From NCBI GenBank assembly GCA_963719225.1, contig CAVRAY010000001.1, forward strand, positions 1,408,001 through 1,472,000: a DNA stretch of 64,000 nt. The letters run 5' to 3'. A program made the translations under genes and the position numbers. The notes beneath the pieces are model-generated. The model worked only from the letters and a program-made list of their open reading frames with translations. It made no database searches and was not told the DNA's origin. Within the stretch, counting starts at the first letter, position 1, and each line of letters starts with the position of its first letter. Positions 1 through 64,000 of this stretch are shown here, piece by piece. The DNA comes from Thermoanaerobaculia bacterium (GTDB taxonomy: Bacteria > Acidobacteriota > Thermoanaerobaculia > UBA5066).

Positions 1-3000
1 GGGCCGGCGGGCTCGGGCCTGTCAGCGACATTCGCCGCGGGTGCGCTCTCGTCTCCCGTCGATCTCGGCGTGCGCCTCACCGCGCTCTCGGGTCAGGGGC
101 TGCCCGAGCCGCTTCCTCTCGGCTGGACGCCTCTCGCCGCGGCCGAGCTGCGCCTTGTCCCGGGCGGAGTCGGCGACGACGCCCTTCCGGAGGGAACGGG
201 CACGCCTTTCACGGCGAACGCCGTCCACCTCACCTTGACGTTGCCCTCCGGCGTCCCGTCCAACGCGGAGCTCTTCGCCGCGCGCTACGACGTCGCCGCC
301 GGGGCCTGGCTCGCGCTCCCGATCCCGGTGCGCGCGACGGGAGCGGGCGGAGCCGACACCGTGACCGTCGCGCTCGCCGGGCCGGGACCGGTCGCCGTCA
401 TCGCTCCTGATGTCGATCCCGCGACGCGACCCCCCGTGATGCCGACGTCTCTCGACGCGCCGCTCATTGGGACGGACCTGCCTTCCGTTCTGCCGGCTCT
501 GGCGGCGGCGATCGGCCTCGATCCGCCCATCGTCTCGCCCACGGGCCGCGCGACCGCGCGCGTTCTGGCGCGGTCGGCGGACGGCACGACGCCGTGGCCC
601 AGCGGCCTCGCCGTACAGGCGTACCTCGACGAGAAGCTCATCCTCTCGGGCGGCGGCGAGCTCTACGAGGCGCCGTTCAGCTCGGACCTCATCCTCTATC
701 ACCCGCCGCTCGCGCCGGCCGACGTCGGGGCCACGGCGCCCGGAGCCGTCGGAAGCCTGACGTTCCGGATCTCGCCCAGCCCGCGCGCCGCGCAGGTGCT
801 CCTCGACACGGGCTACGAGAACGTGCGTCTCTTCCCGTTCACGGACCAGCTCGAACGCGGACAGGTCCTGGGACCCGCGGGCGGCTCGGTCTCATCCCCC
901 GACGGAGTCGAGCTGTTCGTTCCCGAAAGCGCGCTCGCGCAGAAGGCCGTCGTGCGCGCCCGTCTGCTTTCGTCCTCGGAGCTCGCGGCGCTCCCGGTGC
1001 CGGCGGGCTACTCGCTCGTGGCCGCCGTGCGCGTGGACCTCTCGGGCTTCCCGCTCGCGCGCGGCGCGACGCTGAAGCTCAACGCGCCCGCCGGCCTGCC
1101 GGCGGACGCGGTCGACGACCCCCGCCTCGTCCTCGCCTCGTTCGTGGATCAGCCCGACGACGGCCGCGGGGCCTTCGCGCGGGTGGTCGCGCGCGTGGCC
1201 CTCCTCCCGGCCGCGGGCTCGGTTCCGGCGAAGCTCGTCGGAGCTCCCGAGGTCTCGGGCTCGACGCTGCCTCTCTCCGGCATCACGGGGGAGGGCGTCT
1301 TCCTCTTCCTGCATGCGAACGCGCCTATCGGCTTCGTCACGGGGCGCGTGACGGCGCCGAACGGCGCGGGTTACGCCGGCTCGCGCGTCACCACGCCGGG
1401 GCTCGGCACGGCCGACCTCTCACAGCCGGGCGGCCTGTACGCCCTGAGCGCGCCCGCGGGCTCGCCGACGCTGAACGCGCTCCACCCGACGCTCGGCGTC
1501 TCCGGCACGGCAACCGTGCCGTCGCTCCCGAAGGGCCAGATCGCGCAGATCGACATCATCCTCGCGCCCACGCCGCCGCGAATCGTCTCGCTCCAGCCCC
1601 CCGCGGGTGCGACGAACCAGCCCGTCGGCACGACCGTCGCGATCCTCTTCTCGGCGCCGCTCGATCCCGCGAGCGTCACTCAGACCGTGCTCACCGTAGA
1701 GCTCGCAAATACGGACGGTACCGGGACAGGGCTCCTCTTCGGCGGCAACGTCGCCCTTTCGTCCGACCGGACGACCGTCGCCTTTTCGTCTGCGCGTCCG
1801 CTGCCCCCGGGGCGGACGATCCTGGCGAGCCTCAAGGGCGGAATCCGGAGCTTCGACGGAACGCCGTACGCCGGCACGCTCCCGGTCACGTGGACCTTCA
1901 CCACCTCCACTGCCTTCCTGCCGGGCGGAAACATCCATCCCGAGAAGATTCGATTGCTACTGCCGGTGAACGGCACGGCGCAGATCGTCGGCGCCGACAG
2001 TGCGCTCCCGCTCGTCCTCGGAGGAACGACACCTTGGTCCGTATGGGCCGACGTGGACGGCGCCCTCGCGTGCCCGTCGATCACGACGTATCCCGCGAAC
2101 ACGAACGGCGGCTTCACCGCGACGGTCGGCTGCCCGCCGACGGCCAACGTCACGCTCTCGAGCCGGGTCTTCATCCACGTCCTTGATCCCACCGGCACGC
2201 AGGCGGCCACATGGCGACTCGGTCCCTTCGTCACACCCGACGGCACGGGCTTCGTGGCTCCCCCCGGCGAGGAAACGGTCTTCACGACGATCGACGGGAT
2301 CCAGGTGACTTCGCCCGCCGCGGCGTTCGACGTACCGACGCTCGTCAAGGTCACGAAAAAGCCGGTGGACTCCCTCGGTGTTGCCGTGAATCCCGGTCTG
2401 GAGATGGCCGCCGTCCTCGACGTCGACTTCGAGGGCACGGCGCACGAGACGCTGCGGCTCAGAATTCCCGTCGTAACGGCTTCGCCTGTCGGCGGCGTTG
2501 TTTTCGCAGGCAAGCCGATCGATCTCCCGTGGGGCCGCAAACTCCAGATTCTCGACCTCGGCCGCCTCGTCGACGACGGCAAGGGCGGCAAGCTCATCTC
2601 GACTCTGGAAGCGGACCAGCCGGAGGATTCGGCGCCTGATGCGAGCACCCCTGCCTCGAGCGCGATGGCCGGCTCCGGCCACCAGGCGCTGGGAGGGAGG
2701 CGGGCTCAGGCTCTGCCGAAGAAACTCCTGCAATCCATCGCGCTCGAATTCACGGCGCGGGCCACGGCCGGCTTCATCATGGGTGCGACCCTGGAGCTCT
2801 CGGCGATCACGGGGCACGTGGAGCCGGCCATTGTCGGCGCGACATTCTTCGTCCTCTATAACGCGCTCGCCGACGCGATGGTCTTTCAGGCGGTCGCAAA
2901 GAACTGGAACGGCCGATTCGTGCTGCCGAGCACCGGATCCGCCTTCACGATCGTGAAGCGGGACCTCGCGACCGGCTGGATTCTGAGCGAGAAATCCTAC

Positions 3001-6000
3001 TCTGCGATCGCTCCGTCGCCCGGGAGGTTCGTCAACCTGGGCGACCTCGAGCCGGCGGCCACGGACCCGCCGAGGCTGATCGACGCCAGCCCGGTCGCCG
3101 TCATACGTTTCAAGGCTCCGACGGTTCTTGCCGGAAAGGAAGAAAACCTGCGCCTCCGCTTGGATGTCGAGGCGCACAGCACCGACCAGGACACGACGTC
3201 GCTTCGGGCCGTACCTGGCGAAGTCCTGCCCGACCTCAGCACCGTCGAGCTCTACAACCTTTCGCAGACGAGCCGTGCGAAGGCGGTGGTTCAGGCCGGG
3301 GATTTCAACGTCGGCCCGCTCGGGGCGAAGTCGGGCGAGGATCTCCTCGCCGCCGTTTCTCCGTCGGACGTGGATGCCGATGACCTCTCCGAGCTCTCTT
3401 TCAGCTTCAGCAGGCCACTCGCGAGCGTCGCCGACCCGGCGACCCTCGTGACCCTCACCGATTGCGGTGAGCTGAACCGCTCGGCGCCGGGGCCGCCGGC
3501 CTGCCCGTCTCCTCTTCCCGTGCCGCTGAACGTGACTCAGGAGGCGAACCGCACGCGCTTGAGGGCCGGCCTCTTCGGGCCTCTGGCGCGCGGGCACCTC
3601 TACCGAGTGGAGCTGAAGAGCCTGACCTCGGACAGCACACCCTCCCTGGCGTACCCGCCTACGGATCCGACCGTGTTCTCGTTTGCCACGCGTTCGGGAC
3701 AGTCGGGTCCGATCGGCAGCACCGTGGGCAGCGGCGTTCTCGCGCTGGGCGACACAAACTCGGCGCGGGACCTCCTGAAGTTCGGGAATCTCCTGCTCGT
3801 CGGTTCGGCGTCGGGAAAGCTCCTCGCGATGGACGCATCGGATCCCGTGAAGCCGGTGCTCTTCGCGCGGCTCGCACCCGAGGCGGGCGACCAGTTGCGG
3901 GCCTTCGCGAGCGACGGCCACAACAGGCTCTTCTACAACACGAGGTTGGGCGCTTCGTGGGCCGTCAAGGCCGTCCGGGTGGAGGATGTCTGGCAGGCGC
4001 TTCCATCCACGTGTCCCCAGGGGCTTCCGTCAGAGCCCGCATGGTTGACGGCACTTCCATGCTTCGCGGCAGTTCCGGGCGGCGTCAAATCAGCGTTTGC
4101 GCTCGGGAGCACGACAGGCCTCACTCCCTCGGAGTTCCTGACCCTCACCGGCTCGTTGCCCACGGGAACTCCGTCGGACTTGCAGATCCTGGTCGACGAC
4201 GACACGGTTGGTCCCTACCCCCTTGAAGAGTTCTTCGACAAAGTTCCGGGATCGGGCACCCCGCCCTCGGGTCCGCCCTCCTCGCCGGACCAGTTCTACA
4301 GCATCTCGCTGACGATCAACACGGCGGGTCACGTCTTCGATCGCGGCGCCGGGATATGCGGAGAACCGGGGTTCGACAAGAAGCAGCGCGTGACGATCGA
4401 CGACCTCACGACCGGGCAGAGCTGGTCCGTGGACGTGCCGAATCCCTCCACAAGCGGCATGAGCCTCGCCGTTGCGATTCGGGCCCGGAAGCGGGACCAG
4501 ATCCAGGTCCGCTACAACAAAACGGCCATCGGGTACCTGGCGATCGTGGGCAGCGGCGTCTCGGCCTTCGATCTGAACCGGTTCTACGACACGCTGACGC
4601 CCGCCACCGGCGGAACACAGGGAAACAAGAGTGAGTGTGGCCGCCGCCTTGGCACCTTCGAGGGTGCGGGAATCTCGTTTCCCACCTGCGGGCGCGTCAC
4701 ACCGGACAGCCTTGCCTTCACGCCGGCTCTTGCAGTGGCGACGGGCAAGGGTTTCATCGACGTCTTCTCGGTGCTGACCCATTTCGGGGCCGGCAATCTC
4801 GTCGCCGCATCGGGAGGCCCGGGGTCGCTTCAGGCGATCGAGATGAAATGCCTCGTCGACACCCTGCCTGCATCAACGCCCACGACTCCGGCGCCGAGCC
4901 CTTCCTACCGCGCCGTCACGCTCGCGTTGAACACGATGTGGATCGATCGACACATCAGCCCGGGGCCCTCTCCCGGCTCGTTTGTGGGACCACAGACCCC
5001 GGTGCCGCCTTCCGGCGTGCGGGGCGACCTGGCCTTCTACTCGCTCGGACCGGCCGGGATCGACGTCTACGACGTGACGGGTCGGGGCAGCATGGCGCTC
5101 ATTGGCCGCTTCTGGGCCAAAGACCACACCGTTTACCGACTCGCTTCGGACGCAGCGGGCCGCCGGCTTTTTGCGGGCGGGCAGGACAAGAACGGGAACC
5201 CGATCATCGATGTCTGGGACATCTCGCAGGCCAATGGCGGCCCGAGCAAGGACGGAGTCTTCCCGGACCCCGCGGGTTCGGCGGATACCCGATTGCTCTT
5301 CACGCTGAAGGCGCCTTGGGATACGAATCACATCGGTCTCGAGGAGAGCACCGGCTTCCTCTACACGTGGGGCGTCAACGGTCCGGGTGTCGAAGGCGGC
5401 TTTGTCGTGCCGACCCGGGACCCCGGATTCATCTTTAGCGGCCTCTACAGGCCGGAAAACGAAAGCCGCGCGGCAGGAGCCACACCACTGCCGAGCGTTC
5501 AGGTGGACACGCAGGACCTCGTGCCGCTCGGCGTTCAGACGCAGGTTTCCACGGCTGACGAAGCGGATCCCGAAAAATCGAAGGCGGATGAGCGCACCGC
5601 GACGGCGGCGTTCAAGGTCCGGATATCGCTGCCCGGCACTCTCGGCGAAAAACTCGTGGCGAAGGTTCAGACTCTGCGGTCTCTTCCGGACGCGAGGTTC
5701 CTTTCGAAGGACGACGTCGGACCGCTTGTCGCGGCGCCGGGCGGCGGAGGCTGGCCGGAAAGAGATGTCTTCGTGACGCTCCGGAGGCTCGTGCCGGTAG
5801 CCGGAACGAGCTCGGATCGCCTCCAGCAGCCTTTCAACCTCTACGAGTCCGACGAGGTCGTGCTTCTCCTCGCCGACCCTCGTGCCAAGCTCGCCTATTG
5901 GAAGAGCAAGCAGGGCCTCAAGTCGCCGGCCCAGGTCGCAGACGAGAAAACCCAGTGCCGCCGGTGCGGCCGGCCGTCGTATCTGCCCAACGACACCGGC

Positions 6001-9000
6001 AACACGGAAATCCCCGTCAAGGAACTGCTCGCCGCGGGCCCGTGGGTACGCGCCTATCTCGCCGAACCCCCGGGCGGGGACGCGCCGACGGCCGCCGCCC
6101 TCGACTTCTTCCGCCAGCAGGGAGATAACTTCCCGGCTCCGTCGGGCGCCGTGCAGGTCTCCGGCCACGCGGACGAGGTCCCCTCTCCCATCCAGATCTC
6201 GCTCGCCGAGCCCGCCCTGAATCCCGCGGTCTGGAGCGCCGAGGCGGGGACGAGCGTATCGCTCGTCTCGGGCGAAGCCATCCTCGCGGCGACCGATCAC
6301 GCCGTTGAAGGCCGCGGCGTCGGGTTCGTCTTCGACCGCACGTATCGGTCCGGAGTTCTCGGTTACGGGCCGCTCGGAGCCGCGGGGTGGAACTCGTCCC
6401 TCTTCGCCCACCTGCGAATGCTGCCTCATACGGGCGAGATGGAATTCCACGATGGCGGCGGACGCGTCTGGAAGTTCTCGCCGCCCGCGCTCGGCGGATG
6501 CGTGGACGTGGACCATTACGAATCCGACGGCGCCTTCTGTATCCCGAAGGGTCTCTACGTGAAGGTCGAGGTCGTCGGGAACGGCGCTGCATTCCGGCTC
6601 GTGGGCCGAAACCACGACACGATGCTGTTCGACTCGAACGGGCGTCTCCTGGAGCTTTCGGACCGGCACCGTCGGGGCGCCTCGGACCCCTCCTCGCAGG
6701 GCAACACGCTCTCGCTCTTCTACGACGGAGCCGGCTACCTCGTCCGTGCCGAGGACGAGCTGGGTCGTTCGTACAAGTTCACCTACGATCAGAAACCGCT
6801 CTTTTCCGGCGGAGCGGAGAACCCGCAGTACGGCCTCCTGACCAGGATCGAAGATTTCGCGACGCCGCCGCGCGTCGTGGGATTCATCTACGACGATCTG
6901 CGACGCCTGTTGCAGGTCCAGCTCCCGGACGTGACGAGCTCGATCGCGGGCTCCAGCTACACGCAACCGACCGTTTTGTATCACTACGACTTCACGAAAG
7001 CGCTGCAGGACACCGCACCTCTTCACGGGCCGGACTTCCCGAAGTTCAAGCTCACCGGCTTCCGCCTCCCCGACGCCGGTGCGGATCGCGTGACGCTCGA
7101 TTACGTTCCCGAGACCGGCCGCGTGACGTCGCTAGCGGTGCCGCCGAGCCCGCCGAACAGCGGCACCGTCGCCTGGCAGTTCCAGAATCCCGACCCGTCC
7201 TCCGATGCGGGCCCGCTGAACGGTATTTCGCTCGTGGCGCCGTGGCAGCTCCGGGCCGACTACACGTTCACGTCCGGCCGGATCAACACGGTGAGCGAGA
7301 CGGTCGAGACGCTGCGCGGCACCGACCCGTCCCCTCCCGCCGGCTCCGATCCGCCCGCGGTCGCTCTGACGACGACTTACGTGTATCTCGACGACGGGAG
7401 GATCGACCACATCACGTGGCCGGACGGGCACGTAACCCGTCAGGATTACCAGGGCACAGACCGGCTGGAGAAGGCGAACGTGAGCCACGTGATGGCCGAG
7501 GCCGGTGGGGCGCCGACGGGGACCGCTCAGCACGGAACCCCGACCAGCGAGATCCGGTCCTACGTGGACAACATCCCCGAGACGACGGCCGACCCGGAGG
7601 GGCGCGCCGTCACGAGCGCCGTGTCGGTCCCGAGCGGGAGCGCGAGTCCCGGCTACGACGCGGCGCCCGGCCAGACAGCGGTCAGCGGCAATTCCAAGTA
7701 CGACCCGTTCGGACGCATGAAGGAGTTCACGGGGGCCGGCTCGAACGGCACGCACGTGACGATGGGCTTCGGCAAGGATGCGAAGGGCAGGCCGGATCGC
7801 GGCTTTGCGAGCGAGATCGCGCGCGGTGCCGTCAAGGAAAGCCTGAAGTACGACGAGGACGGGATGGGTCCGCGTGGAAACGTCACGACGCGCGAGACGA
7901 GCTTCCAGACGTCCAGCAAGTACGAATATGACGAGTGGGACCGCCCCGTAAAAGAGACTCTGGGCCTCAGCGCGAGCGGCGACTTCGACGCGGTTCCGGA
8001 CGCGATCGTCACACGCGCCTTCGATCCGATCGGACACCTGAAGGTCGAGCGGCGCCGACAGATGGATCTGGACAACGGCGAGGTCGAGACCGTTTACGAA
8101 TACAACGACCGCGAGCAGCTCGTCAGCGTCACGGTCAACAACCTGGCCCAGGCTGCGCCGGGGCAGACTTCGGGCCTCGCGACCGGCAAGACCAGGTATT
8201 CGTACAACAGGTCCGGGCAGCTCTCCGACGTGACGAGCCCACACGGCGTCACGACGCACTACGAGTACGACGCGGCGGGGCGCGTCAAGAGCGAGCAGGT
8301 CAGCTCTTCCGGCATTCGAAAGCGCGCCTATGACGAAATGGGACGCACCGTCTGGATGACGGACGGAGACATCGGCGTCTGGCGCGGCCGCTTCGACGCG
8401 TGGGGCCGGATGTACCAGGAAGACCTGCCGACCGGCGCCTCCATCGAGCGGGAATACGACGCGGCCGGTGGAATCAAACGCGAGACGACGTTCAGCGGCG
8501 ACCCGAAGTCGGCCTCCTCCAACAAACTCGCGGAGACGCTCGCTCACGTGACGAGTTTCGGCGCCGTGAACGAGGTCCAGGAAATGCTCACGGCTTCGCC
8601 CGCGTCCTATCGGGTCACGTTGAAGCAGTACGACGGCTCCGGCCGGCTCGCCGGAGTCACGAGCGGCCCGACGGACGCGATCCAAAGGACCGACCTGACG
8701 GTGCAGTACGACGATGCAGGCCGTCCCGTCGTGCAGACCGACGGCGGAAACAACGAGACGCACCACGACTACGGCGGCACCGCGCCGTGGCCGGTGCGCA
8801 CATTCGTCCTCGAGGCGGTGCCGGGAAGCCCGAGCAGGCCGAAGACCGTGGAGAGCGAGTTCCGACGTGACGCGTTCGGGCGCGTCGTCAAGGAGACACG
8901 TTCGAGCGGCGGCACGCTCGTCTCGATCGTCCAAACCGGCTACGACCAGGTCGGGAACGTGAAGAGCGTCGAATCCGGAATCGGCAGCCGCAGCGAATAT

Positions 9001-12000
9001 CTCTACGACGGCGCCGGCCGCCTGATCAAGGAGACCAGGCCGACCGGGGGCTCGACGAAATACGGTTACGACCTCGATGGCCGGGTCAAAGCCCGCGTGA
9101 CGGCGCAGGGGGGTGCCTCGGTCAGCGAGACGGACTACGGCTACGACGGCGCCGGGCGACTCGCGTCCATCCTGCGTCCGGACGGCACGACCGAGTCGTT
9201 CACGTACAACGGCGACGACACCGTCGACATGTGGACGAACCGCTCCGGAATCGTCGTCACGCATCGCTACGACGCGGCGAACCGACTCATCGGCCGATTT
9301 CCGGGCTCACGGCCAGCGGGTTCGAAGGTCGTGGTCGACGGCGGCGACACGTACGACTACGACGAGGCCTCGCGACTAAGGGCCGCGGACCGAATCGACA
9401 CGCCGACGGGCGCGCCTGGCGTCTTCGCCGCAAACGCTGCCGCGCGAGCCGCGTTCACGGGCTACGACGCGGCGGGCCGGCCCGCCGAGGAACGCATCGG
9501 CGCGCGCGACGCCCTCAAGCGCTTCTACGACACGTGGTCTCGTGAGGTCGCGGTGGGCGTGCCGGCCGGAGTCGGCCGCCACGGCGTGGGCTCGTTTTCC
9601 GGATACACGCGCGACTTCGACTCACTCGACCGCCTCGTGCTCATGACCGCGAACGCCGGCGGGCCGAAGCTCGGCGCGCGCTGGGATTGGGGCGGGACGG
9701 CGCGGCTCTATGGCATCACGACCGACAACGCACTGAAGACAGCGCACCGGATGAGCTACCTCGGCTCGGGTCTCGGCGCCCAACCGGGAGGCACCGTCGC
9801 GACCCCGTGGCAGCTCGGCACGATCTCGGTGGCGTCGGCGGACCCGAAGCAGCCCGTCACCGACGAGCCGACGACCCTGTGGGGTCAGTTCGGGTTCGGC
9901 TACCGCACGGGCGACGGCGTCAAGCGCGGCCGCGAGGTCATGGATCGCCAGACCGGCAAGCCCAGCCTCTTCTCGAATCAGGGCTGGTCGTTCACCCCCG
10001 ACAACGGTCTCAGGCTCCAGACCGCCGAGGCCGGCCGGGGCACCCGCGACGGCTCGTCGGCGCCTTCCATCTTCGAGAAGTTCGACGTGACCTATGGTCT
10101 CGGCGACGAAGTGAACCTCCTGTCGAGAGAGGGAGGCGCGAACTCTTCGACGCTCCTCGCCACCGGCGCCGAAGGCCGCATCGCGAAGCGAAACGGCATC
10201 GGCTTCGAGCACGACCTCGAAGGCAGAAGGCAGAAGGACGACCGCTTCAGCTACGTGTGGAGCTGGAGGGGAGAGCTCCTGTCCGTCACCGTCAACGACT
10301 GCTGGCCTGCCGAACAAGGCTCGCAGCCCACGTCCGGCTGTCCCGCCAACCAGTACGGCTCTCCCTACGCCAAACATCAGATCCGTTACGAATACGACGC
10401 TCTCGGAAGTCTACTGGCCCGCGAGCACCTCGGCGCGCAAGCCACGCCCGGCGACGACACCACGCGCTCCTTCATCGAAAGGCGCGAATACCTCTGGGAC
10501 GGCTCTCATCTCATGGCCGAGGTCGGAAAAGCTCAGGACGGCACACTTCGGTGGAGAAAGAGCTACGTCCCTGGAGCCTCGGGCCTGGACGACGCCGTCC
10601 AGGAGAGGATCGAGATCTACAGCCTCTCGGGCGTCGACGTCGTTTCGGACACGCTCTACACCTTCCTGAGAGACGAACAGAACTCCGTCGTCGCCCTCGT
10701 CGAAGAGAAAGTCGGAGCCGACCCAGCAAGCCCGCCCACCCCCGTCCGCTACCACTACAGCCCCTACGGCGAAGCCCACGCCGAAACCGGCTCCGAGCTT
10801 CTCTTGACCCGCTTCGACTCCAGCCTTCACGGCGTCACGAAACCCGACGGCACCACCGTCTCGCAGACGACCGCAGCTGACGCCGTCGACGGAGGAATCC
10901 GGCTCACCCTCACGCTCCCTCCCGACCCCTCGACCCTGGCCGCGGCCCTGCTGGTCGAAAAGAGAAATACCGACGGCACCTGGGGAGCCCTCAACGCGGC
11001 CGACCTGGCCCTCGGACAACGCGCGGGCGCCCCCGAAGAGCTCGAGCTCCTACCCCTGACGGGCTTCACGAAGGGCGCCACCTATAGAGTCGGATTCCAG
11101 AGCCTCAAGGACACGCTCGGCAGAACCGCAACCCTCCCGAACTTCGCCCTCGACATCCCGACGGACGGCACGCCCGTCCTTCTCGACAGAACCTACCCCC
11201 TCGTCTACGACAGCTACTTCGCGTCAGGGACGACCGCCTCAGGCGCATTTCCCGGCGGCCAGAACCTCCTCTTCCAGGGCCTGTGGACAGACCCCGTCAC
11301 GGGCATGGGCTACGCGAGAAACCGCTGGTACGACGCCAGAAACGCCGTCTGGCTCTCCCAGGATCCTCTCGAAGACAAGGACTCCCCGAACCTCTATGGC
11401 TTCGTCGGCGCTAGACCGCATGAACTAACTGACCCGATGGGAACTTGCGCGGAGCTCGATGACATTCCGTGCGGCGAGTACCTCAAGGAGTTCGGTGACC
11501 AGTTCCTCTTCCAGAACCTGTGGGAGACGACGAGGAGATCAGGGCGCTTCCTGCTCGGTGAAGGAAAGGGAGCGGTCAAGGCTGTTCCGAATCTGGCGAA
11601 GGGCGTCGCACATGTGGCGATGCATCCAGTGAAAACGATTCAGGCGCTCGGCACCGCAGCTGGTGAGGCAATCGCTGACCCGACGGGAACGGCGAAGCGG
11701 CTCGGCAATGCAGTGATGAACGCGGATCCCGACAAGGCGGCTGAATTCACTGGCGGTGCGCTGGCCTTGGCTGGGCTTGGCGCCGCGGCAAAGACCACGG
11801 AGGGCTTGGCAGCTCTTGGTCGACTCGGAAGGGCTGGTGAGGTCGTTGAAGCGGTAGATGCTGGCTCCAGCCTCGCAAAGTATGGTGACCTCGGTTACGT
11901 CGAGGGACTGGCTGCGAGAGCGAGCCGATTCGCGTTGAGGCGAGCCCAGGCAGGGGGAGCGACAGGCCGAGTCGCCGGGAGAAGAGCAGAGGAAATATTC

Positions 12001-12336
12001 GAGAAGTACGCCTATCAGCTCGAGCAACGTCTCATGGCTGCGGAGAGTCCCTTCCGCATCACCCTGCAGCCAGCAGCGGACGCCGCCACCGGTGCGCGGG
12101 CTCTCGCGCGAACACGCGGCTCCTTTGTCGGGCGATGGGTGAGCGGCACGAAGCGGTTGGACTATGGCTTCTACGAGTCTGTGTCGGGAGGAGCGAACTC
12201 TTCGCGGATTCTTTCGGGTGGTGATTTCACTGTGTCCCCGGGTGGCGCTTTTGGGATCCCGGCTGAGTATTCACAGGCATTCCCGGGCTCGACGATCTTC
12301 GGCATTGACCCTCTAAATATCGTTAAGGGACCATGA
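1..12336 (+). CDS. rhs: Giant Rhs/YD-repeat polymorphic toxin, 5'-truncated (>4100 aa): Ig-like/beta-rich N-terminal region, DUF6531-like segment, YD repeats, Rhs core, C-terminal toxin
   Basis: Frame is open from base 1 (the track starts it at GTG 70). Contains many YD/YxYD..GR repeats, SVSLVSGE...RTYRS...GWNSS, the core motifs YHYSPYGE and MGYARNRWYD...QDP...NLYGFV...TDPMG, then a divergent C-terminal tip. Confidence 0.95.
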   Translation, partial: GPAGSGLSATFAAGALSSPVDLGVRLTALSGQGLPEPLPLGWTPLAAAELRLVPGGVGDDALPEGTGTPFTANAVHLTLTLPSGVPSNAELFAARYDVAAGAWLALPIPVRATGAGGADTVTVALAGPGPVAVIAPDVDPATRPPVMPTSLDAPLIGTDLPSVLPALAAAIGLDPPIVSPTGRATARVLARSADGTTPWPSGLAVQAYLDEKLILSGGGELYEAPFSSDLILYHPPLAPADVGATAPGAVGSLTFRISPSPRAAQVLLDTGYENVRLFPFTDQLERGQVLGPAGGSVSSPDGVELFVPESALAQKAVVRARLLSSSELAALPVPAGYSLVAAVRVDLSGFPLARGATLKLNAPAGLPADAVDDPRLVLASFVDQPDDGRGAFARVVARVALLPAAGSVPAKLVGAPEVSGSTLPLSGITGEGVFLFLHANAPIGFVTGRVTAPNGAGYAGSRVTTPGLGTADLSQPGGLYALSAPAGSPTLNALHPTLGVSGTATVPSLPKGQIAQIDIILAPTPPRIVSLQPPAGATNQPVGTTVAILFSAPLDPASVTQTVLTVELANTDGTGTGLLFGGNVALSSDRTTVAFSSARPLPPGRTILASLKGGIRSFDGTPYAGTLPVTWTFTTSTAFLPGGNIHPEKIRLLLPVNGTAQIVGADSALPLVLGGTTPWSVWADVDGALACPSITTYPANTNGGFTATVGCPPTANVTLSSRVFIHVLDPTGTQAATWRLGPFVTPDGTGFVAPPGEETVFTTIDGIQVTSPAAAFDVPTLVKVTKKPVDSLGVAVNPGLEMAAVLDVDFEGTAHETLRLRIPVVTASPVGGVVFAGKPIDLPWGRKLQILDLGRLVDDGKGGKLISTLEADQPEDSAPDASTPASSAMAGSGHQALGGRRAQALPKKLLQSIALEFTARATAGFIMGATLELSAITGHVEPAIVGATFFVLYNALADAMVFQAVAKNWNGRFVLPSTGSAFTIVKRDLATGWILSEKSYSAIAPSPGRFVNLGDLEPAATDPPRLIDASPVAVIRFKAPTVLAGKEENLRLRLDVEAHSTDQDTTSLRAVPGEVLPDLSTVELYNLSQTSRAKAVVQAGDFNVGPLGAKSGEDLLAAVSPSDVDADDLSELSFSFSRPLASVADPATLVTLTDCGELNRSAPGPPACPSPLPVPLNVTQEANRTRLRAGLFGPLARGHLYRVELKSLTSDSTPSLAYPPTDPTVFSFATRSGQSGPIGSTVGSGVLALGDTNSARDLLKFGNLLLVGSASGKLLAMDASDPVKPVLFARLAPEAGDQLRAFASDGHNRLFYNTRLGASWAVKAVRVEDVWQALPSTCPQGLPSEPAWLTALPCFAAVPGGVKSAFALGSTTGLTPSEFLTLTGSLPTGTPSDLQILVDDDTVGPYPLEEFFDKVPGSGTPPSGPPSSPDQFYSISLTINTAGHVFDRGAGICGEPGFDKKQRVTIDDLTTGQSWSVDVPNPSTSGMSLAVAIRARKRDQIQVRYNKTAIGYLAIVGSGVSAFDLNRFYDTLTPATGGTQGNKSECGRRLGTFEGAGISFPTCGRVTPDSLAFTPALAVATGKGFIDVFSVLTHFGAGNLVAASGGPGSLQAIEMKCLVDTLPASTPTTPAPSPSYRAVTLALNTMWIDRHISPGPSPGSFVGPQTPVPPSGVRGDLAFYSLGPAGIDVYDVTGRGSMALIGRFWAKDHTVYRLASDAAGRRLFAGGQDKNGNPIIDVWDISQANGGPSKDGVFPDPAGSADTRLLFTLKAPWDTNHIGLEESTGFLYTWGVNGPGVEGGFVVPTRDPGFIFSGLYRPENESRAAGATPLPSVQVDTQDLVPLGVQTQVSTADEADPEKSKADERTATAAFKVRISLPGTLGEKLVAKVQTLRSLPDARFLSKDDVGPLVAAPGGGGWPERDVFVTLRRLVPVAGTSSDRLQQPFNLYESDEVVLLLADPRAKLAYWKSKQGLKSPAQVADEKTQCRRCGRPSYLPNDTGNTEIPVKELLAAGPWVRAYLAEPPGGDAPTAAALDFFRQQGDNFPAPSGAVQVSGHADEVPSPIQISLAEPALNPAVWSAEAGTSVSLVSGEAILAATDHAVEGRGVGFVFDRTYRSGVLGYGPLGAAGWNSSLFAHLRMLPHTGEMEFHDGGGRVWKFSPPALGGCVDVDHYESDGAFCIPKGLYVKVEVVGNGAAFRLVGRNHDTMLFDSNGRLLELSDRHRRGASDPSSQGNTLSLFYDGAGYLVRAEDELGRSYKFTYDQKPLFSGGAENPQYGLLTRIEDFATPPRVVGFIYDDLRRLLQVQLPDVTSSIAGSSYTQPTVLYHYDFTKALQDTAPLHGPDFPKFKLTGFRLPDAGADRVTLDYVPETGRVTSLAVPPSPPNSGTVAWQFQNPDPSSDAGPLNGISLVAPWQLRADYTFTSGRINTVSETVETLRGTDPSPPAGSDPPAVALTTTYVYLDDGRIDHITWPDGHVTRQDYQGTDRLEKANVSHVMAEAGGAPTGTAQHGTPTSEIRSYVDNIPETTADPEGRAVTSAVSVPSGSASPGYDAAPGQTAVSGNSKYDPFGRMKEFTGAGSNGTHVTMGFGKDAKGRPDRGFASEIARGAVKESLKYDEDGMGPRGNVTTRETSFQTSSKYEYDEWDRPVKETLGLSASGDFDAVPDAIVTRAFDPIGHLKVERRRQMDLDNGEVETVYEYNDREQLVSVTVNNLAQAAPGQTSGLATGKTRYSYNRSGQLSDVTSPHGVTTHYEYDAAGRVKSEQVSSSGIRKRAYDEMGRTVWMTDGDIGVWRGRFDAWGRMYQEDLPTGASIEREYDAAGGIKRETTFSGDPKSASSNKLAETLAHVTSFGAVNEVQEMLTASPASYRVTLKQYDGSGRLAGVTSGPTDAIQRTDLTVQYDDAGRPVVQTDGGNNETHHDYGGTAPWPVRTFVLEAVPGSPSRPKTVESEFRRDAFGRVVKETRSSGGTLVSIVQTGYDQVGNVKSVESGIGSRSEYLYDGAGRLIKETRPTGGSTKYGYDLDGRVKARVTAQGGASVSETDYGYDGAGRLASILRPDGTTESFTYNGDDTVDMWTNRSGIVVTHRYDAANRLIGRFPGSRPAGSKVVVDGGDTYDYDEASRLRAADRIDTPTGAPGVFAANAAARAAFTGYDAAGRPAEERIGARDALKRFYDTWSREVAVGVPAGVGRHGVGSFSGYTRDFDSLDRLVLMTANAGGPKLGARWDWGGTARLYGITTDNALKTAHRMSYLGSGLGAQPGGTVATPWQLGTISVASADPKQPVTDEPTTLWGQFGFGYRTGDGVKRGREVMDRQTGKPSLFSNQGWSFTPDNGLRLQTAEAGRGTRDGSSAPSIFEKFDVTYGLGDEVNLLSREGGANSSTLLATGAEGRIAKRNGIGFEHDLEGRRQKDDRFSYVWSWRGELLSVTVNDCWPAEQGSQPTSGCPANQYGSPYAKHQIRYEYDALGSLLAREHLGAQATPGDDTTRSFIERREYLWDGSHLMAEVGKAQDGTLRWRKSYVPGASGLDDAVQERIEIYSLSGVDVVSDTLYTFLRDEQNSVVALVEEKVGADPASPPTPVRYHYSPYGEAHAETGSELLLTRFDSSLHGVTKPDGTTVSQTTAADAVDGGIRLTLTLPPDPSTLAAALLVEKRNTDGTWGALNAADLALGQRAGAPEELELLPLTGFTKGATYRVGFQSLKDTLGRTATLPNFALDIPTDGTPVLLDRTYPLVYDSYFASGTTASGAFPGGQNLLFQGLWTDPVTGMGYARNRWYDARNAVWLSQDPLEDKDSPNLYGFVGARPHELTDPMGTCAELDDIPCGEYLKEFGDQFLFQNLWETTRRSGRFLLGEGKGAVKAVPNLAKGVAHVAMHPVKTIQALGTAAGEAIADPTGTAKRLGNAVMNADPDKAAEFTGGALALAGLGAAAKTTEGLAALGRLGRAGEVVEAVDAGSSLAKYGDLGYVEGLAARASRFALRRAQAGGATGRVAGRRAEEIFEKYAYQLEQRLMAAESPFRITLQPAADAATGARALARTRGSFVGRWVSGTKRLDYGFYESVSGGANSSRILSGGDFTVSPGGAFGIPAEYSQAFPGSTIFGIDPLNIVKGP
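10873..11350 (+). repeat. 478-bp rhs core segment, direct repeat of 26113-26590
   Basis: Identical by eye from gcagctgacgccgtcgac to aacgccgtct; offset 15240. Confidence 0.95.
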
Positions 12337-12806
12337 TCGAGATAGCTCCAGCGCAGATTCCCGACATTCGAGCTCGTTTGAAGAGTGCGTCAGCTGAACT
12401 AGGGGACGCATGGGCTCAGATGGAGTCGATCGAAGTACAGCCTCGTCGGCAGCAGGCTCCCTTCGTCCAGCTCGCGCACGACGAACTGCCTGGAGAGGAA
12501 ATTGACGCGATCCTCGCGTATGAGGGTATTCCACAATTCAACGGTGCCATCGGAATCCCTTTTCCGTCTCGGCCTGTCCAACTCGGTAAGAAGGAACTAC
12601 TCGTTTTTCCGATTGACGGGCTAAGAGAGCACCTGAGCTTGCACGAACCCGATCTTGTGGCGCGACTCCAGAAGAGTGGGGGCATGTCCGGCTACATCGC
12701 AGCCCAGCAGGGTGAAATCTCAGCCAGGGAGTATCTAATCGGTGGACTGCTGGAGTGCATCAATTACTGCGTCGAGAACCGCCAAGCGCTTGAAATCAAG
12801 TGGTGA
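12333..12806 (+). CDS. Putative immunity protein for the Rhs C-terminal toxin
   Basis: 157 aa, ATGA overlap with the rhs stop, lower GC, no recognised family. Confidence 0.75.
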   Translation: MIEIAPAQIPDIRARLKSASAELGDAWAQMESIEVQPRRQQAPFVQLAHDELPGEEIDAILAYEGIPQFNGAIGIPFPSRPVQLGKKELLVFPIDGLREHLSLHEPDLVARLQKSGGMSGYIAAQQGEISAREYLIGGLLECINYCVENRQALEIKW

Positions 12807-12813
12807 CGATTCC

Positions 12814-12890
12814 CGCGCGTCACGCTGCGTGCGTGAGCGGCCACGCGTGACGAGCGCGCCTGGTCGGGCACGCATCGCGCCGCGCTGAAG
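12814..12890 (+). repeat. ~75-bp imperfect direct repeat, copy 1 (copy 2 at 17526-17600)
   Basis: Shared cgctgcgtgcg...ggccacgcgtgacgagcgcgcctgg...gcacgcatcgcgccgcgctg. Confidence 0.85.
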
Positions 12891-12921
12891 ACGACCCGGA
12901 AGTCGCGGCGAGGGAGATCGT

Positions 12922-14361
12922 ATGAGTTGGTCCGAGGTGCAGCTCGCCTCACTGGCTGAGACCTACTTCCGGAGCGGCGGCGCGAGATGCCCGGGCGACA
13001 ACACGCCGCTGAAAGTGGAAAAGCTGCAATACGTCGGCAGGAAGACCGCGGATCTCTTCCTGCACTGTCGGCGCTGTGGCACGAGCGCGACTTGGGGAAA
13101 TCAGGAGCCCACGAGTGGAGCCGGTGTGTGGCCAGCGGCTGCCCGGAAACTGATTGTGGACAGCTACTGGGAGCACGGGTATGCGAACTGCCCAGTGGAC
13201 GGAGCGAATCTGACGGTCCACGAATCCCGGCAGCTGGGGAGCAAGGGTGGTGCGCACCTCCTCGTGCATTGCGTGCGCTGCGGGCGCCACTTTTCGGACG
13301 ACGGACAGGGCGAAGATCAGGAAGAAAAGGACCCTTTTCTCGCTAAGTACGAGGTCATCAGGTCACTCGGGAAAGGAGGGATGGCGACTGTCGACCTCGT
13401 GCGCGACAGGCGAACCGGTGACGAGCTCGCAGCAAAGACGATCGCGCCCGAGAGGGCACGTGAGGCTGGCTTCATCGAGCGTTTCCGTCGTGAGACGGGA
13501 ATCCTGCGAGGTCTCTCGCACCCGAACGTCGTGAAAATCATCGAGGAATTTACGCAGGGCGATCGTGCCACCTACGTCATGGAGTACCTGTCGGGCGGCG
13601 ACCTGGGGCAAGCCATCTCTGACCCGAATCGCGATGTGCACGCACTGGCGCAGCTCTTCGCGGACGCTGCGGAGGGCGTGACCCATCTTCACGGACGAGG
13701 TTTCATTCACCGCGACCTCAAGCCGAGCAACATCCTGATTGGGAATGAAGGGCGAGCGCGGGTCTCTGACTTCGGGCTGGCCATCCAGGCCGAAAGGAAT
13801 GAAGCGGTTACTCGCACGGGAGAATTTCTCGGCACGAAGATGTATGCCGCTCCCGAACAACTCCGCGGCGCGCGGGGCGTGAATGAGAAGGCGGACATCT
13901 ATTCCCTGGGCCTGATCGCCATTCAGGTCCTCAGCCGGAAGCTGAGTCAGCCAGAACTCCACCTCTGGACGGATGGAACTGATCCGGCGTCGCGTGCGCT
14001 CGCGAACGCCTTGAACCAGGATCCGGCGAAGCGCACTATCACCCCGAGGGAGCTCGCGTTGGCCGTGTGTGAACGGGTGCTGATGGAGATGGCCGTAACG
14101 GCGCAGCCGAGCCAGCAGCTCACAGCTGGCGAGAAGAACACGCTGCTGGAAATGATTCCGGACGACGACAAGGTGGACGAACACCTCGCGGCTCGCGGCC
14201 TCAGGCGCAAAGGGAAAGGACGTCCGCGTGCGGGGGAGCTTTACCTCGGCAGAGGCGGGCCGATGAGCGACGGCAGGGGCATCTATCGGCGCGAAGTCGA
14301 CAACACTCCGGGAAACGGATTCTCCGGCGCCGATCTCTTTGAGCTGCTGGAGCGGGGCTGA
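12922..14361 (+). CDS. Hanks-type Ser/Thr protein kinase with two N-terminal Zn-ribbon-like repeats
   Basis: LGKGGMATV, AAK, HRDLKPSN, DFG, APE and DIYSLG motifs; the N-terminus has CPxD-x~23-HCxxCG twice. Confidence 0.9.
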   Translation: MSWSEVQLASLAETYFRSGGARCPGDNTPLKVEKLQYVGRKTADLFLHCRRCGTSATWGNQEPTSGAGVWPAAARKLIVDSYWEHGYANCPVDGANLTVHESRQLGSKGGAHLLVHCVRCGRHFSDDGQGEDQEEKDPFLAKYEVIRSLGKGGMATVDLVRDRRTGDELAAKTIAPERAREAGFIERFRRETGILRGLSHPNVVKIIEEFTQGDRATYVMEYLSGGDLGQAISDPNRDVHALAQLFADAAEGVTHLHGRGFIHRDLKPSNILIGNEGRARVSDFGLAIQAERNEAVTRTGEFLGTKMYAAPEQLRGARGVNEKADIYSLGLIAIQVLSRKLSQPELHLWTDGTDPASRALANALNQDPAKRTITPRELALAVCERVLMEMAVTAQPSQQLTAGEKNTLLEMIPDDDKVDEHLAARGLRRKGKGRPRAGELYLGRGGPMSDGRGIYRREVDNTPGNGFSGADLFELLERG

Positions 14362-14448
14362 TCGGCTAAAGCAAGCGGCGCCGACGGTACGTCCGGGGCT
14401 CCGGCGTGCGAGGCGGACGAACTAAGCTCAAGGGATCTGTGACGGAGG

Positions 14449-14868
14449 TCAGCGGCTGGCACGTCTGCGGATGGAGAGGAGCACCTTCTCTATCTTCGCG
14501 GGCGTCCGTGTTTCGCACTCCCAGATCACGCGAACGGACCAGCCAGCGCGCCGGAGAGCAGCCGTCTTTCGGCGATCACGTGCGGCGTTTTCGGACCGCT
14601 TCTTCAGCCAGAAATCCGGATTTGTAGCAGGCACGACCTGCCCGTAGCGGCAGGCGTGCAGGTGCCAGAAACACCCGTGGACGAAGATGGCGGTGCCGAA
14701 CTTCGGGAAGACGAGATCAGGGCGGCCCGGGAGACCGGCACGATGAAGGCGGAAACGCATGCCCAGCCTGTGCGCGATGCGGCGGACGACGAGCTCGGGC
14801 GTCGTGTCGCGGCCGCGCACGGCCTGCATGTTTCGTCGGCGCTGCTCTGCAGTAAGGACGTCCGTCAC
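14449..14868 (-). CDS. vsr: Very-short-patch repair endonuclease
   Basis: MTDVLTAEQRRRNMQAVRGRDTTPE, LPGRPDLVF, FVHGCFWH and VIWECE motifs. Confidence 0.95.
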   Translation of the reverse strand: MTDVLTAEQRRRNMQAVRGRDTTPELVVRRIAHRLGMRFRLHRAGLPGRPDLVFPKFGTAIFVHGCFWHLHACRYGQVVPATNPDFWLKKRSENAARDRRKTAALRRAGWSVRVIWECETRTPAKIEKVLLSIRRRASR

Positions 14869-16030
14869 GAGCAGAGCGGACGGATCTTCTCGATGAAGCC
14901 CTCGACGGTCAGCAGATGTCGCCGGGTTTCGACGGGAAATTTCACGTGCAGAGGCTCGGGCACGACGAGCTGGACCTTCGCGTCACGCATCTCCTCGAGC
15001 TGTGCAGACGAGATGCCCTGCTGAATGGTGAGGATGTGCTTCAACGGGATACGGCGGGCCTCACGAACGACCTGTCGCCACCGGTCCTTGCACGTCGTCT
15101 TGACGCCGACGACGACGAGGCGATCATCGGGAAAGCTCTGCTGTCGGTACTGCTCTTCTCCAGGAATGATGATGTCGGGCCGGCCGTCCACGCCCCGTGG
15201 GCGCATCGTGTGTGGGATCCGCGCCTCGGAAAGGAGATAGTCCACGTGATTTTCGAGAGAGCGGCCGGCGCGCGACTTTCGACGATTCATGATGCGGCCG
15301 GCGGTGTCGAGAAAGTCGTCGACGTCGCGAAACGTCCGCGTGACCTCCGTCTGGCAGAGCTGGCGCTCCACGAGCCGAAAGAGCTTGTACTCAGCCTCGA
15401 CGAAATCGACGAGGCGCCGGTCAGGGCCAAGTGTGCGAATCGTTTCGATGCACTCGAGGAGCGCCTTGCGCGCCGCATCCGAGAATGCTCCACCCGTAGG
15501 GAAATTCGCGAGACCCGCAGCGAACGTCGGAAGTGTCGCTCGACACATGCGTCGGGCGACTCTACCTGCGGGACACCGCCACGGAAGACGGCCCACGTGT
15601 CGAGGATTGCGACGCCCAGGGCGCTCTGGACCTCGTCGATGTCGTCGTCGTGCTCGAGAACGAAGGCGCTGAATTCATGGAGCGATTTCGGGACGATGAC
15701 GAGCAGGTCTCCGACACATTCTTCGGCCATGAACGGAAAGCCCTTGCCGAACCGGGTGAGCCGATATTCGTTCTTCGCCTTTCCGTACCACTTAACGCGC
15801 GATTCGGTCGTGACGAGCCCGCCCTGCCACGTGACGCGCACCGTGCTCTCGTCGTTACGTCCCTTTTCGGGTCCGAAGGGGGCGAACAGCTCCCATGCCG
15901 ATATGGGCAGGTAATAGCCGTACTGATGGCCGCCTGTCAGGCCGACGTCATTAGGGGAAATGAACTTGAGGACCGCGTTTCCGTGCTCGAGCGCTTCTGC
16001 GATCGCTTCCTCGCAGGCGGGCGAGGGCAT
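14865..16030 (-). CDS. EcoRII-like type II restriction endonuclease (N-terminal effector domain plus catalytic domain), one frameshift near 15540
   Basis: N part has LKFISPNDVGLTGGHQYGYY and NEYRLTRFG; C part has NRRKSRAGRSLENH, RPDIIIPG and KTTCKDRWRQV. Confidence 0.88.
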
Positions 16031-16034
16031 TGCG

Positions 16035-17162
16035 TCAGGCTCTCTTACGCCCGTACTGGGCGAGGGGTGACTTCAGGAGGCAGCCCTTCTTTTCCAACTG
16101 CCAGCCGAGCGTCCGAAGGACTTCCCGGCCGACGGCCTCGACGACAGGAGGCACGACGGCGTTTCCGAACTGCCGATAGGCCTGCGTGTCCGAGACGACG
16201 ATCGGATACTCGTCGGAAAGCCCATGAGTCGCGCGCACTCGCGCGGCGTCAGGCGGCGTGGCGGCTTGCGCTTCCCCTGCGAGATGAGAATTTCGGAGCC
16301 GTCCTTGTAGTAGCGCGCGCTCAGCGTACGCGTGACGCCTCCGGGATCCGCGATTCCGAAGCCGAAACCGTTTCCCTTTTCCTTGTGGCGTCGCGCGTAT
16401 TCCTGGAGGTATGTCCAGAGGTGCTCGCTCAGCGTGTACTTATCCGGAGGATCTTTTTCCAGGATGTCCTGCAGCTTCGGGCGTGGGGCCTGTGGAGCTG
16501 CAGGGAACTCGAAGGGGGGAGCATCGCCGAAGACCCGGCGATCGAAGCAGACGATGAAGATGCGCTCCCTGTGCTGCGAGATCCAGGAAGCCGCATCGAT
16601 CACGGTGGCGTGGACCACGTAATCCAGATCCTGGAGCGTCTCGCGGATCACATTCCAGGTGCGGCCCGAATCGTGAGAGAGAGGATTTTTGACGTTTTCG
16701 AGGAGGGCGATCGGGGGCCGCTTCGCCTCGATCAGTGTGGCGAGCGTGAAGAAGAGATTCCCCGGTCGGCACACTTGAATCCGTGTGCGCGGCCGAGGCT
16801 CTTCTTCTTCGAGACGCCTGCGATCGAGAACGGCTGACATGGGAAGCCAGCAGCCATGATGTCGTGGTCAGGGATGTCTGGGAATTTCGGATGTCGCGGC
16901 GGCTCTTCTCGAACATGGTGACGTCTTCCGAGTACGGTCCACTCCGAGGAAAACACGCATGTGCCCGAGCCGCCGAGCGCGGTCTGAACCTCGATCCGGC
17001 GAAGAGATCGACGAACTTGAAGGGGAGAGCGCCGCACGGATTTCTCAACGACGGCGCCGGGCCGGAGAAGAGCGTCATCTGACCGCCGTCTGGGCCTTGC
17101 GCAGGACGACACGACGAACTCGCGTTTGGAGACGCCGTCACGGCAGATTCTCGCTGATCCAC
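16035..17162 (-). CDS. dcm: DNA cytosine-5 methyltransferase (Dcm/M.EcoRII-like), split over several frames by indels
   Basis: FVDLFAG, AGFPCQPFSIAGVSKKKSLG, LLENVKN, QHRERIFIV, TLSARYYKDGSEILI, PRRLTPRECARLMGF and SDTQAYRQFGNAV are spread over four track ORFs. Start codon uncertain. Confidence 0.88.
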
Positions 17163-17286
17163 GTGTCAACTCCGGGGTACGCCGGACAGCATGTCCGGCT
17201 ATGGCTGCCTCTGGGAAAGGACGATATCAGGAGATATCATGAATTCCCAGCGCCTCCTTCGAGAGGCTCGGAAAGGAGGAAATGAG

Positions 17287-17454
17287 ATGGCCAAGAACTC
17301 TCCCGTCGGTAGCGGCCGCCGTGTGGCGCGGTAAGGATCGATCGCAGGTGAAGAACCGATCAACGATCGCTGGACAAACGCGACGCGGAGAGCGGGCGCT
17401 TCATCGACAGAAAGCGGACGACAAGCCTTCAAGGGTGTCCGCCGCGAGAAGTGA
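17287..17454 (+). CDS. Small basic hypothetical protein (~57 aa), broken by several single-base deletions
   Basis: Strong RBS (aaggagg). Reconstructs to MAKNSPVGSGRR.GAVKDRSQVKNPINDRWTKRDAESGRFIDQKADDKPFKGVRREK if about five single bases are restored. Confidence 0.55.
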
Positions 17455-17525
17455 CCTGCCTGCGGCCGCAGAGCTGACAGTGGTCCGAACCATGGCCAGC
17501 TCTTCGTGAATCGCTCGGCGATGCT

Positions 17526-17600
17526 CGCGCGTACGCTGCGTGCGACACGGCCACGCGTGACGAGCGCGCCTGGCCGCGCACGCATCGCGCCGCGCTGGAG
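17526..17600 (+). repeat. ~75-bp imperfect direct repeat, copy 2
   Basis: Matches 12814-12890 with a few mismatches and indels. Confidence 0.85.
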
Positions 17601-17763
17601 CTTCTTCTTTAGCCGCTTCTCCGCGGCTCACCACACGCCCGAAGAGGACCGCAATCGCGCCCGCCGGCGCTCCGGCCCGCGGGGTGGAGGCGCCGGCCGC
17701 GGGGCAGCGCGCGTGCCCGCGGGTCCCTCCCGGCCTCCCATCGGGCACGCGCCTGCGAGAACC

Positions 17764-17799
17764 CGCTCGCCGATAAACGCGTTTATCGGCCCCGGCACT
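17764..17799. repeat. 36-bp inverted repeat, left arm, containing the perfect palindrome GCCGATAAACGCGTTTATCGGC
   Basis: Reverse complement matches 18536-18571 with one mismatch. Confidence 0.9.
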
Positions 17800-17878
17800 T
17801 TCATGTCCCGCTGCGCTTCGCTCCGCGGGGCCACCCCGCGGGCCTCCGGGTCGCGGCTCGCTTCGCTGCGCCGCGACC

Positions 17879-17907
17879 TTTAACAGAACGTGGAGGTCGC
17901 TGTTAAA
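17879..17907. other. Degenerate Xer-like inverted site TTTAACAG-N13-CTGTTAAA
   Basis: 8-bp AT-rich inverted arms resembling the XerD arm TTATGTTAAAT. Confidence 0.4.
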
Positions 17908-18449
17908 CGCGCGGGGCGTGCGGTGCGCGCCCGGCGGGCGCGAGCGGTGAAGGGCCTTGCGCGGCGCGCGCCTGAAGGGCGCGAGCACCTGCGCGCGCAA
18001 GCGTGCTCGGTCACGCGCCACGTCTCGCGCGCCGCGCAAGGCCTCGTGGCTGGCGGTGCTCGCTTCGCTCGGGTGGTAAAGCGCTGGCAGTGCACGTGCG
18101 CCTCTTCCGCTTCGGTCGGCTGTGCCTGGCGTGTGCTCGGCCACCTTCGCGGGCACGCTCCCGCCAGCGCCGGGCACGAGAGGATCGCGCGGGACCGCCG
18201 CGCTGCGCGCGGCCGCGCCGAAGGCGCGGCTAAGGAAGAAAGCTCTCGGGCGTGGCGCGAGCGTGCCCGTGCGAGCGGATCGAGGACACGCAGGAACGAG
18301 GCCCGCAGATGCGCGAACACGGAAGGGGAGCACGCGCAGTGCCACGCCTTTAGGCGCTCGCGCGAAGCGCGCACGGAAGATCGAGGTGTGAACCGTGAGC
18401 GAAGCCGAGGCGCGCGGGCGCGCGGTGACGACGAGCCCCGGCCTGGGCG

Positions 18450-18478
18450 GGTTTACATAGCCTTGGGTTATGTGAAAG
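18450..18478. other. dif/xrs-like site GGTTTACATAG-CCTTGGG-TTATGTGAAAG
   Basis: Right arm matches the E. coli dif XerD arm at 9/11; the left arm is an imperfect inverted copy; 7-bp spacer. Confidence 0.5.
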
Positions 18479-18535
18479 GCGAAGCCCGGAGGCGCGCGGG
18501 TGGGCTGCGTGCGCGAAGCGCACGCGCACAGGAGC

Positions 18536-18571
18536 AGTGCCGGGGCCGATAAACGCGTTTATCGGCCAGCG
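18536..18571. repeat. 36-bp inverted repeat, right arm, containing the 24-bp palindrome GGCCGATAAACGCGTTTATCGGCC
   Basis: Partner of 17764-17799. Confidence 0.9.
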
Positions 18572-18849
18572 AAAGGATGCAGCGCGCGTGACGGGAAGGG
18601 GAAATTGGGGCCACGCCTGGAACGCGCGCTGCGGAGCGCCCGGCACGAACGCCCCGCGCGCCGGAGCCCGCCGGGGCCGGGGGCGTAACGGGCCGTGCTC
18701 TTCGGAGGATGGGAGCGCGATCAGCTCACCTGTCGCGACGGCCGCTCCAGCGCGGTCACGGCGCTTGCGCGGGAGCGCGACGACGGAGCACGAGTCGCGC
18801 GGACGTGGTCGCGCGAGAGCCATTGCAAGCGTCCGTGACGCGCGGGAAG

Positions 18850-19537
18850 AGACGATGCGAGCTTCGTCTCGACCGCTTCGATAAACATCGACCGATGTCG
18901 AGGAGCGTCTGTGCCTCTGCGAGCATCTTGTCTCGTGTCCGCTTGCGCCGCTTGCGGCGGCTGCCCTTCAGGTCGATGTCCAGCTCGTGAATGATCTGAT
19001 TTCTGACCTCGAAGATCGGCCGCAGGTCTGCCGGGGACTTTCCGAGGGCCGAGGCCTCGACGCCGAGCGCTGCGGCAGCGCGAAACAACTGCTCAGCCGA
19101 CTGAAGGCTGTTTCCAGTCAGATCTTCCGTGTAATCGACGATAAGCGATCACGTAGAGACGCTGCGGAAAGAAGATGAGCTAGGAACTTCGTACCGCGGC
19201 GCGTGGATTCGTCATCCTCATTCTGGAGTCGGGACGCAACGAACCTCTCCAGACCTTCCTGAACCTTTTTGTCCTTCTTCAGGAGATCGACGAGGGTGTT
19301 GCGGATCAGCTGCTTCGTAAGCGAGTCAAGGCCTGCGCCAGCGAGAACAAGAGCAGCGCGCAGTAGATCCTGCTCGGCGTCGGTAGGAGCCCCCGCGGTC
19401 ACACCGCGGCTTTGCCTGACAACACCGAAGGCATCGTCGAAAGCCTTAACCGTCGTCTTTGCGTGATCCAAGATGAGCCTTGGGCTGGCGGTCTGAGGGT
19501 GGGGTGAGTTGCTCCGTGGTCGGCGCGCAACGGGCAT
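18850..19537 (-). CDS. HEPN-domain protein (putative RNase), frameshift near 19130, 3' end uncertain
   Basis: N part has DLLRAALVLAGAGLDS; C part has the Rx4H motif RNQIIH. Lies directly downstream of the XRE gene. Confidence 0.65.
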
Positions 19538-19542
19538 GAAGC

Positions 19543-19983
19543 TCAGCTCGCCTTGGCGAGGAAGGCGTCAATGGTCCTGAGGAGGGCCTGCTGATCACGC
19601 TTGGGGAGGCGCTCGAGGTCTTGAAGGCGCCTGAGGAGCCGGCGGTTTTTGATTGCGCCATTTCCCTTGAGTTTCTCGAGGCCGAGAAGCTCGTCGGCCG
19701 AGACACGCAGGACCCGGGTCAACTCGACGATCGCCTGGCCGTGGAGCCGCAGCTCCCCGCGCTCGTAGTCCGAGACGACCGGCTGGGCGACACCGAGATG
19801 CTCGGCCAGCTCCATCTGGGTGATGCCGCGCTCGCGGCGAAGCCGTGAGAGGCGCTCCCCGATGGACTCTTTGTTTTTCCCGTCCGGCCCGTCTTGTCTG
19901 CCACGCCCGAGGCCTCCGTCCAGAAGATCGACGGAACGATCGTAGGGCTGGATTCCGGATGGTCCTGGTCGGGCATGTCGCAT
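19543..19983 (-). CDS. XRE/Cro-C1 helix-turn-helix regulator
   Basis: IGERLSRLRRERGITQMELAEHLGVAQPVVSDYERG; divergent from the primase. The true start may be ATG 19976 with an indel in the A-run near 19875. Confidence 0.9.
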   Translation of the reverse strand: MRHARPGPSGIQPYDRSVDLLDGGLGRGRQDGPDGKNKESIGERLSRLRRERGITQMELAEHLGVAQPVVSDYERGELRLHGQAIVELTRVLRVSADELLGLEKLKGNGAIKNRRLLRRLQDLERLPKRDQQALLRTIDAFLAKAS

Positions 19984-19994
19984 CCCTCTTGCAG

Positions 19995-20003
19995 ATTATA
20001 GCA
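19995..20003 (-). promoter_or_regulatory. Extended -10 promoter (TGnTATAAT) for the XRE-HEPN operon
   Basis: Minus strand reads TGCTATAAT just upstream of the XRE RBS and start. Confidence 0.55.
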
Positions 20004-20100
20004 AAAACCTATAAGTTTGGAACACGAAGAGGAGGGCCTGCGAAATGGCCACCCGGATCCCGAAAGCTCTTGACAGCCTCCGACGAGGCAGGTGACGGCG

Positions 20101-23100
20101 ATGCCCCGCATCCCGAACGATCTCCTCGAGCGCATCAAGCACGAGACGCCGCTGCGGCTCCTCGTCGAGCGCTCGGGCGTCGTGCTGAAGGTCTCGGGCG
20201 AAAACGTCATCGGCCTGTGCCCGATGCACGACGACCACGACCCGTCTCTCGTGCTGACGCCATCGCGCGGTCTCTGGCACTGCCTGGGAGCGTGTCAGGC
20301 CGGCGGCACCGTGATCGACTGGGTCATGAAGGCCGACGGCCTCGATTTCCGCGAGGCCGTCGACAAGCTGCTAGCCGAATTCTTTCCTTTAGAAGCCGCC
20401 TCTCTCATCAGGCACGCAGCCGTCACGGAGCAGGCCTGCCCGCTCGATCTCGACGCCGACGACCAGACGCTCCTCAACCAGTACGCGGATTTCTGCCACG
20501 AGCTTTTCAAGACGACAGCCGAGCCGAAGGAGTACGCGGCTAAAAGACGGATCGCGTCCGACGAGCTCGTCTCGCATTTCAAGCTCGGCTACGCGAATCG
20601 CACGCTCGGCCTCCGTCTCCCGAGCGTGCGAGCCAGAGCCGGCCTGGCGCTCCGTATGCGCTTGCAGTCTCTCGGCATCCTCCGCGGCTCGGGCCACGAG
20701 CATCTCGTCGGCTCTCTCGTCATCCCGATTAGGGACAGCGCCGGCAACGTCACGGGCATGTACGGGAGAAAGACGCGCAACGACCTCCGGACCGGGACAC
20801 CTGATCACCTCTATCTCCCTGGCCCGCACCGCGGAGTCTTCAACGTCGAGGCTTTCGCCGAATCGAAGACGATCATCCTCACGGAGTCGCTCATCGACAC
20901 GCTCTCCTTCTGGGAAAGCGGTTTCAAGAACGTCACGTGCGCCTATGGCGTCGAGGGCTTCACCGAGGAGATTCTCGGAGCCTTCTCTTTCCACGAGATC
21001 GAGCGCTGCTACATCGCCTTCGACCGCGACGAAGCCGGCGACCGTGGTGCGACACGCGTCGCCGAGAAGCTCATGTCGGCCGGCGTCGAGTGCTTCCGCG
21101 TCCTCTTCCCGAAAGGGATGGATGCGAACGAAGTCGCCCGGAAGATGCACCCGGCCGAGAAGACGCTCGGACTCTTCATCCGGAGCGCCGAGTGGATCGG
21201 CAAAGGAAAGGGCCCGGAGAGACCGAAGAGAACCGAGAGGCCGGAAGAGGCGGCTAAAGAAGAAATGCGGGCAGCGGCCGGGCGGCCGGCTGCGCGCATC
21301 GAAGAGTCACGTGCTGCCGCCCCTGCTCAACTTCTTTCTTTAGCGGCTCCTGCGCCGCTGCCCGAAGCGCTGGCGCCAGCTCGCGAGCACGACGAGGCGG
21401 CTAAAGAAGAAAGGCCGGCCACGAGTCTGACGGCCACCACCGATCTCGACGAATTCATCCTCGTGGAAGGCGACCGCCGCTATCGCGTCCGCGGGCTCCG
21501 GAAGAATCTCTCCTACGGCTCGCTCAGGCTGAACGTCTTCGTCTCGCGCGACGGGGACCTCTTCGACGAGAAGTCACCGCTGGCCGGCTTCTTCGTCGAC
21601 ACCTTCGATCTCTACGCGGCGCGTGCCCGTGCCGTCTTCGAACGCCAAGCGTCTCTCGAGATGGGCGTCGAGGAGCGCGTCATCAAGCACGACCTGGGCG
21701 CCGTGCTGAGGCGTGCCGAGGAGCTGCAGCAGGAAGCGATCACGAAGGCGCTCGAGCCGAAGGCGCGCCCCGTCCTCATGAGCGCCGGGGACACCGAAGA
21801 GGCGATGAGGCTCCTGCGTGACCCGAACCTCCTCTATCGCATCCTCCACGACTTCTCCCGCTGCGGCGTCGTGGGCGAGGAAACGAACAAGCTCGTCGGC
21901 TATCTGGCAGCCACGTCCCGAAAGCTCGATCGCCCGCTCGCCGTCATCCTCCAGTCCTCGAGCGCGGCGGGCAAGTCGTCGCTGATGGAAGCGATCCTGG
22001 ATTTCATGCCCGAAGAGGAGCGCGAGAAGTACTCGGCGCTGACCGGCATGTCCCTCTTCTACTTCACCGAAGAGAAGAGCCTCAGGCACAAGATTCTGGC
22101 TGTCGTCGAAGAGGAAGGCGCCGAGCGCGCCAGCTACGCGCTCAAGCTTCTCCAGTCGGAAGGCGAGCTGTCGATCGCGTCCACGGGGAAGGATCCGCAC
22201 ACCGGGCGTCTCGTCACGCAGGAGTACCGCGTCGAAGGGCCCGTGATGATTTTCCTGACGACGACGGCCGCGGTCGTCGATGAAGAACTCCTGAATCGCT
22301 GCCTCGTCCTCTCCGTCGACGAGAACCGCGAACAGACGAAGAGGATCCACGAGCTTCAGCGTCAGGCCGAAACGATCGAAGGGCTCCTGGCCGCTAAAGA
22401 TAAGAGCAGGATCGTCCGCCTCCACCGCAACGCGCAGAGGCTCATCAAGCCTCTTCTCGTCGCGAATCCGTACGCAGCCCGCTTGACCTTCCTCGACGAC
22501 AGGACGCGCACGAGGCGCGATCACGTCAAGTACCTGACCCTCATCCGGTCGATCGCGCTCCTGCATCAGCACCAGAGGGAAGTGAAGACGATCGAGCACG
22601 AGGGGAAGGTCGTCGAATACATCGAGGCGACGCTCGAGGACATCGGGACCGCCAACAGGCTCGCGGCCGAAGTCCTCGGCCGCTCTCTCGACGAGCTGCC
22701 ACCGCAGACACGTCGCCTCCTCGAGCTCCTCGAAATAATGGTGACGAAAGAGAGCGAGCGGCTAAAAGTGGGAAGGGCCGACTTCCGCTTCACGCGCCGC
22801 GACGTACGCGCGCGCACGGGCTGGGGAGACACCCAGCTGAAGGTCCACCTGAACCGTCTCGTCGAGCTCGAGTACGTGCTCATCCATCGTGGGGGCCGCG
22901 GGCAGAGCTTCGTCTTCGAGCTTCTGTACGAGGGCCAGGGGAAAGACGGCTCGCGCTTCGTGCCGGGCCTCGTGGATGTCGAGACCCTCGGGCGTGAAGC
23001 CGAGCGGGCGGGGAAGAACGATGAGCAGCCGGGCCTCGGGCGGCCCCTGGTCGGCGGGCGGTCGGACTCCGGTCGGGCTGAAGAGACGCCGGGCCCGCCC

Positions 23101-23247
23101 GCTCCTGCAACTGCTTTTCTTCCTTTAGTCGCCGCGCGTTTCGACGAGGCGCTACTCGGTGGCGACCCCAAGGTGTCGTCGTACCAGGCCGAGGCAGCTA
23201 AAGAAAAAAGCTATCGGCCGCGGCGCTACTTTCTGCGCGGTGCCTGA
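20101..23247 (+). CDS. DnaG-like primase (CHC2 Zn finger plus Toprim) fused to a C-terminal P-loop NTPase
   Basis: CPMHDDHDPSL...WHCLGAC; ILTESLID and IAFDRDEAG (Toprim); ILQSSSAAGKSS (Walker A-like) and VVEEE (Walker B-like); low-complexity linker. Confidence 0.9.
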   Translation: MPRIPNDLLERIKHETPLRLLVERSGVVLKVSGENVIGLCPMHDDHDPSLVLTPSRGLWHCLGACQAGGTVIDWVMKADGLDFREAVDKLLAEFFPLEAASLIRHAAVTEQACPLDLDADDQTLLNQYADFCHELFKTTAEPKEYAAKRRIASDELVSHFKLGYANRTLGLRLPSVRARAGLALRMRLQSLGILRGSGHEHLVGSLVIPIRDSAGNVTGMYGRKTRNDLRTGTPDHLYLPGPHRGVFNVEAFAESKTIILTESLIDTLSFWESGFKNVTCAYGVEGFTEEILGAFSFHEIERCYIAFDRDEAGDRGATRVAEKLMSAGVECFRVLFPKGMDANEVARKMHPAEKTLGLFIRSAEWIGKGKGPERPKRTERPEEAAKEEMRAAAGRPAARIEESRAAAPAQLLSLAAPAPLPEALAPAREHDEAAKEERPATSLTATTDLDEFILVEGDRRYRVRGLRKNLSYGSLRLNVFVSRDGDLFDEKSPLAGFFVDTFDLYAARARAVFERQASLEMGVEERVIKHDLGAVLRRAEELQQEAITKALEPKARPVLMSAGDTEEAMRLLRDPNLLYRILHDFSRCGVVGEETNKLVGYLAATSRKLDRPLAVILQSSSAAGKSSLMEAILDFMPEEEREKYSALTGMSLFYFTEEKSLRHKILAVVEEEGAERASYALKLLQSEGELSIASTGKDPHTGRLVTQEYRVEGPVMIFLTTTAAVVDEELLNRCLVLSVDENREQTKRIHELQRQAETIEGLLAAKDKSRIVRLHRNAQRLIKPLLVANPYAARLTFLDDRTRTRRDHVKYLTLIRSIALLHQHQREVKTIEHEGKVVEYIEATLEDIGTANRLAAEVLGRSLDELPPQTRRLLELLEIMVTKESERLKVGRADFRFTRRDVRARTGWGDTQLKVHLNRLVELEYVLIHRGGRGQSFVFELLYEGQGKDGSRFVPGLVDVETLGREAERAGKNDEQPGLGRPLVGGRSDSGRAEETPGPPAPATAFLPLVAARFDEALLGGDPKVSSYQAEAAKEKSYRPRRYFLRGA

Positions 23248-24284
23248 TGGCCCGGCGTGGCGAGAAGCGCGTGTGGGCCTTCTCTGAGGCCTCGGATCCC
23301 GGCGGCCTCGTCGCGCTGATGCGGCTCTGGATCGAGTCGCTGCGCGTGCGCGGAATCTCCGCGAACACTGTCGTGCACTACGAGTGGGAAATCTCCGGCT
23401 TCATTCTCTGGTGTCACGAACGTGGCCTCGTGAGACCGGGTGAGATCTCGCGGCCGATCTTCGAGCGCTACCAGCGCTTCCTCTATCAGTACCGCACGGG
23501 CCACGGCCGGCCGCTGTCATTCCGAAGCCAGTACAAGCGGCTCGCCGCGCCGAAATACTTCTTCCGGTGGCTCGCGAGACAGGGCTATCTCCCATCCAGC
23601 CCCGCGTCCGATCTCGACATGCCGCGGCTTGGCCGGCGTCTCCCACGCCAGATCCTCACGGCCTCCGAGGCCGAGAAGGTCCTCGCGCAACCGGACCTCA
23701 CCGACCCCGTCGGCATCCGTGATCGCGCGATCCTCGAGACTTTCTACTCGACGGGGATCCGAAGAGGCGAGCTCGTCAGGCTGAAGCTCTACGACATTGG
23801 CTTCGAGAAGGGCACGCTCATGATCCGAGAGGGCAAGGGCCAGAAGGATCGCGTCATCCCGATCGGTGAGCGCGCGCTGAAGTGGCTCGAGAAATATCTG
23901 ACGGACGTGCGGCCTCATCTCGTCGTGCCTCCTGACGAGAGCGTGGTCTTCCTGACGTACATGGGCGTGCCGTTTCATCCCGACGCTCTTGGCCACGAAA
24001 TGAAGAAGTACCTGCAGGCATCGGGCGTCGGAAAAGAAGGCGCGTGTCACATCTTCCGGCACACGATGGCGACGCTGATGCTCGACGGGGGAGCCGACAT
24101 CCGTTACGTCCAGGAGATGCTCGGCCACACGAAGCTCGACACCACGACGATTTACACGCAGGTGTCGATCGACAAGCTCAAGAAGATCCACGACGCCACG
24201 CACCCAGGAGCGCGGCTCACGCCGCGAGCCGTGCCGGACGCCGAGCCTCAGAGCGCGGCCGAGGACGAAGATCCTTTCCTTTAG
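23247..24284 (+). CDS. XerC/XerD-like tyrosine recombinase
   Basis: RDRAILETFYSTGIRRGEL, GKGQKDR, HIFRH and LGH...TTTIY (complete R-K-H-R-H-Y set); TGATG coupling with the primase. Confidence 0.95.
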   Translation: MARRGEKRVWAFSEASDPGGLVALMRLWIESLRVRGISANTVVHYEWEISGFILWCHERGLVRPGEISRPIFERYQRFLYQYRTGHGRPLSFRSQYKRLAAPKYFFRWLARQGYLPSSPASDLDMPRLGRRLPRQILTASEAEKVLAQPDLTDPVGIRDRAILETFYSTGIRRGELVRLKLYDIGFEKGTLMIREGKGQKDRVIPIGERALKWLEKYLTDVRPHLVVPPDESVVFLTYMGVPFHPDALGHEMKKYLQASGVGKEGACHIFRHTMATLMLDGGADIRYVQEMLGHTKLDTTTIYTQVSIDKLKKIHDATHPGARLTPRAVPDAEPQSAAEDEDPFL

Positions 24285-24315
24285 TCCTCGCGCCGCGCGA
24301 AAATAAGGCCGCTAA

Positions 24316-25794
24316 ATGAAGAACAGGGCGCGCATCGTCTCGGGCCTCGCCGCGCTCGCTGCACTCTTCCTGGCGCCGATCGCCGAGGCATCCCTCTCGC
24401 GCTCGAGCACGCCGGCGCGCGGGGCACCCGCAATCACGCTCGCATCGCCCGCGTCCGAGCCTTCCGAGTTTTCTCTCTTCGAAGGCGACGAGCTCACGGC
24501 CGCTACCGCCGAATCAGAAGGCTCGCCGAGCTTCCATCCTTTAGCTGCCGTCTCGCTCCTCGACGAGCGCGAGCAGCGCGAGCTCGCGACGCCCCTCGAG
24601 ACAAGTTATCCGAAAACTCGCTACCGGGTTTTCGACTTCCTCGGGGCGCCTCTCCTCGGAATCGAGCGCGGTGTAAGTCTCGAACTGCACTGGGGATGCG
24701 CGTCTTTTAGCTGCGGATTTGCATCTGGGACCGTGGGCTTCCTGACGGAAGACCCGCTCGACGACATCGACAGCCCGAACGTCTACGGGTTCGTGGCCGG
24801 CAGGCCGCACGAATTTACGGATCCGGAGGGGCTGTTCTCGAGCTTGAACGCAGCCAAGGAAGGAGCGAAGACCCTCGCCCGAAACCTCGCGATCATCGGT
24901 GGAATCGGGATCGTCACGGGCTTCTGTCCTCCTTGTGGAGCGGCGCTGGCGATCGGAGCGACGGGATATCTCGCTTACGGCGTTCAGAGCGACATCAACG
25001 ACCGTCTCAAGCAGGGTCAGAACGGAGCGCAGGCCACCGCCGGCGCCATGGGCAACCTCACGGGTATCGGAGGCATCACCGAAGGCATCACGAACAAGGA
25101 CTTCGTCACCGGCGCCGAGCTCAACCTCACGGACGAGGAACGAGAAAAGCGGGTAGGGCAGGGCGCCGGCAACCTCCTGAGCTGGTTCGCGGGCCCGAAG
25201 GTATTCAAGGTCGGAGCGAAGTTCGGCGCCGGCGCCAGAGTGAAGTTTGACGCGTGGCGAGCCAGCGAAAACACCTGGCCGTCGATCAAGCCGGAGGGCG
25301 AGTGGGAGTTTGAGTCGCCGGAATCCCCCGCGACGACGTCGAATTACATAGGTCCAGAACGCCAATTGGGCCCCGCCCGAACAGCGACTGAGATGCGTAA
25401 CTCCCCAGGCGTGGCAACGGGAGGCGAACGACTGCCGGAAGTCGGTGGCAAGTGGTTGCGAGGCCAGCGGAATAACGCAGGTGTGATACCGAGACAAATC
25501 GCTGACCAGCTGCGTGGCCGCTCATTCAACAGATTCAGCGAGCTTCAAAGTGAGTTCTGGAGCCTGGTTGCGGACGACCCAGTGCTCGCTTCAGGGTTTG
25601 GAAGACGAAATCTCGCTCGAATGCGCGCGGGGCGATCGCCATTCGCTCCCCCCGGAGAAAGCACCGGGCAAGGGTGGGCACAGAAGGTCTATAACCTCCA
25701 TCATCGGACACGGGTAGGGGAAGGAGGGGGCGTCTACGACCTTGATAACCTATTGGTGGGCACGCCTCGTTACCATCAGAGTTTCCATAGGTAA
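24316..25794 (+). CDS. Signal-peptide leader (~141 aa) fused to the Rhs core tail, a pre-toxin region and a colicin/pyocin-type HNH DNase
   Basis: MKNRAR-hydrophobic-AEA, then FLTEDP...NVYGFV...TDPEG; the C-terminus has IPRQIADQLRG, FWSLVADDP and YNLHH...GGGVYDLDNL...TPRYH...H. Confidence 0.88.
   Translation: MKNRARIVSGLAALAALFLAPIAEASLSRSSTPARGAPAITLASPASEPSEFSLFEGDELTAATAESEGSPSFHPLAAVSLLDEREQRELATPLETSYPKTRYRVFDFLGAPLLGIERGVSLELHWGCASFSCGFASGTVGFLTEDPLDDIDSPNVYGFVAGRPHEFTDPEGLFSSLNAAKEGAKTLARNLAIIGGIGIVTGFCPPCGAALAIGATGYLAYGVQSDINDRLKQGQNGAQATAGAMGNLTGIGGITEGITNKDFVTGAELNLTDEEREKRVGQGAGNLLSWFAGPKVFKVGAKFGAGARVKFDAWRASENTWPSIKPEGEWEFESPESPATTSNYIGPERQLGPARTATEMRNSPGVATGGERLPEVGGKWLRGQRNNAGVIPRQIADQLRGRSFNRFSELQSEFWSLVADDPVLASGFGRRNLARMRAGRSPFAPPGESTGQGWAQKVYNLHHRTRVGEGGGVYDLDNLLVGTPRYHQSFHR
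24738..25313 (+). repeat. 576-bp near-identical repeat of 26589-27164 (Rhs tail plus pre-toxin region)
   Basis: Offset 1851; a few mostly synonymous mismatches concentrated at the 3' end; ends at codons WEF. Confidence 0.95.
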
Positions 25795-25803
25795 GAGACG
25801 AAA

Positions 25804-26034
25804 ATGCCAGAAACGCTCTCGAGATCGCAGCTCATTGATTTAGTTCAGCGGATCATCGATGTCAAAGGAACTGAGGAAGAGATTGCGAGCTGGGTAGAGC
25901 TCGTGAATAGCATCGTTCCCCATCCCGACATACTCGAACTCATTTATTACGACGACCAGGAGCTTACGGCCGAGCAGATCGTCGACAAGGCACTTCAATA
26001 CAAGCCACGTGTGATCCCCCTTCCAGGGAAGTAA
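25804..26034 (+). CDS. Colicin/pyocin DNase immunity protein (Im7/Im9-like)
   Basis: 76 aa with HPDILELIYY...TAEQIV; follows the HNH toxin. Confidence 0.88.
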   Translation: MPETLSRSQLIDLVQRIIDVKGTEEEIASWVELVNSIVPHPDILELIYYDDQELTAEQIVDKALQYKPRVIPLPGK

Positions 26035-26112
26035 GGCGCCAGCCCGCGACAGCGGAATTCATACACACACGCCGGTTGTATGGGAGGGTCGGGCGTTTGT
26101 GTTTCTGACTAA

Positions 26113-27612
26113 GCAGCTGACGCCGTCGACGGAGGAATCCGGCTCACCCTCACGCTCCCTCCCGACCCCTCGACCCTGGCCGCGGCCCTGCTGGTCGAAA
26201 AGAGAAATACCGACGGCACCTGGGGAGCCCTCAACGCGGCCGACCTGGCCCTCGGACAACGCGCGGGCGCCCCCGAAGAGCTCGAGCTCCTACCCCTGAC
26301 GGGCTTCACGAAGGGCGCCACCTATAGAGTCGGATTCCAGAGCCTCAAGGACACGCTCGGCAGAACCGCAACCCTCCCGAACTTCGCCCTCGACATCCCG
26401 ACGGACGGCACGCCCGTCCTTCTCGACAGAACCTACCCCCTCGTCTACGACAGCTACTTCGCGTCAGGGACGACCGCCTCAGGCGCATTTCCCGGCGGCC
26501 AGAACCTCCTCTTCCAGGGCCTGTGGACAGACCCCGTCACGGGCATGGGCTACGCGAGAAACCGCTGGTACGACGCCAGAAACGCCGTCTTCCTGACGGA
26601 AGACCCGCTCGACGACATCGACAGCCCGAACGTCTACGGGTTCGTGGCCGGCAGGCCGCACGAATTTACGGATCCGGAGGGGCTGTTCTCGAGCTTGAAC
26701 GCAGCCAAGGAAGGAGCGAAGACCCTCGCCCGAAACCTCGCGATCATCGGTGGAATCGGGATCGTCACGGGCTTCTGTCCTCCTTGTGGAGCGGCGCTGG
26801 CGATAGGAGCGACGGGATATCTCGCTTACGGCGTTCAGAGCGACATCAACGACCGTCTCAAGCAGGGTCAGAACGGAGCGCAGGCCACCGCCGGCGCCAT
26901 GGGCAACCTCACGGGTATCGGAGGCATCACCGAAGGCATCACGAACAAGGACTTCGTCACCGGCGCCGAGCTCAACCTCACGGACGAGGAACGAGAAAAG
27001 CGGGTAGGGCAGGGCGCCGGCAACCTCCTGAGCTGGTTCGCAGGCCCGAAGGTATTCAAGGTCGGAGCGAAGTTCGGTGCCGGCGCCAGGGTGAAGTTTG
27101 ACGCCTGGAGGGCCAGCGAAAACACCTGGCCGTCGATCAAGCCGGAGGGCGGATGGGAGTTTGACTTAGGATCGGCTCCGGCCGGCCCGCACCAAATGAC
27201 TGGGCGGGTTGTCCGCGGCGCAGAAGTTCTGGAGGAGGCTGAGTTCACAAGTGGTGGCAGTAGTGGTCGAAAAAACTGGCAAGAACAGCAGGGGCTCCAT
27301 ACTGAGCGGAAGTTCCTTCAGCGAGCTGAAGTGCTCGTTGAACCGGGTGTTAGTCTAGAAATGGAGGGAAGCCTCGACCCCTGCCGGTCAGGTTGCGCCC
27401 GAGCGATCCGCGACTTCGTAGATGTCTATGATTCGACGGCCAAATACAAGGCTTCCTCAACTGGCAGAGAATTTCGGTGGACGCCACGAGCCCCCGGTAG
27501 GCTGATGGGAACCGTGCTGCAGGAGCAGTTCCAAGACGGTCAACTTGTCGGTCGTTGGCGATACTGGCGAACGCCGGCAGGAAGGTGGCGGCGGGCGCCT
27601 GTTCCGTTCTGA
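26113..27612 (+). pseudogene. Orphan Rhs module: partial core, pre-toxin region and deaminase-like toxin
   Basis: Starts abruptly in the duplicated core with no proper start (internal ATG 26545). Tip has HTE...PCRSGC, a Zn-deaminase HxE/PCxxC-like motif resembling the Pput_2613-like clade. Confidence 0.8.
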
Positions 27613-28259
27613 TGGAAAAACGCTTGCTAGCTAAGAACCTTAATAACCTTGTGGTCGCTTGCCTCGGAACGCTCCCAGGCCAGCCCGGCGTCGAGCGGAC
27701 AGTTCTAGACGGGGCGCAGAAGAAGCTTGGTAGAGCTCTCCCGCTGGCCCTTGCCGATTTCTACCTAGCCGTTGGCGGTATTCCCGAGGTGACGAGTTCT
27801 CACCACCACTTCGTCCCACTCGAAGAAATGCGAATGGCGAATGGCGGCCTGGCGTTTTGCCGGGAAAACCAAGACCAAATGTTCTGGGCGATCCTAGAGG
27901 GCGATCTCGGGGCTTCCGATCCGCCTGTCGTCCAAGGACAGCCGGGTGAGAGTCAATGGTATCCCGAGTGTAAACAGCTCTCCACGTTTCTCCTGAACTT
28001 TGCTTGCTGGCAACTCGTCAACGCAGCAGCCGCGTCAGGGACAGCCCCTGTTGGTCGAACAACCGTCAAGGTGCTCAGAGAGCACTGTGAAGTCGTGAGC
28101 GCAACGCTGGACTTCAACATGGCCTCGTTCATCGATCGCAATGGAAGAGTGATCGTAAGCGCGCTTCTGGACTCTCAACGGGTGTTCGCCGGCGCCAGCA
28201 CAGACGAAGCGCTGGAGGATTTCGAGAAGCGTACTGGGATTGAGCTCGACTGGCTCTAA
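27612..28259 (+). CDS. SMI1/KNR4 (SUKH) family immunity protein
   Basis: TGATG overlap; AQKKLGRALPLALADFY, FCRENQ and DPPV motifs. Confidence 0.8.
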   Translation: MEKRLLAKNLNNLVVACLGTLPGQPGVERTVLDGAQKKLGRALPLALADFYLAVGGIPEVTSSHHHFVPLEEMRMANGGLAFCRENQDQMFWAILEGDLGASDPPVVQGQPGESQWYPECKQLSTFLLNFACWQLVNAAAASGTAPVGRTTVKVLREHCEVVSATLDFNMASFIDRNGRVIVSALLDSQRVFAGASTDEALEDFEKRTGIELDWL

Positions 28260-28829
28260 GAAACGGGGAACCGTTCATCCCATCTGCAAGAGTGCCGATG
28301 GGGGCCAGAGTCGGCTGCCGAAGGCTCACGGGGCGGCGGGATCTCGAGTGATGGCCCTGCTGCGGCGCTCGTAGACCTCGGTGGAGGGAGTTCTCCGGCA
28401 AGCCGTCGGTTTGGTTCGCTCTCCGACGTTCAAGCGCAGGTCGACTTGCAGGCCCGGCGCGCTCTTAGCGCAGCTCAACGAAGAGGGCTATCAAGCGCGC
28501 AGGGCGGTAACTTTGCAGACAAGGTCTTCAAGCGCTACAACAGGTTCTTGGAGCGAGAGCTTGCGCGTGAAGGAAACGCATTCGGTGTCGAGCCTCAGCC
28601 GTCACGGGATATTCTTGGCGGGCGTGCCAGCTATGGCGATGCTGGCTCGCGTCGCCTTGACGCCACGATCTTTGATAGGGGAAACGACGCCGTTTTGTCT
28701 GGCTACGACATCACGATTAGGTTGCGTCGCTGGAATTCGCGGGCTGTGAACCTAGACTACGTGACCCGCTTCGGAATAAGGGAGGGATTCGTTCGCGAAT
28801 TCAATCCGCGGGGCCGGCGCCGCCCATGA
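28260..28829 (+). pseudogene. Orphan toxin tip homologous to the C-terminus of the giant Rhs
   Basis: Open frame with no ATG. GSRRLDATIFD...LSGYDIT aligns with GTKRLDYGFYE...LSGGDFT of the main tip. Confidence 0.7.
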
Positions 28830-29527
28830 GATACCGGGAGTTCGAACGGCAGGCGGTTCCACTCTTTTCGAAAGCGCTGGAAGAGTTTTCTTTCAAGCAT
28901 CACGAAGGCCCGTATTTCGTGCGGGGAAGGAACTCCTGGCAAGACGTCCTCTTCTTTGACTTGGAGAGGCCTTCTGGAGACGCCTTCTCGGTTTGCGTTG
29001 GTATTCATGTTCCCATGGTGCGACGACGCTTCAGTCAGATTCTGGATGTCAACGTGCCAACACCGGATATCTCCAGTTTCCTTGGTCGGCTCGGCGACGG
29101 AGGAAAAGGCAGCCAGAGATGGTACCGATTTGGTCGGCCTATTTCTCTGAGTGAGGCGATTTCAAAGTCGATTGAAGACTTCCGAGGGGAAGTACCCCCT
29201 TGGCTCGCCTCCTTTCAGACGATTGACGACGTCGCGGCCGAGTATCGCCGGCGGAACATCGGTGATGCCACAAACTGGGAACGAACACGCAATGCCATTC
29301 CTCTTGCAATATACGGCTTTCTGCTTATAGAGGCGGGGCGGCGGCAGGACGGCAGGGGGTGGTTGAAACGAGCCCAGGAAGAGGTTTCGAAGCCCTTGTA
29401 CGAGCTAAATGGGACGTTTTCGACCGAGAAGGGGACTGGCGCCAGGGAAGTAGTTCGCAGCCGCCAGGAACGAGTGCTGAGCCAGATACTCGAGGGCGAG
29501 TTAGCCACTGGCTCTGTTGAAGAGTAG
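28826..29527 (+). CDS. Putative immunity protein (possibly DUF4304-like)
   Basis: 233 aa, ATGA overlap with the orphan tip, lower GC. Confidence 0.65.
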   Translation: MRYREFERQAVPLFSKALEEFSFKHHEGPYFVRGRNSWQDVLFFDLERPSGDAFSVCVGIHVPMVRRRFSQILDVNVPTPDISSFLGRLGDGGKGSQRWYRFGRPISLSEAISKSIEDFRGEVPPWLASFQTIDDVAAEYRRRNIGDATNWERTRNAIPLAIYGFLLIEAGRRQDGRGWLKRAQEEVSKPLYELNGTFSTEKGTGAREVVRSRQERVLSQILEGELATGSVEE

Positions 29528-29784
29528 GGCCCCTGGTCCGCAATGCAACGTGGGGGCGTTTCGCGGCCGGCGAAAAACTGAACCGGCGCGAATACCATCT
29601 GGGATGGCTGAACCTGTTGACTGGGTCGATAAGAAACGAAAGAAATGAACTTAATAGCGACCTGCTCCCCGAAAACGGATCCACAGAGGGTGTGAACTCT
29701 CCGTAGACCTGACTATCCCCCCGGAAACCCGCCGACCCGGTCGAACTTGAGCCGCGCAGGGAAATGCCTCAAAATAGCCCCATC

Positions 29785-29973
29785 ATGCCTACCCCGGAAG
29801 ACCGGGAGCCCTTCGACGAGACCGTCGCGCCGCGCCAGAGGCGCAAGTGTTTCTTCTGCGAGGCGGACAAGTCCGACGAGTGGAGATTCGTCGCCAAGCT
29901 GAACGCCTTCATCTGCCAGGCCTGCCAGGAATGGATGGAGAAGAAGCCCTCGAGCGAGCAGCAGACAGGCTGA
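29785..29973 (+). CDS. Small ClpX-type C4 zinc-finger protein
   Basis: CFFC-x18-CQAC with AFIC, the spacing of the ClpX zinc-binding domain; start at 29764 or 29785. Confidence 0.65.
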   Translation: MPTPEDREPFDETVAPRQRRKCFFCEADKSDEWRFVAKLNAFICQACQEWMEKKPSSEQQTG

Positions 29974-30012
29974 GCGCCCTTTATCGGATAATCTCCCCTC
30001 GGAGGCCCCTCC

Positions 30013-30369
30013 TTGCTCGAGCCCGATGCCTTCCACGAGCTGCGCCGGAGTCCGCGCGTTGCGCTTCGGATTCCGATTTCCATGCGCTGGGATGGGCAGA
30101 GGTTCAACGGATCGACACTCATCGTGAACAGCCACGGCGCGCTCGTGTACGCGCAGCGGAACGTCGCCGTCGGCGACATCTTCGAGCTGGAGAACGTGCG
30201 GACGCGCGTGATGTGCCACTGCCGGGTGGTGTGGGGGGCCGGACTCGATCAGTCGGGGTTCTTCAAGCTGGGGGTCGAGATGCTGGAGTCGAATCCGGCG
30301 GTGTGGGGGTCGGACTATACGATGGCCCTGGCGCAGGCACAGGCGTCGCCGCGAGGCTCCGCAGGCTGA
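30013..30369 (+). CDS. PilZ-domain protein
   Basis: RRSPR motif, CRVVW and LGVEM. Confidence 0.7.
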   Translation: MLEPDAFHELRRSPRVALRIPISMRWDGQRFNGSTLIVNSHGALVYAQRNVAVGDIFELENVRTRVMCHCRVVWGAGLDQSGFFKLGVEMLESNPAVWGSDYTMALAQAQASPRGSAG

Positions 30370-31354
30370 ATCCGCCCGCGATCAGGAAGCCGAGCCCGAC
30401 GAGCGTGATCGGGACGAACGAGAGCGCGTGCGAGACGAGCGCGAACGCCGCCGCCGTGTCCTTCGCCACGCCGTAGAACCCCGCCAGCGAATACGCGACC
30501 GCCGTGTGATAGCCGCCCACGCCGCCCGGCGTCGGGATGGCGAGACCGAGGACGGCCCACGTGATCACGAAGAAGGAGACGGGGAAGGGAAAGACGAGGT
30601 CGAAGGCGCGCATCGTCGACCAGATCTGGAATCCGATCAACGTCCATAAAAAGAGCGAGGCCGCGGCTACGACGAGCACCTCGCGAACCGAGCCGAGCGC
30701 GCCGAGCCCGTCCAGGAAAGACAGGAGGATCGACTCCACCTTTGCTCCGATCCTGGGGGGCAGCGGCCGGAGGAGCGGCTTCACGATGCGGTCGGTGCGC
30801 TCGGGCTTCGCCGCGAGGAAGCCGAGGAACGCGAGGCCCAGGAGCGTGCCGAAGCCGAGGATCAGCGCCGAGCGGCGAAGCAGCGCGAAGCGCCCCGCCT
30901 CGTCGCCGGTCATCGCTGACGGCGCCCACGCCAGGGCGTACACGACGAAGAGAAAGATGACCGTCACGAGGTCGATGAGGCGCTCGAGCGCGATGGAGGC
31001 GAGGCAGGGCGCGACGGGAAGCCCGGCGCTCTTCGCGAGGGCGACGGGGCGCACGATCTCGCCGGCGCGCGCGGGAAGGAGCGTCGAGGCGGCGAAGCCG
31101 ATGGCGGTCGCGGAGTTGAGCTCGTAGAACGACGGGTGCCCGGCCTTCTTCAGGAGCAGGGCCCAGCGCCACGACCGGAAGAGCGGCGTCCCGAGAAGCC
31201 CGGCCACGGTCGCGACGGCGAGCCAGCCGACGTGCGCCGAGGCGATGGCGCGGCCCACGGCGGCGAAGTCCAGCGTCCTCAGAAACAGGACGAGGAGGAC
31301 GGCCGCGAGACCCAGGGAAATCGCGACGCGCAGGCCCTTTTTCGAGGCGGTCAC
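30263..31354 (-). CDS. Lysylphosphatidylglycerol synthase TM / flippase-like (UPF0104) membrane protein
   Basis: RSWRW, LPARAGEIVR, LERLID and PTPGGVG motifs; multiple TM segments. Confidence 0.85.
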   Translation of the reverse strand: MTASKKGLRVAISLGLAAVLLVLFLRTLDFAAVGRAIASAHVGWLAVATVAGLLGTPLFRSWRWALLLKKAGHPSFYELNSATAIGFAASTLLPARAGEIVRPVALAKSAGLPVAPCLASIALERLIDLVTVIFLFVVYALAWAPSAMTGDEAGRFALLRRSALILGFGTLLGLAFLGFLAAKPERTDRIVKPLLRPLPPRIGAKVESILLSFLDGLGALGSVREVLVVAAASLFLWTLIGFQIWSTMRAFDLVFPFPVSFFVITWAVLGLAIPTPGGVGGYHTAVAYSLAGFYGVAKDTAAAFALVSHALSFVPITLVGLGFLIAGGFSLRSLAATPVPAPGPSYSPTPTPPDSTPASRPPA

Positions 31355-31392
31355 GCGTCGATGGTAGCCCACGGTTGGAGTAGGCTCGCGGC

Positions 31393-32364
31393 GTGCGCAG
31401 GGTGCCGGTCTACTTCGATTCCGCGGTCCTCGAGCACGACACGGGCCTCTACCACCCGGACAGCGCGAATCGGCTGGAGGTCGCCGTCGAGGCGCTCCGT
31501 CAGGACGGGTGCCTCATCGAGTCGCCGCCGGCCCCCGAACGCACGCTGAAAGCGGTCGAGCGCGTGCACGATCCGGAGTACGTGGAGCGTCTCTCGGCGC
31601 TCTGCCGAAACGCGCCGGCCGACTACGGCGGACCCTTCGCGCTCTTCGACAGCCCCGACAACGTGCTGTCAGCCGCGACGTTCGAGGCGTCGCTGCGCTC
31701 CGTCTCGCTCACGCTCGCCGCGACGGACGCGGTCGTGGCGGGGCGTGCGGCGTCCGTCTTCGTGGCGGCGCGGCCGCCGGGACACCATGCGCTCGCGTCG
31801 CGCGCGATGGGATTCTGCTTCCTGAACTCGATCGCGATCGCCGCGAAGGACCTCATCGAGCACCACAAGGTCGCACGCGTCCTCGTGGCCGACTTCGACG
31901 TGCACCACGGCAACGGCGTCCAGGACGTCTTCTGGGAGGACGGGCGGGTGGCGTACCTCTCCGTGCATCGGTATCCCTTTTACCCGGGCACGGGCGCGGC
32001 GGACGAGGAAGGCGAGGGGCGTGGGCGCGGGACGACGGTGAACCTGCCGCAGCGCGCCGAGGCGGGGGACGCGGCCTACGCGGGAGGATTCACGGCGGCG
32101 CTCGAAAAGCTGGCCGAGCGATTCCGGCCGGAAGTCGTCCTCGTGAGCGCCGGCTTCGACGCCCACGCCGAAGACCCGGTCGGCGGCATGCGCGTCACGA
32201 CGCAAGGCTTCTCGTGGATGACGCGCGCCCTGGGAGACGTGGCCGACACGTTCGCGAAAGGCCGCATCGTGTCGCTCCTCGAGGGGGGATATCACCCCTG
32301 GGCCACCGCGGCGGCGGCCGTCGAGCACGTGCGCGTCCTCGCGCACGCCGACGAGATGAGCTGA
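31393..32364 (+). CDS. Histone deacetylase family (AcuC/AphA-like) amidohydrolase
   Basis: RPPGHHA, GFC, DFDVHHGNG, SAGFDAH and LEGGY motifs. Confidence 0.95.
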   Translation: MRRVPVYFDSAVLEHDTGLYHPDSANRLEVAVEALRQDGCLIESPPAPERTLKAVERVHDPEYVERLSALCRNAPADYGGPFALFDSPDNVLSAATFEASLRSVSLTLAATDAVVAGRAASVFVAARPPGHHALASRAMGFCFLNSIAIAAKDLIEHHKVARVLVADFDVHHGNGVQDVFWEDGRVAYLSVHRYPFYPGTGAADEEGEGRGRGTTVNLPQRAEAGDAAYAGGFTAALEKLAERFRPEVVLVSAGFDAHAEDPVGGMRVTTQGFSWMTRALGDVADTFAKGRIVSLLEGGYHPWATAAAAVEHVRVLAHADEMS

Positions 32365-32389
32365 CCGACTTCCGGCCGTAACCTCCGGT

Positions 32390-33870
32390 TGTCAAAGCTC
32401 CTTAGAAGTGTCCCCTCGTAGAGCTCGTTAGAAATGTCCCCTTTTGGTCGTCGTAGTCGTCGCGCGGTGGAAATGTGGAAAACGGGAGGCCGGCCTCATC
32501 GGAGGCCGGCGCGCTCCTTGCGCTCCCATGAAGCCTGGACGCTTGCGGCGGTTAATGGTGTTCTCCAGGGGTGAACATCAGAGGGCGCTTTGAAAGGGCG
32601 GCGTGTTGCCACGGAGGCCGGCTTGATCAGTGGCGCCGGCCGAGGCGGCCGGTTTTTGATTTCGTGAAACTCGAGGGCTCGATGGTAGTGAAGCAGCACC
32701 CGACTGCCATCAAGCCTGTGGCGAACCACGATCTTCTCGCGGCGGCGCGGCATCTGAGACTTGGGCCCGGTAATCTGGAACCAGCGGCCGTCCCAGGCGA
32801 CCGTCCAGTCGTTCTGCACGGTGCGCTGCTCTTCGAAGACGAAAACATCCTCGAGCCGTAGGCGCTTGGGCACGGGTCGGTGGTAGTCGACTCGGCTAGC
32901 CGAGCTGTGCGCGAATCTCTGATTGATCGTCTCGAGGAATCCTCCTCTCAGAAGGGCGTTGGCCGCCTGGAGGTCCTTGATGCCATGCAGCCTGAACTCC
33001 TTGACGAGCCGGTCCTGAAGCACGCCGTGCCGCCGCTCGATCCTGCCCTTGGCCTGAGGGCTGGCTGCGGGAATGATCTGAATCGAGAGCTTGTGGCAGG
33101 CCTTGCCGAAGGCCGTCAGTGCAGGCCGGCCTAAGAGCTGCTCGTCTTTCGTCGGCTCGCGATCAGCCACGTAGAGATTCTTGTGGTCGGTGTAAAGCGC
33201 CTTGGGGATCCCGTAAAGCTCGATCCACCGCCACAGCACCCTCATCGCTCCTTCGGTGGTCTCCTGCTCGAAGAATTCGCCTCCCATCTTCGCCGTGGCG
33301 TCGTCGACGAGGTCGATCAGGCATGGCTTGTGGCCCGTCTCGAGCCAGTCGTGGAAGCTTCCGTCCATCTGAACGAGCTCGCCGAAGTGCTCCTTCGGCG
33401 GCCTCCACCTGCGGTGCGGCCCTCGTTTCCTTTTCTTCTTCCACAGCCCCTCTACCATCAGCCACCGCCGCAACGTCTCGTGAGAAACCCTCAGCCCCAC
33501 CTCGAGAAGCTTCTCGGCCGCCAGTGTCGGCCCAAAACCTTCCAGCCGCGTCCGGCAGAGCTCGAGACTCTGCTGCTTGCTCTCAGGGTCCAACTTCCGA
33601 TTCGACGGCCGTCCTCGCGAGCGATGCACCAGTCCCTTGGCGCCCTCGGCGCGGTATCTCTTCCAGATCCTCTTGCCCTGCCGCCCGCTCATCTGAAGCC
33701 GCTCGGCAGCCGCCACGACCGTCTGACGCCCGGCCTTCACCTGCTCGAGCTCCACCAGCCGCGCTCTCTCCTTCGTGCTCAGCCCCACGATCTCCTCCAT
33801 CGCGCCCCCTTCTTTACGAGGGGACACTTCTATCGAGTTATCGAGGGGACACTTTCATGGAGCTACGACA
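32390..33870 (-). mobile_element. 1481-bp IS1202-type (ISNCY) insertion sequence with TGT ends and a 17-bp TSD
   Basis: Ends tgtcaaagctccttagaagtgtcccctcg and (reverse complement) tgtcgtagctccatgaaagtgtcccctcg; TSD cggccgtaacctccggt at 32373-32389 and 33871-33887. Confidence 0.92.
32496..33800 (-). CDS. DDE transposase (IS1202/ISNCY, IS481-like)
   Basis: N-terminal HTH; GELVQMDGSFHDW, VDDAT, LYTD and SPQAKGRIER motifs. Confidence 0.93.
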   Translation of the reverse strand: MEEIVGLSTKERARLVELEQVKAGRQTVVAAAERLQMSGRQGKRIWKRYRAEGAKGLVHRSRGRPSNRKLDPESKQQSLELCRTRLEGFGPTLAAEKLLEVGLRVSHETLRRWLMVEGLWKKKRKRGPHRRWRPPKEHFGELVQMDGSFHDWLETGHKPCLIDLVDDATAKMGGEFFEQETTEGAMRVLWRWIELYGIPKALYTDHKNLYVADREPTKDEQLLGRPALTAFGKACHKLSIQIIPAASPQAKGRIERRHGVLQDRLVKEFRLHGIKDLQAANALLRGGFLETINQRFAHSSASRVDYHRPVPKRLRLEDVFVFEEQRTVQNDWTVAWDGRWFQITGPKSQMPRRREKIVVRHRLDGSRVLLHYHRALEFHEIKNRPPRPAPLIKPASVATRRPFKAPSDVHPWRTPLTAASVQASWERKERAGLR

Positions 33871-33887
33871 CGGCCGTAACCTCCGGT

Positions 33888-33916
33888 TTGACAAGGTGTT
33901 TCGGGGAGGATAAACT
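33888..33916 (+). promoter_or_regulatory. Sigma70-type promoter TTGACA-N17-TAAACT
   Basis: Consensus -35 and 17-bp spacer, about 75 bp upstream of the CDS at 33994. Confidence 0.7.
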
Positions 33917-33993
33917 CCATCTGCGTCAATCTCTCTATTTCTCGGTCCCGGTCGAGCGTATCCCCGGAATCTCTCGACGTACGGAGGCTCGTG

Positions 33994-35697
33994 ATGAAGC
34001 GGAAGGCCCTCATCCTCCCGGTGATTGCCGCGGCCGCGGCCATGGTCGCGGCGCCATACGCCCAGGCGATGGGCGTGGAGCGACAGGCGGTTCGCGCTGG
34101 GCGACAGGCTCTCGCGTGCCCGTCGCAAACGCTGGGATCCATTGACGTTCCGGTCGACGGGGCCACCGTTTCCGGATACGTCCAGGTCGTCGGCTTCGCG
34201 CTGGACGGAAACCTGGTGTCCAACGTCGATGTCTTCGTGGACGGCACCGACGAGTCCAACCGCGTGTCGACCGCGGGCGGGGCGAACATCAACCTGCCGC
34301 GCCCGGACGTGATCCAGTTCTTCCCGCAGTACGCCGGCACGATCGGCGAGCACCCGGGCTATCAGGCCTCCTTCAAGGCGTCCCTCTTCTCGAACGGCTC
34401 GCACACGCTGTACGTGCGCATCACGGACGTGAGCGGCTGCTCGTACTTCCTGACGCCGCGGGCCATCCAGATCGACAACACGCTCAACCAGGGGCCGTTC
34501 GGCGCCGTGGACTTTCCGCAGCCCGACAGCGGCGTGAGCGCGAACGGCGTTCTCGAGGTCGCGGGCTGGGCGCTCGACGACCGCAAGATCGACCACGTGG
34601 ACGTCTTCATCGACGGCCTCATCGAGCGGCAGGCCGTGACCGGCATCTACCGCGCCGACGTCGCCGCGAACTATCCCGACAACCCGCAGGCGATCGTCGC
34701 GGGGTTCATCCTGAACGTCGACTCGACGCGCTACGCGAACGGCGTCCACACCGTCACCGTGAAGGCCGTCGACGACCAGGGCCAGCAGGGCTTTCTCGGC
34801 ACGCGCCGCGTCCAGATCTTCAACAACTCCCCGAACCTCGCGCCTTTCGGCGAGGTCGAGTTCCCGCTGCTGAACGCGACCTGGTTCGGCAACTGCTTCC
34901 CGGCACCCCCGGGCGGCCCGTCCGGCGGCGACATCGTCGACGCGCGCTTCGTGATGTTCGTCAACGGCTGGGCGATGGACACCTCGGTCGCCCAGGAGCG
35001 TGGCGGGGTCTCGCACGTGCGCCTCGAGATAGACGGCGTGACGATCAAGGACACGCGGGTGAATTGCCACCGCGAGTTCCTGCTCGCGAATGCCCTCATC
35101 GACTGCTACGGCTATTACCGGCCCGACATCGAGGTCCTGTATCCGGGCTTCCAGCAAGCGCCGAACGTCGGCTTCCAGTTCTTCGTGGACGTGGGCTTCC
35201 TCATCACGCAGAAGAACTTCAAGGAAGGCGGCCACATCCTCCAGGTCATCGCGCTCGACAAGGAAGACACGACGACGCTCCTCAAGGAGATCCCGATCCA
35301 GATGGAGTGCGCGACGGGCAACCTCGACCCGCCGCCCATCGGCTTCATCGACGATCCCACGAACTACAAGTTCATCGGCGGCGTGTTCCCCGTCATCGGC
35401 TGGGCGCTCGACCTCGACCTCGTCGTGAAGGTGCGCATCCTGATCGACGGCGTCGCACAGATCGACGCGGTGCGGGGCGTGGACTTCGCGGAGTACGGCT
35501 TCGCGAGCCCCGACGTCGCCCTGCAATACCCGAGCTTCCCGCAGCGGAACGCGGCGCGTTTCCGCTTCTTCCTCGACACGACGCAGATCTCCAATAGCGA
35601 GCACGACCTCCTCATCGAGGTGACGGACGCGCGCGGCAACGTGCGCTCGGCGGGAACCCGTCGCTTCCTCGTGGACAACAACACGCTGGTGCGCTGA
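33994..35697 (+). CDS. Secreted protein with four tandem Ig-like repeats
   Basis: Signal peptide; four repeats of G.ID.P...GWALD...IDG...RPDV...YP...GF...G.H.L.V...D. Confidence 0.85.
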   Translation: MKRKALILPVIAAAAAMVAAPYAQAMGVERQAVRAGRQALACPSQTLGSIDVPVDGATVSGYVQVVGFALDGNLVSNVDVFVDGTDESNRVSTAGGANINLPRPDVIQFFPQYAGTIGEHPGYQASFKASLFSNGSHTLYVRITDVSGCSYFLTPRAIQIDNTLNQGPFGAVDFPQPDSGVSANGVLEVAGWALDDRKIDHVDVFIDGLIERQAVTGIYRADVAANYPDNPQAIVAGFILNVDSTRYANGVHTVTVKAVDDQGQQGFLGTRRVQIFNNSPNLAPFGEVEFPLLNATWFGNCFPAPPGGPSGGDIVDARFVMFVNGWAMDTSVAQERGGVSHVRLEIDGVTIKDTRVNCHREFLLANALIDCYGYYRPDIEVLYPGFQQAPNVGFQFFVDVGFLITQKNFKEGGHILQVIALDKEDTTTLLKEIPIQMECATGNLDPPPIGFIDDPTNYKFIGGVFPVIGWALDLDLVVKVRILIDGVAQIDAVRGVDFAEYGFASPDVALQYPSFPQRNAARFRFFLDTTQISNSEHDLLIEVTDARGNVRSAGTRRFLVDNNTLVR

Positions 35698-35741
35698 GAG
35701 GAAGAGAAGACTAAGATTTCTTAGAAGGTAAGAGGAGAGAG

Positions 35742-35770
35742 GGCCCGGCAACCGCTGGGCCTTTTCGTTT
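35742..35770 (+). terminator. Rho-independent terminator
   Basis: ggcccggc-aacc-gctgggcc stem followed by ttttcgttt. Confidence 0.7.
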
Positions 35771-35877
35771 CAGGGCACCGTTGGCCGATGCCCTATTCAC
35801 CCTCTAAGAAATTCGAATCCCCGGGCGCGCCGTGAGGCGCGCTCCGAACAAAAAAACCTTATCCTCTTTTCGTTCTC

Positions 35878-36384
35878 ATGCAGCCTGCGCAGAAGAAGTT
35901 CCTGATCCGGTTCGTGCTCGCCCTCGGCGTGTTCTACCTTCTCGTGGCGATCCAGCCCGTGAACGACCGCATCGTGGTGCCGTTCACGGAGCTCCTCGTG
36001 CGTATTTCGACGGTCCTTCTCGCCGCGGTCGGGGAGAAGACGCAGTCCTTCGGCACGGTCATCCAGTCGCCCGCGTTCGCGGTGGACGTGAAGAACGGGT
36101 GCAACGGGATCGAGGCGGCTCTTCTTCTCGTGGCCGCGATGCTCGCGTTTCCCGCGCCCGCGAAGCAGCGCGTTCTCGGCATCGCCGCGGGGCTCGCGGT
36201 GATCCAGGGCGTGAACCTCTTCCGCATCGTCTCGCTCTTCTGGCTCGGCGTGCACCATCGCGACGTGTTCGAGCTGTTTCACGCGGCGGTCTGGCAGACG
36301 GCCCTGATCCTGCTCGCCGTCGGGATCTTCCTCGCCTGGAGCCGGCGCGCGGCCGGCGGAGGCCGAGCTGAAGCCCGCGGCTAG
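35878..36384 (+). CDS. xrtH: Exosortase H-like protein
   Basis: Short single-unit exosortase with NGCNG (Cys), NLFRI (Arg) and FH..VWQ (His). Confidence 0.8.
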   Translation: MQPAQKKFLIRFVLALGVFYLLVAIQPVNDRIVVPFTELLVRISTVLLAAVGEKTQSFGTVIQSPAFAVDVKNGCNGIEAALLLVAAMLAFPAPAKQRVLGIAAGLAVIQGVNLFRIVSLFWLGVHHRDVFELFHAAVWQTALILLAVGIFLAWSRRAAGGGRAEARG

Positions 36385-36982
36385 GGCTCTCGCCGGCTTC
36401 GCCCTGGGTCTCGCGCTCTGGTGGGCTCTGACGCCAGCCTACAACCGCCTCCTCGCGGGCTTCGCGGAAAGCCTGATCCGCGCCGGCGAACGCCCGCACG
36501 CGACGCACCTCTACGCCGAGAACCGGCGCATCGTGATCGACCGCGCCGATTTCCCGTCCACGTCCGACAGGCCGTCGCTGCCGGCCGACGATCTCACGTT
36601 CGACGTCATCCTCTTCCTGGCGCTCGCGGCGACGACGCCGGGCCTCTTCCGCGACCGCGCGGTCCGCGGGGCCGTCGTGAGCCTTCTTCTGCTCTTCGTT
36701 CTCCACGTTTTCGCGCTCGTCGCGGGCGTCGAGAGCTTTTACGCGACGCGCCTCGGCGCGTGGAGCGAGGCGCACTACGGAGCTTTCGCGCGGAACCTCT
36801 GGGCCACCGCCACGCACTTCTGGCGATTCGTGGGCTGCTACGCGGCGGCGTTCCTGTTGTGGTGGTTCCTGGTGAGGTCCAGCCCTGTTACGGCTTCACG
36901 GGACCCTTCAGCTCGGACTTCTTCGCCAGCTGCATCTGCTGGTGGGCCATCGCGAGCTTCTCGGCGTCGGGGAAGAGGGTGA
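36368..36982 (+). CDS. Exosortase-associated membrane protein (start uncertain, possibly CTG)
   Basis: Frame open from 36368 (LKPAARALAGFALGLALWW...); several TM helices; overlaps the exosortase stop. Confidence 0.6.
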   Translation: MKPAARALAGFALGLALWWALTPAYNRLLAGFAESLIRAGERPHATHLYAENRRIVIDRADFPSTSDRPSLPADDLTFDVILFLALAATTPGLFRDRAVRGAVVSLLLLFVLHVFALVAGVESFYATRLGAWSEAHYGAFARNLWATATHFWRFVGCYAAAFLLWWFLVRSSPVTASRDPSARTSSPAASAGGPSRASRRRGRG

Positions 36983-38543
36983 GGGCCTTCTTGAGCTGAA
37001 CGTCGCTCTCCATGCTCACGCGGTAACCGGCCTCGCGCCCGTAGACGGCCGTCAGGAGCTCCTCGCGGATTGCGCGGTCGAGGAGGGTCGGGTCCTTTTC
37101 CTCCGCGTACATCGCCCGCACGCTCTTGTCGAAGGGGAGGCTCGGCTTGGCGTCGACGAAGTTGAAGAACTCCTCGCGCACGGCGGGCGTCATCTGGAAA
37201 TCGCGCGGGACCGTGGCGTGCTTCGCGCGGTACGCGACCGCGAACTCGAAGAACAGGCCGCGCGCGTAGAGCGTCGCCGCGAAACGCGAGAGCGTCGGCG
37301 TCTTCACGAAGACGTCGGGGGTGATGCCGCCGCCGCCGTAGACGAGCCGCCCGGAATCGGTCCGGAAGGACTCCTTCTTCTGTGTGGAAGGCGCTTCGCG
37401 CGCGGGTCCGGTCTCCTCGCCCTCGCCTTCCTCGTCCTCGGGCGAGAGGTACTCGAGAACGTCCTTGTAGTCCCTCTGGATGCAGCGGCCCGAGGGCGTG
37501 TAGTACTTCGCCGACGTGAGCGCGAGCCCGGCGCCGTCCGAGAGGTTGTAGACGGACTGCACGAGACCCTTCCCCCAGCTCGTCTGGCCCGCGATGAGGG
37601 CGCGGTCGTGGTCCTGAAGCGCGCCGGCCACGATCTCGGAAGCCGAAGCGGAGCCCTTGTTGACGAGGACGACGACGGGGATACGTGAATGGGTGTTCTT
37701 GCCGGGAGCCGAGAAGCTCTGCTCCTGGGCGCCGTTCCGGCCGCGCGTCACGACGACCTTCTCGCTCTTCGCGAGGAAGAAGTCCGATATGGCGATCGCC
37801 TGGTCGAGGAGGCCGCCGGGATTCCCGCGCAGGTCGAAGACGAGCTTCCTCATGCCTTGCTTCTCGAGCTTCTCCCAGTGGTCCTGCAGCTCGGGCGCGG
37901 ATGTGTGCGTGAAATCCTTCAGGCGGATGTAGCCCACGCCCGGCTCCAGCATGAAGGCGTACGAGACGGAGTTCGTGGGGATCTCCGCGCGCGTCACGGT
38001 CATCTGGAGAGGCTCGTCGAGGCCGGGCCTCAGGATCGTGATGTTCACCTTCGTGCCCTTCGGGCCCTTGAGCTTCTTCACGACGGCGTCGACCGGGAGG
38101 TCGTCGATGCTCTGTCCCTCGACGCGGTCGATGACGTCGCCCGTCCGGATGCCGAGGCGTTCGGCGGGAGAGCCCTCGACGGGCGTGATGACGGTGACCT
38201 TGCCGTTCCTCTTGCTGATGATGATGCCCAGCCCGTAGAACGAGCCGCGCTGCTTCTCGACCATCGAGGAGTACTCCTCGGGCTCGAGGAAGTTCGTGTG
38301 CGGATCGAGCGTGCCGAGCATGCCGTGAATCGACGCGTAGACGAGCTTGTTCGCCGGCACGTCGTCGGCGTACCAGGCCCGAGCCGTCGCGAGGATGTCG
38401 GAGTACTCCTTGAAGCCCGGATTCGTCGCGTCGGAGACGGCTCCCAGCCGCCGACCCGCGACTCCGCCGGCCACGGTGACGGTGACGAGGAATGCGGCGG
38501 CGACGAGGAGACGGCGGGCTGAGCGTCGGGTCGGATCGGTCAC
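36888..38543 (-). CDS. ctpA: S41 carboxy-terminal processing peptidase
   Basis: LDPHT, PDZ domain, DLRGNPGGLL, SASASEIVAGALQDHDRA and GKGLVQ motifs. Confidence 0.93.
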   Translation of the reverse strand: MTDPTRRSARRLLVAAAFLVTVTVAGGVAGRRLGAVSDATNPGFKEYSDILATARAWYADDVPANKLVYASIHGMLGTLDPHTNFLEPEEYSSMVEKQRGSFYGLGIIISKRNGKVTVITPVEGSPAERLGIRTGDVIDRVEGQSIDDLPVDAVVKKLKGPKGTKVNITILRPGLDEPLQMTVTRAEIPTNSVSYAFMLEPGVGYIRLKDFTHTSAPELQDHWEKLEKQGMRKLVFDLRGNPGGLLDQAIAISDFFLAKSEKVVVTRGRNGAQEQSFSAPGKNTHSRIPVVVLVNKGSASASEIVAGALQDHDRALIAGQTSWGKGLVQSVYNLSDGAGLALTSAKYYTPSGRCIQRDYKDVLEYLSPEDEEGEGEETGPAREAPSTQKKESFRTDSGRLVYGGGGITPDVFVKTPTLSRFAATLYARGLFFEFAVAYRAKHATVPRDFQMTPAVREEFFNFVDAKPSLPFDKSVRAMYAEEKDPTLLDRAIREELLTAVYGREAGYRVSMESDVQLKKALTLFPDAEKLAMAHQQMQLAKKSELKGPVKP

Positions 38544-38648
38544 GGTGGAAGCCCTCCCAGGCCGCAGCAAGCGTAGCACGCGCGGGAAGGGCTCCTTGAC
38601 TTCACCAGGGTGTCGTCGGAGCATCGTTGACGCGCAGGAGGCGCCTCG

Positions 38649-39011
38649 ATGGGCAATCTCGGCATGCCGGAACTGATGATGATCATGCTTCTGGCGCTGC
38701 TTCTTTTCGGCCCGAAAAAGCTGCCCGAGATCGGGAAGCAGGTCGGAAAGGCCCTCGGGGAGTTCAAGCGGGCGTCGAACGATCTCAAGCGCTCGATCCA
38801 GGACGAGATGGACAAGGCGCAGGCCGGCCTCGACTCGATCAAGGGCGACCTGAAGCCCGACCTGGGCCTCGACCTGAAGTCCGAGCCGACGCCCGAGCCG
38901 AAGCCCGAACCGAAGATGGAGGCGCCCGCGCTCGTGCCCGCCGCAGGCGCCGTGGCCCAGCAGAAACCTGCCGAGCCGGGGGCTCCCTCGACGCCTACGA
39001 CTCCGTCGTGA
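38649..39011 (+). CDS. Twin-arginine translocase TatA/TatB subunit
   Basis: GMPELMMIMLLALLLFGPKKLPEIGKQVGKALGEFK. Confidence 0.9.
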   Translation: MGNLGMPELMMIMLLALLLFGPKKLPEIGKQVGKALGEFKRASNDLKRSIQDEMDKAQAGLDSIKGDLKPDLGLDLKSEPTPEPKPEPKMEAPALVPAAGAVAQQKPAEPGAPSTPTTPS

Positions 39012-39775
39012 CCGAAGAAAACCCGAGAAAAGAAGACGGGGAGGAAGAGCTCCCGCGGATGTCGTTCCTCGAGCATCTCGAGGACCTCCGCAAGCGGCTC
39101 TTCGCCTCGGCGCTCGCGATCGCGGGCGGGTTCCTCCTCTGCTGGTGGAAGGCGAAGGAAATCTTCCAGTGGCTCGAGAAGCCGGTCCTCGCGGCGCTGC
39201 CGCCCGGGACGAAGCTCGCCTACACGCAGCTCACCGAACCCTTCATGCTCTACATCAACATCGCGCTCCTCGCGGGCATCTTCGTCGCGAGCCCGGTGAT
39301 CCTGTACCAGGTCTGGCTCTTCATCGCGCCGGGTCTTTACCGCCACGAGCGCAGGTGGGTGTGGCCGTTCGTGTTCCTGTCCGTGATCTTCTTCGTGGGC
39401 GGCGGCTATTTCGGCTACGCGGTGGGCTTCCCGATGGTCGCGAAGTTCCTCGTCGCCACGGGCGAGGACTTCATGCCCGTTCTCAGGATCGAGGACTACC
39501 TCGACATCACGTCGAAGCTCCTCCTCGGCATGGGGCTCGTTTTCGAGACGCCGATCCTCATCTTCTTCCTCGCGCGCATGGGAGTCGTGACGGAGAAGTG
39601 GCTTCTCGCGAAGTTCCGCTATGCCGTCCTCGTCATCTTCATCATCTCCGCTCTCATCACGCCCACGCCCGACATTCCGACGCAGTGCGCCTTCGCCCTG
39701 CCGATGTGCGCGCTCTACCTCCTGGGCGTGCTGATGGCGTGGATGTTCAAGAAGCGCGAAAAGCCGGCCGCGTGA
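39008..39775 (+). CDS. tatC: Twin-arginine translocase TatC
   Basis: MSFLEHLEDLRKRL, YQVWLFIAPGLY, FETP and ITPTPD motifs. Confidence 0.95.
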   Translation: MTEENPRKEDGEEELPRMSFLEHLEDLRKRLFASALAIAGGFLLCWWKAKEIFQWLEKPVLAALPPGTKLAYTQLTEPFMLYINIALLAGIFVASPVILYQVWLFIAPGLYRHERRWVWPFVFLSVIFFVGGGYFGYAVGFPMVAKFLVATGEDFMPVLRIEDYLDITSKLLLGMGLVFETPILIFFLARMGVVTEKWLLAKFRYAVLVIFIISALITPTPDIPTQCAFALPMCALYLLGVLMAWMFKKREKPAA

Positions 39776-39788
39776 CCTTGGGGACGCG

Positions 39789-40079
39789 TCAGAGCCCGAA
39801 GAGGGCGAGCTCGTTGACGAGCGCGGCGACGCGGGGATGGGCGGTCAGCTCCTCCCAGAGCCAGCCGTGCTTCTCCTTCAGGTCGCCGAGGTGTCCGCGC
39901 ACCTTCTCGGCGTCCTTCTCGAGGGCGGCGTCGCGGAGGCTCTCGACGGTCGCGCGCGCCTCGGGAGAAACCCGGTCGCCCAGCTTCTGTCCCAGGTCGT
40001 CGAAGGCCGCGCGAACCCGCGCCTGGTGCTCGTCGGCGGATTCTTTCGTGGAGATGGGTTTCGTGCGGTCCTGGTCCAT
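39789..40079 (-). CDS. Small helical hypothetical protein (possibly DUF4404-like)
   Basis: 96 aa ending HPRVAALVNELALFGL. Confidence 0.6.
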   Translation of the reverse strand: MDQDRTKPISTKESADEHQARVRAAFDDLGQKLGDRVSPEARATVESLRDAALEKDAEKVRGHLGDLKEKHGWLWEELTAHPRVAALVNELALFGL

Positions 40080-40171
40080 TCGGGCCCCCGTTCGCGGAAC
40101 GGGAGAGAATGTAGCAGAGGAAGGCCCCCGTTGAAACGTTTGCCGGGCATCGGCGTTGCACGGAGCTGCGC

Positions 40172-41518
40172 ATGACCAATCCCTTGTCGACGTCTACCTC
40201 CCCCGCACCGCGTGTGGACCGGGACCTGCTCCAGCGTTGGCGCGACGGCCGCGCCTTCACCCGCGTCCTCTTCGATCGGCTCCTCCCGGAAGACGCGTGG
40301 TTCGAAAACCCGATTCCGGTCCGCCATCCATTCGTTTTCTACGAAGGCCACCTCGCCGCTTTCGCCGTGAACACGCTCGTCAAGGGAGCGCTCGGCCGAC
40401 CCGGCGTCGATGCGATGCTCGAGCGGCTCTTCGAGCGCGGGATCGATCCCAAGGACGAGGGCGAAGGGGCGACGTTCGCGTGGCCCACTCGGGCGCGCGT
40501 GGCCGACTACGTGCGCCGCGCGGAAGCGGCCATCGTGGACGCCATCGAGACGATCGTGCGTGACGCCGCGCGGAACCCTCAGCCCGAGCGGAACGAGGCC
40601 CTTCACGCGATCGTCGAGCACGAGCTCATGCATCAGGAGACTCTCCTCTACATGCTTCGCGAAGTGCCCACCGCATCCAAGCGCCGGCCGGCGGATCTCG
40701 AGGCGCTTCGGGTCGGGGGAGCGCCGCCGCCCGTGCGCCGCGTCGCGATCCCCTCGGGCCGGGCGACGCTCGGCCTGGACCGGGAACCGGAAACCTTCGC
40801 CTGGGACAACGAGTTCCCCCGGATCGTGAGCGAAGTCCCCGGTTTCGAGATCGACGTCTTCCCCGTCACGAACGCGGACTTCCTGGACTTCGTGAACGCG
40901 GGCGGATACCGCGAGGCCTCCTTCTGGAGCGAGAGCGACTTCACCTGGATCCACGGCGAAGGCATCACGCACCCGCACGCCTGGCTGAAGCGCGGGAACC
41001 GCTGGCGGTTGCGCGCGCAGTTCGAGGAGGTGCCGCTGCCTCAGGCCTGGCCCGTCTGGGTCTCGCGGGCGGAAGCCGAGGCGTACGCCCGCTTTCGCGG
41101 CCGCCGGCTGCCGACGGAGGCCGAGTGGCACCGGGCGGCATTCGGGCGACCCGACGGCCGCGAGAACGCGTTTCCCTGGGGCGAGGGAGGCCCGGACACG
41201 AGCCGCGGCAACTTCGGGGTGGTCCGCTTCGATCCGGTGCCCGTGGATTCCTTCCCTTCGGGAGCGAGCGCGTTCGGCGTGCAGGATCTCGTGGGGAACG
41301 GATGGGAGTGGACCGCGTCCGAGTTCCAGCCGTTCCCGGGATTCCGTCCGATGGTGTCGTACGCGCGATACTCGGTCGACTTCTTCGACGGCGAGCACGC
41401 GGTCCTGAAGGGGGCGTCTCCCGTGACGGCCGCGCCTCTCGTGAGGCGATCGTTCCGCAACTGGTTCCGGACACAGTACCCGTTCGTCTTCGCGAAGTTC
41501 CGCACGGCCATGGCGTGA
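40172..41518 (+). CDS. egtB: Non-heme iron sulfoxide synthase (DinB plus FGE-like domains), OvoA-like EgtB
   Basis: RHPFVFYEGH, EHELMHQETL, RLPTEAEW, GNGWEWT and RRSFRNWF; upstream of egtD. Confidence 0.8.
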   Translation: MTNPLSTSTSPAPRVDRDLLQRWRDGRAFTRVLFDRLLPEDAWFENPIPVRHPFVFYEGHLAAFAVNTLVKGALGRPGVDAMLERLFERGIDPKDEGEGATFAWPTRARVADYVRRAEAAIVDAIETIVRDAARNPQPERNEALHAIVEHELMHQETLLYMLREVPTASKRRPADLEALRVGGAPPPVRRVAIPSGRATLGLDREPETFAWDNEFPRIVSEVPGFEIDVFPVTNADFLDFVNAGGYREASFWSESDFTWIHGEGITHPHAWLKRGNRWRLRAQFEEVPLPQAWPVWVSRAEAEAYARFRGRRLPTEAEWHRAAFGRPDGRENAFPWGEGGPDTSRGNFGVVRFDPVPVDSFPSGASAFGVQDLVGNGWEWTASEFQPFPGFRPMVSYARYSVDFFDGEHAVLKGASPVTAAPLVRRSFRNWFRTQYPFVFAKFRTAMA

Positions 41519-42453
41519 CCTTCGCGTCCGACGTGCGCCGGGGTCTCGGAGCGAGGCCCTACCGGCTGCCGCCGCACTGGTTCTACGACGAGCTGGGGTC
41601 GCGTCTCTTCGACGCCATCTGCCTGCTGCCGTGGTACCGCATCACGCGCGCCGAGCGAAGGCTCCTTCCCCGTGCCGCGCGCACGGTCGCGCACGGCGGC
41701 CCGCGGCCGGCGTTCGTCGCCGAGCTGGGGCCGGGCAACGGCGAGAAGCTGGCGCTGTTCCTCGAAAACCTCGGGGGCGCTCCACGAGTCTTCCTCGTCG
41801 ACATCTCGTCGGAAGCCCTCGTCGCGTCCACGGCGCGCCTCGCGAAGGCGGGGTGCCGCCGTGTCGCGACGGTCCGTGGGACCTACGAATCTGGCCTCGC
41901 GCGGATCGAGCGCGAGCGTCCCGGGCGCGGGCCCGCGCTCGTCCTCTTTCTCGGGTCGAACGTCGGAAACTTCGAGCCGTCGCGTTCCGCGCGCTTTCTC
42001 CGGGACGTGAGGTCCGCGCTCCGGCCGGGGGACGGCCTGCTCCTGGGAGCCGATCTCGTCAAGCCGGAGCAGGACCTCCTCCTCGCCTACGACGACCCGC
42101 TCGGCGTGACGGCCGCGTTCGACCTCAACGTTCTCGCGCGCATGAACCGCGAGCTGGGGGCGGACATCGATCTTGCGTCCTTTTCGCATCGCGCGGTCTG
42201 GAACACCGAAGAAGGGCGCATCGAGATGTTCCTCGTGAGCCGGCGCCCGCAGACGGTTCGGATTCCGGGGGCGCGCCTCGAGGTGCCGTTCCGCAAGGGC
42301 GAGACGATCTTCACGGAAGCTTCCTACAAGTACGTGGCGCGGGATCTCCGCGCGCGCGTGGAGGCCGAGGGGTTCGTGGCGCGCCGCCAGTTCGAAGACA
42401 AGGCCGCCGGGTACGCGCTCATGCTTTTCGAGGCCGCCGGCCGGTCCCGGTAG
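41515..42453 (+). CDS. egtD: L-histidine N-alpha-trimethyltransferase
   Basis: LPPHWFYDELGSRLFDAIC.LPWY, ELGPGNGEK, FLGSNVGNF, AYDDPLGVTAAF and TEASYK motifs. Confidence 0.92.
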   Translation: MTFASDVRRGLGARPYRLPPHWFYDELGSRLFDAICLLPWYRITRAERRLLPRAARTVAHGGPRPAFVAELGPGNGEKLALFLENLGGAPRVFLVDISSEALVASTARLAKAGCRRVATVRGTYESGLARIERERPGRGPALVLFLGSNVGNFEPSRSARFLRDVRSALRPGDGLLLGADLVKPEQDLLLAYDDPLGVTAAFDLNVLARMNRELGADIDLASFSHRAVWNTEEGRIEMFLVSRRPQTVRIPGARLEVPFRKGETIFTEASYKYVARDLRARVEAEGFVARRQFEDKAAGYALMLFEAAGRSR

Positions 42454-42483
42454 CGCGCCCCTCTGAGGTTATGCTCCCGCATC

Positions 42484-43704
42484 GTGCGTGAGCGGCTGAC
42501 CCGCGTTTTCAAGGCGTTCACGTATCGGGACTTCAGCCTCTTGTGGGCGGGCGCCTTCACGTCGAGCTGCGGGACGTGGATGCAGTCGGTCGCGCAGGCC
42601 TGGCTCCTCCTCACGATCTCCGGGAAGCCGCAGTACCTCGCGTGGGCCGACACGCTGCAGCAGGCGCCGTTCCTCGCCTTCTCGCTCGTCGGCGGCGTCC
42701 TCGCGGACCGGATGGACCGGCGGCGGATCCTCCTCCTGTCGCAGGTCGTCCAGCTCTCGTCCGCGTTCCTCCTCGCGGGGCTCGCCTACACGAATCGCGT
42801 CGAGGTCTGGATCATCCTCGCGCTGTGTCTCGTCGTCGGCCTCGCGCAATCCTTCGGGGGCCCGGCGTACCAGGCCCTCGTCCCGACTCTCGTCGACAGG
42901 GAGGACGTCCCGAACGCCGTCGCCCTGAACTCGATCCAGTTCAATCTCGCGCGCGTCGTCGGTCCCGTCCTCGCGGGCGCCGCGTTCGCGACCCTCGGCG
43001 CCGCCGCCTGCTTCGGCCTGAACGGCCTCTCGTTCTTCGCGGTGATCGTGGCGCTCCTCTTTCTCAAGCGCGGCGCTCCGATGGGGACCGCGACAGGGAG
43101 CGTCCTCGAGAATCTGAAAGCGGGCCTGAAGACCTCGTACGACGACCGCGCGCTGCGCGGGCTCATCGGGCTCTCGTTCGTCGGCAGCCTCTGCGCGTTC
43201 CCTCTCCTGACGTTCCTGCCCGTCTTCGCGAAAAACGTCTTCCAGGGGGACGTGAAGGTCTTCGCGACGTTCCTGGCGGTCTTCGGATTCGGGGCCGTGG
43301 TCGGAGCGCTCGGCGCCGCCGGCTTCGGGCACGTGAAACGCCGCGGCGCCGTCGCGGTCGCCATGCAGATGACGTTCGGCGCGCTCATGATCGGGTTCGC
43401 GCTCTCGCGCACGAAATGGATCTCCTTCGCGCTCCTCTTCCTCGCGGGGGCCGCCCTCATGATCGTCTTCGCGATGTTCATGACGCTCGTCCAGACGAAC
43501 GTGGACGACGCGCTGCGCGGACGCGTCGTGAGCGTCTACTCGCTCGCGTTCCGCGGCGCGATGCCGCTCGGCAGCCTCGTCGCGGGCTTTCTCGTGACGC
43601 TCGTGCCCGTCCCCTGGGTCCTCGTCGGAAACGGGACGCTCCTGCTGCTGCTCGGAAGCACTGTCTTTCTCAGAAACCACCCGGAGGGAGTTCCGAAGCT
43701 TTAG
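42484..43704 (+). CDS. MFS transporter (MFS_3/DUF894-like)
   Basis: GTWMQSVAQAW, GVLADRMDRR and NLARVVGP motifs; about 12 TM segments. Confidence 0.9.
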   Translation: MRERLTRVFKAFTYRDFSLLWAGAFTSSCGTWMQSVAQAWLLLTISGKPQYLAWADTLQQAPFLAFSLVGGVLADRMDRRRILLLSQVVQLSSAFLLAGLAYTNRVEVWIILALCLVVGLAQSFGGPAYQALVPTLVDREDVPNAVALNSIQFNLARVVGPVLAGAAFATLGAAACFGLNGLSFFAVIVALLFLKRGAPMGTATGSVLENLKAGLKTSYDDRALRGLIGLSFVGSLCAFPLLTFLPVFAKNVFQGDVKVFATFLAVFGFGAVVGALGAAGFGHVKRRGAVAVAMQMTFGALMIGFALSRTKWISFALLFLAGAALMIVFAMFMTLVQTNVDDALRGRVVSVYSLAFRGAMPLGSLVAGFLVTLVPVPWVLVGNGTLLLLLGSTVFLRNHPEGVPKL

Positions 43705-43749
43705 CTCGGGCGAAACCCTTCCAGCGTTTCCCCCGGACCCCCTTCGGGG

Positions 43750-44481
43750 TCATGTGCCCGCCCACGTCCTCCAGTCGCTCGTCTCCATCTCGAGCGTGAC
43801 CGCGCGCTTGCCGCGGTTCATGTTGAGGAAGATCTTCTTCGGCACCCAGACGGCCGGCACGTCGGGCCTCACCTGCGGGAGCGCCTCGAACGTGGCCCTC
43901 AGGAACGCGATGTCCACGATGCGCGGGTCGACCGTCGTCTTGACCTCGATCTCGCTCGCGACCTTCGTCAGCGGGTCGAGGTAGAGGACGGCGTCGTCCT
44001 GGGGCCTGCCCAGGCCGCGCCCGTGCAGCCGCACCTTGCCCGCGCGGTCGGGGTCCGGCGGCATCAGCTCGGCCCTTTCGGCCCACGCCTCGACCCGCTC
44101 CGGGGAGAGGCGCGCGTAGAACTGCATGAGGGACTGGGCCTGCTCGAAGAGGGTGTCTTCTTCGGTATTCGTGGGAGGAGAGGCACGCCGCGCGCGCGGG
44201 TCGTGCTCCGGAAGCGGAGTCGGAGCCGGCGCCTTGTCGAACTTGACGATCTTCTTGACGAGATCGCCGTTCGGGCCCAGGTGGACGTTCTCGATCCGCG
44301 AGACGCGCAGGACGCCGTCGATCTTCATTTCGGTCTTGAGCCGCCACTGGTAGTTCGCGAGGCGCTCGCGCTCGCGCTTCAGGCCCTTGCCGACTTCCGG
44401 CTTGGACGGCGTGGGGGCTTGCGCGACGAGTGGGAAAGCGGTCAGAGTGACGGCGAGCCCGAGAAGAAGAGGACGTCTCAC
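43750..44481 (-). CDS. Secreted hypothetical protein
   Basis: Signal-like RRPLLLGLAVTLTAFPLVA; beta-rich; start uncertain. Confidence 0.6.
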   Translation of the reverse strand: MRRPLLLGLAVTLTAFPLVAQAPTPSKPEVGKGLKRERERLANYQWRLKTEMKIDGVLRVSRIENVHLGPNGDLVKKIVKFDKAPAPTPLPEHDPRARRASPPTNTEEDTLFEQAQSLMQFYARLSPERVEAWAERAELMPPDPDRAGKVRLHGRGLGRPQDDAVLYLDPLTKVASEIEVKTTVDPRIVDIAFLRATFEALPQVRPDVPAVWVPKKIFLNMNRGKRAVTLEMETSDWRTWAGT

Positions 44482-44521
44482 GGAGGGAATCGTGCCACAC
44501 ACGGACAGCCCGCACGGTGCG

Positions 44522-45640
44522 ATGAAATTCGAAACGCTCGCGGTGCACGCGGGGCGCCGTCCCGAGCCCGCCACGGGCGCGGTTTCACCGCCCCTGTACC
44601 TCTCCACGACGTTCGAACGCGACGTGGCGGGAACACCTCTCGGCAGCCACACGTACATCCGGGAGTCGAACCCCATGCAGACGCTCCTCGAGGATGCCGT
44701 CGCGCCTCTCGAGGGCGGCAGAGGCGCGCTCGCGTTCGCGTCGGGCATGGCGGCGGGCGTTTCGCTTCTGCAGACGCTTCCGGCCGGCGCGCACGTCCTG
44801 ATGCCGGACGACGCCTACTACGGCTGGCGCGTCGTCGCCCAGGAGTTCCTCCCGCAGTGGGGGCTCTCGGCGTCTTTCTGCCCGATGGACGACCTCGCCG
44901 CCGTGAAGGGTGCGCTGACGCCGGAAACCCGCCTCGTCTTCGTCGAGTCGCCTTCCAATCCGCTCCTGAGAATCTCGGACATCGCGGCGATCGCGGAGGC
45001 CGCGCGGGCCGCCGGGGCACGAACCGTCGTGGACAACACGTTCGCGACGCCTGCCCTCCAGCGGCCGCTCGACCTCGGAGCCGACGTGGCCCACCATTCC
45101 GTGACGAAGTACTTCGGCGGCCACAGCGACGTGCAGGGCGGCGTCCTCGTCTTCAAGCGCCGTGACGAGACTTTCGAGAAAGCCGCCCACGTCCGCCACA
45201 TCCTGGGCGCGGTCCTCGCGCCGTTCAACGCGTGGCTCGTCCTGCGCGGGCTGCGCTCGCTCGCAGTCCGGGTCGCCGCGCACAGCGCGAACGCGCTCGC
45301 GGTCGCGCGCTCTCTCGAGAAGCACCCGGCGGTGTCGCGCGTGAACTACCCGGGGCTGCCGTCGCACCCGGGGCATGCCGTCGCCGCGCGGCAGATGTCG
45401 GCCTTCGGCGGGATGCTGTCCTTCCACGTCAGAGGCGGCCGCGACGCGGCGATCGCCGCCGTGGGCCGGACGAAGCTCTTCGTGCGCGCGACCTCGCTCG
45501 GGGCCGTCGAAAGCCTGATCGAGCACCGCGCCACGAGCGAAGGCCCGACCTCGACCACGCCCCAGGACCTCATCCGGCTCTCGGTCGGCCTCGAGCACCC
45601 GGACGACCTGATCGCGGACCTCGATCAGGCGCTGTGCTAG
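44522..45640 (+). CDS. Cystathionine gamma-synthase/lyase family PLP enzyme
   Basis: FASGMAA, ESPSNP, VDNTFATP, HSVTKYFGGHSD and RLSVGLE motifs. Confidence 0.93.
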   Translation: MKFETLAVHAGRRPEPATGAVSPPLYLSTTFERDVAGTPLGSHTYIRESNPMQTLLEDAVAPLEGGRGALAFASGMAAGVSLLQTLPAGAHVLMPDDAYYGWRVVAQEFLPQWGLSASFCPMDDLAAVKGALTPETRLVFVESPSNPLLRISDIAAIAEAARAAGARTVVDNTFATPALQRPLDLGADVAHHSVTKYFGGHSDVQGGVLVFKRRDETFEKAAHVRHILGAVLAPFNAWLVLRGLRSLAVRVAAHSANALAVARSLEKHPAVSRVNYPGLPSHPGHAVAARQMSAFGGMLSFHVRGGRDAAIAAVGRTKLFVRATSLGAVESLIEHRATSEGPTSTTPQDLIRLSVGLEHPDDLIADLDQALC

Positions 45641-46176
45641 AAGCGCTCCGCCGAGAGGAGGTTTTTCAGAGGCTTCTGAAGGCGCCGAGGCAGCTCGAGA
45701 GAGCGTCCCTCGATCGTCTTGCGGAGTCGCGGCCCGTCGGGTCCCGAGAGGAGCAGGCGGGCGTCGATCAGATCGATGGGGCCGCCCGCGTCCAACTTCA
45801 GCAGGACGAGATCCGCCGCCGTCACCACCTGAAGCGACTCACCTGAAAGTTCGACGGGTTGGCGTCTCGCCAGTACACCGTCGAGCCAACGCTCGCGCCC
45901 CAGGACGAGGTCCACCGGTGGCTCCGGTTCGCGCCGGAAACGGACCACGCCGGCCAGGGGGTCCTCCGAATCGCCCCGGTTTACCGAAACGCTCACGCCG
46001 TCGGCTTCGAGCGGTTTCCACATCGCGGGGTCCAGGAGAACCAGATCAGTCGCGAGAAGATCGGCGTCCTTGGTCGCGCGGACAATTCCGTGGGCCGCGA
46101 GCGCGACGCCTCCAATGAGCGCGACAGGAACGGACCGGCCTTCGACGATTTCGAAGACTCTTCGAAGGAGACTCAT
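45637..46176 (-). CDS. Nucleotidyltransferase-fold protein (possible toxin)
   Basis: ALIGGVALAAHG..RATKDAD and LVLLKL.AG...DL.D motifs. Confidence 0.75.
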   Translation of the reverse strand: MSLLRRVFEIVEGRSVPVALIGGVALAAHGIVRATKDADLLATDLVLLDPAMWKPLEADGVSVSVNRGDSEDPLAGVVRFRREPEPPVDLVLGRERWLDGVLARRQPVELSGESLQVVTAADLVLLKLDAGGPIDLIDARLLLSGPDGPRLRKTIEGRSLELPRRLQKPLKNLLSAERF

Positions 46177-46403
46177 CCCCTGGGAAGGTCCATGACACGG
46201 GAGGGGCGGCGCCCGCGATGCGTCTGGCGGCGGACCAGGTCTTCGGCCTCGGCCCGGGTCGTGCCTCGCGGCAGGGTCCGGAGGTACATCTCGAAGAGGC
46301 TGGCGCCAAGGGCAAACGCAGTCCGAACACGCTCATCGGGCGTTCCCCGAAAGTGCTTTTCCACCTCTGCCTCGAGATCGCGCCGAAAAGTGGCCGTCGC
46401 CAT
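46173..46403 (-). CDS. Small hypothetical protein (possible antitoxin)
   Basis: 76 aa, ATGA-coupled to the nucleotidyltransferase gene. Confidence 0.55.
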   Translation of the reverse strand: MATATFRRDLEAEVEKHFRGTPDERVRTAFALGASLFEMYLRTLPRGTTRAEAEDLVRRQTHRGRRPSRVMDLPRG

Positions 46404-46452
46404 GGCGAGAATCTTACGCGTCCGCTTGCCGGATCGCGCCTCCCCGTGCACC

Positions 46453-48879
46453 ATGAGCGTCCTCGTGCCCGCCTTCCGCGAAAACGACAAGCTCTTCCAC
46501 AAGTTCAACCCCGACCTCGGGCCGGGACGCGTCGAGAAGGTGGACGGGCGTCGCATCGTCGTGTTCTTCCCGGCGGCCGAGACCCGCCTGACGCTCGCGG
46601 CCGACGACACGGCGCTGCGTCCGCTGCCTCTCGGCACCGGGCAGAAGGCGCGGCTCGAAGGCGAGGAGGGCGAAGTTCTGGTGTCCGCGATCGACGCGTC
46701 CGGCGTGCGCCTTTCGGACGGGCGCACGGTGGAGCCGGCGCTCCTGTGGCCGGTCGCGCCGCCGGACGATCCCGTCGAGCGGCTCGCGGCGCTCCAGACG
46801 GATCGCGCGGCCGCGTTCCGGAATCGGCTCGACGGCGTGCTTCTCGCCGAGACGCGGCAGGCGGCCGGGCTGGGCTCCTTCCTCGGCGGACGCATCGCGC
46901 TCTATCCGCACCAGCTCCACGTCGCCGAGCGCGCCGCGGCTTCCGATCCCGTCCGCTGGCTGCTCGCCGACGAAGTGGGCCTCGGCAAGACCATCGAAGC
47001 GTGCCTGATCCTTTCGCGCCTCCTGCGCGCGGACCGGGCCGATCGGGCCCTGGTCATTGCGCCCGCGACGCTCACGGTCCAGTGGCTCGGAGAGCTCTAT
47101 CGCAAGTTCCACCAGACGTTCGTCCTCCTCGACCGCAAGAGGCGCGAGGACGTCGTGAAAGAGCACGGCGAAGGCTTCAACCCCTTCGAAGCTCACCGCC
47201 ACGCGATCATCGCCCTCGAGGAGCTGGTGACGGACCCGCGGCTCTCCCCGCAGGCGGAGGCGGCCGGGTTCGAGCTTCTCGTCGTGGACGAAGCGCACCG
47301 CCTCGAACGCGCGCGGGGCGACGCCGGGAACGACGCGTACCGGGCGGTCGCGCCGCTCGCCCGCGCCGCGCGACACGTGCTGCTGCTCTCCGCGGCTCCG
47401 CTGGAGGCCGACACGCACGGCTTCTTCCGCCTGCTCGAGCTCCTCCGGCCGGACGCGTACACGTCCGAAGAGGAATTCCTCGCCGCTCTCGAACGCGGCG
47501 AGCCGCTGCCGCCGTGCACGAGCGCGACGCGGCGCGTGGACGTCGGCGGTTTCCAGCCTCGGGTGGCGGCGCCCGTCGACCTCGAGAGCGAGCTTCCCGG
47601 CGGCCTGACGGGCGACCTGAAAGACGGCGATCCGCGCGTCGCGTGGCTCTCGGAGCGGGACGAGGAATGGCGCGAGGCGGGGACCGCCAAGACGCTCGTC
47701 TTCGTCCACGAGCGCGAGACACTCTCGGCCCTCAAGGAGAGGCTCGAGTCCGCCACCCGCAAGCGCGTCGCGATTTTTCACGAGGAGCTCACCCCGGAGC
47801 GCGGCGACGTCGAAGTGGCCGAGTTCCGGCGGCCGGACGGCCCGTCCCTCCTGATCTCGACGGAAGCCGGCGGCGAGGGCCGCAACTTCGAGTTCTGCCG
47901 CCGGCTCGTCCTCTTCGACCTCCCGCGCGATCCGGCCGCCGTGGAGCAGCGTATCGGCCGCCTCGACCGGATCAACCGGACGACACCGGTGGAGATCGTC
48001 TACTTCCGTCCTCCGAGCGGTTTCGAGCGGGAGATCGCGGACCTCTACGAGCGCATCGGCCTCTTCACGTCGCCGCTCGGCGGCCTCGAACGCTCGCTCG
48101 CCGACGTCGAAGCCGCGATCCTGAAAGCCGAGCGGTTCGCCAGGGCCGGACAAGCTCTTCCGATCGACGCCCTGGCGGCCGAGGTGCGCGGCGCGGCCGA
48201 CGCGCGGCAGCGGGCCGTCTATCACCATCTCCACCAGGACGGTTACACGGTGGAACTCGCGCCGGAAATCCTCGCGCGCGTGCCGGCCGACCTCGACGCG
48301 CGGATGGAGCGCTTCGTCCTCGACGCCGCGGACCTCTACGGCTTCGAGACGCAGGAGCGCGCGGGGAAGCGCACGTGGTACGTGGAGTTCGGCGCGGACG
48401 CGCTCGTCGAGCACCTGCCCGGTGTGCCCGGAGGAACGCGATGGCTCGGAACGTTCGACCGCGGCGAGGCGGTGCTGAAGGAGGATCTCGACTTCTTCGC
48501 CTCGGGCCATGCGCTCGTGGAGGGGATCTTTCGCGAGCTTCAGGACGGCGCGAGCGGGCGCGTGGGCCTTCTCCTTCTCGACGAGGCGCACGCCACCGGA
48601 GCGGGCCTCCTTTTCGTCCTTCGGCACGGCGCGGGCGTCGAGGCGGTCGCCGTCGGATTCGACGGCTCGCCGCGTCCCGAATGGGCCGACCTGATCCTGA
48701 GGCGGCGCGCCGAAGCGCGCGGTCTGCGGCCGGAGGACTGGCTGGGCATCCTGAAGAAGGCCGCGGGCGGCCGAATTCCCGACTGGGGATCGCTCGTCCG
48801 CCGCCTCTCCCGCCGTGCCCTCGGAGCGCGAAAAGGCCGCCGGCTCGAGGCCGTCGCGGCATTCCGCCTCAAACGGTAG
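46453..48879 (+). CDS. rapA: RapA/HepA-like SNF2 ATPase
   Basis: LYPHQL, LLADEVGLGKT, VVDEAH, STEAGGEGRNFEF and EQRIGRLDRI motifs. Confidence 0.85.
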   Translation: MSVLVPAFRENDKLFHKFNPDLGPGRVEKVDGRRIVVFFPAAETRLTLAADDTALRPLPLGTGQKARLEGEEGEVLVSAIDASGVRLSDGRTVEPALLWPVAPPDDPVERLAALQTDRAAAFRNRLDGVLLAETRQAAGLGSFLGGRIALYPHQLHVAERAAASDPVRWLLADEVGLGKTIEACLILSRLLRADRADRALVIAPATLTVQWLGELYRKFHQTFVLLDRKRREDVVKEHGEGFNPFEAHRHAIIALEELVTDPRLSPQAEAAGFELLVVDEAHRLERARGDAGNDAYRAVAPLARAARHVLLLSAAPLEADTHGFFRLLELLRPDAYTSEEEFLAALERGEPLPPCTSATRRVDVGGFQPRVAAPVDLESELPGGLTGDLKDGDPRVAWLSERDEEWREAGTAKTLVFVHERETLSALKERLESATRKRVAIFHEELTPERGDVEVAEFRRPDGPSLLISTEAGGEGRNFEFCRRLVLFDLPRDPAAVEQRIGRLDRINRTTPVEIVYFRPPSGFEREIADLYERIGLFTSPLGGLERSLADVEAAILKAERFARAGQALPIDALAAEVRGAADARQRAVYHHLHQDGYTVELAPEILARVPADLDARMERFVLDAADLYGFETQERAGKRTWYVEFGADALVEHLPGVPGGTRWLGTFDRGEAVLKEDLDFFASGHALVEGIFRELQDGASGRVGLLLLDEAHATGAGLLFVLRHGAGVEAVAVGFDGSPRPEWADLILRRRAEARGLRPEDWLGILKKAAGGRIPDWGSLVRRLSRRALGARKGRRLEAVAAFRLKR

Positions 48880-48937
48880 AAGTTTGCCGGCCGGGAACCT
48901 TCCCGCGTCCCCGGGGTCATAGACTCGCGGAGGAATC

Positions 48938-51900
48938 ATGAAGATCGCTCCCCGGCGCCTCTCGTTCTTCGGCCTCGGCGCAGCGGCTCTCGCGGCCGCC
49001 GGCGCGATCGCTCTGGCCCGTCCGTTCTCCGAAGGCGCCCGCGCGACCGGGGGCGCCGCCACGTGGAAGGAAGTCGAGCGCCTCGTCTCGGAGCAGAAGC
49101 TCGAGGAGGCCTCGCAGCGCGTCGCGAAGATCCGCGAGGCGGCCCGGGCGGCCGGCGACGAGGAGAACGAGGCGAAGGCTCTCGTCCGCGAGGTCCAGCT
49201 CCGCACCGCGCTGCACGGGTACGAGACGTCGGTCCGCTTTCTCAAGGACCAGCCGTGGCCGAAAGGCCTCCTGCCGCGAACGGCGCTCCGCCTCTTCTAC
49301 GCCCAGTCCCTCGTGACGTACTCCCGCGCCTATGCGTGGGAGATCGGCCAGCGCGAAAAGGTCGCGTCGACCGGCGCGGTCGACCTCAAGGCGTGGACGC
49401 GCGAGGAAATCGTGTCCGAGGCCGTCCGCACCTACGTGGAGGTCTTCCGCGATCGGGAGAGCCTCGGAAACGCCAAGGTCGCCGCGCTCGACGAATACCT
49501 CGTGCCGAACAGCTATCCGAAGGGAATTCGCGACACGCTGCGGGATGCCACGGCGTACCTCTTCGTCGCCCTCCTTTCCGATTCGACTTTCTGGCGGCCC
49601 GAGCAATCGAACGGAGTCTTCGCGCTCGATCGCGAGTCGCTCGTCGCAGGCGATCCGTCCGCCTCGCGGCTCGTGGCGCTCGAGAACCCCGCGGTCCATC
49701 CGCTCGTCAAGCTCGGCGCCGTCCTCGACGACCTCGAGTCGTGGCACGCGGGACGCGGCGAGCGCGAGGCCGCGCTCGAGGCACGGCTCGAGCGCGTCCG
49801 GCGCCTACACACGGCGCTGACGGACGCCTCCGACCGCTCGCTCATCCGGCGCGATCTCGGCCGGCGGCTCGTCGACGTCGCGGACGTGCCCTGGTGGGCG
49901 ATGGGAAAGGCCGAGCTCGCGGAGCTCGTGAAGGCCGAGGACAAGCCGGGCAACTTCGTCAAGGCGCGCTCCCTCGCTCTCGAGGGAGCCAAGAAATATC
50001 CGCGGTCCACGGGAGGCGAGCGCTGCCGCGCGATCGTGGGCGAGATCGAGCAGCCGGACTACCGGCTCCTCGCAATGGCGGCGGACGGCCCGGGCCGGCG
50101 CTCGATCGAGGTGACCCACCGCAACCTCGCCGCCCTCCATTTCCGCGCGTACGCCGTCGACCTCGAAGACCGGCTCGGCCGCGCGCGGGATTACAACCTC
50201 CTGCCCCAGGGCAAGGAGCTGGACGCCCTCGTCGCGAAAGCGTCCCCTTCGGCGGCGTTCCACGCCGATCTGCCCGCCACGCCGGATTTCAGGCTGCACC
50301 GCACGTTCGTGACGCCGCCGGCGCTCTCGCGCGGGTTCTACGTGATCGTGGCGTCTCCCAGGGCCGACTTCTCGACCGGGCAGAACCCGCTGCGCGCGGT
50401 CGGCACGCTCGTGACGGATCTCGTCCTGGACATCCGCCAGACGGACGACGGCGGCGTCGAGGCGCGCGCCGTCTCCGGGACGACGGGCCGACCCGCGGGG
50501 GGCGCTGCCGTCGCGCTCTGGCGCTACGACTGGCAATCCGGGCATACGCGCGTCGCGACGGCCCACACCTCCGCGGAAGGCCTCGCGGTCTTCAGCCCGG
50601 CCGCCGACCGGAACGGCAAATCGCACTTCCTCTTCGCGCGGCGCGGCGACGACCTCGCGCTCGACCCGACCTTCCTCGGCTTCTGGAGCCGGTCGGCGCC
50701 CACGGAGACGTCCTCGGCCCTCGTCTACACGGACCGCAGCATCTACCGGCCGCTCCAGAAGGTGCTCTGGAAGGCGGTCGTCTTCAGCGGCCGAGCCGAC
50801 CTCGCGCGATGGCGCGTCGTGCCGCAGACGCCGGTGACGCTGACGCTCGTAGACGCGAACGGGCAGGCCGTGGAGTCCAAGACCATCTCGTCGAACGCGT
50901 ACGGCTCGGCGGCGGGGGAGTTCACGATTCCCGCCGGGCGCGCGCTCGGCGCCTGGAGCCTGCGGTGCGCGACCGGAGGCGCGGCGGCCTCGATCCGCGT
51001 GGAGGAGTACAAGCGGCCGACGTTCGAGACGACGCTCGACGTCCCGAAGGACCCGCTGCGCCTCAACCGCCCGGCGACGTTCCGCGGCGGATCGAAATAC
51101 TACTTCGGGCTGCCCGTCACGAACGGAAGCGTGGCCTGGCGCGTGACGCGCGAGGCCGAATATCCCTGGTGGTGGTGGGGCTGGTGGGGAGGCTCGCGTC
51201 CGGCAGGCGCCGAAACCGTCGCGACCGGCAAGGCGTCGCTCGCCCAGGACGGGACCTTCGCCGTCACGTTCACGCCGAAAGCGGACGAGCGCGCCGGCAA
51301 GGACGTGACGTATCGCTATCGCCTCTCGGCGGACGTGACCGACGAGGGCGGCGAGACGCGCTCGGCCGATCGCTCGTTCCGCCTCGGGTTCGTGAGCGTG
51401 AGAGCAAGAGTAGAGAGAGAGAAGAATTTTTTCTTGGAAGGGAAGAGGGGCGAGGGCACGATCGTCAGGACCGATCTGGACGGAGCGCCTCGTCCGGGCA
51501 AGGGAAGCTGGCGGCTGCTCCGCCTCGTGTCGCCCGAGAAGACCCTGCTCCCGGCCGAATTCCCTTCCAAGAAATCCGAAATCGCCGATGGGCCTGGAGA
51601 GGCTGGCGCCGCCCAGAACGCAGCGGACCCTGCGAGAGGGAGCAAAGAATTTCTGACTCCCGGCGATCTGCTCCGCCCGCGCTGGTCGACCGAGTATTCC
51701 GTCGACCAGTGGCTGCGCGCGTGGAAGGACGGAGCCCAGGCGGCGTCCGGTGCCTTGACGCACGACGCGAAGGGCGAGGCGAAGCTCGAGCTGCCGGGCC
51801 TGCCCGCGGGCGCCTACCGGCTGCGCTACGCGACGGTCGACGACTTCGGTGCGCCGTACGAGATGGCCCAGGACTTTCTCGTCGCGGGCTCGAGCGCGGC

Positions 51901-54900
51901 CCCCGCGCTGCCCCTCGTCCTCCTCGCCGAGTTCTCCTCCGTGAAGGTGGGCGGCGTCGCCCGCTTTCACCTCGCGTCGGGAATCAAGGGACAGGTTCTG
52001 TATCTCGACGTCTCCCGCGCGGGCAAGCTCGTCGAGCGCCGCATCCTCCGTGCGGGCACGGACGCCACTCTCATCGAGCGGACGATCACGGAGGAGGACC
52101 GGGGCGGCTTCGGGCTCACCTTGACGGCCGTGCGCGACCACCAGTTCCTCCAGCAGACGCAGAGCATCTTCGTGCCCTGGGACGACCGGGAATTGAAGGT
52201 CACGTTCGCGACGTTCCGCGACCGCCTTCGGCCCGGGCAGACGGAGACCTGGCGCGTCACCGTGAAGGGCGCGACGAAAGAGCACCCGCTCGCGGAGACA
52301 GCCGAGCTCCTCGCGTACATGTACGATCGCAGCCTCGACGTCTTCGCGCCGCACCGGCCGCCGAGCCCGCTTCACGTCCTCCCGAACCGCGCGAACCCCG
52401 TGACGTGGCGCGCGACTCTCGGCGCCGCCCAGCCGCTGTGGCTCACGAGCGGCGGCTTTCCGCCTCCGCCCTCGTGGGGCGGCCTCACCGTGGACCACCT
52501 GAAGTTCGAAGACGGATACGGCATCGGAGGCCCCGGCCGGCGTGGTGGCGTCGCGGGAAGGATGGCCCAAAACCAGGCCTATCCCGCCTCGGCGCCGATG
52601 GAGATGAAGGCGGCGACGGTCGCGGAGTCGCGGAGTGAGGTGGGCAACCTTCGCGCGAAGGACGAAGAGAAGGCGGTCGATTCTCTTTCTAAGAAGAAAG
52701 ACGCCGAGAGGGATCGCGAAGACTCAGCAGGCGCCGCACCGCCTGCAACCCTCCGAAGCAACTTCTCCGAGACGGCCTTCTGGCAGCCGCACCTCCTGAC
52801 GGGCGCAGACGGATCGGCCACGATCTCGTTCACGGTGCCGGATTCCGTGACGTCGTGGAACGTCTTCGTCCACGCCGTCACGAGGAGCCTGCGCGGCGGC
52901 TCGACGGAAAAGGAGACGCGGACGGTGAAGGACCTCATGGTCCGCCCGTATGTCCCGCGCTTCCTGCGCGAAGGCGACAAGGCTTCGATCAAGGTGGTCG
53001 TGAACAACGCCTCCGACAAGCCGCTCTCCGGGACGCTCGTGCTCGAGATCCTCGACCCGGACCGCAACACGAGCCTGAACGAGGCTTTCGGCGTCGGCGA
53101 TGGGGACGCGCAGAAGGCGTTCACCGTGAAGCCGGGCGGCGGAACGAACCTGACGTTCCCGGTGACGGCCCCGAGGGGGCTCCGAAACGCCGCGTTCAAG
53201 GTCACGGCGACCGCAGGCGACGTCTCCGACGGCGAGCTGCGACCCGTGCCGGTGCTGCCGGGCCGGATGCATCTCGTCCAGTCCCGGTTCGTCACGCTCA
53301 AGAACAAGGACAGGAAGACTCTTCGGTTCGACGACCTCGCGAGGAACGACGATCCGACGCTCCTGAACGAGCAGATGGTCGTCACGGTGGACGCGCAGCT
53401 CTTCTACACGGTGCTCCAGGCTCTTCCGTATCTCGTGAACTACCCGTACGAGTGCACGGAGCAGACGCTGAACCGCTTCGTGTCTACGGGCATCGTTTCC
53501 AGCGTCTACAAGGACTACCCGGCCGTCGCGAAGATGGCGGCCGAGATGTCGAAGAGGACGACGCCTGTCGAGAGCTGGGACGCCATGGATCCGAACCGGA
53601 AGATGGCGCTCGAGGAGACACCCTGGCTCGTGACGGCGCGCGGCGGCCGGACGGACATCGAGTCGATCAACGTCCTCGATCCGCGTGTCGCGCAGGCGAA
53701 CCGTGAATCGGCGCTCGCGCGCCTGCGCAAGGCGCAGACGTCCGTCGGCGGCTTTCCGTGGTTCCCGGGCGGCCCGCCGTCTCCCTACATGACGCTCTAC
53801 ATCCTTCACGGCTTCGCGAAGGCCGCGGAGTTCGGCGTGGACGTGCCGAAGGACATGACCCAGCGCGCGTTCGCCTACGTGGGCGAGCACTACCGGACGG
53901 AATGGAAGCGCTGCATGGCGCTGAACGGATGCTGGGAGTTCATCACATTCCTGAACTACGTCGTCTCGGCGTACCCCGACGCGTCCTTCTCGAACGGCGT
54001 CATCACGGAGGCCGAGCGCCGGGAGATGCTCGACTACTCGTTCAAGCACTGGAAACAGCACGCGCCCTATCTGAAAGGGTACCTCGCGCTGACGCTGAAG
54101 CGGATGGGCCGTCCGGCGGACGCCGGCCTCGTGTGGGCATCCGTGATGGACTCGGCGAAGACGAACGACGAGCAGGGCACGTTCTGGGCTCCCGAGGACC
54201 GCTCGTGGCTCTGGTACAACGACACGATCGAGACGCACGCATTCGCGCTGCGCACGCTCCTCGAGCTGGATCCCCGGAATTCGAAGATGGAAGGCCTCGT
54301 CCAGTGGCTGCTCCTGAACAAGAAGCTGAACCAGTGGAAATCGACGCGGGCGACGGCCGAGGTCATCTATTCGCTCGTCCACTACCTGAAGCGGGAAGGC
54401 GCGCTCGGCGTCCCGGAAGACGCCACGGTCACCGTGGGCACGCAGAAGGTCACGTTCACGTTCGACCCGGCCACGTACACGGGCAAGAACAATCGCGTCG
54501 TCGTGCCCGGCGACAAGATCGACCCGAAGACGACGTCCACGGTCGTCGTCGAGAAGGAAAGCAAGGGCTTCGCGTTCGCCTCCGCGGCGTGGCATTACTC
54601 CACGGAAAAGCTCCCGGCCGAGGATCGCGGCGACTTCTTCTCGGTCTCGCGGAAGTACTTCCGGCGCGCCACGAACGGGCGAGAGTTCGTCCTGACGCCG
54701 CTCGCGGAAGGAGCGGTGCTGAAGCCGGGAGACGAAATCGAGGTGCAGATCTCCCTCCGGACCAAGCACGAAGCCGAGTACGTTCACCTCAGGGATCCCC
54801 GTGCAGCAGGTCTCGAACCCGAGAACGCGGTCTCGCGCTGGAAGAGGGACCTCGGGATCGCCTGGTACGAGGAGACTCGCGACTCGGCCACGAACTTCTT

Positions 54901-55060
54901 CTTCGAGCGTCTGCCGGTGGGGCAGTACACGTTCAAGTACCGGCTGCGCGCGAACATGGCCGGCACGTTCCGCGTGGGACCCGCGACGGTGCAATCGATG
55001 TACGCGCCGGAGTTCAACGCCTTCTCCGCCGGAGCGATCCTCGTCGTCTCCGGAGACTGA
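48938..55060 (+). CDS. Bacterial alpha-2-macroglobulin family protein
   Basis: TDRSIYRP, VEEYKRP, LRSNFSETAFW, PRFLREGD, thioester PYECTEQ and MYAPE motifs; 2040 aa. Confidence 0.95.
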   Translation: MKIAPRRLSFFGLGAAALAAAGAIALARPFSEGARATGGAATWKEVERLVSEQKLEEASQRVAKIREAARAAGDEENEAKALVREVQLRTALHGYETSVRFLKDQPWPKGLLPRTALRLFYAQSLVTYSRAYAWEIGQREKVASTGAVDLKAWTREEIVSEAVRTYVEVFRDRESLGNAKVAALDEYLVPNSYPKGIRDTLRDATAYLFVALLSDSTFWRPEQSNGVFALDRESLVAGDPSASRLVALENPAVHPLVKLGAVLDDLESWHAGRGEREAALEARLERVRRLHTALTDASDRSLIRRDLGRRLVDVADVPWWAMGKAELAELVKAEDKPGNFVKARSLALEGAKKYPRSTGGERCRAIVGEIEQPDYRLLAMAADGPGRRSIEVTHRNLAALHFRAYAVDLEDRLGRARDYNLLPQGKELDALVAKASPSAAFHADLPATPDFRLHRTFVTPPALSRGFYVIVASPRADFSTGQNPLRAVGTLVTDLVLDIRQTDDGGVEARAVSGTTGRPAGGAAVALWRYDWQSGHTRVATAHTSAEGLAVFSPAADRNGKSHFLFARRGDDLALDPTFLGFWSRSAPTETSSALVYTDRSIYRPLQKVLWKAVVFSGRADLARWRVVPQTPVTLTLVDANGQAVESKTISSNAYGSAAGEFTIPAGRALGAWSLRCATGGAAASIRVEEYKRPTFETTLDVPKDPLRLNRPATFRGGSKYYFGLPVTNGSVAWRVTREAEYPWWWWGWWGGSRPAGAETVATGKASLAQDGTFAVTFTPKADERAGKDVTYRYRLSADVTDEGGETRSADRSFRLGFVSVRARVEREKNFFLEGKRGEGTIVRTDLDGAPRPGKGSWRLLRLVSPEKTLLPAEFPSKKSEIADGPGEAGAAQNAADPARGSKEFLTPGDLLRPRWSTEYSVDQWLRAWKDGAQAASGALTHDAKGEAKLELPGLPAGAYRLRYATVDDFGAPYEMAQDFLVAGSSAAPALPLVLLAEFSSVKVGGVARFHLASGIKGQVLYLDVSRAGKLVERRILRAGTDATLIERTITEEDRGGFGLTLTAVRDHQFLQQTQSIFVPWDDRELKVTFATFRDRLRPGQTETWRVTVKGATKEHPLAETAELLAYMYDRSLDVFAPHRPPSPLHVLPNRANPVTWRATLGAAQPLWLTSGGFPPPPSWGGLTVDHLKFEDGYGIGGPGRRGGVAGRMAQNQAYPASAPMEMKAATVAESRSEVGNLRAKDEEKAVDSLSKKKDAERDREDSAGAAPPATLRSNFSETAFWQPHLLTGADGSATISFTVPDSVTSWNVFVHAVTRSLRGGSTEKETRTVKDLMVRPYVPRFLREGDKASIKVVVNNASDKPLSGTLVLEILDPDRNTSLNEAFGVGDGDAQKAFTVKPGGGTNLTFPVTAPRGLRNAAFKVTATAGDVSDGELRPVPVLPGRMHLVQSRFVTLKNKDRKTLRFDDLARNDDPTLLNEQMVVTVDAQLFYTVLQALPYLVNYPYECTEQTLNRFVSTGIVSSVYKDYPAVAKMAAEMSKRTTPVESWDAMDPNRKMALEETPWLVTARGGRTDIESINVLDPRVAQANRESALARLRKAQTSVGGFPWFPGGPPSPYMTLYILHGFAKAAEFGVDVPKDMTQRAFAYVGEHYRTEWKRCMALNGCWEFITFLNYVVSAYPDASFSNGVITEAERREMLDYSFKHWKQHAPYLKGYLALTLKRMGRPADAGLVWASVMDSAKTNDEQGTFWAPEDRSWLWYNDTIETHAFALRTLLELDPRNSKMEGLVQWLLLNKKLNQWKSTRATAEVIYSLVHYLKREGALGVPEDATVTVGTQKVTFTFDPATYTGKNNRVVVPGDKIDPKTTSTVVVEKESKGFAFASAAWHYSTEKLPAEDRGDFFSVSRKYFRRATNGREFVLTPLAEGAVLKPGDEIEVQISLRTKHEAEYVHLRDPRAAGLEPENAVSRWKRDLGIAWYEETRDSATNFFFERLPVGQYTFKYRLRANMAGTFRVGPATVQSMYAPEFNAFSAGAILVVSGD

Positions 55061-55092
55061 GTCTCGGGAATCCCGGGCTATGATTCCGGCGC

Positions 55093-57915
55093 GTGCCCGA
55101 ACCCTCGCCTCGGCCCGGCTCCCGCGCTCCGGGTGCGATCGCGTGGATCGTGCTCGCGCTCGGAATCTCCCTGACAGGCTATTTGTATCTCGAGTCACAC
55201 CGCCAGGCGGATGCGCGCGTCGAGGGCCGGCTGCAGCGGGCGGCCGCACGGATCCAGCGGTCTCTCCTGGCCCGTAGCGAAGCCAGCGAGAACCTCCTGC
55301 GCGCGGCGGCGGGCTTGTTCGTCGGAAGCGAGGCCGTGACCCAAGCCGAGTTCCGGATGTTCACCCAGGAGCTCGACTTCAAGCGGCGCGACGCGAGCGT
55401 GGAGTCCCTCGCGTTCCTCGGGGCTTCCGAATTCGGCTCTCCCGGCTTGGGCGCGGGTGCAACTCCTGCCAGCCGCAGGGCTCTCGAGGAATCCCGGGAT
55501 CTGGGCCTGATGCGAGTCGGGACGGTCGCGGTTTCTCCGACCGACCCACGCGCCGGGTCCGCGCTCGCCTTCCAGTACCCGATCTACGCGAGAGGAGCTC
55601 CCCGGGAGTACGTGACTGAACGGCGACAAGCATTGCAGGGTTGGGTTTCTCTCGTGGTGCTCCTTCGCCCGCTCATGTCGGAGGTGCTTCGGGAGGAAGA
55701 TCCCAACCTCATCGTGGAGCTCGACGACGTCGAGACCCCGGGCGCAGCGTCTCTCCTCTATTCCTCGGGCGCCGCAGCCGGTCCAGGCGTGGAGAAACGC
55801 CTTCGGCAAAAGGCGGTTGCCCTGGTGCTCGCAGGGCACCGGTTCAATCTCGTGTTCACGCCGGGTCCCGGCTTCGCACCCGACGGACCGAGCAAACGGT
55901 CATGGCTGCCGGCCGGGCCTTTCGCGATCCTGGGCGCCGGCCTGCTCGTGAGCGCGCTCCTGTTCGGCATCGTCTGGTCGCTCGCCTCCGCGCATGCCCG
56001 GGCCATCTCCATCGCGCGGGGCGTGACGGCCTCGCTCCGGGCCTCGGAGCAGCGCTATGAACGTCTCTTCGAGCAGAGCCTCGCCGGGATCTACCGCACG
56101 ACGCCCGAAGGCCAGATCCTCGAATGCAACGAGGCGTTCGCGCGCCTCTTCGGCTACGAATCGCGGCGGGACCTCCTCGATCATTCCGCCATCGCCCTCC
56201 ACGAGAGCCCGGATTCCCGGCAGCGATTCCTCGCGGCGCTGAGGGAAAAGGGAACGGTCGTCGCGCATGAGACGCGGGCCCGCCGAAAGGATGGAAGCCT
56301 GTTCTGGACGCTCGAGCATGCGTCTCTTCTCGCTGGGTCCTCCGGAAGTCATCGAAGGGACGATCGTGGACATCACGGAGCGCAAGGAGGCCGAGGAGGC
56401 GCTGCGGCTGTCGCGCGAGCGGTATCGAAGCGTCATCGAGTCGTCGCGAGACGGCCTTTTCTTCTTCGATCTCGCGACGCGGCGGGTTCTCGAGTCGAAT
56501 CCGGCATTTCAGCGCTTGCTCGGTTACTCAGCCGAAGAGCTGTCGGCACTGACCCTTTACGACTTCTCGCATCCGGATCGCGCCTCCGTCGACGCGAACA
56601 TCCACCGGCTCGCCGATCAGGGGAGGCTGACGATCCCGAATCGCGCCTTTCGGCGAAAGGACGGCACGGAGGTCAACGTCGAGATCGACGCAGTGCTCCT
56701 CGAGGAAGTAGGGGCGCCGGACCGTTCTCAACGTCGTGCACAATCTGGCCGGTCGGCAAGAGCTGGAGGAGCAGCTCCGGCAGGCCCAGAAGATGGAGGC
56801 GGTCGGACGGCTCGCGGGCGGCGTCGCTCACGACTTCAACAATCTCCTGACGGCCGTCCTCGGTTACGCCGAGCTCCTCCTCGACTCGGATCCCTCGCCG
56901 GACGTGAAACACAGCGCGGACGAGATCCGAAAGGCGGGAGAGCGCGCCGCCGCGCTGACGAAGCAGCTTCTCGCCTTCAGCCGCAAGCAGGTGCTCCAGC
57001 CGAAGGTCCTCGACGTGAACGAGGTGCTTGGCGAGGTCGACAGCCCTCCTGCGGCGCACGCTCGGCGAGGACGTGACGTACGAGACCGAGCGCGACCCGA
57101 GCCTCTGGCGCGTTCTGGCGGATCCGGTCCAGCTTCAGCAGGTGCTCCTCAACCTCGCGGTGAACGCCCGCGACGCGATGCCCGAGGGCGGCGTTCTCAG
57201 GATCGCGACGCGGAACGTGTCGCTTCGCTCCACGGACCTCCAGGAGGTTCCGAACGTCGCCGAGGGGGACTACGTGCTGCTCGAAGTTGCCGACACAGGG
57301 CACGGCATGGATGCGGAAACGAAGTCGCACGTCTTCGAGCCCTTCTTCACGACGAAGGAGAAAGGCAAAGGCACGGGCCTCGGACTTTCCACGGTGTACG
57401 GGATCGTGAAGCAGAGCGGCGGCTACATCCACATCGAGAGCGCGCCCGGGAAAGGGACGCGCGTGCTCGTCTACCTGACGCGCGTTCACGGCACCGCGGA
57501 CTCACCTTCGAACGTGACGCCGCGGTCCCTGCCGCGCGGGGGAACGGAGACGATCCTGCTCGTCGAGGACGAGGACTCCGTGCGCCGCCTCGCTTCCCTC
57601 CTGCTCGAGCGGAGCGGCTACCGCCTGCTCGTCGCCTCGAGCGCTGAGGAGGCGCTCGAGACGGCGCGCGCGCACGCGGGGCCGATCGAATTGCTCCTCA
57701 CCGACGTCGTCCTGCCGGGCATGAACGGCAGGCGTCTCGCGGACCTGCTGACGCCCGAGCGCCCGTCGATGAAGGTCGTCTTCGCGTCGGGCTACTTCGA
57801 CGAGCGCGGCATCCTGGAGCCGGGGAGCGACTTCATCCAGAAGCCTTTCAATCCCGAGACGCTCGCGCGGGCCGTCCGACGCGCGCTCGACCGCAAGGGC
57901 CCATCGCCGTCCTGA
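55093..57915 (+). CDS. Hybrid sensor histidine kinase (CHASE-like, two PAS, HisKA, HATPase, REC), three frameshifts near 56340, 56720 and 57040
   Basis: [45 protein letters not shown] and TDVVLP...KPF across four consecutive ORFs. Confidence 0.88.
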
Positions 57916-58118
57916 CCGCCGTGCCGATGTGCCCGCTTCTTCTGAAAGCTGGCGGCGGCGAGGAGGAGGCCGTCGCGGTCGATCGCGGCGAGGGCGTCGC
58001 TCTCGGCGGGGGAGAGGCCGGCCGCCAGCGCACGGCCCGGCGGATCCTCCAGGAAGAGCGCGCGTTCGCCGTCGTCCGTGTAGAGGCGCGCCAGGTAGCC
58101 TTCGAAGGCGGGGCTCAC
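57792..58118 (-). CDS. Small helical partner protein downstream of DUF692
   Basis: YLARLYTD...FLEDP...AGLSPAE..AL..ID; overlaps the DUF692 stop; 3' end uncertain. Confidence 0.6.
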   Translation of the reverse strand: MSPAFEGYLARLYTDDGERALFLEDPPGRALAAGLSPAESDALAAIDRDGLLLAAASFQKKRAHRHGGQDGDGPLRSSARRTARASVSGLKGFWMKSLPGSRMPRSSK

Positions 58119-58985
58119 GCGGCAGCCTCCCGGCGAGCCCGGCCCGCGGCGAGCGAGGTCCGCGCTCGGGAGAGCTCGTCGAGGAGTTCTTCGAAAGGGG
58201 GATAGGCTCCGTCCCGCTCGAGAATCACAGTCAAGGGATGTGGCGCCAGCTCTCCGAGTCGTTCGAGGAGAGAGAAGACGGCCTCCGGCACGGGGTGCAC
58301 GTGGTCGTCGAGGAGACGGTGCTCGCCGGGCTTACCCGGAATCCCGACGCTCCGGCCCCCCGCAAGATGAACGGCCTTGACCCTCCGCATCGGGATACTT
58401 CTAAGAAAATCTTCTTCTCTTTCTTCCTCTTCTCCGAATCCAAGAGTTCCTCGCGTTCGCATGGAGGTTGTGAAGGTCGAGCAGGAGGTCAGTGTCTGCA
58501 GCTTCGAGCACGTCCGCGACGAACGCGGCCTCGTCGCGGTCGCTCCCGGGCGGGTCGATCAGCGTCGCGACGTTCTCGAGAAGCGGCGCGCTCCCCACGA
58601 CCGCGCGAGCCCGCGCGACGTTACGGACGGTCCCCGCGATCGTGGCCGCACACCGGGGCGGTGCGGCGAGATGGCCGATCTCGATCCCGCCGCCGCGGAC
58701 GAAAGCGAGGTGCTCCGACCAGAACACGGGCCGCGCGATCTCCGCGACGCGCGCGAAGGCGGCGAGTCGCCTTTCGTCCACACCAGCGGACGACGCGAGC
58801 CCGAGCGAGACCCCGTGGAGGACCACGGGGATCTGTGCGGACAGCGTCCGAAGGGCGCGCTGCTCGCGCGCGGGTCGCTCCGTCCAGTCCTCCGCGATCA
58901 CTTCGACGACGTCGAGCCGGTCCGCCGCGGCGAGGATGCGGTCCGCGAGCGGAGGCCGCCAGCCGATTCCGAAGAGGTCCTTCAC
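58115..58985 (-). CDS. DUF692 multinuclear non-heme iron oxidative enzyme (MNIO), frameshift near 58445
   Basis: GIGWR, LHGVSLGL, SEHLAF, LLENVA, LLDLHN, VHLAGG, DDH and ILERD motifs. Confidence 0.88.
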
Positions 58986-58986
58986 C

Positions 58987-59841
58987 TCAGCCGCCGCAGC
59001 CTCCGCATCCGCCGCCACAGCCGCCCCCGCAGCTACTGCCGCACGACGAACCGCAGGACGAGCTGCCGGAGGAGGACGACGCCTTCGGATAGAGGCGGCG
59101 CGTCCAGGCGAACTCGCCCATAGGCAGGAGCGCGAGTCCGAAGACCGAGGCGAGGAGCGCGGCCTCTGCCGTCTGCGACCCCGCGCGGATCGAGCCGGCC
59201 CGCTGTTTCAGGCCCGAGAAGAGCACCTTCAGGTCGGCGAGGAGGCGGTCTCCCTTGCCCGTCCGCTTCGGGAACGCGGCCGCGGCTGTGAAGAAGGTGA
59301 AGACGAGCGTCAGGACGACCAGGAATCCCACGTTGTGCCGCCCCCGCCCGAACGCCTGTACGAGGCGCGCGCCCGTCACGACCCACAGCAGGCCGAACGC
59401 GATCCCGAACATCGCGAATCGACGAGGCGCATCCGCCTTCGAAGCGACGAGGCCGAGCTCCTGGAGCGACGTCTCGTACGGGCGGCAGGCCGAAAGGAGT
59501 GCGGAGCTCGTGAAGACGGACGTCGCCTCCGCGGGCGTTCGGAAGGCCTCGAGGATCGCGCTCTCGAGCGGGTTCGTCGACGTGGCGCCCTTTTTCGCCT
59601 GGACCTTCGTCTCGTCGGGCCGCAGGAGCTTGCGGTCGACGAGCGAGACGACCGCGACGCGAATCGTCTCGTTCGCGCCGCCGCGCAGGTATGCGATCGT
59701 GTAAGGGTCGGTGAGCGAGACCCGGGAAGGCTCCCCTTCCTCCGCGGCGCGGCGCGCGCGATTGAGAACCCACACCGTCAGGACTCCGAACGCGAAGTAG
59801 AAAAGGAGGAAGGGCGGGCCGGAGAGCGCGAAGGGGTTCAT
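58987..59841 (-). CDS. TIGR04222-type membrane protein with a Ser/Gly/Cys low-complexity tail
   Basis: GPPFLLFY and DPYTIAYLRGG; tail SSCGSSCGSSCGGGCGGGCGGCGG. Confidence 0.88.
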   Translation of the reverse strand: MNPFALSGPPFLLFYFAFGVLTVWVLNRARRAAEEGEPSRVSLTDPYTIAYLRGGANETIRVAVVSLVDRKLLRPDETKVQAKKGATSTNPLESAILEAFRTPAEATSVFTSSALLSACRPYETSLQELGLVASKADAPRRFAMFGIAFGLLWVVTGARLVQAFGRGRHNVGFLVVLTLVFTFFTAAAAFPKRTGKGDRLLADLKVLFSGLKQRAGSIRAGSQTAEAALLASVFGLALLPMGEFAWTRRLYPKASSSSGSSSCGSSCGSSCGGGCGGGCGGCGG

Positions 59842-60593
59842 GGCGCGCGCCGGGCGCGCTCGCGAAGAAGTCTCGCGAGCTCGGGAAGGTTTGCGAGGAT
59901 CCGCTGCGCTTCCCCGGAAGCGAGGGGCCGCTGCTCGCGCACCGTGGAAAGGCTCTCGACGAGCGCGTTCCAGCCGTCGCCCGGAAGCGAAGCGGCCAGG
60001 GTGCGCAACGCTTCTTTAGGGCTTGAGACGGGCGCGCCTTCGAGCGTGAGGATCGAGGCGGCGGCCGCTCGCAACGGGCCCGCGAAACCCGCGACGGTCC
60101 GGGCGGCTTCGTCGTCGCTTCCGCCATGGAGCGCGTAGCCCTCGCGCAGCCGAAGAGTGAGGTTCAGGAGGGATTGGGCCAGCCGGCGCCGAAGCGCATC
60201 CACGGGAACCGCGAGTCCCGCGAACGAATCGGGGCCGTAAAGCACACGGCGCCGACGGGCGATGTCCGCGAACTTCACCGCGAACGCTTCCGCAGCATCG
60301 CCGATCTCGCTCTCGAGGAGGAACATGACCTCGAGCCGCGCCGCCGCCTGAGCCGCGCGGAGCGTCGGGCGGAGGGCGTCGATCGCGCCCGCGGGGACGT
60401 CCCTCAGGACGAGGACGAGGTTGAGGTCCGACTCGGGCCTCAGAGCCCCCTCGGCTCCGCTCCCGAACAGAACCGCGGACACGAGGCTTCCGCCCAGCGC
60501 GGCCCGCGCCGCCGGGAGGAAGTCGTCGAGCGCGCGAGAGGCCGGAACCGGAAGATCGGACGGGGAGGGCGAGGCAGGTGGTGTTTCACTCAT
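59838..60593 (-). CDS. Nucleotidyltransferase-domain protein
   Basis: VLFGSGAEG...SDLNLVLV (GS-x-DxN variant). Confidence 0.75.
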   Translation of the reverse strand: MSETPPASPSPSDLPVPASRALDDFLPAARAALGGSLVSAVLFGSGAEGALRPESDLNLVLVLRDVPAGAIDALRPTLRAAQAAARLEVMFLLESEIGDAAEAFAVKFADIARRRRVLYGPDSFAGLAVPVDALRRRLAQSLLNLTLRLREGYALHGGSDDEAARTVAGFAGPLRAAAASILTLEGAPVSSPKEALRTLAASLPGDGWNALVESLSTVREQRPLASGEAQRILANLPELARLLRERARRAP

Positions 60594-62710
60594 CTCGAGA
60601 TTCCAATCGACGTCGCGTCCGGGGCGCCTGTGGCGGCCGAGCGGGCGCGTGCTTTCGCGAGGAGGCGAGCGCGGAACGCCCCCGGCGGGATCTGGCCTTC
60701 GGAGAGGAACTCCTCGTGGAAACGCTTCTCGGAGAAAGCCGGGCCTTCGAATCCCTGGCATTCCTCCCGCAGGGAGAGGATGTCCGCCTTGCCCAGGTGA
60801 TATGTGATCGCCTGCGTGGGCCACTTCGAGTAGCGGAAGATCTCCCGGCGGGCCGAGGCGACCGCGGCGCGCTCGCCCGCGTCGGGATTCGACGCCGGAT
60901 CCGTCGAGACCGGCCCCCTCACGAAGACCACGTTCCGCGCGTAATACGTCACGGCGTCCTCGAACGACATGAACCCGCAGTGAATTCCCGTGTCGATCAC
61001 GACGCGGGCGTCCCGCAGGACCTGGTTCTGGAGCTGAAAGAAGCGCTCGTCCGGCGTGTAGAAACCGTCCGGAAGTCCGGTGCGAGGCTCTCCCACGAGG
61101 CGCTCGCAGTAGAACGCCCATCCCTCGGACGACATCGCGTCCTCCCACATCGAGGCGGAGTCCTCCACGCCGCCCGGGGTCAGCCAGCGGATCGCGGAGA
61201 TCGAGCCGGCCCTCGGACGCATGAACTGGTAGTACCAGTCGTGGCCGGGGAAACCCTCGTGCGCCGCGAGGCTCGCGACCGCCGCCCGTGCGTGCTCGCG
61301 AAGGGCCGCGGGGTCGTCGCCTGTCGGCGTCACGTAGAACTGTCCGACGCCTTCCTTCTTGAACGCAGGTGCGGGGTAATACGCGGCGTCGATCGTGTCG
61401 CGCAGCGGCGGGGGCGTGAAGACGACATCGAGGCGGTAATCGGCTGGCAGGTCGAACAGTCCCGTCTTCCGGCCGTACTCCACGAGCCGCTGGCACGCGA
61501 GCTGGTACCAGGACAGCATCTCGGCGTCGCTCTTCGGAACGTCGTTCCCGAGATACGCCATCACCCCCGCCGGCGAGGAGTCCTCGAGGCCGTGGTCCGC
61601 GGCGATGCGGCGCCCGAGAGCGGTCATCTCGGACAACGTCTCCGCAACGCGCGTCTTCCCGTACGCATGGAGCTCGCGCGGCGTGCGCGTCACGCGCAGG
61701 TTGTTCTTCAGCGCCCAGGAGTATTCGGCTTCGCCGGCCGCGAAGCGGTCCCTGTCGAACGCGGGCCTGAGCGCTTTTCCGTCGGGCTCGAAGAAGAGCT
61801 CGACGAGACCCTTGCGAAAATCCCGGAATGCCGCCGCGGCGGCGGCTTCCGCGGTCGAGAGTGAAGCTTTCGTGTCGGCGTCGAGGCCGGCGCCCCACGA
61901 TGCCGCTTTCTCCGCGAGAGCTTTTTCGAAGTACGCCGCCGTGGTCTCGGCCGCGTCGACCGCGGACCTGATGAGACGCCGGTCCGGGATCGCGTTCCCC
62001 GAAGAGCCTCGCCGGACGTTCGCGAGAGCGGTCTTCAGGTAGGCAGGTACTGCGGCGACGCGCGCCGCGAGGGCCTGCCACTCGGCCTTCGTTCCCCGGA
62101 CACCGCCCGTCCCGGCGGTCATGCCCTGCAGCGACCACTCGGCACCGCGGAGGGGCTCCTCGACGAAGACGTCGAGGGCCTTCTCGTGCACGCGCCGGTC
62201 GAGGTTGTGCACGAGGAACGCGAGCTGTGAATCCATCACGGAGGCGTCGATGCGGTCGGGCTCGGGAAGCGCCTCGAGGTCGACCTTCGAGAGGCGTGCC
62301 CGAAAACCGCTCCACGCCTCGCGCTCCGCGTGCAGGGCGGCAGGGGAATAGTCGCGAAGCCGTCCGTCCAGCGCCGCGTACGCGGGATCGAGTCCCTCGG
62401 CGCCGAGATACGTCGCGACGACCGGAAAGCGCTCGAGGAACTCCTTGACGTACTCCGACCTGAGGGCCGCAAATTCCGCGGGCTTAGGCGCCTTGTATTT
62501 TTTTGGCTTCGGAGGGGAGATGGGGGACTTCCGAGAATTCTGAGGAGGAGAGGCGACCGAGGATTTCTGAGAATGCGCGGGAGGCGCCGCGGCGACCAGG
62601 ACCGCAATCGCCGCGCCTGCCGCGCCCCGCGCCAACGCCGAAATCGTTGCAGGCCGTCCGCCCGGTCCCATTTCCATTCGAAGAAATCTGCAGACCCAGA
62701 GCTGAGACAT
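60590..62710 (-). CDS. DUF885 family secreted protein (metallopeptidase-like)
   Basis: AHEGFPGH, EGWAFYCE, RVVIDTGIH and PTQAITYHLG motifs; start uncertain. Confidence 0.85.
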   Translation of the reverse strand: MSQLWVCRFLRMEMGPGGRPATISALARGAAGAAIAVLVAAAPPAHSQKSSVASPPQNSRKSPISPPKPKKYKAPKPAEFAALRSEYVKEFLERFPVVATYLGAEGLDPAYAALDGRLRDYSPAALHAEREAWSGFRARLSKVDLEALPEPDRIDASVMDSQLAFLVHNLDRRVHEKALDVFVEEPLRGAEWSLQGMTAGTGGVRGTKAEWQALAARVAAVPAYLKTALANVRRGSSGNAIPDRRLIRSAVDAAETTAAYFEKALAEKAASWGAGLDADTKASLSTAEAAAAAAFRDFRKGLVELFFEPDGKALRPAFDRDRFAAGEAEYSWALKNNLRVTRTPRELHAYGKTRVAETLSEMTALGRRIAADHGLEDSSPAGVMAYLGNDVPKSDAEMLSWYQLACQRLVEYGRKTGLFDLPADYRLDVVFTPPPLRDTIDAAYYPAPAFKKEGVGQFYVTPTGDDPAALREHARAAVASLAAHEGFPGHDWYYQFMRPRAGSISAIRWLTPGGVEDSASMWEDAMSSEGWAFYCERLVGEPRTGLPDGFYTPDERFFQLQNQVLRDARVVIDTGIHCGFMSFEDAVTYYARNVVFVRGPVSTDPASNPDAGERAAVASARREIFRYSKWPTQAITYHLGKADILSLREECQGFEGPAFSEKRFHEEFLSEGQIPPGAFRARLLAKARARSAATGAPDATSIGISR

Positions 62711-62738
62711 CGTCTCTTTAGACTATCCTAGGGGCGGC

Positions 62739-64000
62739 ATGAAGATCCTCTTCACGATGCTCAAGGAGGAGAACATCGACCCTCTGAACGTCGAGCTCCT
62801 CTCGGCGCTCGCGAAGCAGGGGGGGCACGAGACGTTCCTGTCCGTCCTCGAGCACGGAGAGCTGGAGCGCGACCTCAAGGCGATCCGCCCCGACGTCGTG
62901 GCGTTCAGCGCGAAGACGGGCGAGAGCAACGTGATGTTCGACGTCGCTCGGGAGATCAAGGGCTCGTTCGGCGACGACGTCCTCACGATCATGGGCGGCC
63001 CCCACCCCACGTTCAACTATTCGCGCATGCGCCTCCGCGGCGAGACGCTGGCCGCGCCGCTGCCCCGTCCGGGCGCGCAGGCCCTTCCGGTCGAAGAGAC
63101 GCACATGGACTACCTCGCCGTCGGGGAAGCCGACGAGGCGTGGCCCGAGCTCCTCTCGCGCCTCGCCTCGGGCGCTCAGCCCGACGACGTGCCGGGCATC
63201 GTCACGCGGGGAAACCGGCGCGCCGACGGCACGATTGCGCTGAGGGATCGCGCGAACTTCCTCGACGACCTGCCGTTTCACGACCGGGCCCTCGTGTACG
63301 ACAAGACGCAGCTCAAATACTTCGGGATGCGGACGTTCATCTCGCAGCGCGGCTGCCCCTATCCCTGCACGTACTGCTTCAACGCGAAGTTCAACGAGCT
63401 CTACAAGCGCAAAGGAAAGACGATCAACCGGTACAGCGTCGACAGGCTCCTCGAGGAGCTGCTCGACATCAAGCGGAACTACGACACGCAGTTCATCAAG
63501 TTCTACGACGACATGTTCGTCTTCCACGCCGACGACTGGCTGCGCGAGTTCTCGGAGAAGTATCCGAAGGTCATCGGCGTGCCGTTCCACTGCCTCACCC
63601 GGTGCGACCTCGTCCACAAGGATCCGGAGATGATCGACCTGATGAAGGCCGCCGGCCTTCACTCGATCACGATGTCTATCGAATCCGGAAACGACTTCGT
63701 GCGGCGACACACGTTCAAGCGCACGATGACCGAGGAGGAGATCCGGTTCGCGTTCGATTATTGCGCCAGGAAAGGCGTGAAGACGTTCTCGAACACGATT
63801 CTCGCGATCCCAGCTCCCGTGATCCCGAAGGTGGACGATCCCCGCTTCGAGGAGAAAGCGGCAGGCGTCGTCTCGCACCTCGCGACGCACTTCCCGCGCA
63901 TCAAGCGCGAGCCGTTCGAGAGCGTCCTCGCGGGTGGGGCCGCGCTCGCGCCCCCCGCGCGCCGCGAGCTCACGGACCGGCTCCAGGCGCTCGGACTCCG
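62739..64000 (+). CDS. B12-binding radical SAM protein, 3'-truncated (absent from the ORF track)
   Basis: Own translation: MKILFTMLKEE..., GGPHPTF, GEAD, RGCPYPCTYC (CxxxCxxC), FYDD and SIESG; no stop seen before the window end. Confidence 0.88.
   Translation, partial: MKILFTMLKEENIDPLNVELLSALAKQGGHETFLSVLEHGELERDLKAIRPDVVAFSAKTGESNVMFDVAREIKGSFGDDVLTIMGGPHPTFNYSRMRLRGETLAAPLPRPGAQALPVEETHMDYLAVGEADEAWPELLSRLASGAQPDDVPGIVTRGNRRADGTIALRDRANFLDDLPFHDRALVYDKTQLKYFGMRTFISQRGCPYPCTYCFNAKFNELYKRKGKTINRYSVDRLLEELLDIKRNYDTQFIKFYDDMFVFHADDWLREFSEKYPKVIGVPFHCLTRCDLVHKDPEMIDLMKAAGLHSITMSIESGNDFVRRHTFKRTMTEEEIRFAFDYCARKGVKTFSNTILAIPAPVIPKVDDPRFEEKAAGVVSHLATHFPRIKREPFESVLAGGAALAPPARRELTDRLQALGL

Follow-up and report, generated by a model that had tools for sequence, protein, structure and literature searches.

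The host rhs gene and the element within it

The window, meaning the whole stretch of 64,000 nucleotides analysed here, enters a giant Rhs toxin-delivery gene whose start lies ~6.9 kb upstream. The full gene encodes ~6,417 amino acids with a signal-peptide-like start. Its YD repeats, two-DP-motif core, variable tip and adjacent immunity gene identify it as an Rhs polymorphic toxin; the role of the DP motifs is described in PMC8636562. At one exact codon of this gene sits ~13 kb of mobile DNA, arranged with its surroundings as follows.

70–11349, plus strand: host rhs body (Ig-like, DUF6531, YD repeats, Rhs core up to ...RWYDARNAV)
11344–11351, plus strand: attL, the left junction, with the crossover within CT at 11349–11350
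11350–12336, plus strand: core tail of the element (WLSQDP...DPMG) plus its new tip, both continuing the host rhs frame
12333–12806, plus strand: likely immunity gene of the new tip, assigned from position, with no family match
12807–12890, plus strand: 84-bp repeat, 89% identical to 17519–17600
12922–14361, plus strand: Ser/Thr kinase, cargo
14449–17100, minus strand: Vsr, EcoRII-like endonuclease and C5 methylase, cargo
17519–18850, no strand: conserved non-coding region with a long imperfect inverted repeat
18756–19537, minus strand: frameshifted gene behind XRE, with an RxxxxH motif and no family match
19543–19983, minus strand: XRE-family repressor, divergent from the primase
20101–23247, plus strand: primase-helicase, with a CHC2 zinc finger and Toprim followed by a predicted MCM-like AAA+ domain
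23247–24284, plus strand: tyrosine recombinase, NF002331/PRK01287 (410.8 bits, cut-off 371)
24316–24738, plus strand: 141-residue leader that starts like a signal peptide and stays in frame with the core tail that follows, whichever it is
24721–24729, plus strand: conserved element-side motif GCA TCT GGG, whose TCN triplet lies 15 nt ahead of the junction
24733–24740, plus strand: attR, the right junction, with the crossover within CT at 24738–24739
24739–25794, plus strand: displaced core tail (FLTEDP...) and colicin/pyocin-type HNH DNase tip
25804–26034, plus strand: colicin/pyocin-type immunity gene
26113–28259, plus strand: classical orphan module (478 bp of core, an empty-site junction at 26589–90, a different tip and SMI1/KNR4-like immunity)
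28446–29527, plus strand: second orphan tip and likely immunity gene

Gene annotation bears out the contents that an earlier note on this DNA had proposed for 11349–24739, namely a new tip, immunity gene, cargo, XRE, primase-ATPase and Xer-like recombinase. The C-terminal 148 amino acids of the new tip are predicted to form a restriction-endonuclease-like fold and to act as a nuclease. The top rows of a structure search have a PD-(D/E)xK-like fold of this kind, with a best Z of 7.3 that falls below 8 (rmsd 3.0, 110 aligned); the best Foldseek E was 0.03, and D91 and D112 are invariant in the tip family. A pre-toxin HINT domain precedes the tip in three of 15 family members, and the ESM Atlas returned only unnamed clusters, all under 0.85. 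The second orphan tip is a distant homologue of the new tip (28%).

Copies of the 84-bp repeat come after tip/immunity pairs in homologous loci too. Within the defence cargo, the EcoRII-like endonuclease and C5 methylase are split over several frames, either as pseudogenes or through long-read indels. The non-coding region at 17519–18850 retains 81–89% identity in close homologous elements and is a candidate origin, and the frameshifted RxxxxH gene may be HEPN-like. The primase-MCM gene adjoins the recombinase in every case. A PDB sequence search with its ATPase half gave no match, the primase half had none among 50,697 phage records, and viral contigs and phage records yielded no relative. 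No relaxase or type IV secretion family of Pfam was detected in the interval (27 ORFs of the region scanned, including some of the small ones), nor did the Pfam scan of the interval detect AlpA, small terminase or capsid-redirecting genes; virion genes were not found in the element. A promoter and terminator scan stayed at chance level.

Junctions and reading frame

Three junctions had been claimed to meet at the same CT dinucleotide, and all of the sequences quoted for them were found in place. Deleting 11351–24739 in silico gives the predicted open, in-frame rhs ending in the HNH tip, and joining the element's own two ends also leaves an open frame, of 469 amino acids. The orphan at 26589–90 had been read as the left flank joined directly to the right flank, a reading upheld by identities on both sides: by self-BLAST, 26113–26676 matches 10873–11436 at 95.2% and 26589–27164 matches 24738–25313 at 98.4%. 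Leftwards of the junction, orphan and rhs are identical over 478 bp; past the CT, they differ at 29 of the next 90 bases, from the first base on. The orphan and the right flank are identical over the first 216 bp from the CT, and the rhs with 11351–24739 deleted differs from the orphan at nine of 1,052 bases, all at least 216 bp downstream of the junction. Because two breakpoints fall within one 2-bp interval, overlap by chance is excluded.

Recombinase and attachment sites

Six residues of the recombinase (R172, K197, H268, R271, H294 and Y303) are present and invariant in six aligned homologues. Judged by its sequence the enzyme looks intact, and it would be the catalyst of insertion. Its scores against the XerC and XerD equivalog models fall short of the cut-offs (235 vs 335 and 231 vs 330 bits), as does its score against the integron integrase model TIGR02249 (102.9 bits, cut-off 265); no lambda-type arm-binding domain was detected in the enzyme. 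Routine annotation labels the recombinase ‘xerC’, which may have kept the system hidden.

Homologues from many phyla terminate in a truncated Rhs core or CdiA pre-toxin region that lies 15 nt past a conserved element-side motif. The motif at 24721–24729 is a candidate recombinase site. The motif occurs in frame at core-model positions 9–60 in 24 of 44 elements and in none of 31 host cores, a count taken on the same data from which the pattern was derived. As written it is missing from the other 20 elements, among them those of E. coli, which carry a variant.

The earlier proposal of a shared site of ~2 bp holds for the window copy, whose identical run is 2 bp and whose right side matches at only 18 of 30 bases, but the CT is not conserved in general. 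Within the clade of the window element, the element end reads GTGGGA in seven of nine copies and host ends vary, so that T alone is common to this clade. Across 13 hand-picked element/host pairs, the shared run is 0–3 bp to the left and 1–30 bp to the right of the junction, and identity is 4–14/30 on the left vs 17–30/30 on the right. This table omits L102, L167, L169, L190 and L199 (full core downstream, indels or the two-recombinase type) and the duplicates L084 and L230.

The idea that an Rhs core codon serves as attB fared similarly: close relatives share the same codon, but other clades use different ones. The target codon mostly tracks the recombinase clade, and most clades keep one codon. 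The close recombinases L128, L141 and L145 use three, at core positions 33, 29 and 21, a spread that strains a fixed-site model. No inverted symmetry of a general kind surrounds the crossover; an inverted-repeat reading of the joined ends suits Lonsdalea, fails in most clades and was dropped. Nor do the joined ends form an attC-like single-strand hairpin (z −1.34 to +1.24 for eight strands of 140 nt).

Relatives, empty and filled alleles

The earlier note had proposed comparing the boundaries of homologous elements; among close relatives these map to the Rhs core codon used in the window. In the same-genus genome G019, two elements are stacked at that codon of a different rhs (44% amino acid identity). 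An independent rhs fragment, P0045, is 85% identical over 310 amino acids and bears the FLTEDP tail. The exact FLTEDP/HNH empty allele was absent from the 28 same-genus genomes searched. In the genome G055, the rhs orthologue carries a WLSQDP tail and its tip region starts in a similar way, yet the 20 kb examined contain no element; the WLSQDP tail alone is therefore no mark of insertion.

True empty sites, also sought at the note's suggestion, were found for the E. coli member of the family. At one locus, a 16.6-kb array at such a junction separates filled from empty alleles (L231 and L232 vs L229). In JNE151685 and A34 the full rhs bears the tip that terminates the array in CREC-2, and the flanks agree with those of CREC-2 at no less than 99% up to and from the junction base. 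Precise ends together with an empty allele are thus represented by the window orphan, P0045 and the E. coli alleles. A CdiA host also has this motif and the step at the junction, in each of its two tandem units.

The wider set is less uniform. A core tail is lacking within 2.6 kb in 42 of 94 copies; 18 of these were examined and all were explained, 11 by joining at the last DPxG, two at 3.3 kb and five by a position behind haemagglutinin genes. The Rhs pattern was not seen in Leptospira homologues, where plasmids were uninformative. An 11.3-kb circular record from Lonsdalea has truncated cores only and may be a collapsed tandem. A circular Shigella ‘plasmid’ of 8,758 bp was rejected as evidence for site-specific circle formation. 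Its core is complete, and it runs colinear with a single unit of a tandem in the chromosome. Three read runs contained 5–6% of the words, in contigs of relatives only, and the joined-end contigs in X2, which stem from relatives, may be tandem or right junctions.

A leader at the right end

Overlooked in the first reading was an ORF, 24316–25794, that begins inside the element and fuses the leader in frame to the displaced tip. Among 47 leader homologues, 40 run into a core tail at one common position, 37 of them recognised by pattern and three by eye, and 42 sort into 33 tip groups. The leader is missing from enterobacterial copies. Its pN (0.19–0.28) is only slightly lower than its pS (0.33–0.44) in the six closest comparisons. 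That the leader fusion is functional is a tentative proposal, to which we give somewhat less than an even chance.

Proposed mechanism and its alternatives

We hold with high confidence that insertion was site-specific and driven by the element. Very probably, on the strength of the sequence comparisons, this is a widespread mobile element that enters the Rhs core at a fixed codon, joins a different tip to the host gene and leaves the old tip displaced behind it, its own tyrosine recombinase having likely made the exchange from a circle. In that circle, the element's right end would be joined to its own core tail. A single crossover with the host core would then place the element's tip on the host shell and the old tip on the element's right end, and, like IntDOT, would require identity at only one or two bases of the cut. 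Replication of the circle would be the task of the primase-MCM protein, which may also resolve a single strand exchange; for such a one-sided exchange plus replication, the odds appear evenly balanced. Export of the element's toxin would fall to the host, and in a population under killing the element would be selected through its linked immunity gene. In the clade of the window element, the leader with its signal peptide would let the displaced tip still be translated and perhaps exported. Because no relaxase, type IV secretion or virion gene was found, transfer would depend on a helper or on free DNA.

The alternative that survives best is a homology-guided, one-ended insertion, in which the recombinase cuts the element-side motif only, the carried core tail pairs with the target and replication finishes the event, so that DNA rather than protein sets the codon. 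It would account for the conservation of the motif on the element side alone, for the placement of all host likeness right of the junction, for the three core positions used by close recombinases and for the constant adjacency of the primase-MCM gene. It also fits the element's six end bases, which stay at the right junction in nine of nine clade copies and occur at the left junction only in the rhs of G023. The window copy, with its 2-bp identical run and 18/30 match, is weak ground for pairing, however, and most clades keep one codon. We regard this explanation as unlikely, though with a real share of the probability.

Far less probable is C-terminal displacement of the RecA type, in which circles with a piece of core undergo recombination at the host core, the primase and recombinase genes being passengers. 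The model is the published one (PMC2935791), and both the orphan at 26113, with its 478 bp of upstream core, and the full-core Shigella circle of 8.8 kb resemble its products. It is hard to square with a crossover confined to 2 bp with 18/30 identity beyond, with a right junction whose tail is host-type from the very first base, or with a distance to the element motif that is fixed across phyla. Slightly more remote again is insertion by host XerCD or another host recombinase, in an IMEX-like manner, with the element's enzyme only resolving dimers of the replicating circle. The enzyme is indeed Xer-like with only a short N-terminal extension, and the genome has other tyrosine recombinases; against this, its scores lie under the XerC/XerD cut-offs and over that of PRK01287, the target codon tracks its own tree, and junction sequences differ by clade. 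An assembly artefact from the 478-bp and 576-bp repeats is barely credible: the genome was assembled in two contigs and its cargo is frameshifted, but each junction joins a repeat to unique sequence, which reordering of repeats cannot create, and the architecture recurs in G019 and in complete E. coli genomes.

Comparison with known systems

Tyrosine recombinases, primase-helicases and gene-restoring ends are each known; the whole system fits no family tested. P4, PICI/SaPI and SCCmec with its MCM-like Cch have a repressor divergent from the replication module, a primase-helicase, an integrase and defence cargo, and no virion genes. The element shares the integrase, divergent repressor and primase-replicase of PICI/P4-like satellites, whereas its primase and MCM-like domain lie in one chain, its copies stack in tandem, and its target is rhs/cdiA instead of a tRNA, the attB of core genes or rlmH. 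Elements such as e14 in icd, SXT in prfC and tRNA islands supply a replacement end for the gene they split. Here the replacement is a different functional domain with an immunity gene, so integration alters the gene's product. Tn916-type elements use a tyrosine recombinase whose exchange involves only one or two identical bases at the cut. IntDOT of CTnDOT likewise requires one or two (PMC2817482); in contrast to both, the present element has no conjugation genes, targets a toxin-gene codon and yields a new fusion protein.

Ordered one-site arrays beside a tyrosine recombinase also occur in integrons, polyimmunity loci (PMC3482391) and rAID (PMC12247911). Here, by contrast, each unit has its own recombinase and replicase, fuses into frame and lacks an attC-like hairpin. 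The closest precedent is Rhs C-terminal displacement with orphan modules (Jackson 2009, PMC2935791; Ruhe 2016, PMC4927057; Steele 2017, PMC5727410), which likewise gains a new tip via a circular intermediate and shunts the old tip and immunity gene downstream. The founding paper (PMC2935791) knew of no integrase at such loci, and the two later ones (PMC4927057, PMC5727410) report integrase genes among orphans with ends unmapped. In the element described here, the ends are codon-fixed and part of a self-contained unit. The literature searched gave no description of such a tip-swapping element, with no relevant passage in PMC3150448, PMC5131962, PMC10210955, PMC6287321, PMC13183296 or 10.1101/2024.07.17.603846; rhs targets might still be tabulated in supplements, for example in Additional File 1 of PMC3482391. 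There is a modest chance that a published description exists outside that literature.

Implications

The gain of tips from other cells by Rhs and CdiA genes and the pile-up of displaced tips have so far been explained by homologous recombination with hypothetical circles (PMC2935791). With an integrase and its ends, a replicase, a putative binding motif, and E. coli alleles matched as empty and filled, the element makes the question of tip swapping testable with plasmids. Since relatives act alike in many bacteria, including E. coli, this recombinase probably supplies a driving force of toxin exchange that had been missing. More doubtful is the fullest version of this idea: a self-replicating, dedicated engine of polymorphic-toxin exchange in many phyla and on at least two platforms (Rhs and CdiA), with the codon set by the carried core and not by the recombinase, and with displaced toxins in Acidobacteria re-armed with a signal peptide so that each insertion would add a weapon rather than substitute for the old one. 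The element would be selfish DNA that puts the host's secretion machinery to use in its own selection.

Junctions of the element and its empty site

All three CT junctions proposed in the earlier note were confirmed, at 11349-50 (left), 24738-39 (right) and 26589-90 (orphan copy). The orphan is identical to rhs for 478 bp leftwards to the CT and to the right flank for 216 bp onwards from it, whereas the left junction mismatches the orphan from the first base past the CT and differs at 29 of 90 bases. Removing 11351-24739 does rebuild an open rhs frame that ends in a colicin/pyocin-type HNH DNase, with a colicin-type immunity gene behind it. When the element's ends are joined, the frame across them is likewise open, at 469 aa. 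The host rhs (∼6,417 aa, signal-peptide-like start) begins ∼6.9 kb upstream of the window. The source genome (4.75 Mb, two contigs) contains one copy of the element. Its second rhs locus (G000:C2:549800-555700) has one orphan and an FLSPDP core tail; the element was not found there.

An empty site is found in E. coli. Among the 60 matches listed for the last tip of the CREC-2 array, three align with it from the junction base on, and the two of these genomes that were inspected, JNE151685 and A34, carry that tip on rhs without the element. Empty and filled alleles are at least 99% identical on either side of the 16.6-kb insert, and the 15-bp run shared at the junction lies entirely on the right. 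Among 5,426 complete E. coli genomes, 56 have the recombinase (median four copies), which sits beside yddH/nhoA at the vgrG-rhs locus in five of six carriers inspected.

Element anatomy

The contents claimed for the interval (new tip and immunity gene, cargo, XRE, primase, recombinase) were found inside its 13,389 bp, the immunity gene being a likely assignment.

Features of the element and window
11350-12336: core tail and new tip, inside the interval
Further interval genes: likely immunity gene; cargo kinase, Vsr, EcoRII-like and methylase; XRE; primase; recombinase; leader
Interval: a conserved non-coding region
12807-12890 and 17519-17600: 84-bp repeat flanking the defence cargo
14865-17100 and 18756-19537: several frameshifts, limited to cargo genes
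17615-18846: non-coding inverted-repeat region
17609, 18226, 20536, 21250, 21397, 22758, 23194, 24541, 24707: TTAGCYGC sites, minus strand across the primase gene, plus strand either side
24316-25794: ORF whose start lies within the element; a 141-aa leader, beginning like a signal peptide, precedes the displaced tail and tip
32390-33870: IS-like element; 53-bp inverted repeats enclose an HTH transposase-like ORF (32496-33827)

The new tip is a predicted nuclease: the structure modelled for it (pLDDT 93.7) is similar to restriction-endonuclease folds, with modest scores (best Z 7.3, rmsd 3.0, 110 aligned). A pre-toxin HINT domain precedes 3 of the 15 representatives of its family. The C-terminal half of the primase was modelled as an MCM-like AAA+ domain (pLDDT 72.8), with MCM in every Foldseek row listed (best E 1.6e-9). 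The recombinase scores above the NF002331/PRK01287 cut-off and below those of XerC, XerD and IntI; the six putative catalytic positions are invariant across six aligned homologues.

TTAGCYGC occurs nine times in the element versus 31 times genome-wide (0.09 expected per element length), ∼100-fold above the genome rate. Elsewhere in the genome, two copies of the inverted-repeat region (71-73%) lie 18 kb apart near an integrase-like gene (G000:C1:3645454-3646616 and 3663511-3664673). The 84-bp repeat, possibly a cargo-capture site, also follows tip/immunity pairs in homologous loci (G019, G021, G007, L157, L161). The frameshifts of the EcoRII-like and methylase genes reflect either pseudogenes or a long-read sequence left unpolished; the rhs, primase and recombinase genes are intact.

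The first 185 aa of ORF 24316-25794 retrieved 47 leader homologues. In 40 of these the leader meets the core tail at the same position, in one earlier and in two at the last DPxG, with four other cases. Their tips form 33 groups from 42 proteins, and 7 of 38 scanned match named toxin families. The displaced tail retains both DP motifs, which PMC8636562 assigns to the Rhs autoprotease region; without the shell, cleavage of the displaced tip may fail. Given weak selection on the leader at the protein level, and the two TTAGCYGC sites that it contains, its conservation may be partly at the DNA level.

Relatives and the wider family

The primase half is present in 21 of 63 family genomes, the source genome included. 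The proposal that homologues share their boundary held in G019, of the same genus, where two tandem elements follow a different rhs and all three junctions fall at the same codon. The suggested ∼2 bp of shared sequence holds for the window copy; in the clade only the T is common, because element ends (GTGGGA in 7 of 9 copies, GTGGGC in 2) and host ends vary. The rhs of G023 is the only one whose six bases before the T are those of the element. A further rhs fragment (P0045) is an independent allele of the FLTEDP type. The orthologous rhs of G055 (80% over 11.4 kb) has a WLSQDP tail, one immunity gene and the same downstream gene but not the element in the 20 kb examined, which cautions against over-reading that tail.

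Primase homologues exceed 8,000 among the matches listed, and loci come from many phyla. Sufficient downstream sequence was available for 94 primase-recombinase copies, counting near-duplicates, and 52 of them have an Rhs core piece at most 2.6 kb away; 18 of the other 42 are explained (11 at the last DPxG, two at 3.3 kb, five behind haemagglutinin genes). Across the junction of 13 hand-picked element/host pairs, each with a host core and right junction, identity rises from 4-14/30 to 17-30/30 irrespective of the codon used. An element-side motif precedes this step, its TCN lying 15 nt before it, or 16 nt in Photorhabdus; enterobacteria and G070/G065 have variants. With a pattern derived from the data in which it was counted, the motif occurs in frame between core positions 9 and 60 in 24 of 44 elements versus none of 31 host cores; five of those 31 have it elsewhere. 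The target codon mostly tracks the recombinase tree (38 rows), one trio with three codons (L128, L141, L145) excepted. The same motif is present in both tandem units of Paraburkholderia, which meet the CdiA pre-toxin region at a single point beyond it; an Enterobacter haemagglutinin array has the motif, and a host match was not obtained.

Several related arrangements were observed. A sister class (G013, G022, G043, G059:C11, G060, L189-L223) has a tandem pair of tyrosine recombinases following a primase of the same type and also adjoins Rhs cores. Core tails at L229:6101 and L258:14987 start exactly at the DP codon, directly after an immunity gene and without an intervening element, and are possible scars or minimal cassettes. 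In enterobacteria (L078, L079, L229, L257-L259) a SymE gene lies behind XRE, with DinJ/RelE past the recombinase in some copies. In Leptospira (L260:5503-18411) the XRE-primase-recombinase module lies behind an M23-peptidase gene of 2,075 aa, which may represent a third delivery platform.

Mechanism and implications

A single crossover between an element circle and the host core would yield all products, and would account for tandem stacks too because a core register is restored at every junction. In nearly all cases the six bases at the element's end remain on the right, which suggests one exchange completed by replication. A hairpin substrate was looked for and not found. The Lonsdalea circle is ambiguous as a free form of the element; the Shigella circle was rejected as proof of one, being a tandem unit with full core. 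On the sequences compared, homologous recombination fails to account for a crossover confined to 2 bp with 18/30 identity beyond it. Such low identity would be no obstacle for this recombinase class by analogy with IntDOT, for which one or two identical bases suffice at the first cut according to PMC2817482. The 478 bp of upstream core on the orphan does suggest that a homologous route is also active at this rhs locus.

Ruhe 2016 (PMC4927057) and Steele 2017 (PMC5727410) mention integrase genes located among orphan modules without settling what they do, and Zhang 2012 (PMC3482391) places XerC/D-like genes next to polyimmunity loci. A literature search, with subscription journals mostly outside its reach, found no description of the element or its ends. 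The original observation is real and was correctly read, and its scope is larger than could be seen from the window. Site-specific exchange of the toxin tip, driven by the element itself, is very probably what these loci record.

Follow-up and report, generated by a model that had tools for sequence, protein, structure and literature searches.

Phage P4 alpha and SaPI Rep are primase-helicase-winged-helix proteins accompanied by short repeats in both orientations. Plasmid ssi signals (RSF1010 ssiA/ssiB, G4-type) consist of one or two hairpins near the origin, and the DNA uptake sequences of Neisseriaceae and Pasteurellaceae saturate the host chromosome. According to the accessible text of PMC2978363, DnaG has three start triplets, d(CTA), d(TTA) and d(CTG), and two zinc-domain residues switch CTA to CTG. 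The sites of T7 gp4, 5'-(G/T)2GTC-3', are described in the accessible part of PMC12839067 as a pentamer followed on its 3' side by 10 nt rich in A/T. In Rhs C-terminal displacement, a single crossover with a circle puts a new tip in place and pushes the old one downstream (PMC2935791, accessible text). Xer-type systems adjoining immunity arrays are mentioned in the accessible portions of PMC3482391 and 10.64898/2026.07.13.738213, and the accessible portion of PMC8138268 mentions neither primase nor Rhs.

Here, a window of 64,000 nucleotides (the whole stretch analysed) from a Thermoanaerobaculia bacterium was studied, in which an element integrated in an Rhs gene carries many copies of a short word. 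As in Rhs displacement, the old tip gives way to a new one via a circle (PMC2935791, accessible text). The element shares with chromosomal DnaG the enzyme type, and the core of the word and its variants equal the DnaG triplets (PMC2978363, accessible text). However, chromosomal sites are 3 nt long and need no planting, whereas selection has placed some 10 fixed bases and a tail in genes of the element itself. With T7 gp4 it shares the primase-helicase fusion, the site layout of 5' templating bases, central triplet and A-rich 3' flank, and sites distributed over the replicon with some clustering (PMC12839067, accessible text). In contrast, the T7 helicase is DnaB-like and that of the element MCM-like, and T7 sites are drawn from 177 pentamers and polar about the origin, whereas the word is nearly absent from the host and not polar. 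The architecture and the repeats in both orientations recall P4 alpha and SaPI Rep, but the iteron role is filled here by GGTCGG with an 11-bp period, tracking the winged helix, and the word is dispersed. Like ssi signals, it would be a replicon-specific priming signal on both strands with a dedicated primase, although it is short and linear, with 4-16 copies per element, many in coding linkers. DNA uptake sequences are similar in being words of about 10 bp on both strands, inside genes and with peptide footprints, but the present word is confined to the element. No description of the motif or of the element family was found in the literature searched; one may be in print in subscription papers or preprint supplements beyond that search.

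The element, its replication proteins and its relatives

The left junction (core/new tip) lies at 11348/11349 and the right junction (leader/displaced tip) at 24738/24739, with duplications of 10873-11436/26113-26676 and 24738-25313/26589-27164. The predicted leader/tip circle junction is visible in tandem relatives. Related elements occur in toxin genes of many bacterial groups, including 60 of 5426 complete E. coli genomes, and carry the same word in several phyla at shifting positions, for the most part between genes or in protein linkers. Across phyla the word stays constant while the proteins of the elements have diverged to 30-45%, and the word recurs in elements with one or two recombinases whose identity to that of the window is only about 30%. 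A phage collection gave no match; viral contigs gave none at first search and later one cut locus. Within the phylum of G401, the search gave 1 of 401, an uninformative figure. No Rfam match was obtained for 11000-27000.

The primase is DnaG-type by Pfam, sequence and fold; its primase half comprises residues 1-370 (20092-21201). Its CHC2 zinc-binding domain was identified by PF01807 (E 1.6e-17) and by a match to 1d0q in PDB sequence and fold searches, and the TOPRIM glutamate and DxD by comparison of invariant residues. The modelled RPD (pLDDT 89.7) has Aquifex primase 2au3 as its best fold match (E 2.7e-23), and the helicase part is MCM-like by fold search. This primase-helicase is proposed as the putative reader of the word. 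The iteron cluster is likely the origin read by the winged helix and a signal separate from the word: the winged-helix recognition helix co-varies with the iterons and not with the motif, 17 of 20 GDTQLK-type helices going with GGTCGG-type repeats while the motif stays constant. CTTGTGAG, TGAAAAGGT and ACCCGAAAG, considered as clade variants of the motif, were rejected and are origin iterons.

Table 1. Features of the integrated element and copies of the repeated word (window positions)
Feature	Position	Strand	Remarks
Integrated element, 13.4 kb, inside Rhs gene	11349..24738	+	junctions and duplications
Weak copy TCGGCTAAAG, cargo	14362..14371	+	10.7 bits
Backbone	17519..24738	.	13 strong motif sites (15 CTAAA)
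Motif GCGGCTAAAG, non-coding	17607..17616	-	23.8 bits
Motif GCGGCTAAGG, non-coding	18226..18235	+	19.4 bits; conserved in relatives
Weak variant GCGCCTAAAG	18348..18357	-	absent from first-pass list; also in L031, L071, L075
XRE-family HTH regulator	19543..19983	-	Pfam
Primase-helicase	20092..23247	+	CHC2 zinc domain, DnaG RPD/TOPRIM (E265, D311, D313), MCM-like AAA+ ATPase, winged helix
Variant GCTTCTAAAG, ZBD-RPD linker (PLEAA)	20387..20396	-	TTA codon kept in 11/11; GCTTC core; 12.0 bits, just below threshold
Motif GCGGCTAAAA, RPD	20536..20545	+	common to 1/10 relatives
Motif, RPD-helicase linker (AAKEE)	21250..21259	+	exact 15-mer at 21250-64
Motif, RPD-helicase linker (SLAA)	21338..21347	-	sequence and relatives' alignment
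Motif, RPD-helicase linker (AAKEE)	21397..21406	+	exact 15-mer at 21397-411
Motif, within ATPase domain	22390..22399	+	GCT AAA invariant in 11/11, wobble of first Ala free
Motif, other reading frame (RLK)	22758..22767	+	common to 1/10 relatives
Iteron cluster, 11-bp period	23025..23080	+	GGTCGG at 23049, 23060, 23071
Motif GCGACTAAAG	23123..23132	-	about 45 bp past iteron cluster
Motif GCAGCTAAAG, primase tail	23194..23203	+	
XerC-like tyrosine recombinase	23247..24284	+	catalytic R-H-R-H-Y intact; Pfam
Weak variant GGACTAAAG spanning recombinase stop codon	24279..24288	-	<9 bits
Motif GCCGCTAAAT spanning leader ATG	24308..24317	+	
Motif GCAGCTAAAG, leader	24539..24548	-	
Motif GCAGCTAAAA, about 25 bp from right junction	24705..24714	-	kept in 5/6 aligned relatives, altered in L074

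A DNA-level word in the backbone

The consensus of the word is GC(G/A/C)GCTAAAG followed by a purine-rich tail, beyond which the flanks of the sites share no common sequence. A full palindrome, CTTTAGCNGCTAAAG, is present in some elements. Sites were scored with a weight matrix built from 31 other elements, leaving out the clade of the window, and those of at least 12 bits were considered strong. In the whole 4.75-Mb genome there are 44 strong matches, 13 of them within the 7.2-kb backbone, where Markov controls give 0.26, and none in the cargo. The other 4.74 Mb hold the remaining 31, a background about 280-fold poorer than the backbone and lacking the genome-wide enrichment expected of DNA uptake sequences. 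Likewise, 17 CTAAA and 12 GCTAAA are found in 11349-24739, against 0.73 and 0.26 expected from the rest of the genome (G000). The sites span 7.1 kb with gaps of 34-2044 bp, without origin-type clustering, and occupy both strands, coding and non-coding DNA and several reading frames.

All 16 copies listed in the first-pass annotation were found again in place, including the three exact 15-mers at 17602-16 (-), 21250-64 (+) and 21397-411 (+). Those listed at 20385 (12.0 bits) and 24274 (<9 bits) are sub-threshold variants, and a weak copy at 18348-57 (-) had been missed. A spread across the whole element holds for the backbone but not for the 6.2-kb toxin and cargo part (11349-17518), which has no site at threshold and a single weak copy at 14363 (10.7 bits). 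As for the two matches reported outside the element, 5430 is good (17.3 bits), about as 31 background sites in 4.74 Mb predict, and 60011 is poor.

The sites had also been said to impose peptides with rare GCT-AAA and TTA codons. Indeed, of the 37 TTA codons in 11 related primase genes, 34 fall within motif sites, synonymous positions are frozen at seven of nine primase-gene sites, and the rare codons are fixed while adjacent wobble positions vary. The motif is thus real and works at the DNA level, as had been suggested, since both the density and the frozen synonymous positions are the opposite of the equal host density or purely amino-acid-level conservation that had been set against this idea.

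Co-variation with the primase catalytic residues

Sixty non-redundant elements with the TOPRIM E/DxD hold 267 sites against 12.2 expected, with at least one site in 58 and at least two in 53. In the 14 elements without E/DxD, 6 sites were counted against 1.5 expected; three have at least one and 11 have none. With elements held out from matrix training, the counts are 122 against 7.7 in 33 intact and 3 against 1.5 in 13 non-intact elements. The latter group is not simply decayed, as the recombinase pentad is kept in 14/14 and Walker A in 13/14. Element L062 has no zinc domain but keeps E/DxD and has 6 sites, while L151 keeps a zinc domain, carries Q/R substitutions and has none; after these two, the idea that the motif follows the zinc domain was dropped for one in which it follows the catalytic residues. 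L045, without the ATPase, keeps E/DxD and about 10 sites per unit.

Peptide footprints in linker and tail (AAKE/G and P/S-LAA, plus P/S-LVA in the diverse set) were scored as well. They are present in 110 of 112 intact and 0 of 8 dead proteins of one clade, in 2 of 118 of a dead clade, and, among 122 usable of 150 diverse representatives, in 35 of 74 intact against 4 of 48 dead. The 0/8 and 2/118 sets probably reflect one loss event each; about 26 changes between the intact and dead states are seen in the tree of primase proteins. Tree-independent pair tests on elements did not reach significance (3.6 same/1.0 opposite of 5 pairs, p 0.375; 5.3/1.0 of 7, p 0.22), neither without two broken remnants (4.3/0 of 5, p 0.125) nor, as the best result, also without L150 (4.8/0 of 5, p 0.0625); the protein set gave 2.6/0.2 of 11 (p 0.5). 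Exceptions are L051 and L069, intact yet without sites, and L150 (E-N-D), with 3 sites. As a confound, 10 of the 14 non-intact elements yielded no XRE; three with XRE still have no sites.

Because the word is missing from most relatives without the primase catalytic residues, it likely marks start sites of the element primase, and the priming or loading option of the first-pass annotation gains support from the same tie. Judged from sequence, the DnaG-type primase of the element probably takes the motif as an extended start signal. It would bind 5'-GCNG-CTA-AAGRRRRA-3' on single-stranded DNA, and its primer, pppAGCNGC, would begin across from the T of CTA. Once the element is excised, the winged helix would load the MCM-like helicase at the iteron cluster, and the fused primase would then prime solely at the long sites, planted every 0.1-2 kb in the backbone. 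With sites on both strands, a complementary strand could be made on whichever strand is displaced, or on single-stranded circles of both polarities. As long sites are rare in the host chromosome, priming would stay on the element, and lineages without primase activity would lean on host priming and let their sites decay.

With the central triplet left free, CTA was found 240 times against 4.8 expected, CTG 43 against 10.6 and TTA 12 against 2.8; the held-out set shows no enrichment of TTA, and CTG may simply stem from decay of CTA. L050 uses CGA, which is not a triplet of PMC2978363 in its accessible text. The triplet variants show no clean correspondence with the two zinc-domain beta-4 residues that set DnaG specificity by switching CTA to CTG (same source): CTG-rich elements all have L-F in the zinc domain, but other L-F elements have CTA only, and L062 keeps sites without the domain. 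As the part of the protein that reads the word, the comparisons favour the RPD over the zinc domain. The strict core of 10 nt exceeds known DnaG specificity. No strand switch was observed at the origin (left 90+/106-, right 24+/49-), unlike simple lagging-strand priming. The 6.2-kb cargo without a strong site counts against the priming reading.

Other readers of the word and implications

One alternative, unlikely yet the strongest of them, has the primase half using the word as a single-stranded binding site for loading, anchoring or restarting the primase-helicase, or else priming at TTA on the complementary pyrimidine strand; in neither case would CTA be the primer start. This would account for the primase link, the missing strand polarity, the CGA variant of L050 and the fact that many elements have a copy next to the origin. 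However, the presence of sites goes with the catalytic residues more closely than with the zinc domain (L062, L151; footprints in 1/12 dead proteins with the zinc domain kept), and the top strand appears to fit all three DnaG triplets, the bottom strand two.

Reading by a host factor (host primosome, antitermination or segregation factor), with loss alongside the primase as a change of lifestyle, is improbable. The constancy of the word across phyla fits it, as does the resemblance of the reverse strand to boxA (TCTTTA-C), but the host genome has just its 31 sites, both orientations occur within one transcription unit, and in hosts of the same family both elements rich in sites and elements without any are found, according to the state of the primase.

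Binding or arm sites of the XerC-like recombinase, an option of the first-pass annotation, are very improbable. Xer sites typically have TAA half-sites, and one copy lies near the right junction in most aligned relatives. Nevertheless, this option lost its footing since the motif has no fixed relation to the att junction and 11 of the 14 primase-defective elements lack any site with R-H-R-H-Y intact; the sites are neither confined to att ends nor retained wherever the recombinase is intact. Moreover, L074 has a changed near-junction copy, sites are densest in primase linkers and sparsest in the recombinase gene, and one- and two-recombinase elements share the word.

Equally little can be said for an operator or iteron bound by a dimeric XRE or winged helix. 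Palindromic double sites in seven elements (L034, L046, L066, L068, L082, L084, L146) and the frequent lack of XRE in non-intact elements would suit it, but XRE recognition helices differ even among close relatives with near-identical backbones and the same word, the XRE-primase gap of the window has no site, and the winged helix co-varies with a different repeat. The word may also be a self-recognition mark, the third option originally listed, in favour of which nothing was found. A protein-level artefact (AAKEE or LAA linker peptides) or chance has next to no probability: two sites (20536 and 22758) common to only 1/10 relatives would suit it, but sites also occur in non-coding DNA, on both strands and in several frames, 13 stand against 0.26 expected, and codon conservation in related primase genes refutes the protein-level reading.

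For the priming reading, the balance leans narrowly towards a broader picture, in which a very large family swapping toxin tips (Rhs, CdiA and other polymorphic toxins) replicates via a DnaG-MCM fusion with two separable DNA codes: a fast-evolving iteron/winged-helix code, by which every element has an origin of its own, and a phylum-spanning priming word of 10-15 nt in its own protein linkers, confining the primase to element DNA. Since relatives are present in E. coli, this would be testable in a laboratory host, with the primer pppAGCNGC as a sequence-exact prediction. If true, the start site of a DnaG-family primase would be legible from genomes and of sufficient length to be specific to a single replicon, giving a handle on primase site choice beyond the triplet. 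The word would also be a marker delimiting these elements and flagging primase-dead lineages, and the system a possible orthogonal replication module. For Rhs tip displacement, the element would provide a concrete vehicle (recombinase, origin and replicase) for the circular intermediate that has been proposed.

Distribution of the motif and selection on its DNA sequence

The motif is a real feature, enriched in the element and selected as DNA rather than as protein. All 16 copies claimed in the first-pass annotation were located. Compared with the remainder of the host genome (G000), CTAAA is the top enriched 5-mer of 11349-24739, with 17 occurrences against 0.73 expected. A weight matrix trained on 184 sites from 31 other elements has the consensus RGC(G/A/C)GCTAAAG with a purine-rich tail of about six bases. 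At 12 bits, 44 sites are retrieved from the 4.75-Mb genome, 13 of them within the backbone (17519-24738) against 0.26 expected from Markov controls, confirming the claimed enrichment. The claimed spread across the element holds for the backbone but not for 11349-17518, where no site reaches 12 bits; the signal is therefore the backbone's and not that of the toxin tip or the cargo (kinase/Vsr/EcoRII/Dcm genes). Counting the weak ones, the backbone holds 16 copies at intervals of 34 to 2044 bp.

The proposal that the motif imposes rare codons (GCT-AAA, TTA) and acts as a DNA-level signal was borne out in 11 related primase genes. TTA accounts for 3 of 1444 Leu codons outside motif sites, and 34 of the 37 TTA codons lie inside them. 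At site 22390, GCT AAA is fixed in 11/11, with the first Ala codon free (GCC, GCT or GCG). Seven of the nine primase-gene sites are frozen at synonymous positions; sites 20536 and 22758 are each common to one relative only. Positions and strands shift between distant elements. Motif density reaches 6.2 and 3.4 per kb in the two primase linkers and 2.0 in the primase tail, and falls to approximately 0.4 in the RPD and ATPase domains and to 0.22 within the recombinase gene, so the sites are placed where the protein tolerates them.

The element and its relatives

Features of the element and neighbouring sequence
Feature	Position	Strand	Remark
84-bp direct repeats (89%)	12807-12890 and 17519-17600		bracket kinase-Vsr-EcoRII-Dcm cargo
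EcoRII-like endonuclease	14868-16030		broken across two frames
C5 methylase	16073-17169		broken across two frames
Non-coding region	17615-18850		two copies of palindrome GCCGATAAACGCGTTTATCGGC; long inverted repeats
XRE	19543-19983	-	
1051-aa primase-helicase protein	20092-23247		
Iterons	23025-23080		11-bp period; equivalents in ~100 loci
XerC-like recombinase	23247-24284		
Leader ORF	24316-24738		element right end; hydrophobic N-terminus; fused in frame to displaced colicin/pyocin-DNase tip
1.48-kb segment	32390-33870		two more identical copies in genome

In the 1051-aa protein, a CHC2 zinc domain and DnaG RPD/TOPRIM are followed by an ATPase region, modelled as closest to MCM helicases (E 4.5e-9, TM ~0.4), and by a winged helix. 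Given the leader's in-frame fusion, the old toxin tip may still be expressed. The 84-bp repeat occurs at the backbone start in relatives, which suggests that the cargo was inserted later; the splits in its endonuclease and methylase are frameshifts or assembly errors. The non-coding region is 76-89% conserved among relatives, has no Rfam match and occurs twice more in the genome (C1:3645454-3646616, in locus L162, and 3663511-3664673); one of these copies adjoins an XRE gene, and no primase match was found at either. The 1.48-kb segment is probably an insertion sequence.

Relatives were found in 17/401 genomes of the same phylum, 13/400 of the class of genome G402, 5/301 of the phylum of genome G403, 60/5426 E. 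coli genomes and 36 plasmid records, and in no phage record. At least 7653 protein clusters match at E 1e-100. Annotated relatives reside in Rhs, CdiA/haemagglutinin, FG-GAP and M23 toxin loci. Around half of the elements carry a pair of tyrosine recombinases in tandem where the others have one (L039-L044, L050-L061, L099-L132, L182). At L171 and L172, the usual place of XRE and the primase half is taken by another ORF, presumably serine-resolvase-like. Tandem relatives carry the junction that the ends of this element would make when circularised, and the module is present in 11.3- and 8.8-kb records deposited as circular, although these might have arisen from the assembly of tandem copies.

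Motif sites and the primase catalytic residues

In 91 of the 136 copies detected, both the N-terminal region and a recombinase could be seen; discarding near-duplicates left 74. Sixty elements with the TOPRIM E/DxD contain 267 motif sites against 12.2 expected, and the 14 without it contain 6 against 1.5. With training elements left out, the counts are 122 against 7.7 in 33 intact and 3 against 1.5 in 13 non-intact elements. Among the 14 defective elements, eight with substituted catalytic residues and three without the TOPRIM part have no sites, two broken remnants have one and two, and L150 (E-N-D) has three. The motif is thus associated with the catalytic state, making the primase its candidate reader. 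Within the protein, the catalytic domain is indicated by three loci: L062 (zinc domain absent, intact catalytic site, 6 copies), L151 (zinc domain present, dead catalytic site, 0 copies) and L045 (no ATPase, intact catalytic site, ~10 copies per unit). Peptide footprints, a proxy that detected 30/58 intact and 1/9 defective cases of known DNA, occur in 35/74 intact and 4/48 defective proteins (122 usable of 150 diverse representatives; 51 per 9207 aa against 4 per 3997 aa), and inside one clade in 110/112 against 0/8.

Kin elements are not independent, and independent-pair sign tests were applied. These gave p 0.375 for the first tree, p 0.5 for the protein set and, for a second tree, left with 68 rows once six on long branches or in duplicate had been removed, p 0.22 with all rows, 0.125 without the two remnants and 0.0625 also without L150; the direction is the same throughout and none is below 0.05. 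Two intact elements, L051 and L069, have zero sites at threshold, the L051 clade having a weaker ACAGNTAA-like variant. XRE was not found in 10/14 defective elements, which confounds the association with catalytic state.

Other readers fit less well. The winged helix goes with another signal: directly 3' of its coding region lies an origin-like iteron cluster (GGTCGG at 23049, 23060 and 23071). The cluster's sequence and the recognition helix change together, even between backbones 80-90% identical (GDTQLKVH/GGTCGG; TDFQVRVH/TCGAGG/C; HNTQASIH/TTCCGG). GGTCGG-type repeats accompany 17/20 GDTQLK-type helices (misses L077, L074 and L171), and the recognition region is 68-82% identical among relatives with ATPases 87-97% identical, giving what appears to be a readable protein-DNA code. 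The adjoining motif copy is unchanged while the iterons vary; the motif is separate from them, and the winged helix is ruled out as its reader. Recombinase arm sites, suggested earlier, were not supported, and the recombinase is very unlikely as reader, since all 14 defective, site-poor elements keep its pentad. Of these 14, 13 also keep Walker A and several keep iterons. XRE is ruled out by a helix widely different among site-bearing elements.

Catalytic residues are altered in 48 of the 122 representatives. In the P0121-P0240 protein clade they are lost in 120/120 among the matches listed, with the helicase kept, suggesting a successful primase-dead lineage; its loci L033, L035, L036 and L079 keep the recombinase in those seen.

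A probable priming site for the element's own primase

When the three central positions were freed, the enriched triplets were CTA, CTG and TTA; AAG, also enriched, is probably a shifted self-match. Held-out elements have 96 CTA against 2.8 expected and 30 CTG against 6.8, with no enrichment of TTA; L045, outside matrix training, uses TTA. According to PMC2978363, the same three are DnaG start triplets, with synthesis starting from the middle base. The A-rich 3' flank resembles the A/T-rich 3' flank also required by T7 primase, as described in PMC12839067. The central triplet of L050 is CGA, which is odd but not impossible, since a DnaG can begin on a triplet with central G (PMC2532735). No strand switch of motif sites was found at the putative origin.

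Priming sites are already a known kind, as are replicon-specific ssi signals. The literature search turned up neither a DnaG-type enzyme with a long, dispersed word planted by the element itself nor a two-code design in a toxin-swapping element, although the element may be described elsewhere. For Rhs tip displacement, a circular intermediate without integrase has been predicted in PMC2935791.

We consider it reasonably probable that the motif is an extended priming site for the element's own primase, in which GCNG would be the templating bases, CTA the triplet and the A-rich stretch the flank, with pppAGCNGC as predicted primer. Priming at the motif itself and the reason for sites on both strands are inferred; the iterons would serve as origin, and the element would be excised and replicate autonomously.

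Follow-up and report, generated by a model that had tools for sequence, protein, structure and literature searches.

The hairpin-rich region at 17519-18850 of the window (the whole stretch of 64,000 nucleotides that was analyzed) is the conserved non-coding part of a unit that encodes a primase-helicase and a recombinase and carries toxin tips. The reading that we favor, to which we assign a probability of roughly 0.45, is that the region, when folded as a single strand, is where the XerC-like recombinase of the unit closes new copies after their replication or resolves them. The initial annotation had proposed a cis-acting region of a primase- and recombinase-bearing element, acting as a replication origin, a resolution region, or an invertible segment; the linkage to such an element, the Xer-like arms, and the DNA mini-hairpins are borne out, and resolution is the best reading of its function, while the role of primary origin is probably wrong.

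Genes in the window follow the order Rhs, immunity, an 84-bp copy of part of the hairpin region, kinase, Vsr and type II restriction-modification cargo, hairpin region, small cargo ORF, divergent XRE gene, primase fusion, recombinase, and Rhs core fragments with tips and immunity ORFs. The main features outside the hairpin region are as follows.

70-12806, plus strand: full-length Rhs gene (4088 aa) and a probable immunity gene; the target of tip displacement
12807-12890, unstranded: truncated copy of the left end of the hairpin region, directly behind the immunity gene and probably a remnant of an earlier unit
19543-19983, minus strand: XRE-family repressor, RstR-like at a score below the cut-off
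20092-23247, plus strand: CHC2 zinc finger and Toprim primase fused to a predicted MCM-like AAA+ helicase with a C-terminal winged helix
23037-23080, plus strand: iteron array of 11-bp period with core GGTCGG, inside the primase tail; predicted primary replication origin
23247-24284, plus strand: XerC-like tyrosine recombinase of the NCBIfam PRK01287 subfamily, above the cut-off
24316-25794, plus strand: leader, short Rhs core fragment (from about 24738), and toxin tip with a colicin/pyocin DNase domain
25804-26034: probable immunity ORF behind the first tip
26113-27612, plus strand: second Rhs core fragment and tip, the fragment being 564 bp long and 95% identical to 10873-11436
27555-28259: SMI1/KNR4-like ORF behind the second tip

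The C-terminal half of the primase protein was modeled at a pLDDT of 81 from 55 sequences, and all 35 of the structure matches listed were MCM helicases or MCM-containing complexes (best E 2.4e-9); the rmsd values are high, and the prediction of an MCM-like helicase is accordingly made at the level of the fold. All 7999 scored candidates of the primase protein search matched, and close relatives were labelled Acidobacteriota, Holophagales, or Thermoanaerobaculia; the protein alignment excludes L004 and L090, whose stretches are interrupted by stops. The recombinase has R172, H268-x-x-R271, H294, and Y303, to which we presume catalytic roles, and candidates for the host's XerC and XerD were located elsewhere in the genome. 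Direct repeats within positions 1-32000 were confined to the Rhs-core repeats and the 84-bp hairpin copy. The window holds one complete copy of the hairpin region, so excision by that site alone would be impossible here.

Several further features were observed around these genes. Between the two 84-bp hairpin copies (12807-17600) lie genes for a kinase, Vsr, a type II restriction enzyme, and a cytosine methylase, and frameshifts, which may be assembly errors, split the genes of the last two enzymes. The cargo ORF at 18756-19537 (minus strand) is also split by a frameshift and has no family match; it contains the residues RNQIIH, which we take to resemble a HEPN nuclease motif, and relatives hold other cargo of 1.7-3.8 kb in its place. 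The leader ORF (24316-24737) is conserved, has a signal-peptide-like start, and in close relatives runs in frame into the short Rhs core; in several units the leader/core junction falls just before a DP motif, with core homology of less than 100 bp. An IS-like transposase region lies at 32390-33827, and a tested part of 611 bp has identical counterparts at two other sites in the genome. Elsewhere in the genome, at G000 C1:57607-57744, a run of about 69 T gives way to one of about 69 A, which is probably an artefact of assembly.

The unit occurs as tandem arrays in hosts ranging from Acidobacteria-like organisms to E. coli. Its order of toxin gene, immunity gene, spacer, XRE gene, primase, xerC, and tip fragments recurs, often in tandem, with Rhs, haemagglutinin-type, and other long genes in records of Janthinobacterium, Pseudomonas, Enterobacter, E. 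coli, Leptospira, Providencia, and Paraburkholderia. Arrays were seen at L055/L056, L054, L053, L075, L078, and L103. In a genome of the same genus, two full units are followed by the beginning of another, and every one of them opens with a hairpin region behind an immunity gene. The xerC gene together with the non-coding part was found in 56 of 5426 complete E. coli genomes at a median of 4 places, none of 197 such places being on a plasmid. Two circular records of 11.3 and 8.8 kb, with no replicon typed, consist of the unit; the 8.8-kb record matches chromosomal arrays in 44 of the 5426 E. coli genomes and could represent either a circle that was excised or a repeat that was collapsed, and both records may be collapsed tandem repeats. 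No metagenome contig was circular by end overlap at any of the 29 loci tested, nor at any of 19 in another set. A divergent branch (L010, L012-L016, and L062) encodes two tandem Xer-like recombinases, and its member L062 retains a hairpin-region homologue. Short-repeat clusters were also seen between the immunity gene and the XRE gene in units of Pseudomonas (L053:9050-9200) and Enterobacter (L054:10780-10960).

The hairpin region itself has the following layout.

17519-18850, unstranded: hairpin region, a non-coding, degenerate inverted duplication centred near 18165, its limits taken from homology in relatives (17520-18851)
17519-17600, unstranded: first long hairpin of the region, with an 89% copy at 12807-12890
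17660-17907, plus strand: left arm, in the putatively ancestral orientation, with outer stem, palindrome hairpin, minus-strand GNA hairpins, and Xer-arm dyad
18450-18680, minus strand: right arm, an inverted copy of the left arm, 73% alike over 202 nt
17769-17790, unstranded: palindrome hairpin of 22 bp with 8-bp arms and a 6-nt self-complementary centre, within the 36-bp repeat 17764-17799
18544-18567, unstranded: palindrome hairpin of 24 bp, within the 36-bp repeat 18536-18571
17879-17907, unstranded: left AT-rich dyad, with an XerD-arm-like stem and a long spacer; 7 of 9 pairs covary
18450-18478, unstranded: right AT-rich dyad, with an XerD-arm-like stem and a 7-nt self-complementary spacer
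17810-18068, minus strand: GCGNAGC mini-hairpin motifs at 17810, 17815, 17820, 17860, 17865, and 18062, with another at 18202
18212-18637, plus strand: GNA-loop hairpins, with 8-bp stems and GAA loops at 18220 and 18515 and with motifs at 18362, 18399, 18479, 18513, and 18631

The 36-bp inverted repeats reported at 17764-17799 and 18536-18571 were confirmed, with 35 of 36 positions complementary, as were the perfect palindromes inside them, the two AT-rich dyads, and the heptamers GCTTCGC at 17815, 17860, and 18062 and GCGAAGC at 18362, 18399, 18479, and 18513. The mirror symmetry of the region is real and reaches beyond these repeats, over arms at 17660-17850 and 18485-18675 that are 73% alike and of which the 36-bp repeats are the best-matching part, and it continues more weakly inward to the centre near 18165; what homologues do not keep is the near-perfect match of the 36-bp repeats. 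The 22-mer palindrome recurs at two further sites in the genome only, both in paralogues of the region. For the GCGAAGC set, the flip of polarity near the centre holds at 7 of 7, the highest score in the 4.75-Mb genome: a score of 7 is reached at about 6 of 95,000 positions taken at 50-bp steps, and in the ranked list this is the sole locus at 7, the next scoring 5. The middle base of the heptamer varies, making the motif GCGNAGC; paralogues of the region rank near the top of the genome-wide scan with this broader motif, but the flip then meets an exception at 18202 and is weak when 12 homologues are pooled (13 TNC and 8 GNA on the left, 14 and 21 on the right). The CCGAAGG loop of many dyads sits on the strand opposite the GCGAAGC set. 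In DNA folding, the arms gave z values of -3.7 to -5.2 and the flank at 17101-17300 was equally strong (z -3.0/-6.0); the dyads of the window, 540 nt apart, fold mainly as local hairpins.

The description of some 1.2 kb free of any credible gene also stands, since the five longest ORFs of the region had no Pfam match and no codon-position bias, their GC content being flat (0.67-0.81) while that of four nearby real genes dips to 0.43-0.53 at the second position. An error-ridden CDS is ruled out by these two results and by conservation with indels.

Evidence for selection comes from 25 homologous arms that were picked for distinct sequence. In their three named helices 84% of cells are paired, against 34-44% in slid controls (n = 6). 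Changes on both sides affect 18 of 27 pairs, a value above those of all six slid controls and one that none of 500 shuffles reached, although this is not a probability because the arms are related. Four of the 8 pairs in the helix of the 22-bp palindrome covary and 94% of its cells are paired, and RNAalifold recovered the same three helices unaided. Judged by this pattern of change, the hairpins of the region are under selection. Their loops are DNA-type GNA triloops: C(GNA)G triloops occur at 3.2 per kb in 12 homologues versus 0.42 per kb in the genome, the remaining triloops being enriched 1.3-fold, GNRA about twofold, and UUCG not at all. GNA alone among loops forms such mini-hairpins in DNA, and SSB binds them poorly (PMC13037366).

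DNA matches to the region at E<=0.001 were found in 67 of 101 genomes, many of them weak and the strong ones within the family only, and the primase was found in 21 of the 101; within the genus, 5 of 28 genomes have the primase and more have the region. Full copies are mosaics of hairpin modules in which palindrome alleles occur in either arm, and homologues carry differing hairpin alleles on the left and right. Because the right dyad is absent in L001, L059, L079, and L064-type elements, the symmetry is dispensable. The centre is collinear with the window in all nine homologues whose match crosses 18165 (L055 twice, L001, L025, L058, L059, L079, L082, and L083), L017-type copies being unscorable in this respect, with a different and more symmetric centre. 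A 71% paralogue lies beside a tRNA-Ala gene in an island without this primase or recombinase, the same island-type paralogue occurs at 85-94% in four other genomes, and a 2.25-kb mini-element holds only a small ORF, the hairpin region, and a repressor. Among 10 copies that are truncated or interrupted, in one case by an IS-like insertion bearing terminal inverted repeats, the ends are spread between about 17600 and points beyond 18235, and a break point or nick site at a fixed place is accordingly rejected. The identity breaks that separate array units are scattered as well, as are the ends of half-copies, and none of them maps to a dyad.

The island just mentioned is 18 kb long, is borne by a tRNA-Ala(CGC) gene (L017:8985-11240, L018:7042-9341; G000 C1 3644984-3665340), and has its own phage-type integrase, a deaminase, and a SIR2-like gene. 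The mini-element that comes after it reproduces the left end of the island at 99.8% and closes at an att-like site that is secondary, and each of the two contains a hairpin-region paralogue and an XRE gene and no primase.

Of the claim that the dyads are dif-like or Xer-like sites, the Xer-like arms survive and a duplex dif appears unlikely. The dyad arms resemble the XerD-side arm of the host dif candidate, which lies at the GC-skew peak (C1:2037569), 610 kb from the window. Their spacers are 6-11 nt long, self-complementary, and covarying, so the dyads fit hairpins and not a fixed duplex core; a pair of duplex dif sites is rejected in view of the spacer variation and of the separate host dif candidate. 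Two further candidates were rejected. A palindrome arm resembles the host XerC arm (CCGATAA), yet other alleles change the stem freely, and we therefore do not regard it as a XerC site. The target of a protelomerase is a fixed perfect palindrome that the enzyme cuts, whereas palindrome stem and spacer vary among the homologues, and the recombinase falls in PRK01287 with no match to a telomere-resolvase family.

Distant relatives offer a fuller form of the site. At 8 of 33 distant loci (L003, L005, L050, L051, L052, L075, L078, and L102, of which L051 and L075 are near-identical elements and L050 was identified in one scan and did not pass the fold filter of another), two inverted Xer-like sites 55-106 nt apart pair into one bulged stem, with unequal spacers of 7-10 and 6-7 nt. 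The short form seen in the window occurs at three (L054, L090, and L091), and 22 have neither form; many of these are short contigs, but not L053, L076, L077, L101, L103, or L104. The outer stem of L003 shares an ACATAA/CTATGT mismatch with the window family, and nine distant regions, chosen as non-coding, have 17 TNC versus 2 GNA stems, that is, one strand. We infer that the left half of the window's region is an ancestral one-sided cluster and the right half its inverted duplicate, and the dyads of the window look like the collapsed outer stem of the fold-back, duplicated in inverted orientation. Since they have no inner XerC-like arm, homology between the window and the fold-back rests on the outer stem and the flanking hairpin.

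If the region is a folded recombination site, relief of the XRE repressor would allow the primase-helicase to bind the iterons at 23037-23080 and unwind the unit, and the unwound or displaced strands would fold, with GNA mini-hairpins helping to keep the fold against SSB. The XerD-arm-like stems (17879-17907 and 18450-18478) would be recombinase substrates only when folded, which would tie recombination to replication and leave resting arrays stable. Recombination between copies of the site would give monomer circles carrying Rhs core, tip, and immunity gene, and homology in the unit body or in the shared Rhs core could let these back in, with displacement of tips. In distant relatives a single cluster lies on one strand, and the window's lineage, through its inverted duplication, could present the site on either. 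Beyond the anatomy, each of these steps is one that we infer.

This reading is favored by the apparent selection on the hairpins, the DNA-type loops, the fold-back like that of CTXphi attP in distant relatives, the iterons that account for origin function, the arrays, and the two circular records. It is weakened by the 22 of 33 distant loci with neither form of the site, the dispensable right dyad, the lack of a break point at the dyad, the persistence of the region without primase or recombinase in the tRNA-Ala island and the mini-element, the 0 of 197 E. coli places on plasmids, the chance that the circular records are collapsed repeats, and the position of the CCGAAGG dyad loops opposite the GCGAAGC set.

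The main rival, less likely though compatible with a folded recombination site, is a role as paired single-strand priming signals (ssi/sso). Once the unit had been unwound from the iterons, its DnaG domain would prime each strand at that strand's own set of GNA hairpins, on the model of RepB' at ssiA and ssiB of RSF1010. GCGAAGC lies 3' of the centre on each strand, a geometry like that of RSF1010, the zinc-finger DnaG primase gene is 1.2 kb away, and CCGAAGG is the commonest dyad loop. A CCGAAGG mini-hairpin is present in ssiA, and the priming site of G4 has a GCGAAAGC (PMC13037366); ssiA and ssiB are reported to be 40-nt inverted repeats (PMC8567376). Priming would leave unexplained the Xer-like arms with bulged central regions in relatives; moreover, distant relatives are one-sided and copies of the region persist without the primase. 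The region also lies 4.2-5.5 kb from the iterons, unlike RSF1010, whose priming signals adjoin the iterons.

We consider it doubtful that the region is a transfer or packaging origin, at which the recombinase or a helper would nick a hairpin for the export of one strand, as at an oriT or a filamentous-phage packaging signal. Tyrosine-recombinase-like relaxases exist, the hairpin clusters of distant relatives lie on one strand, the region is kept in the primase-less tRNA island and the 2.25-kb mini-element, the repressor is RstR-like, and tips must pass between cells (PMC2935791). Against this, no capsid, relaxase, or conjugation gene was identified in the unit, no match to the primase was found in phage records or to the recombinase in viral contigs, and no break point is conserved.

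The claim that the region is the replication origin is probably wrong as regards primary initiation, because an iteron array of the SaPI/SCC type sits directly behind the helicase domain. The repeats of this array, 11-bp periodic and placed behind the winged helix, lie at 23037-23080 in the window, with two exact 5-mer spacings and one degenerate copy, and are intergenic in some relatives. In 29 of 44 helicase copies, the 200 nt that follow the winged helix contain one 5-mer at three or more spacings of helical period, compared with 12 of 2000 random stretches, and the repeat, with kinship not corrected for, tracks the predicted recognition helix and not the helicase core.

Recognition helix WGDTQLKVH: repeat GGTCGG
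Recognition helix WTDFQVRxH: repeat TCGAG, in close relatives 95-99% identical in the core and also in the distant L090
Recognition helix GDTQLRxH: repeat TCGCG
Recognition helix WSDNQLKVH: repeat AAGTT

SaPI and SCC origins also lie directly behind the helicase (PMC7581432), and from the sequence pattern the iterons at 23037-23080 are probably the primary replication origin of the unit. That the hairpin region is instead a primary bidirectional origin, with the heptamers as inverted iterons around its centre, is very improbable: its polarity switch is the strongest in the genome and replication genes adjoin it, but the iterons behind the winged helix, their change with the predicted helix, their SaPI/SCC-like position, the richness of the region in GC, and the varying middle base of the heptamers argue against it. 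A secondary priming role for the region is possible.

Slighter still are the chances of a structured non-coding RNA, or two convergent ones, in place of a DNA element. The stems covary and GNRA tetraloops are about twofold over background, but GNA triloops are 7.6-fold enriched and UUCG is not; Rfam covariance models gave 0 matches at E<=1 across positions 12000-31000 of the window and nothing except a tRNA in three related loci; and the promoter/terminator scan found nothing above chance, nor any sigma-70-like promoter between 17100 and 20200, though for this host the promoter test is weak. Hardly credible, finally, is the invertible segment that the initial annotation had suggested, flipped by the recombinase between the two arms, since against the inverted arms beside a tyrosine recombinase, the arm alleles shuffled between left and right, and the contigs in two metagenomes that join 17783 to 18575 on opposite strands stand the collinear centre in 9 of 9 homologues crossing it, the lack of anything inside to switch, the many elements without a second dyad, and the origin of those contigs, which at 80% likeness come from other organisms; relatives whose outer-arm alleles are swapped would be expected to give a joint of this kind. 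The contigs of the four sequencing runs (shares 0.05-0.07), at 80%, represent relatives and are uninformative on inversion, circles, and copy number; no RNA data set was among the runs listed.

A literature search that covered the smaller part of subscription papers, judged by the entries listed, found no description of the unit, and one may exist; the available parts of PMC11606950, PMC7764402, and PMC4927057 contain none. Partial likenesses to known systems can nonetheless be drawn. CTXphi attP has 12-bp and 5-7-bp sites 90 bp apart, of which the duplex forms are inactive and the folded strand works (PMC4246890). The unit is like CTXphi attP and IMEX in its RstR-like repressor and its tandem arrays, and may be so in having two inverted dif-like sites with unsuitable duplex spacers that would pair on a single strand (in full form at 8 of the 33 distant loci). 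It differs in encoding its own PRK01287 recombinase with intact motifs, whereas those elements use host XerCD, in its location away from dif (the candidate being 610 kb from the window), in the site that stays intact inside the integrated unit, in having no phage genes, and in the reduction of the window's site to a duplicated outer stem.

With SaPI and SCCmec (PMC7581432) the unit shares a primase and an MCM-like helicase, iterons directly behind, a recombinase next, and a divergent repressor; specifically, it has a predicted MCM-fold initiator with a primase and iterons at 23037-23080 directly downstream. Unlike them, it has primase and helicase in one protein, had no flanking att direct repeats that we could find around it, sits in polymorphic-toxin loci, and has a separate 1.3-kb hairpin region. 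An IncQ oriV is defined by iterons and an AT-rich stretch that adjoin an ssi pair, and by RepA, RepB', and RepC, whereas the hairpin region has a GC content of 0.70-0.76. Its inverted hairpins on opposite strands, as putative signals, and its CCGAAGG and GCGAAGC mini-hairpins recall the oriV of the IncQ plasmid RSF1010 (PMC13037366 and PMC8567376), from which it differs in the DnaG-type primase (a DnaG/MCM fusion, not RepB'-type), arms of about 220-250 nt, Xer-like arms, and iterons more than 4 kb away. Overall, the unit resembles a replication module of the SaPI/SCC type to which a folded site like that of CTXphi has been joined, and it belongs to neither family.

For Rhs tip displacement, Jackson et al. 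(2009) predicted stable episomal circles, with the vehicle unnamed in the part of the paper available to us (PMC2935791). The gene order of the window fits that circle, with its core fragment, tip, and intervening genes and a single crossover that pushes the old tip downstream, and the unit, which differs in encoding replication and recombination functions, may be the predicted episome.

The significance of the hairpin region rests mostly on the unit to which it belongs. Tip exchange and the growth of orphan arrays are a long-standing question, for which the unit is a candidate vehicle with two separable cis sites. More tentatively than for the site itself, we suggest that a dedicated self-replicating element may build polymorphic-toxin arrays (Rhs, CdiA-type, and others) across many phyla, combining a modular origin, with iterons set by one helix, and a XerC-like recombinase that would act only on a replication-exposed folded strand and release tip-immunity circles, in other words the predicted Rhs episome, with the window representing a two-sided version of the site. 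The correspondence between helix and iteron provides a natural series of origin specificities, and the presence of the unit in 56 of 5426 complete E. coli genomes makes it directly testable there. If true, Xer chemistry would be put to an unusual use here, with a self-encoded Xer-like enzyme that works away from dif and on a folded strand like that of CTXphi.

Follow-up and report, generated by a model that had tools for sequence, protein, structure and literature searches.

The window, as we call the whole 64,000-nucleotide stretch of a Thermoanaerobaculia genome analysed here, contains an Rhs gene interrupted by a 13.4-kb mobile element. The element brings a new in-frame toxin tip, and the old C-terminus is pushed downstream. 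The 4088-residue Rhs frame is followed in order by cargo, an XRE regulator, a primase, a tyrosine recombinase, the second Rhs C-terminus, its immunity gene and an orphan Rhs module (Table 1).

An intact empty site lies in the orphan module, with its CT at 26589-90. The module is identical to the left flank over 478 bases upstream of this site and to the right flank over 216 bases downstream of it, so that the junctions used in a first-pass annotation of this DNA are real. The two element ends have just CT in common (11349-50 and 24738-39); together with the empty site preserved in the orphan module, this delimits the element as 11351-24739.

RHS repeats, DUF6531 and the Rhs-associated core were detected in the Rhs gene, and no Pfam family matched its incoming C-terminus (11353-12336). 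The C-terminal part of the primase has a P-loop-like motif and no Pfam match. The cargo looks defence-like; two of its genes, the EcoRII-like endonuclease spread over two frames and the fragmented C-5 methylase, are split by mutation or sequencing error. The orphan C-terminus (26803-27612) matched no Pfam family and is followed by a SMI1/KNR4-like gene scoring below cut-off. A similarity search of the same genome found no second copy of the element; two more Rhs core ends, about 63% identical, lie at approximately 550000 and 555400 of contig G000:C2, with no module match nearby.

Table 1. Features of the element and its surroundings, in window coordinates
Feature	Position	Strand	Remarks
Rhs gene, 4088 aa	70..12336	+	Host core to 11349; C-terminus beyond is element-borne
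Host left half-site at attL	11339..11349	+	Weak likeness to the element's left arm, 4/11 pairs
attP 6-bp spacer	11350..11355	+	Presumed top-strand crossover at its left edge, 11349/11350
attP core right arm	11356..11366	+	Contains TCCCAG (11356-11361); codes S-Q-D-P of the Rhs core end
Putative immunity gene of the new C-terminus	12333..12806	+	Assigned by position; no Pfam match
Cargo: Ser/Thr kinase (+); Vsr, EcoRII-like endonuclease, C-5 methylase (-)	12922..17169	+ and -	From Pfam and ORFs
XRE/Cro-type regulator	19543..19983	-	Divergent from the primase
CHC2 zinc finger/Toprim primase	20092..23247	+	Long C-terminal part
XerC/D-like tyrosine recombinase	23247..24284	+	NCBIfam NF002331 (PRK01287)
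Element-supplied leader fused in frame to the displaced C-terminus	24316..25794	+	Colicin/pyocin DNase domain
Right-end module, fixed length	24613..24729	+	Box 1 24613-32, TAAG 24674-77, box 3 24687-95
Right-end module, continued			+	TTAGCTGC 24707-14, box 4 24721-29; box 2 degenerate in the window
Hexamer CTGGGA of the first-pass annotation	24725..24730	+	Tail of box 4; overlaps the true left arm
attP core left arm	24728..24738	+	8/11 bases complementary to 11356-11366
attR host spacer (24739-44) and host right half-site (24745-55)	24739..24755	+	
Colicin/pyocin-type immunity gene of the displaced DNase	25804..26034	+	
Orphan Rhs module	26113..27612	+	Carries the empty site, 26579-26606

The element family and its right-end module

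Relatives of the element were drawn from genomes, metagenomes and plasmids, the closest coming mostly from Thermoanaerobaculia or Acidobacteriota; a match at E 1e-80 or better occurs in 25 of the 301 genomes of the class. They are inserted in Rhs and haemagglutinin-type toxin genes at many positions, replacing the C-terminus, and the targeted motifs include WLSQDP/FLSEDP, RARYY, SGKERD, DANGN, YVRNDP, GLWTDP, DPWG and others. On annotated plasmids the same three genes (regulator, primase and recombinase) stand behind haemagglutinin-type genes, often in tandem. In the viral contigs scanned, none of the recombinases at the 38 loci recovered exceeded 34% identity. Elements (each carries an L number) also stand in tandem, two to four in a row, at L054/L055 (G299:C50), L004/L003 (G019:C2), L212 and L213, and natural joints of arm to C-terminus occur in such arrays (L004). 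Four metagenome contigs of 7-10 kb (L085, L130, L135, L138) have terminal repeats of 99-123 bases and each hold about one element, with an arm-to-C-terminus joint of this kind where they close on themselves; they are candidate free circles or collapsed tandems, which cannot be told apart.

A fixed-length module of about 130 bp lies 3′ of the recombinase gene and contains four direct-repeat boxes with the core GCRTCNGG, about 33-36 bp apart. An ungapped alignment of 57 modules has the same box spacing; because the anchoring of box 4 penalised departures from offset 108, counts of its offset hold partly by construction. The boxes are about three helical turns apart, and they are conserved while the core arms described below vary. 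To the right of the core lies toxin coding sequence, with no conserved box within the 45 positions examined. The element holds 12 of the window's 13 matches to TTAGCNGC, against 3.6 expected in all; these matches (17609-24714) fall mostly within the primase gene, on the minus strand. Rfam gave no matches up to E 5 in window positions 10000-30000, a promoter and terminator scan of 24200-24900 found none, and the module profile detected no module in the Ralstonia, Pseudomonas and Enterobacter plasmid regions. Small genes, toxin-antitoxin-type or other, often stand between recombinase and module (L211, L212, L021, L023, L024, L028).

The element's right end (24316-24738 in the window, where it begins like a signal peptide) is also a leader. 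Among elements with a recognisable target frame (15 had none), and with the frame chosen by a motif rule, it is an open frame running into the displaced C-terminus in 37 of 41, compared with 20 of 82 other frames. The module frame is open in either codon phase, and a hydrophobic, signal-peptide-like stretch is present in 15 of the 41. The leader may keep the old toxin and its immunity gene expressed, or may re-route secretion.

Arm pairing, crossover point and recombinase

Across 48 related elements the site formed by joining the two ends has an element-specific inverted repeat, an 11-bp arm, a 6-bp spacer and an 11-bp arm, whose arms covary. The 48 were left from 66 modules after 8 with a doubtful box 4 and 3 that were too short had been dropped and 7 near-duplicates merged; in most of the junctions entering these tests attR stands in for attP. 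Among the 56 elements outside the window's clade, 280 of 616 positions are paired in the 11-6-11 register (45% against 29%, z 9.1). In a numbering that starts at the first base of box 4, a scan of every register places the signal at positions 8-18 pairing with 35-25 (z 8.0; neighbouring register 4.0). An all-against-all scan in 8-base windows has the same top signal, 8-18 with 25-35 (z 7.7, n=48, null maximum 5.15), and besides it only the neighbouring register exceeds the null 95% level. With one element per class (n=24) z is 5.9 and 5.0, against a null 95% level of about 4.3; with that element randomly chosen, z 5.0 is equal to the largest null value and does not exceed it. Ten elements fetched later (17 modules less 7 near-duplicates) gave 52 of 110 paired positions against 31% (p 0.0008). 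A search for guide-like direct or inverted matches between repeat module and target found nothing above the null except the 11-6-11 repeat.

No one sequence is shared by the arms across elements, and at most positions each of the four pair types is seen: the arm pairing is covariation rather than conservation. At position 10/33, for example, the window has A-T and L190, which uses the same target motif, has G-C. The window's attP pairs at 8 of 11 positions, which at fixed geometry has a chance of 0.3%; its close relatives pair at 8-9, and L001, cut by a contig end, at 6. L055 is perfect (11/11) and L200 has a perfect run of 7. Pairing is otherwise imperfect, with at most 3 of 11 pairs in 11 of the 56 elements and 3 to 5 in the RARYY-target clade. 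In G299, where the site is a perfect 11-6-11 repeat, the sequence that follows has no recognisable Rhs core.

Throughout the family the crossover falls at one point, the left edge of the spacer. Element and host copy agree at position 18 in 7 of 19 pairs and at position 19 in all 19; these pairs were hand-picked from copies similar to the right of the crossover, and what they tell is limited to how sharp the step is. Chance-level matches, module tandem repeats, L061-L063 and L098 were omitted from this set, and L055 was shifted by one base. The edge visible in the junctions is the left one, and a spacer of 8 bp may fit as well. The first-pass annotation had suggested that the site could explain a tiny homology requirement; the tiny homology is peculiar to the window, since the 6-bp spacer is identical in 16 of the 19 pairs. 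The window's attP and attR host spacers differ at 3 of 6 bases; L058 and L100 have 2 mismatches each. The host's left half-site matches weakly (71 of 209 positions in the 19 pairs, 34% against 28%, p 0.03). In the 13 upstream copies this host-side dyad reaches 43 of 143 (p 0.27), and the window's empty site has 3 of 11 pairs in the 11-6-11 register.

The recombinase scores 410.8 bits with NF002331 (cut-off 371). Its residues R172, K197, H268, R271, H294 and Y303 are invariant in 10 homologues, leaving the R-K-H-R-H-Y set intact, and its best solved relative is XerD (E 9e-47). It falls below the equivalog cut-offs for XerC (TIGR02224, 235 against 335) and XerD (TIGR02225, 231 against 330) and below that for integron integrases (TIGR02249, 102.9 against 265). 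Its Pfam domains are just the SAM-like (24-113) and catalytic (136-307) ones; Pfam detects no N-terminal arm-binding domain.

Arm similarity is 0.82 and 0.88 above 80% recombinase identity and near chance below 70%. Among 38 recombinases less than 80% identical to one another, only columns 246 and 93 of 345 beat the permutation 95% maximum; the permutations ignore the tree, and the links of both columns to the arms may therefore be inherited. In the alignment, the XerD helix MTRQTFWH is the counterpart of column 246, and the start of the last helix of the preceding domain that of column 93; we take these to be the DNA-reading helices J and D. Residue 246 tracks arm positions 11-14 and 29-32. 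In the portions of PMC5241119 available, XerH inserts N-terminal helices and a catalytic-domain helix into the major groove of the arms around a 6-bp centre, and reads chiefly the inner 5 bp of each arm, in contrast to the positions that residue 246 tracks here. That arm sequence follows recombinase phylogeny and residues 246 and 93, in helices predicted to contact DNA, is suggestive only.

Readings of the site and the proposed exchange

We consider it likely, with good confidence, that the joined ends, as an imperfect 11-6-11 repeat (24728-24738, 11350-11355, 11356-11366), serve as a double-stranded core site, which the element's own XerC/D-like recombinase binds and cuts, and that the dyad drawn in the first-pass annotation is an off-register echo of it. 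That dyad, CTGGGA (24725-24730) and TCCCAG (11356-11361), is present at these coordinates, and the 14-bp spacer between the hexamers, the shared CT and the bulged extension were all verified in the joined form. It is not special: joins made at random from window sequence give a perfect dyad of at least 6 bp near the junction in 4.4% of cases, and under a stricter geometry in 1.6%. The conserved dyad is centred 4 bp to its right, and the right arm is common to both. The 6-14-6 dyad stems from a repetition of TGGG in the left part, at 24726-29 and at 24734-37, either copy being able to pair with the right arm. The core dyad is real; the earlier observation is partly confirmed and its interpretation partly supported, the drawing being four bases off and having the wrong left arm. 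Covarying arms do exist in homologous elements, but in the 11-6-11 register; in the 6-14-6 register 84 of 336 positions pair once the window's clade is set aside, 25% against 21.5% permuted (z 1.7). A contrary result comes from the 19 hand-picked pairs, where this register reaches 41 of 114 (z 3.05), the window and L004 supplying 12 of the 41.

It is highly improbable that the 6-14-6 dyad is itself the functional site in the window's clade. L003, L004 and L074 retain the full six pairs and L001 retains five, where the chance for one join is the 1.6-4.4% given above; these relatives have no compensatory change, and none of the 56 elements outside the clade keeps five or six pairs. Among the 48 de-duplicated elements, five or more are kept only in the window's closest relative. 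L190 and L202, with the same target motif and recombinases 63-64% identical, keep 1-2 of 6, and 2 of 6 pairs were present when the displaced host end recombined. The left hexamer is the 3′ end of box 4, a family-wide direct repeat, and the right one consists of S-Q codons and belongs to the 11-6-11 arm. Characterised tyrosine-recombinase sites have spacers of 6-8 bp, which 14 bp far exceeds. The arms could instead covary as the stem of a folded single strand, read by shape in the manner of integron attC or CTX-phage attP, which would predict the same complementarity. This was the other suggestion of the first-pass annotation, and we judge it improbable. True sites do fold better than partner-swapped controls (-2.95 against -2.06), the element-encoded primase could expose single strands, and the window's mismatched spacer would be accounted for by one exchange with replicative resolution. 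A hairpin substrate, however, is expected to favour one strand, and mismatches show no such bias (58 G.T, 63 A.C), so that this reading is not supported. Both strands fold equally weakly (-2.95 and -2.93), in 20 of 58 sites neither strand folds more stably than -2 kcal/mol, the sequence of the arms goes with recombinase identity, and the integron-integrase score is well short of its cut-off. Moreover, the window's empty site folds better as a single strand (-6.5 and -7.8 kcal/mol) than its attP (-5.0 and -4.7). Said earlier to show no symmetry, the empty site has 0 of 6 pairs in the 6-14-6 register, yet it contains a perfect 7-bp inverted repeat (26587-26593 with 26598-26604).

A further alternative touches only the claim of heterology and not the dyad: the window's mismatched attR may be chimeric through assembly, or may have arisen later by rearrangement between repeats, the true partner having had an identical spacer. 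The rule of identical spacers in the 19 pairs speaks for it, as do the long near-identical repeats of the region and the split cargo genes, which suggest indel errors; besides, a search of sequencing runs yielded no reads of this element, four runs with 6-7% of the sequence words being set aside. We nevertheless regard it as unlikely. The switch falls exactly at the family-wide crossover with 2 bases of identity, a place that homologous recombination or repeat collapse would not choose, and spacer mismatches are present in L058 and L100 too.

On the preferred reading, that of a recombinase-bound 11-6-11 core, two recombinase monomers would bind the arms of the circular attP form, and exchange of the top strands at 24738/11350 against the host site would give the observed junctions. 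An attP with two good half-sites would recombine with a toxin-gene site of one good and one poor half-site. The arm sequence that a recombinase reads would differ from lineage to lineage, residues 246 and 93 being part of the cause, and the left arm would therefore evolve to mirror the conserved toxin-gene motif that is targeted. The least certain step is the event through a spacer mismatched at 3 of 6 bases. It would need tolerance of heterology or a single exchange resolved by replication; this is suggested by the contrast between the window's spacers and the identical ones of most pairs, unless attR is mis-assembled.

Taken together, these observations may describe a widespread, apparently undescribed family of integrative elements whose dedicated role is to exchange polymorphic toxin tips. 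Changes in a few DNA-reading residues would have retargeted the Xer-like recombinase many times, to different conserved motifs of Rhs and haemagglutinin-type genes, the left half-site rewritten to mirror each target and a mismatched spacer tolerated, and the displaced toxin would be given an in-frame, often signal-peptide-like N-terminus that keeps toxin and immunity gene expressed. We give this joint reading an even chance.

How Rhs and CDI C-termini are exchanged with little homology is a long-standing question. For one exchange route a base-exact site, a likely enzyme and a family-wide rule are now mapped, which makes that route testable with a two-plasmid assay. The core site, likely recombinase-bound, would allow these elements to exchange toxin tips at a wide range of positions. 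The family offers 38 or more divergent recombinases, each with its own half-site, as a natural series for the study of specificity change in tyrosine recombinases.

Comparison with known systems

P4-like satellites and PICI have a primase, an integrase and a divergent regulator, all of which are present in the element. Orphan displacement at Rhs and CDI loci likewise puts a new toxin tip in place of the old, and the old tip stays downstream together with its immunity gene; here, in contrast, a dedicated element makes the swap at a fixed base. Integron attC and the single-stranded attP of CTX phage combine a covarying dyad with tolerance of little homology. The present site differs from both in having no strand bias, weak folding and no integron integrase, and an attC-type substrate was rejected, given the lack of a strand-biased stable hairpin and the recombinase score below the integron-integrase cut-off. 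A lambda-type attP was rejected on the missing arm-binding domain; of the accessory direct repeats that such a site carries on both sides of the core, four boxes are seen on the left. Chromosomal XerC/XerD acting at dif, or an IMEX, was likewise set aside, given the equivalog scores and arms without conserved sequence.

Features of the dif kind are nevertheless present: the arms are inverted and some 11 bp long, the crossover lies at one edge of a 6-bp spacer, and the catalytic residues are intact. Identity of the two partner spacers, a further such feature, holds in 16 of 19 pairs but not in the window. As described in the accessible parts of PMC5241119, difH has two arms around a 6-bp centre, and XerC/D-dif and XerH-difH likewise combine inverted arms of about 11 bp and a 6-bp centre with a simple recombinase that has no arm-binding domain. 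Unlike dif and difH, the present system has an element-encoded recombinase, arms that vary freely between lineages, a target inside toxin coding sequence and a good match at only three of the four half-sites. From their descriptions in the available parts of PMC8138268, the simple-recombinase elements of the IntBrujita and IntKX groups are likewise mobile and Xer-like; they are located on mycobacterial phages and gammaproteobacterial ICEs, the IntKX ICEs being reported without Xis. Rhs, primase and hemagglutinin do not occur in the main text of that paper. PMC3482391, in the parts seen, mentions XerC/D only beside polyimmunity loci, and the accessible parts of PMC2935973 and PMC10210955 have no bearing here. 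The full-text literature covered, which lies largely outside the subscription journals, has no account of the element's att site or its retargeting; the clade may be listed in Additional File 1 of PMC3482391 or among the PMC8138268 datasets.

A precedent for the gene neighbourhood is PMC1891008, which in the portions available describes SymE/cHTH/primase-helicase islands adjoining Rhs/haemagglutinin genes: the neighbourhood is the same, with a Cro-type regulator, a DnaG-type primase-helicase and the Rhs/haemagglutinin gene. Its main text names no recombinase or integrase, and the available part of its island section no att sites or C-terminal replacement. By these accounts the geometry of the site is of a known kind, and the gene neighbourhood had already been noted in PMC1891008.
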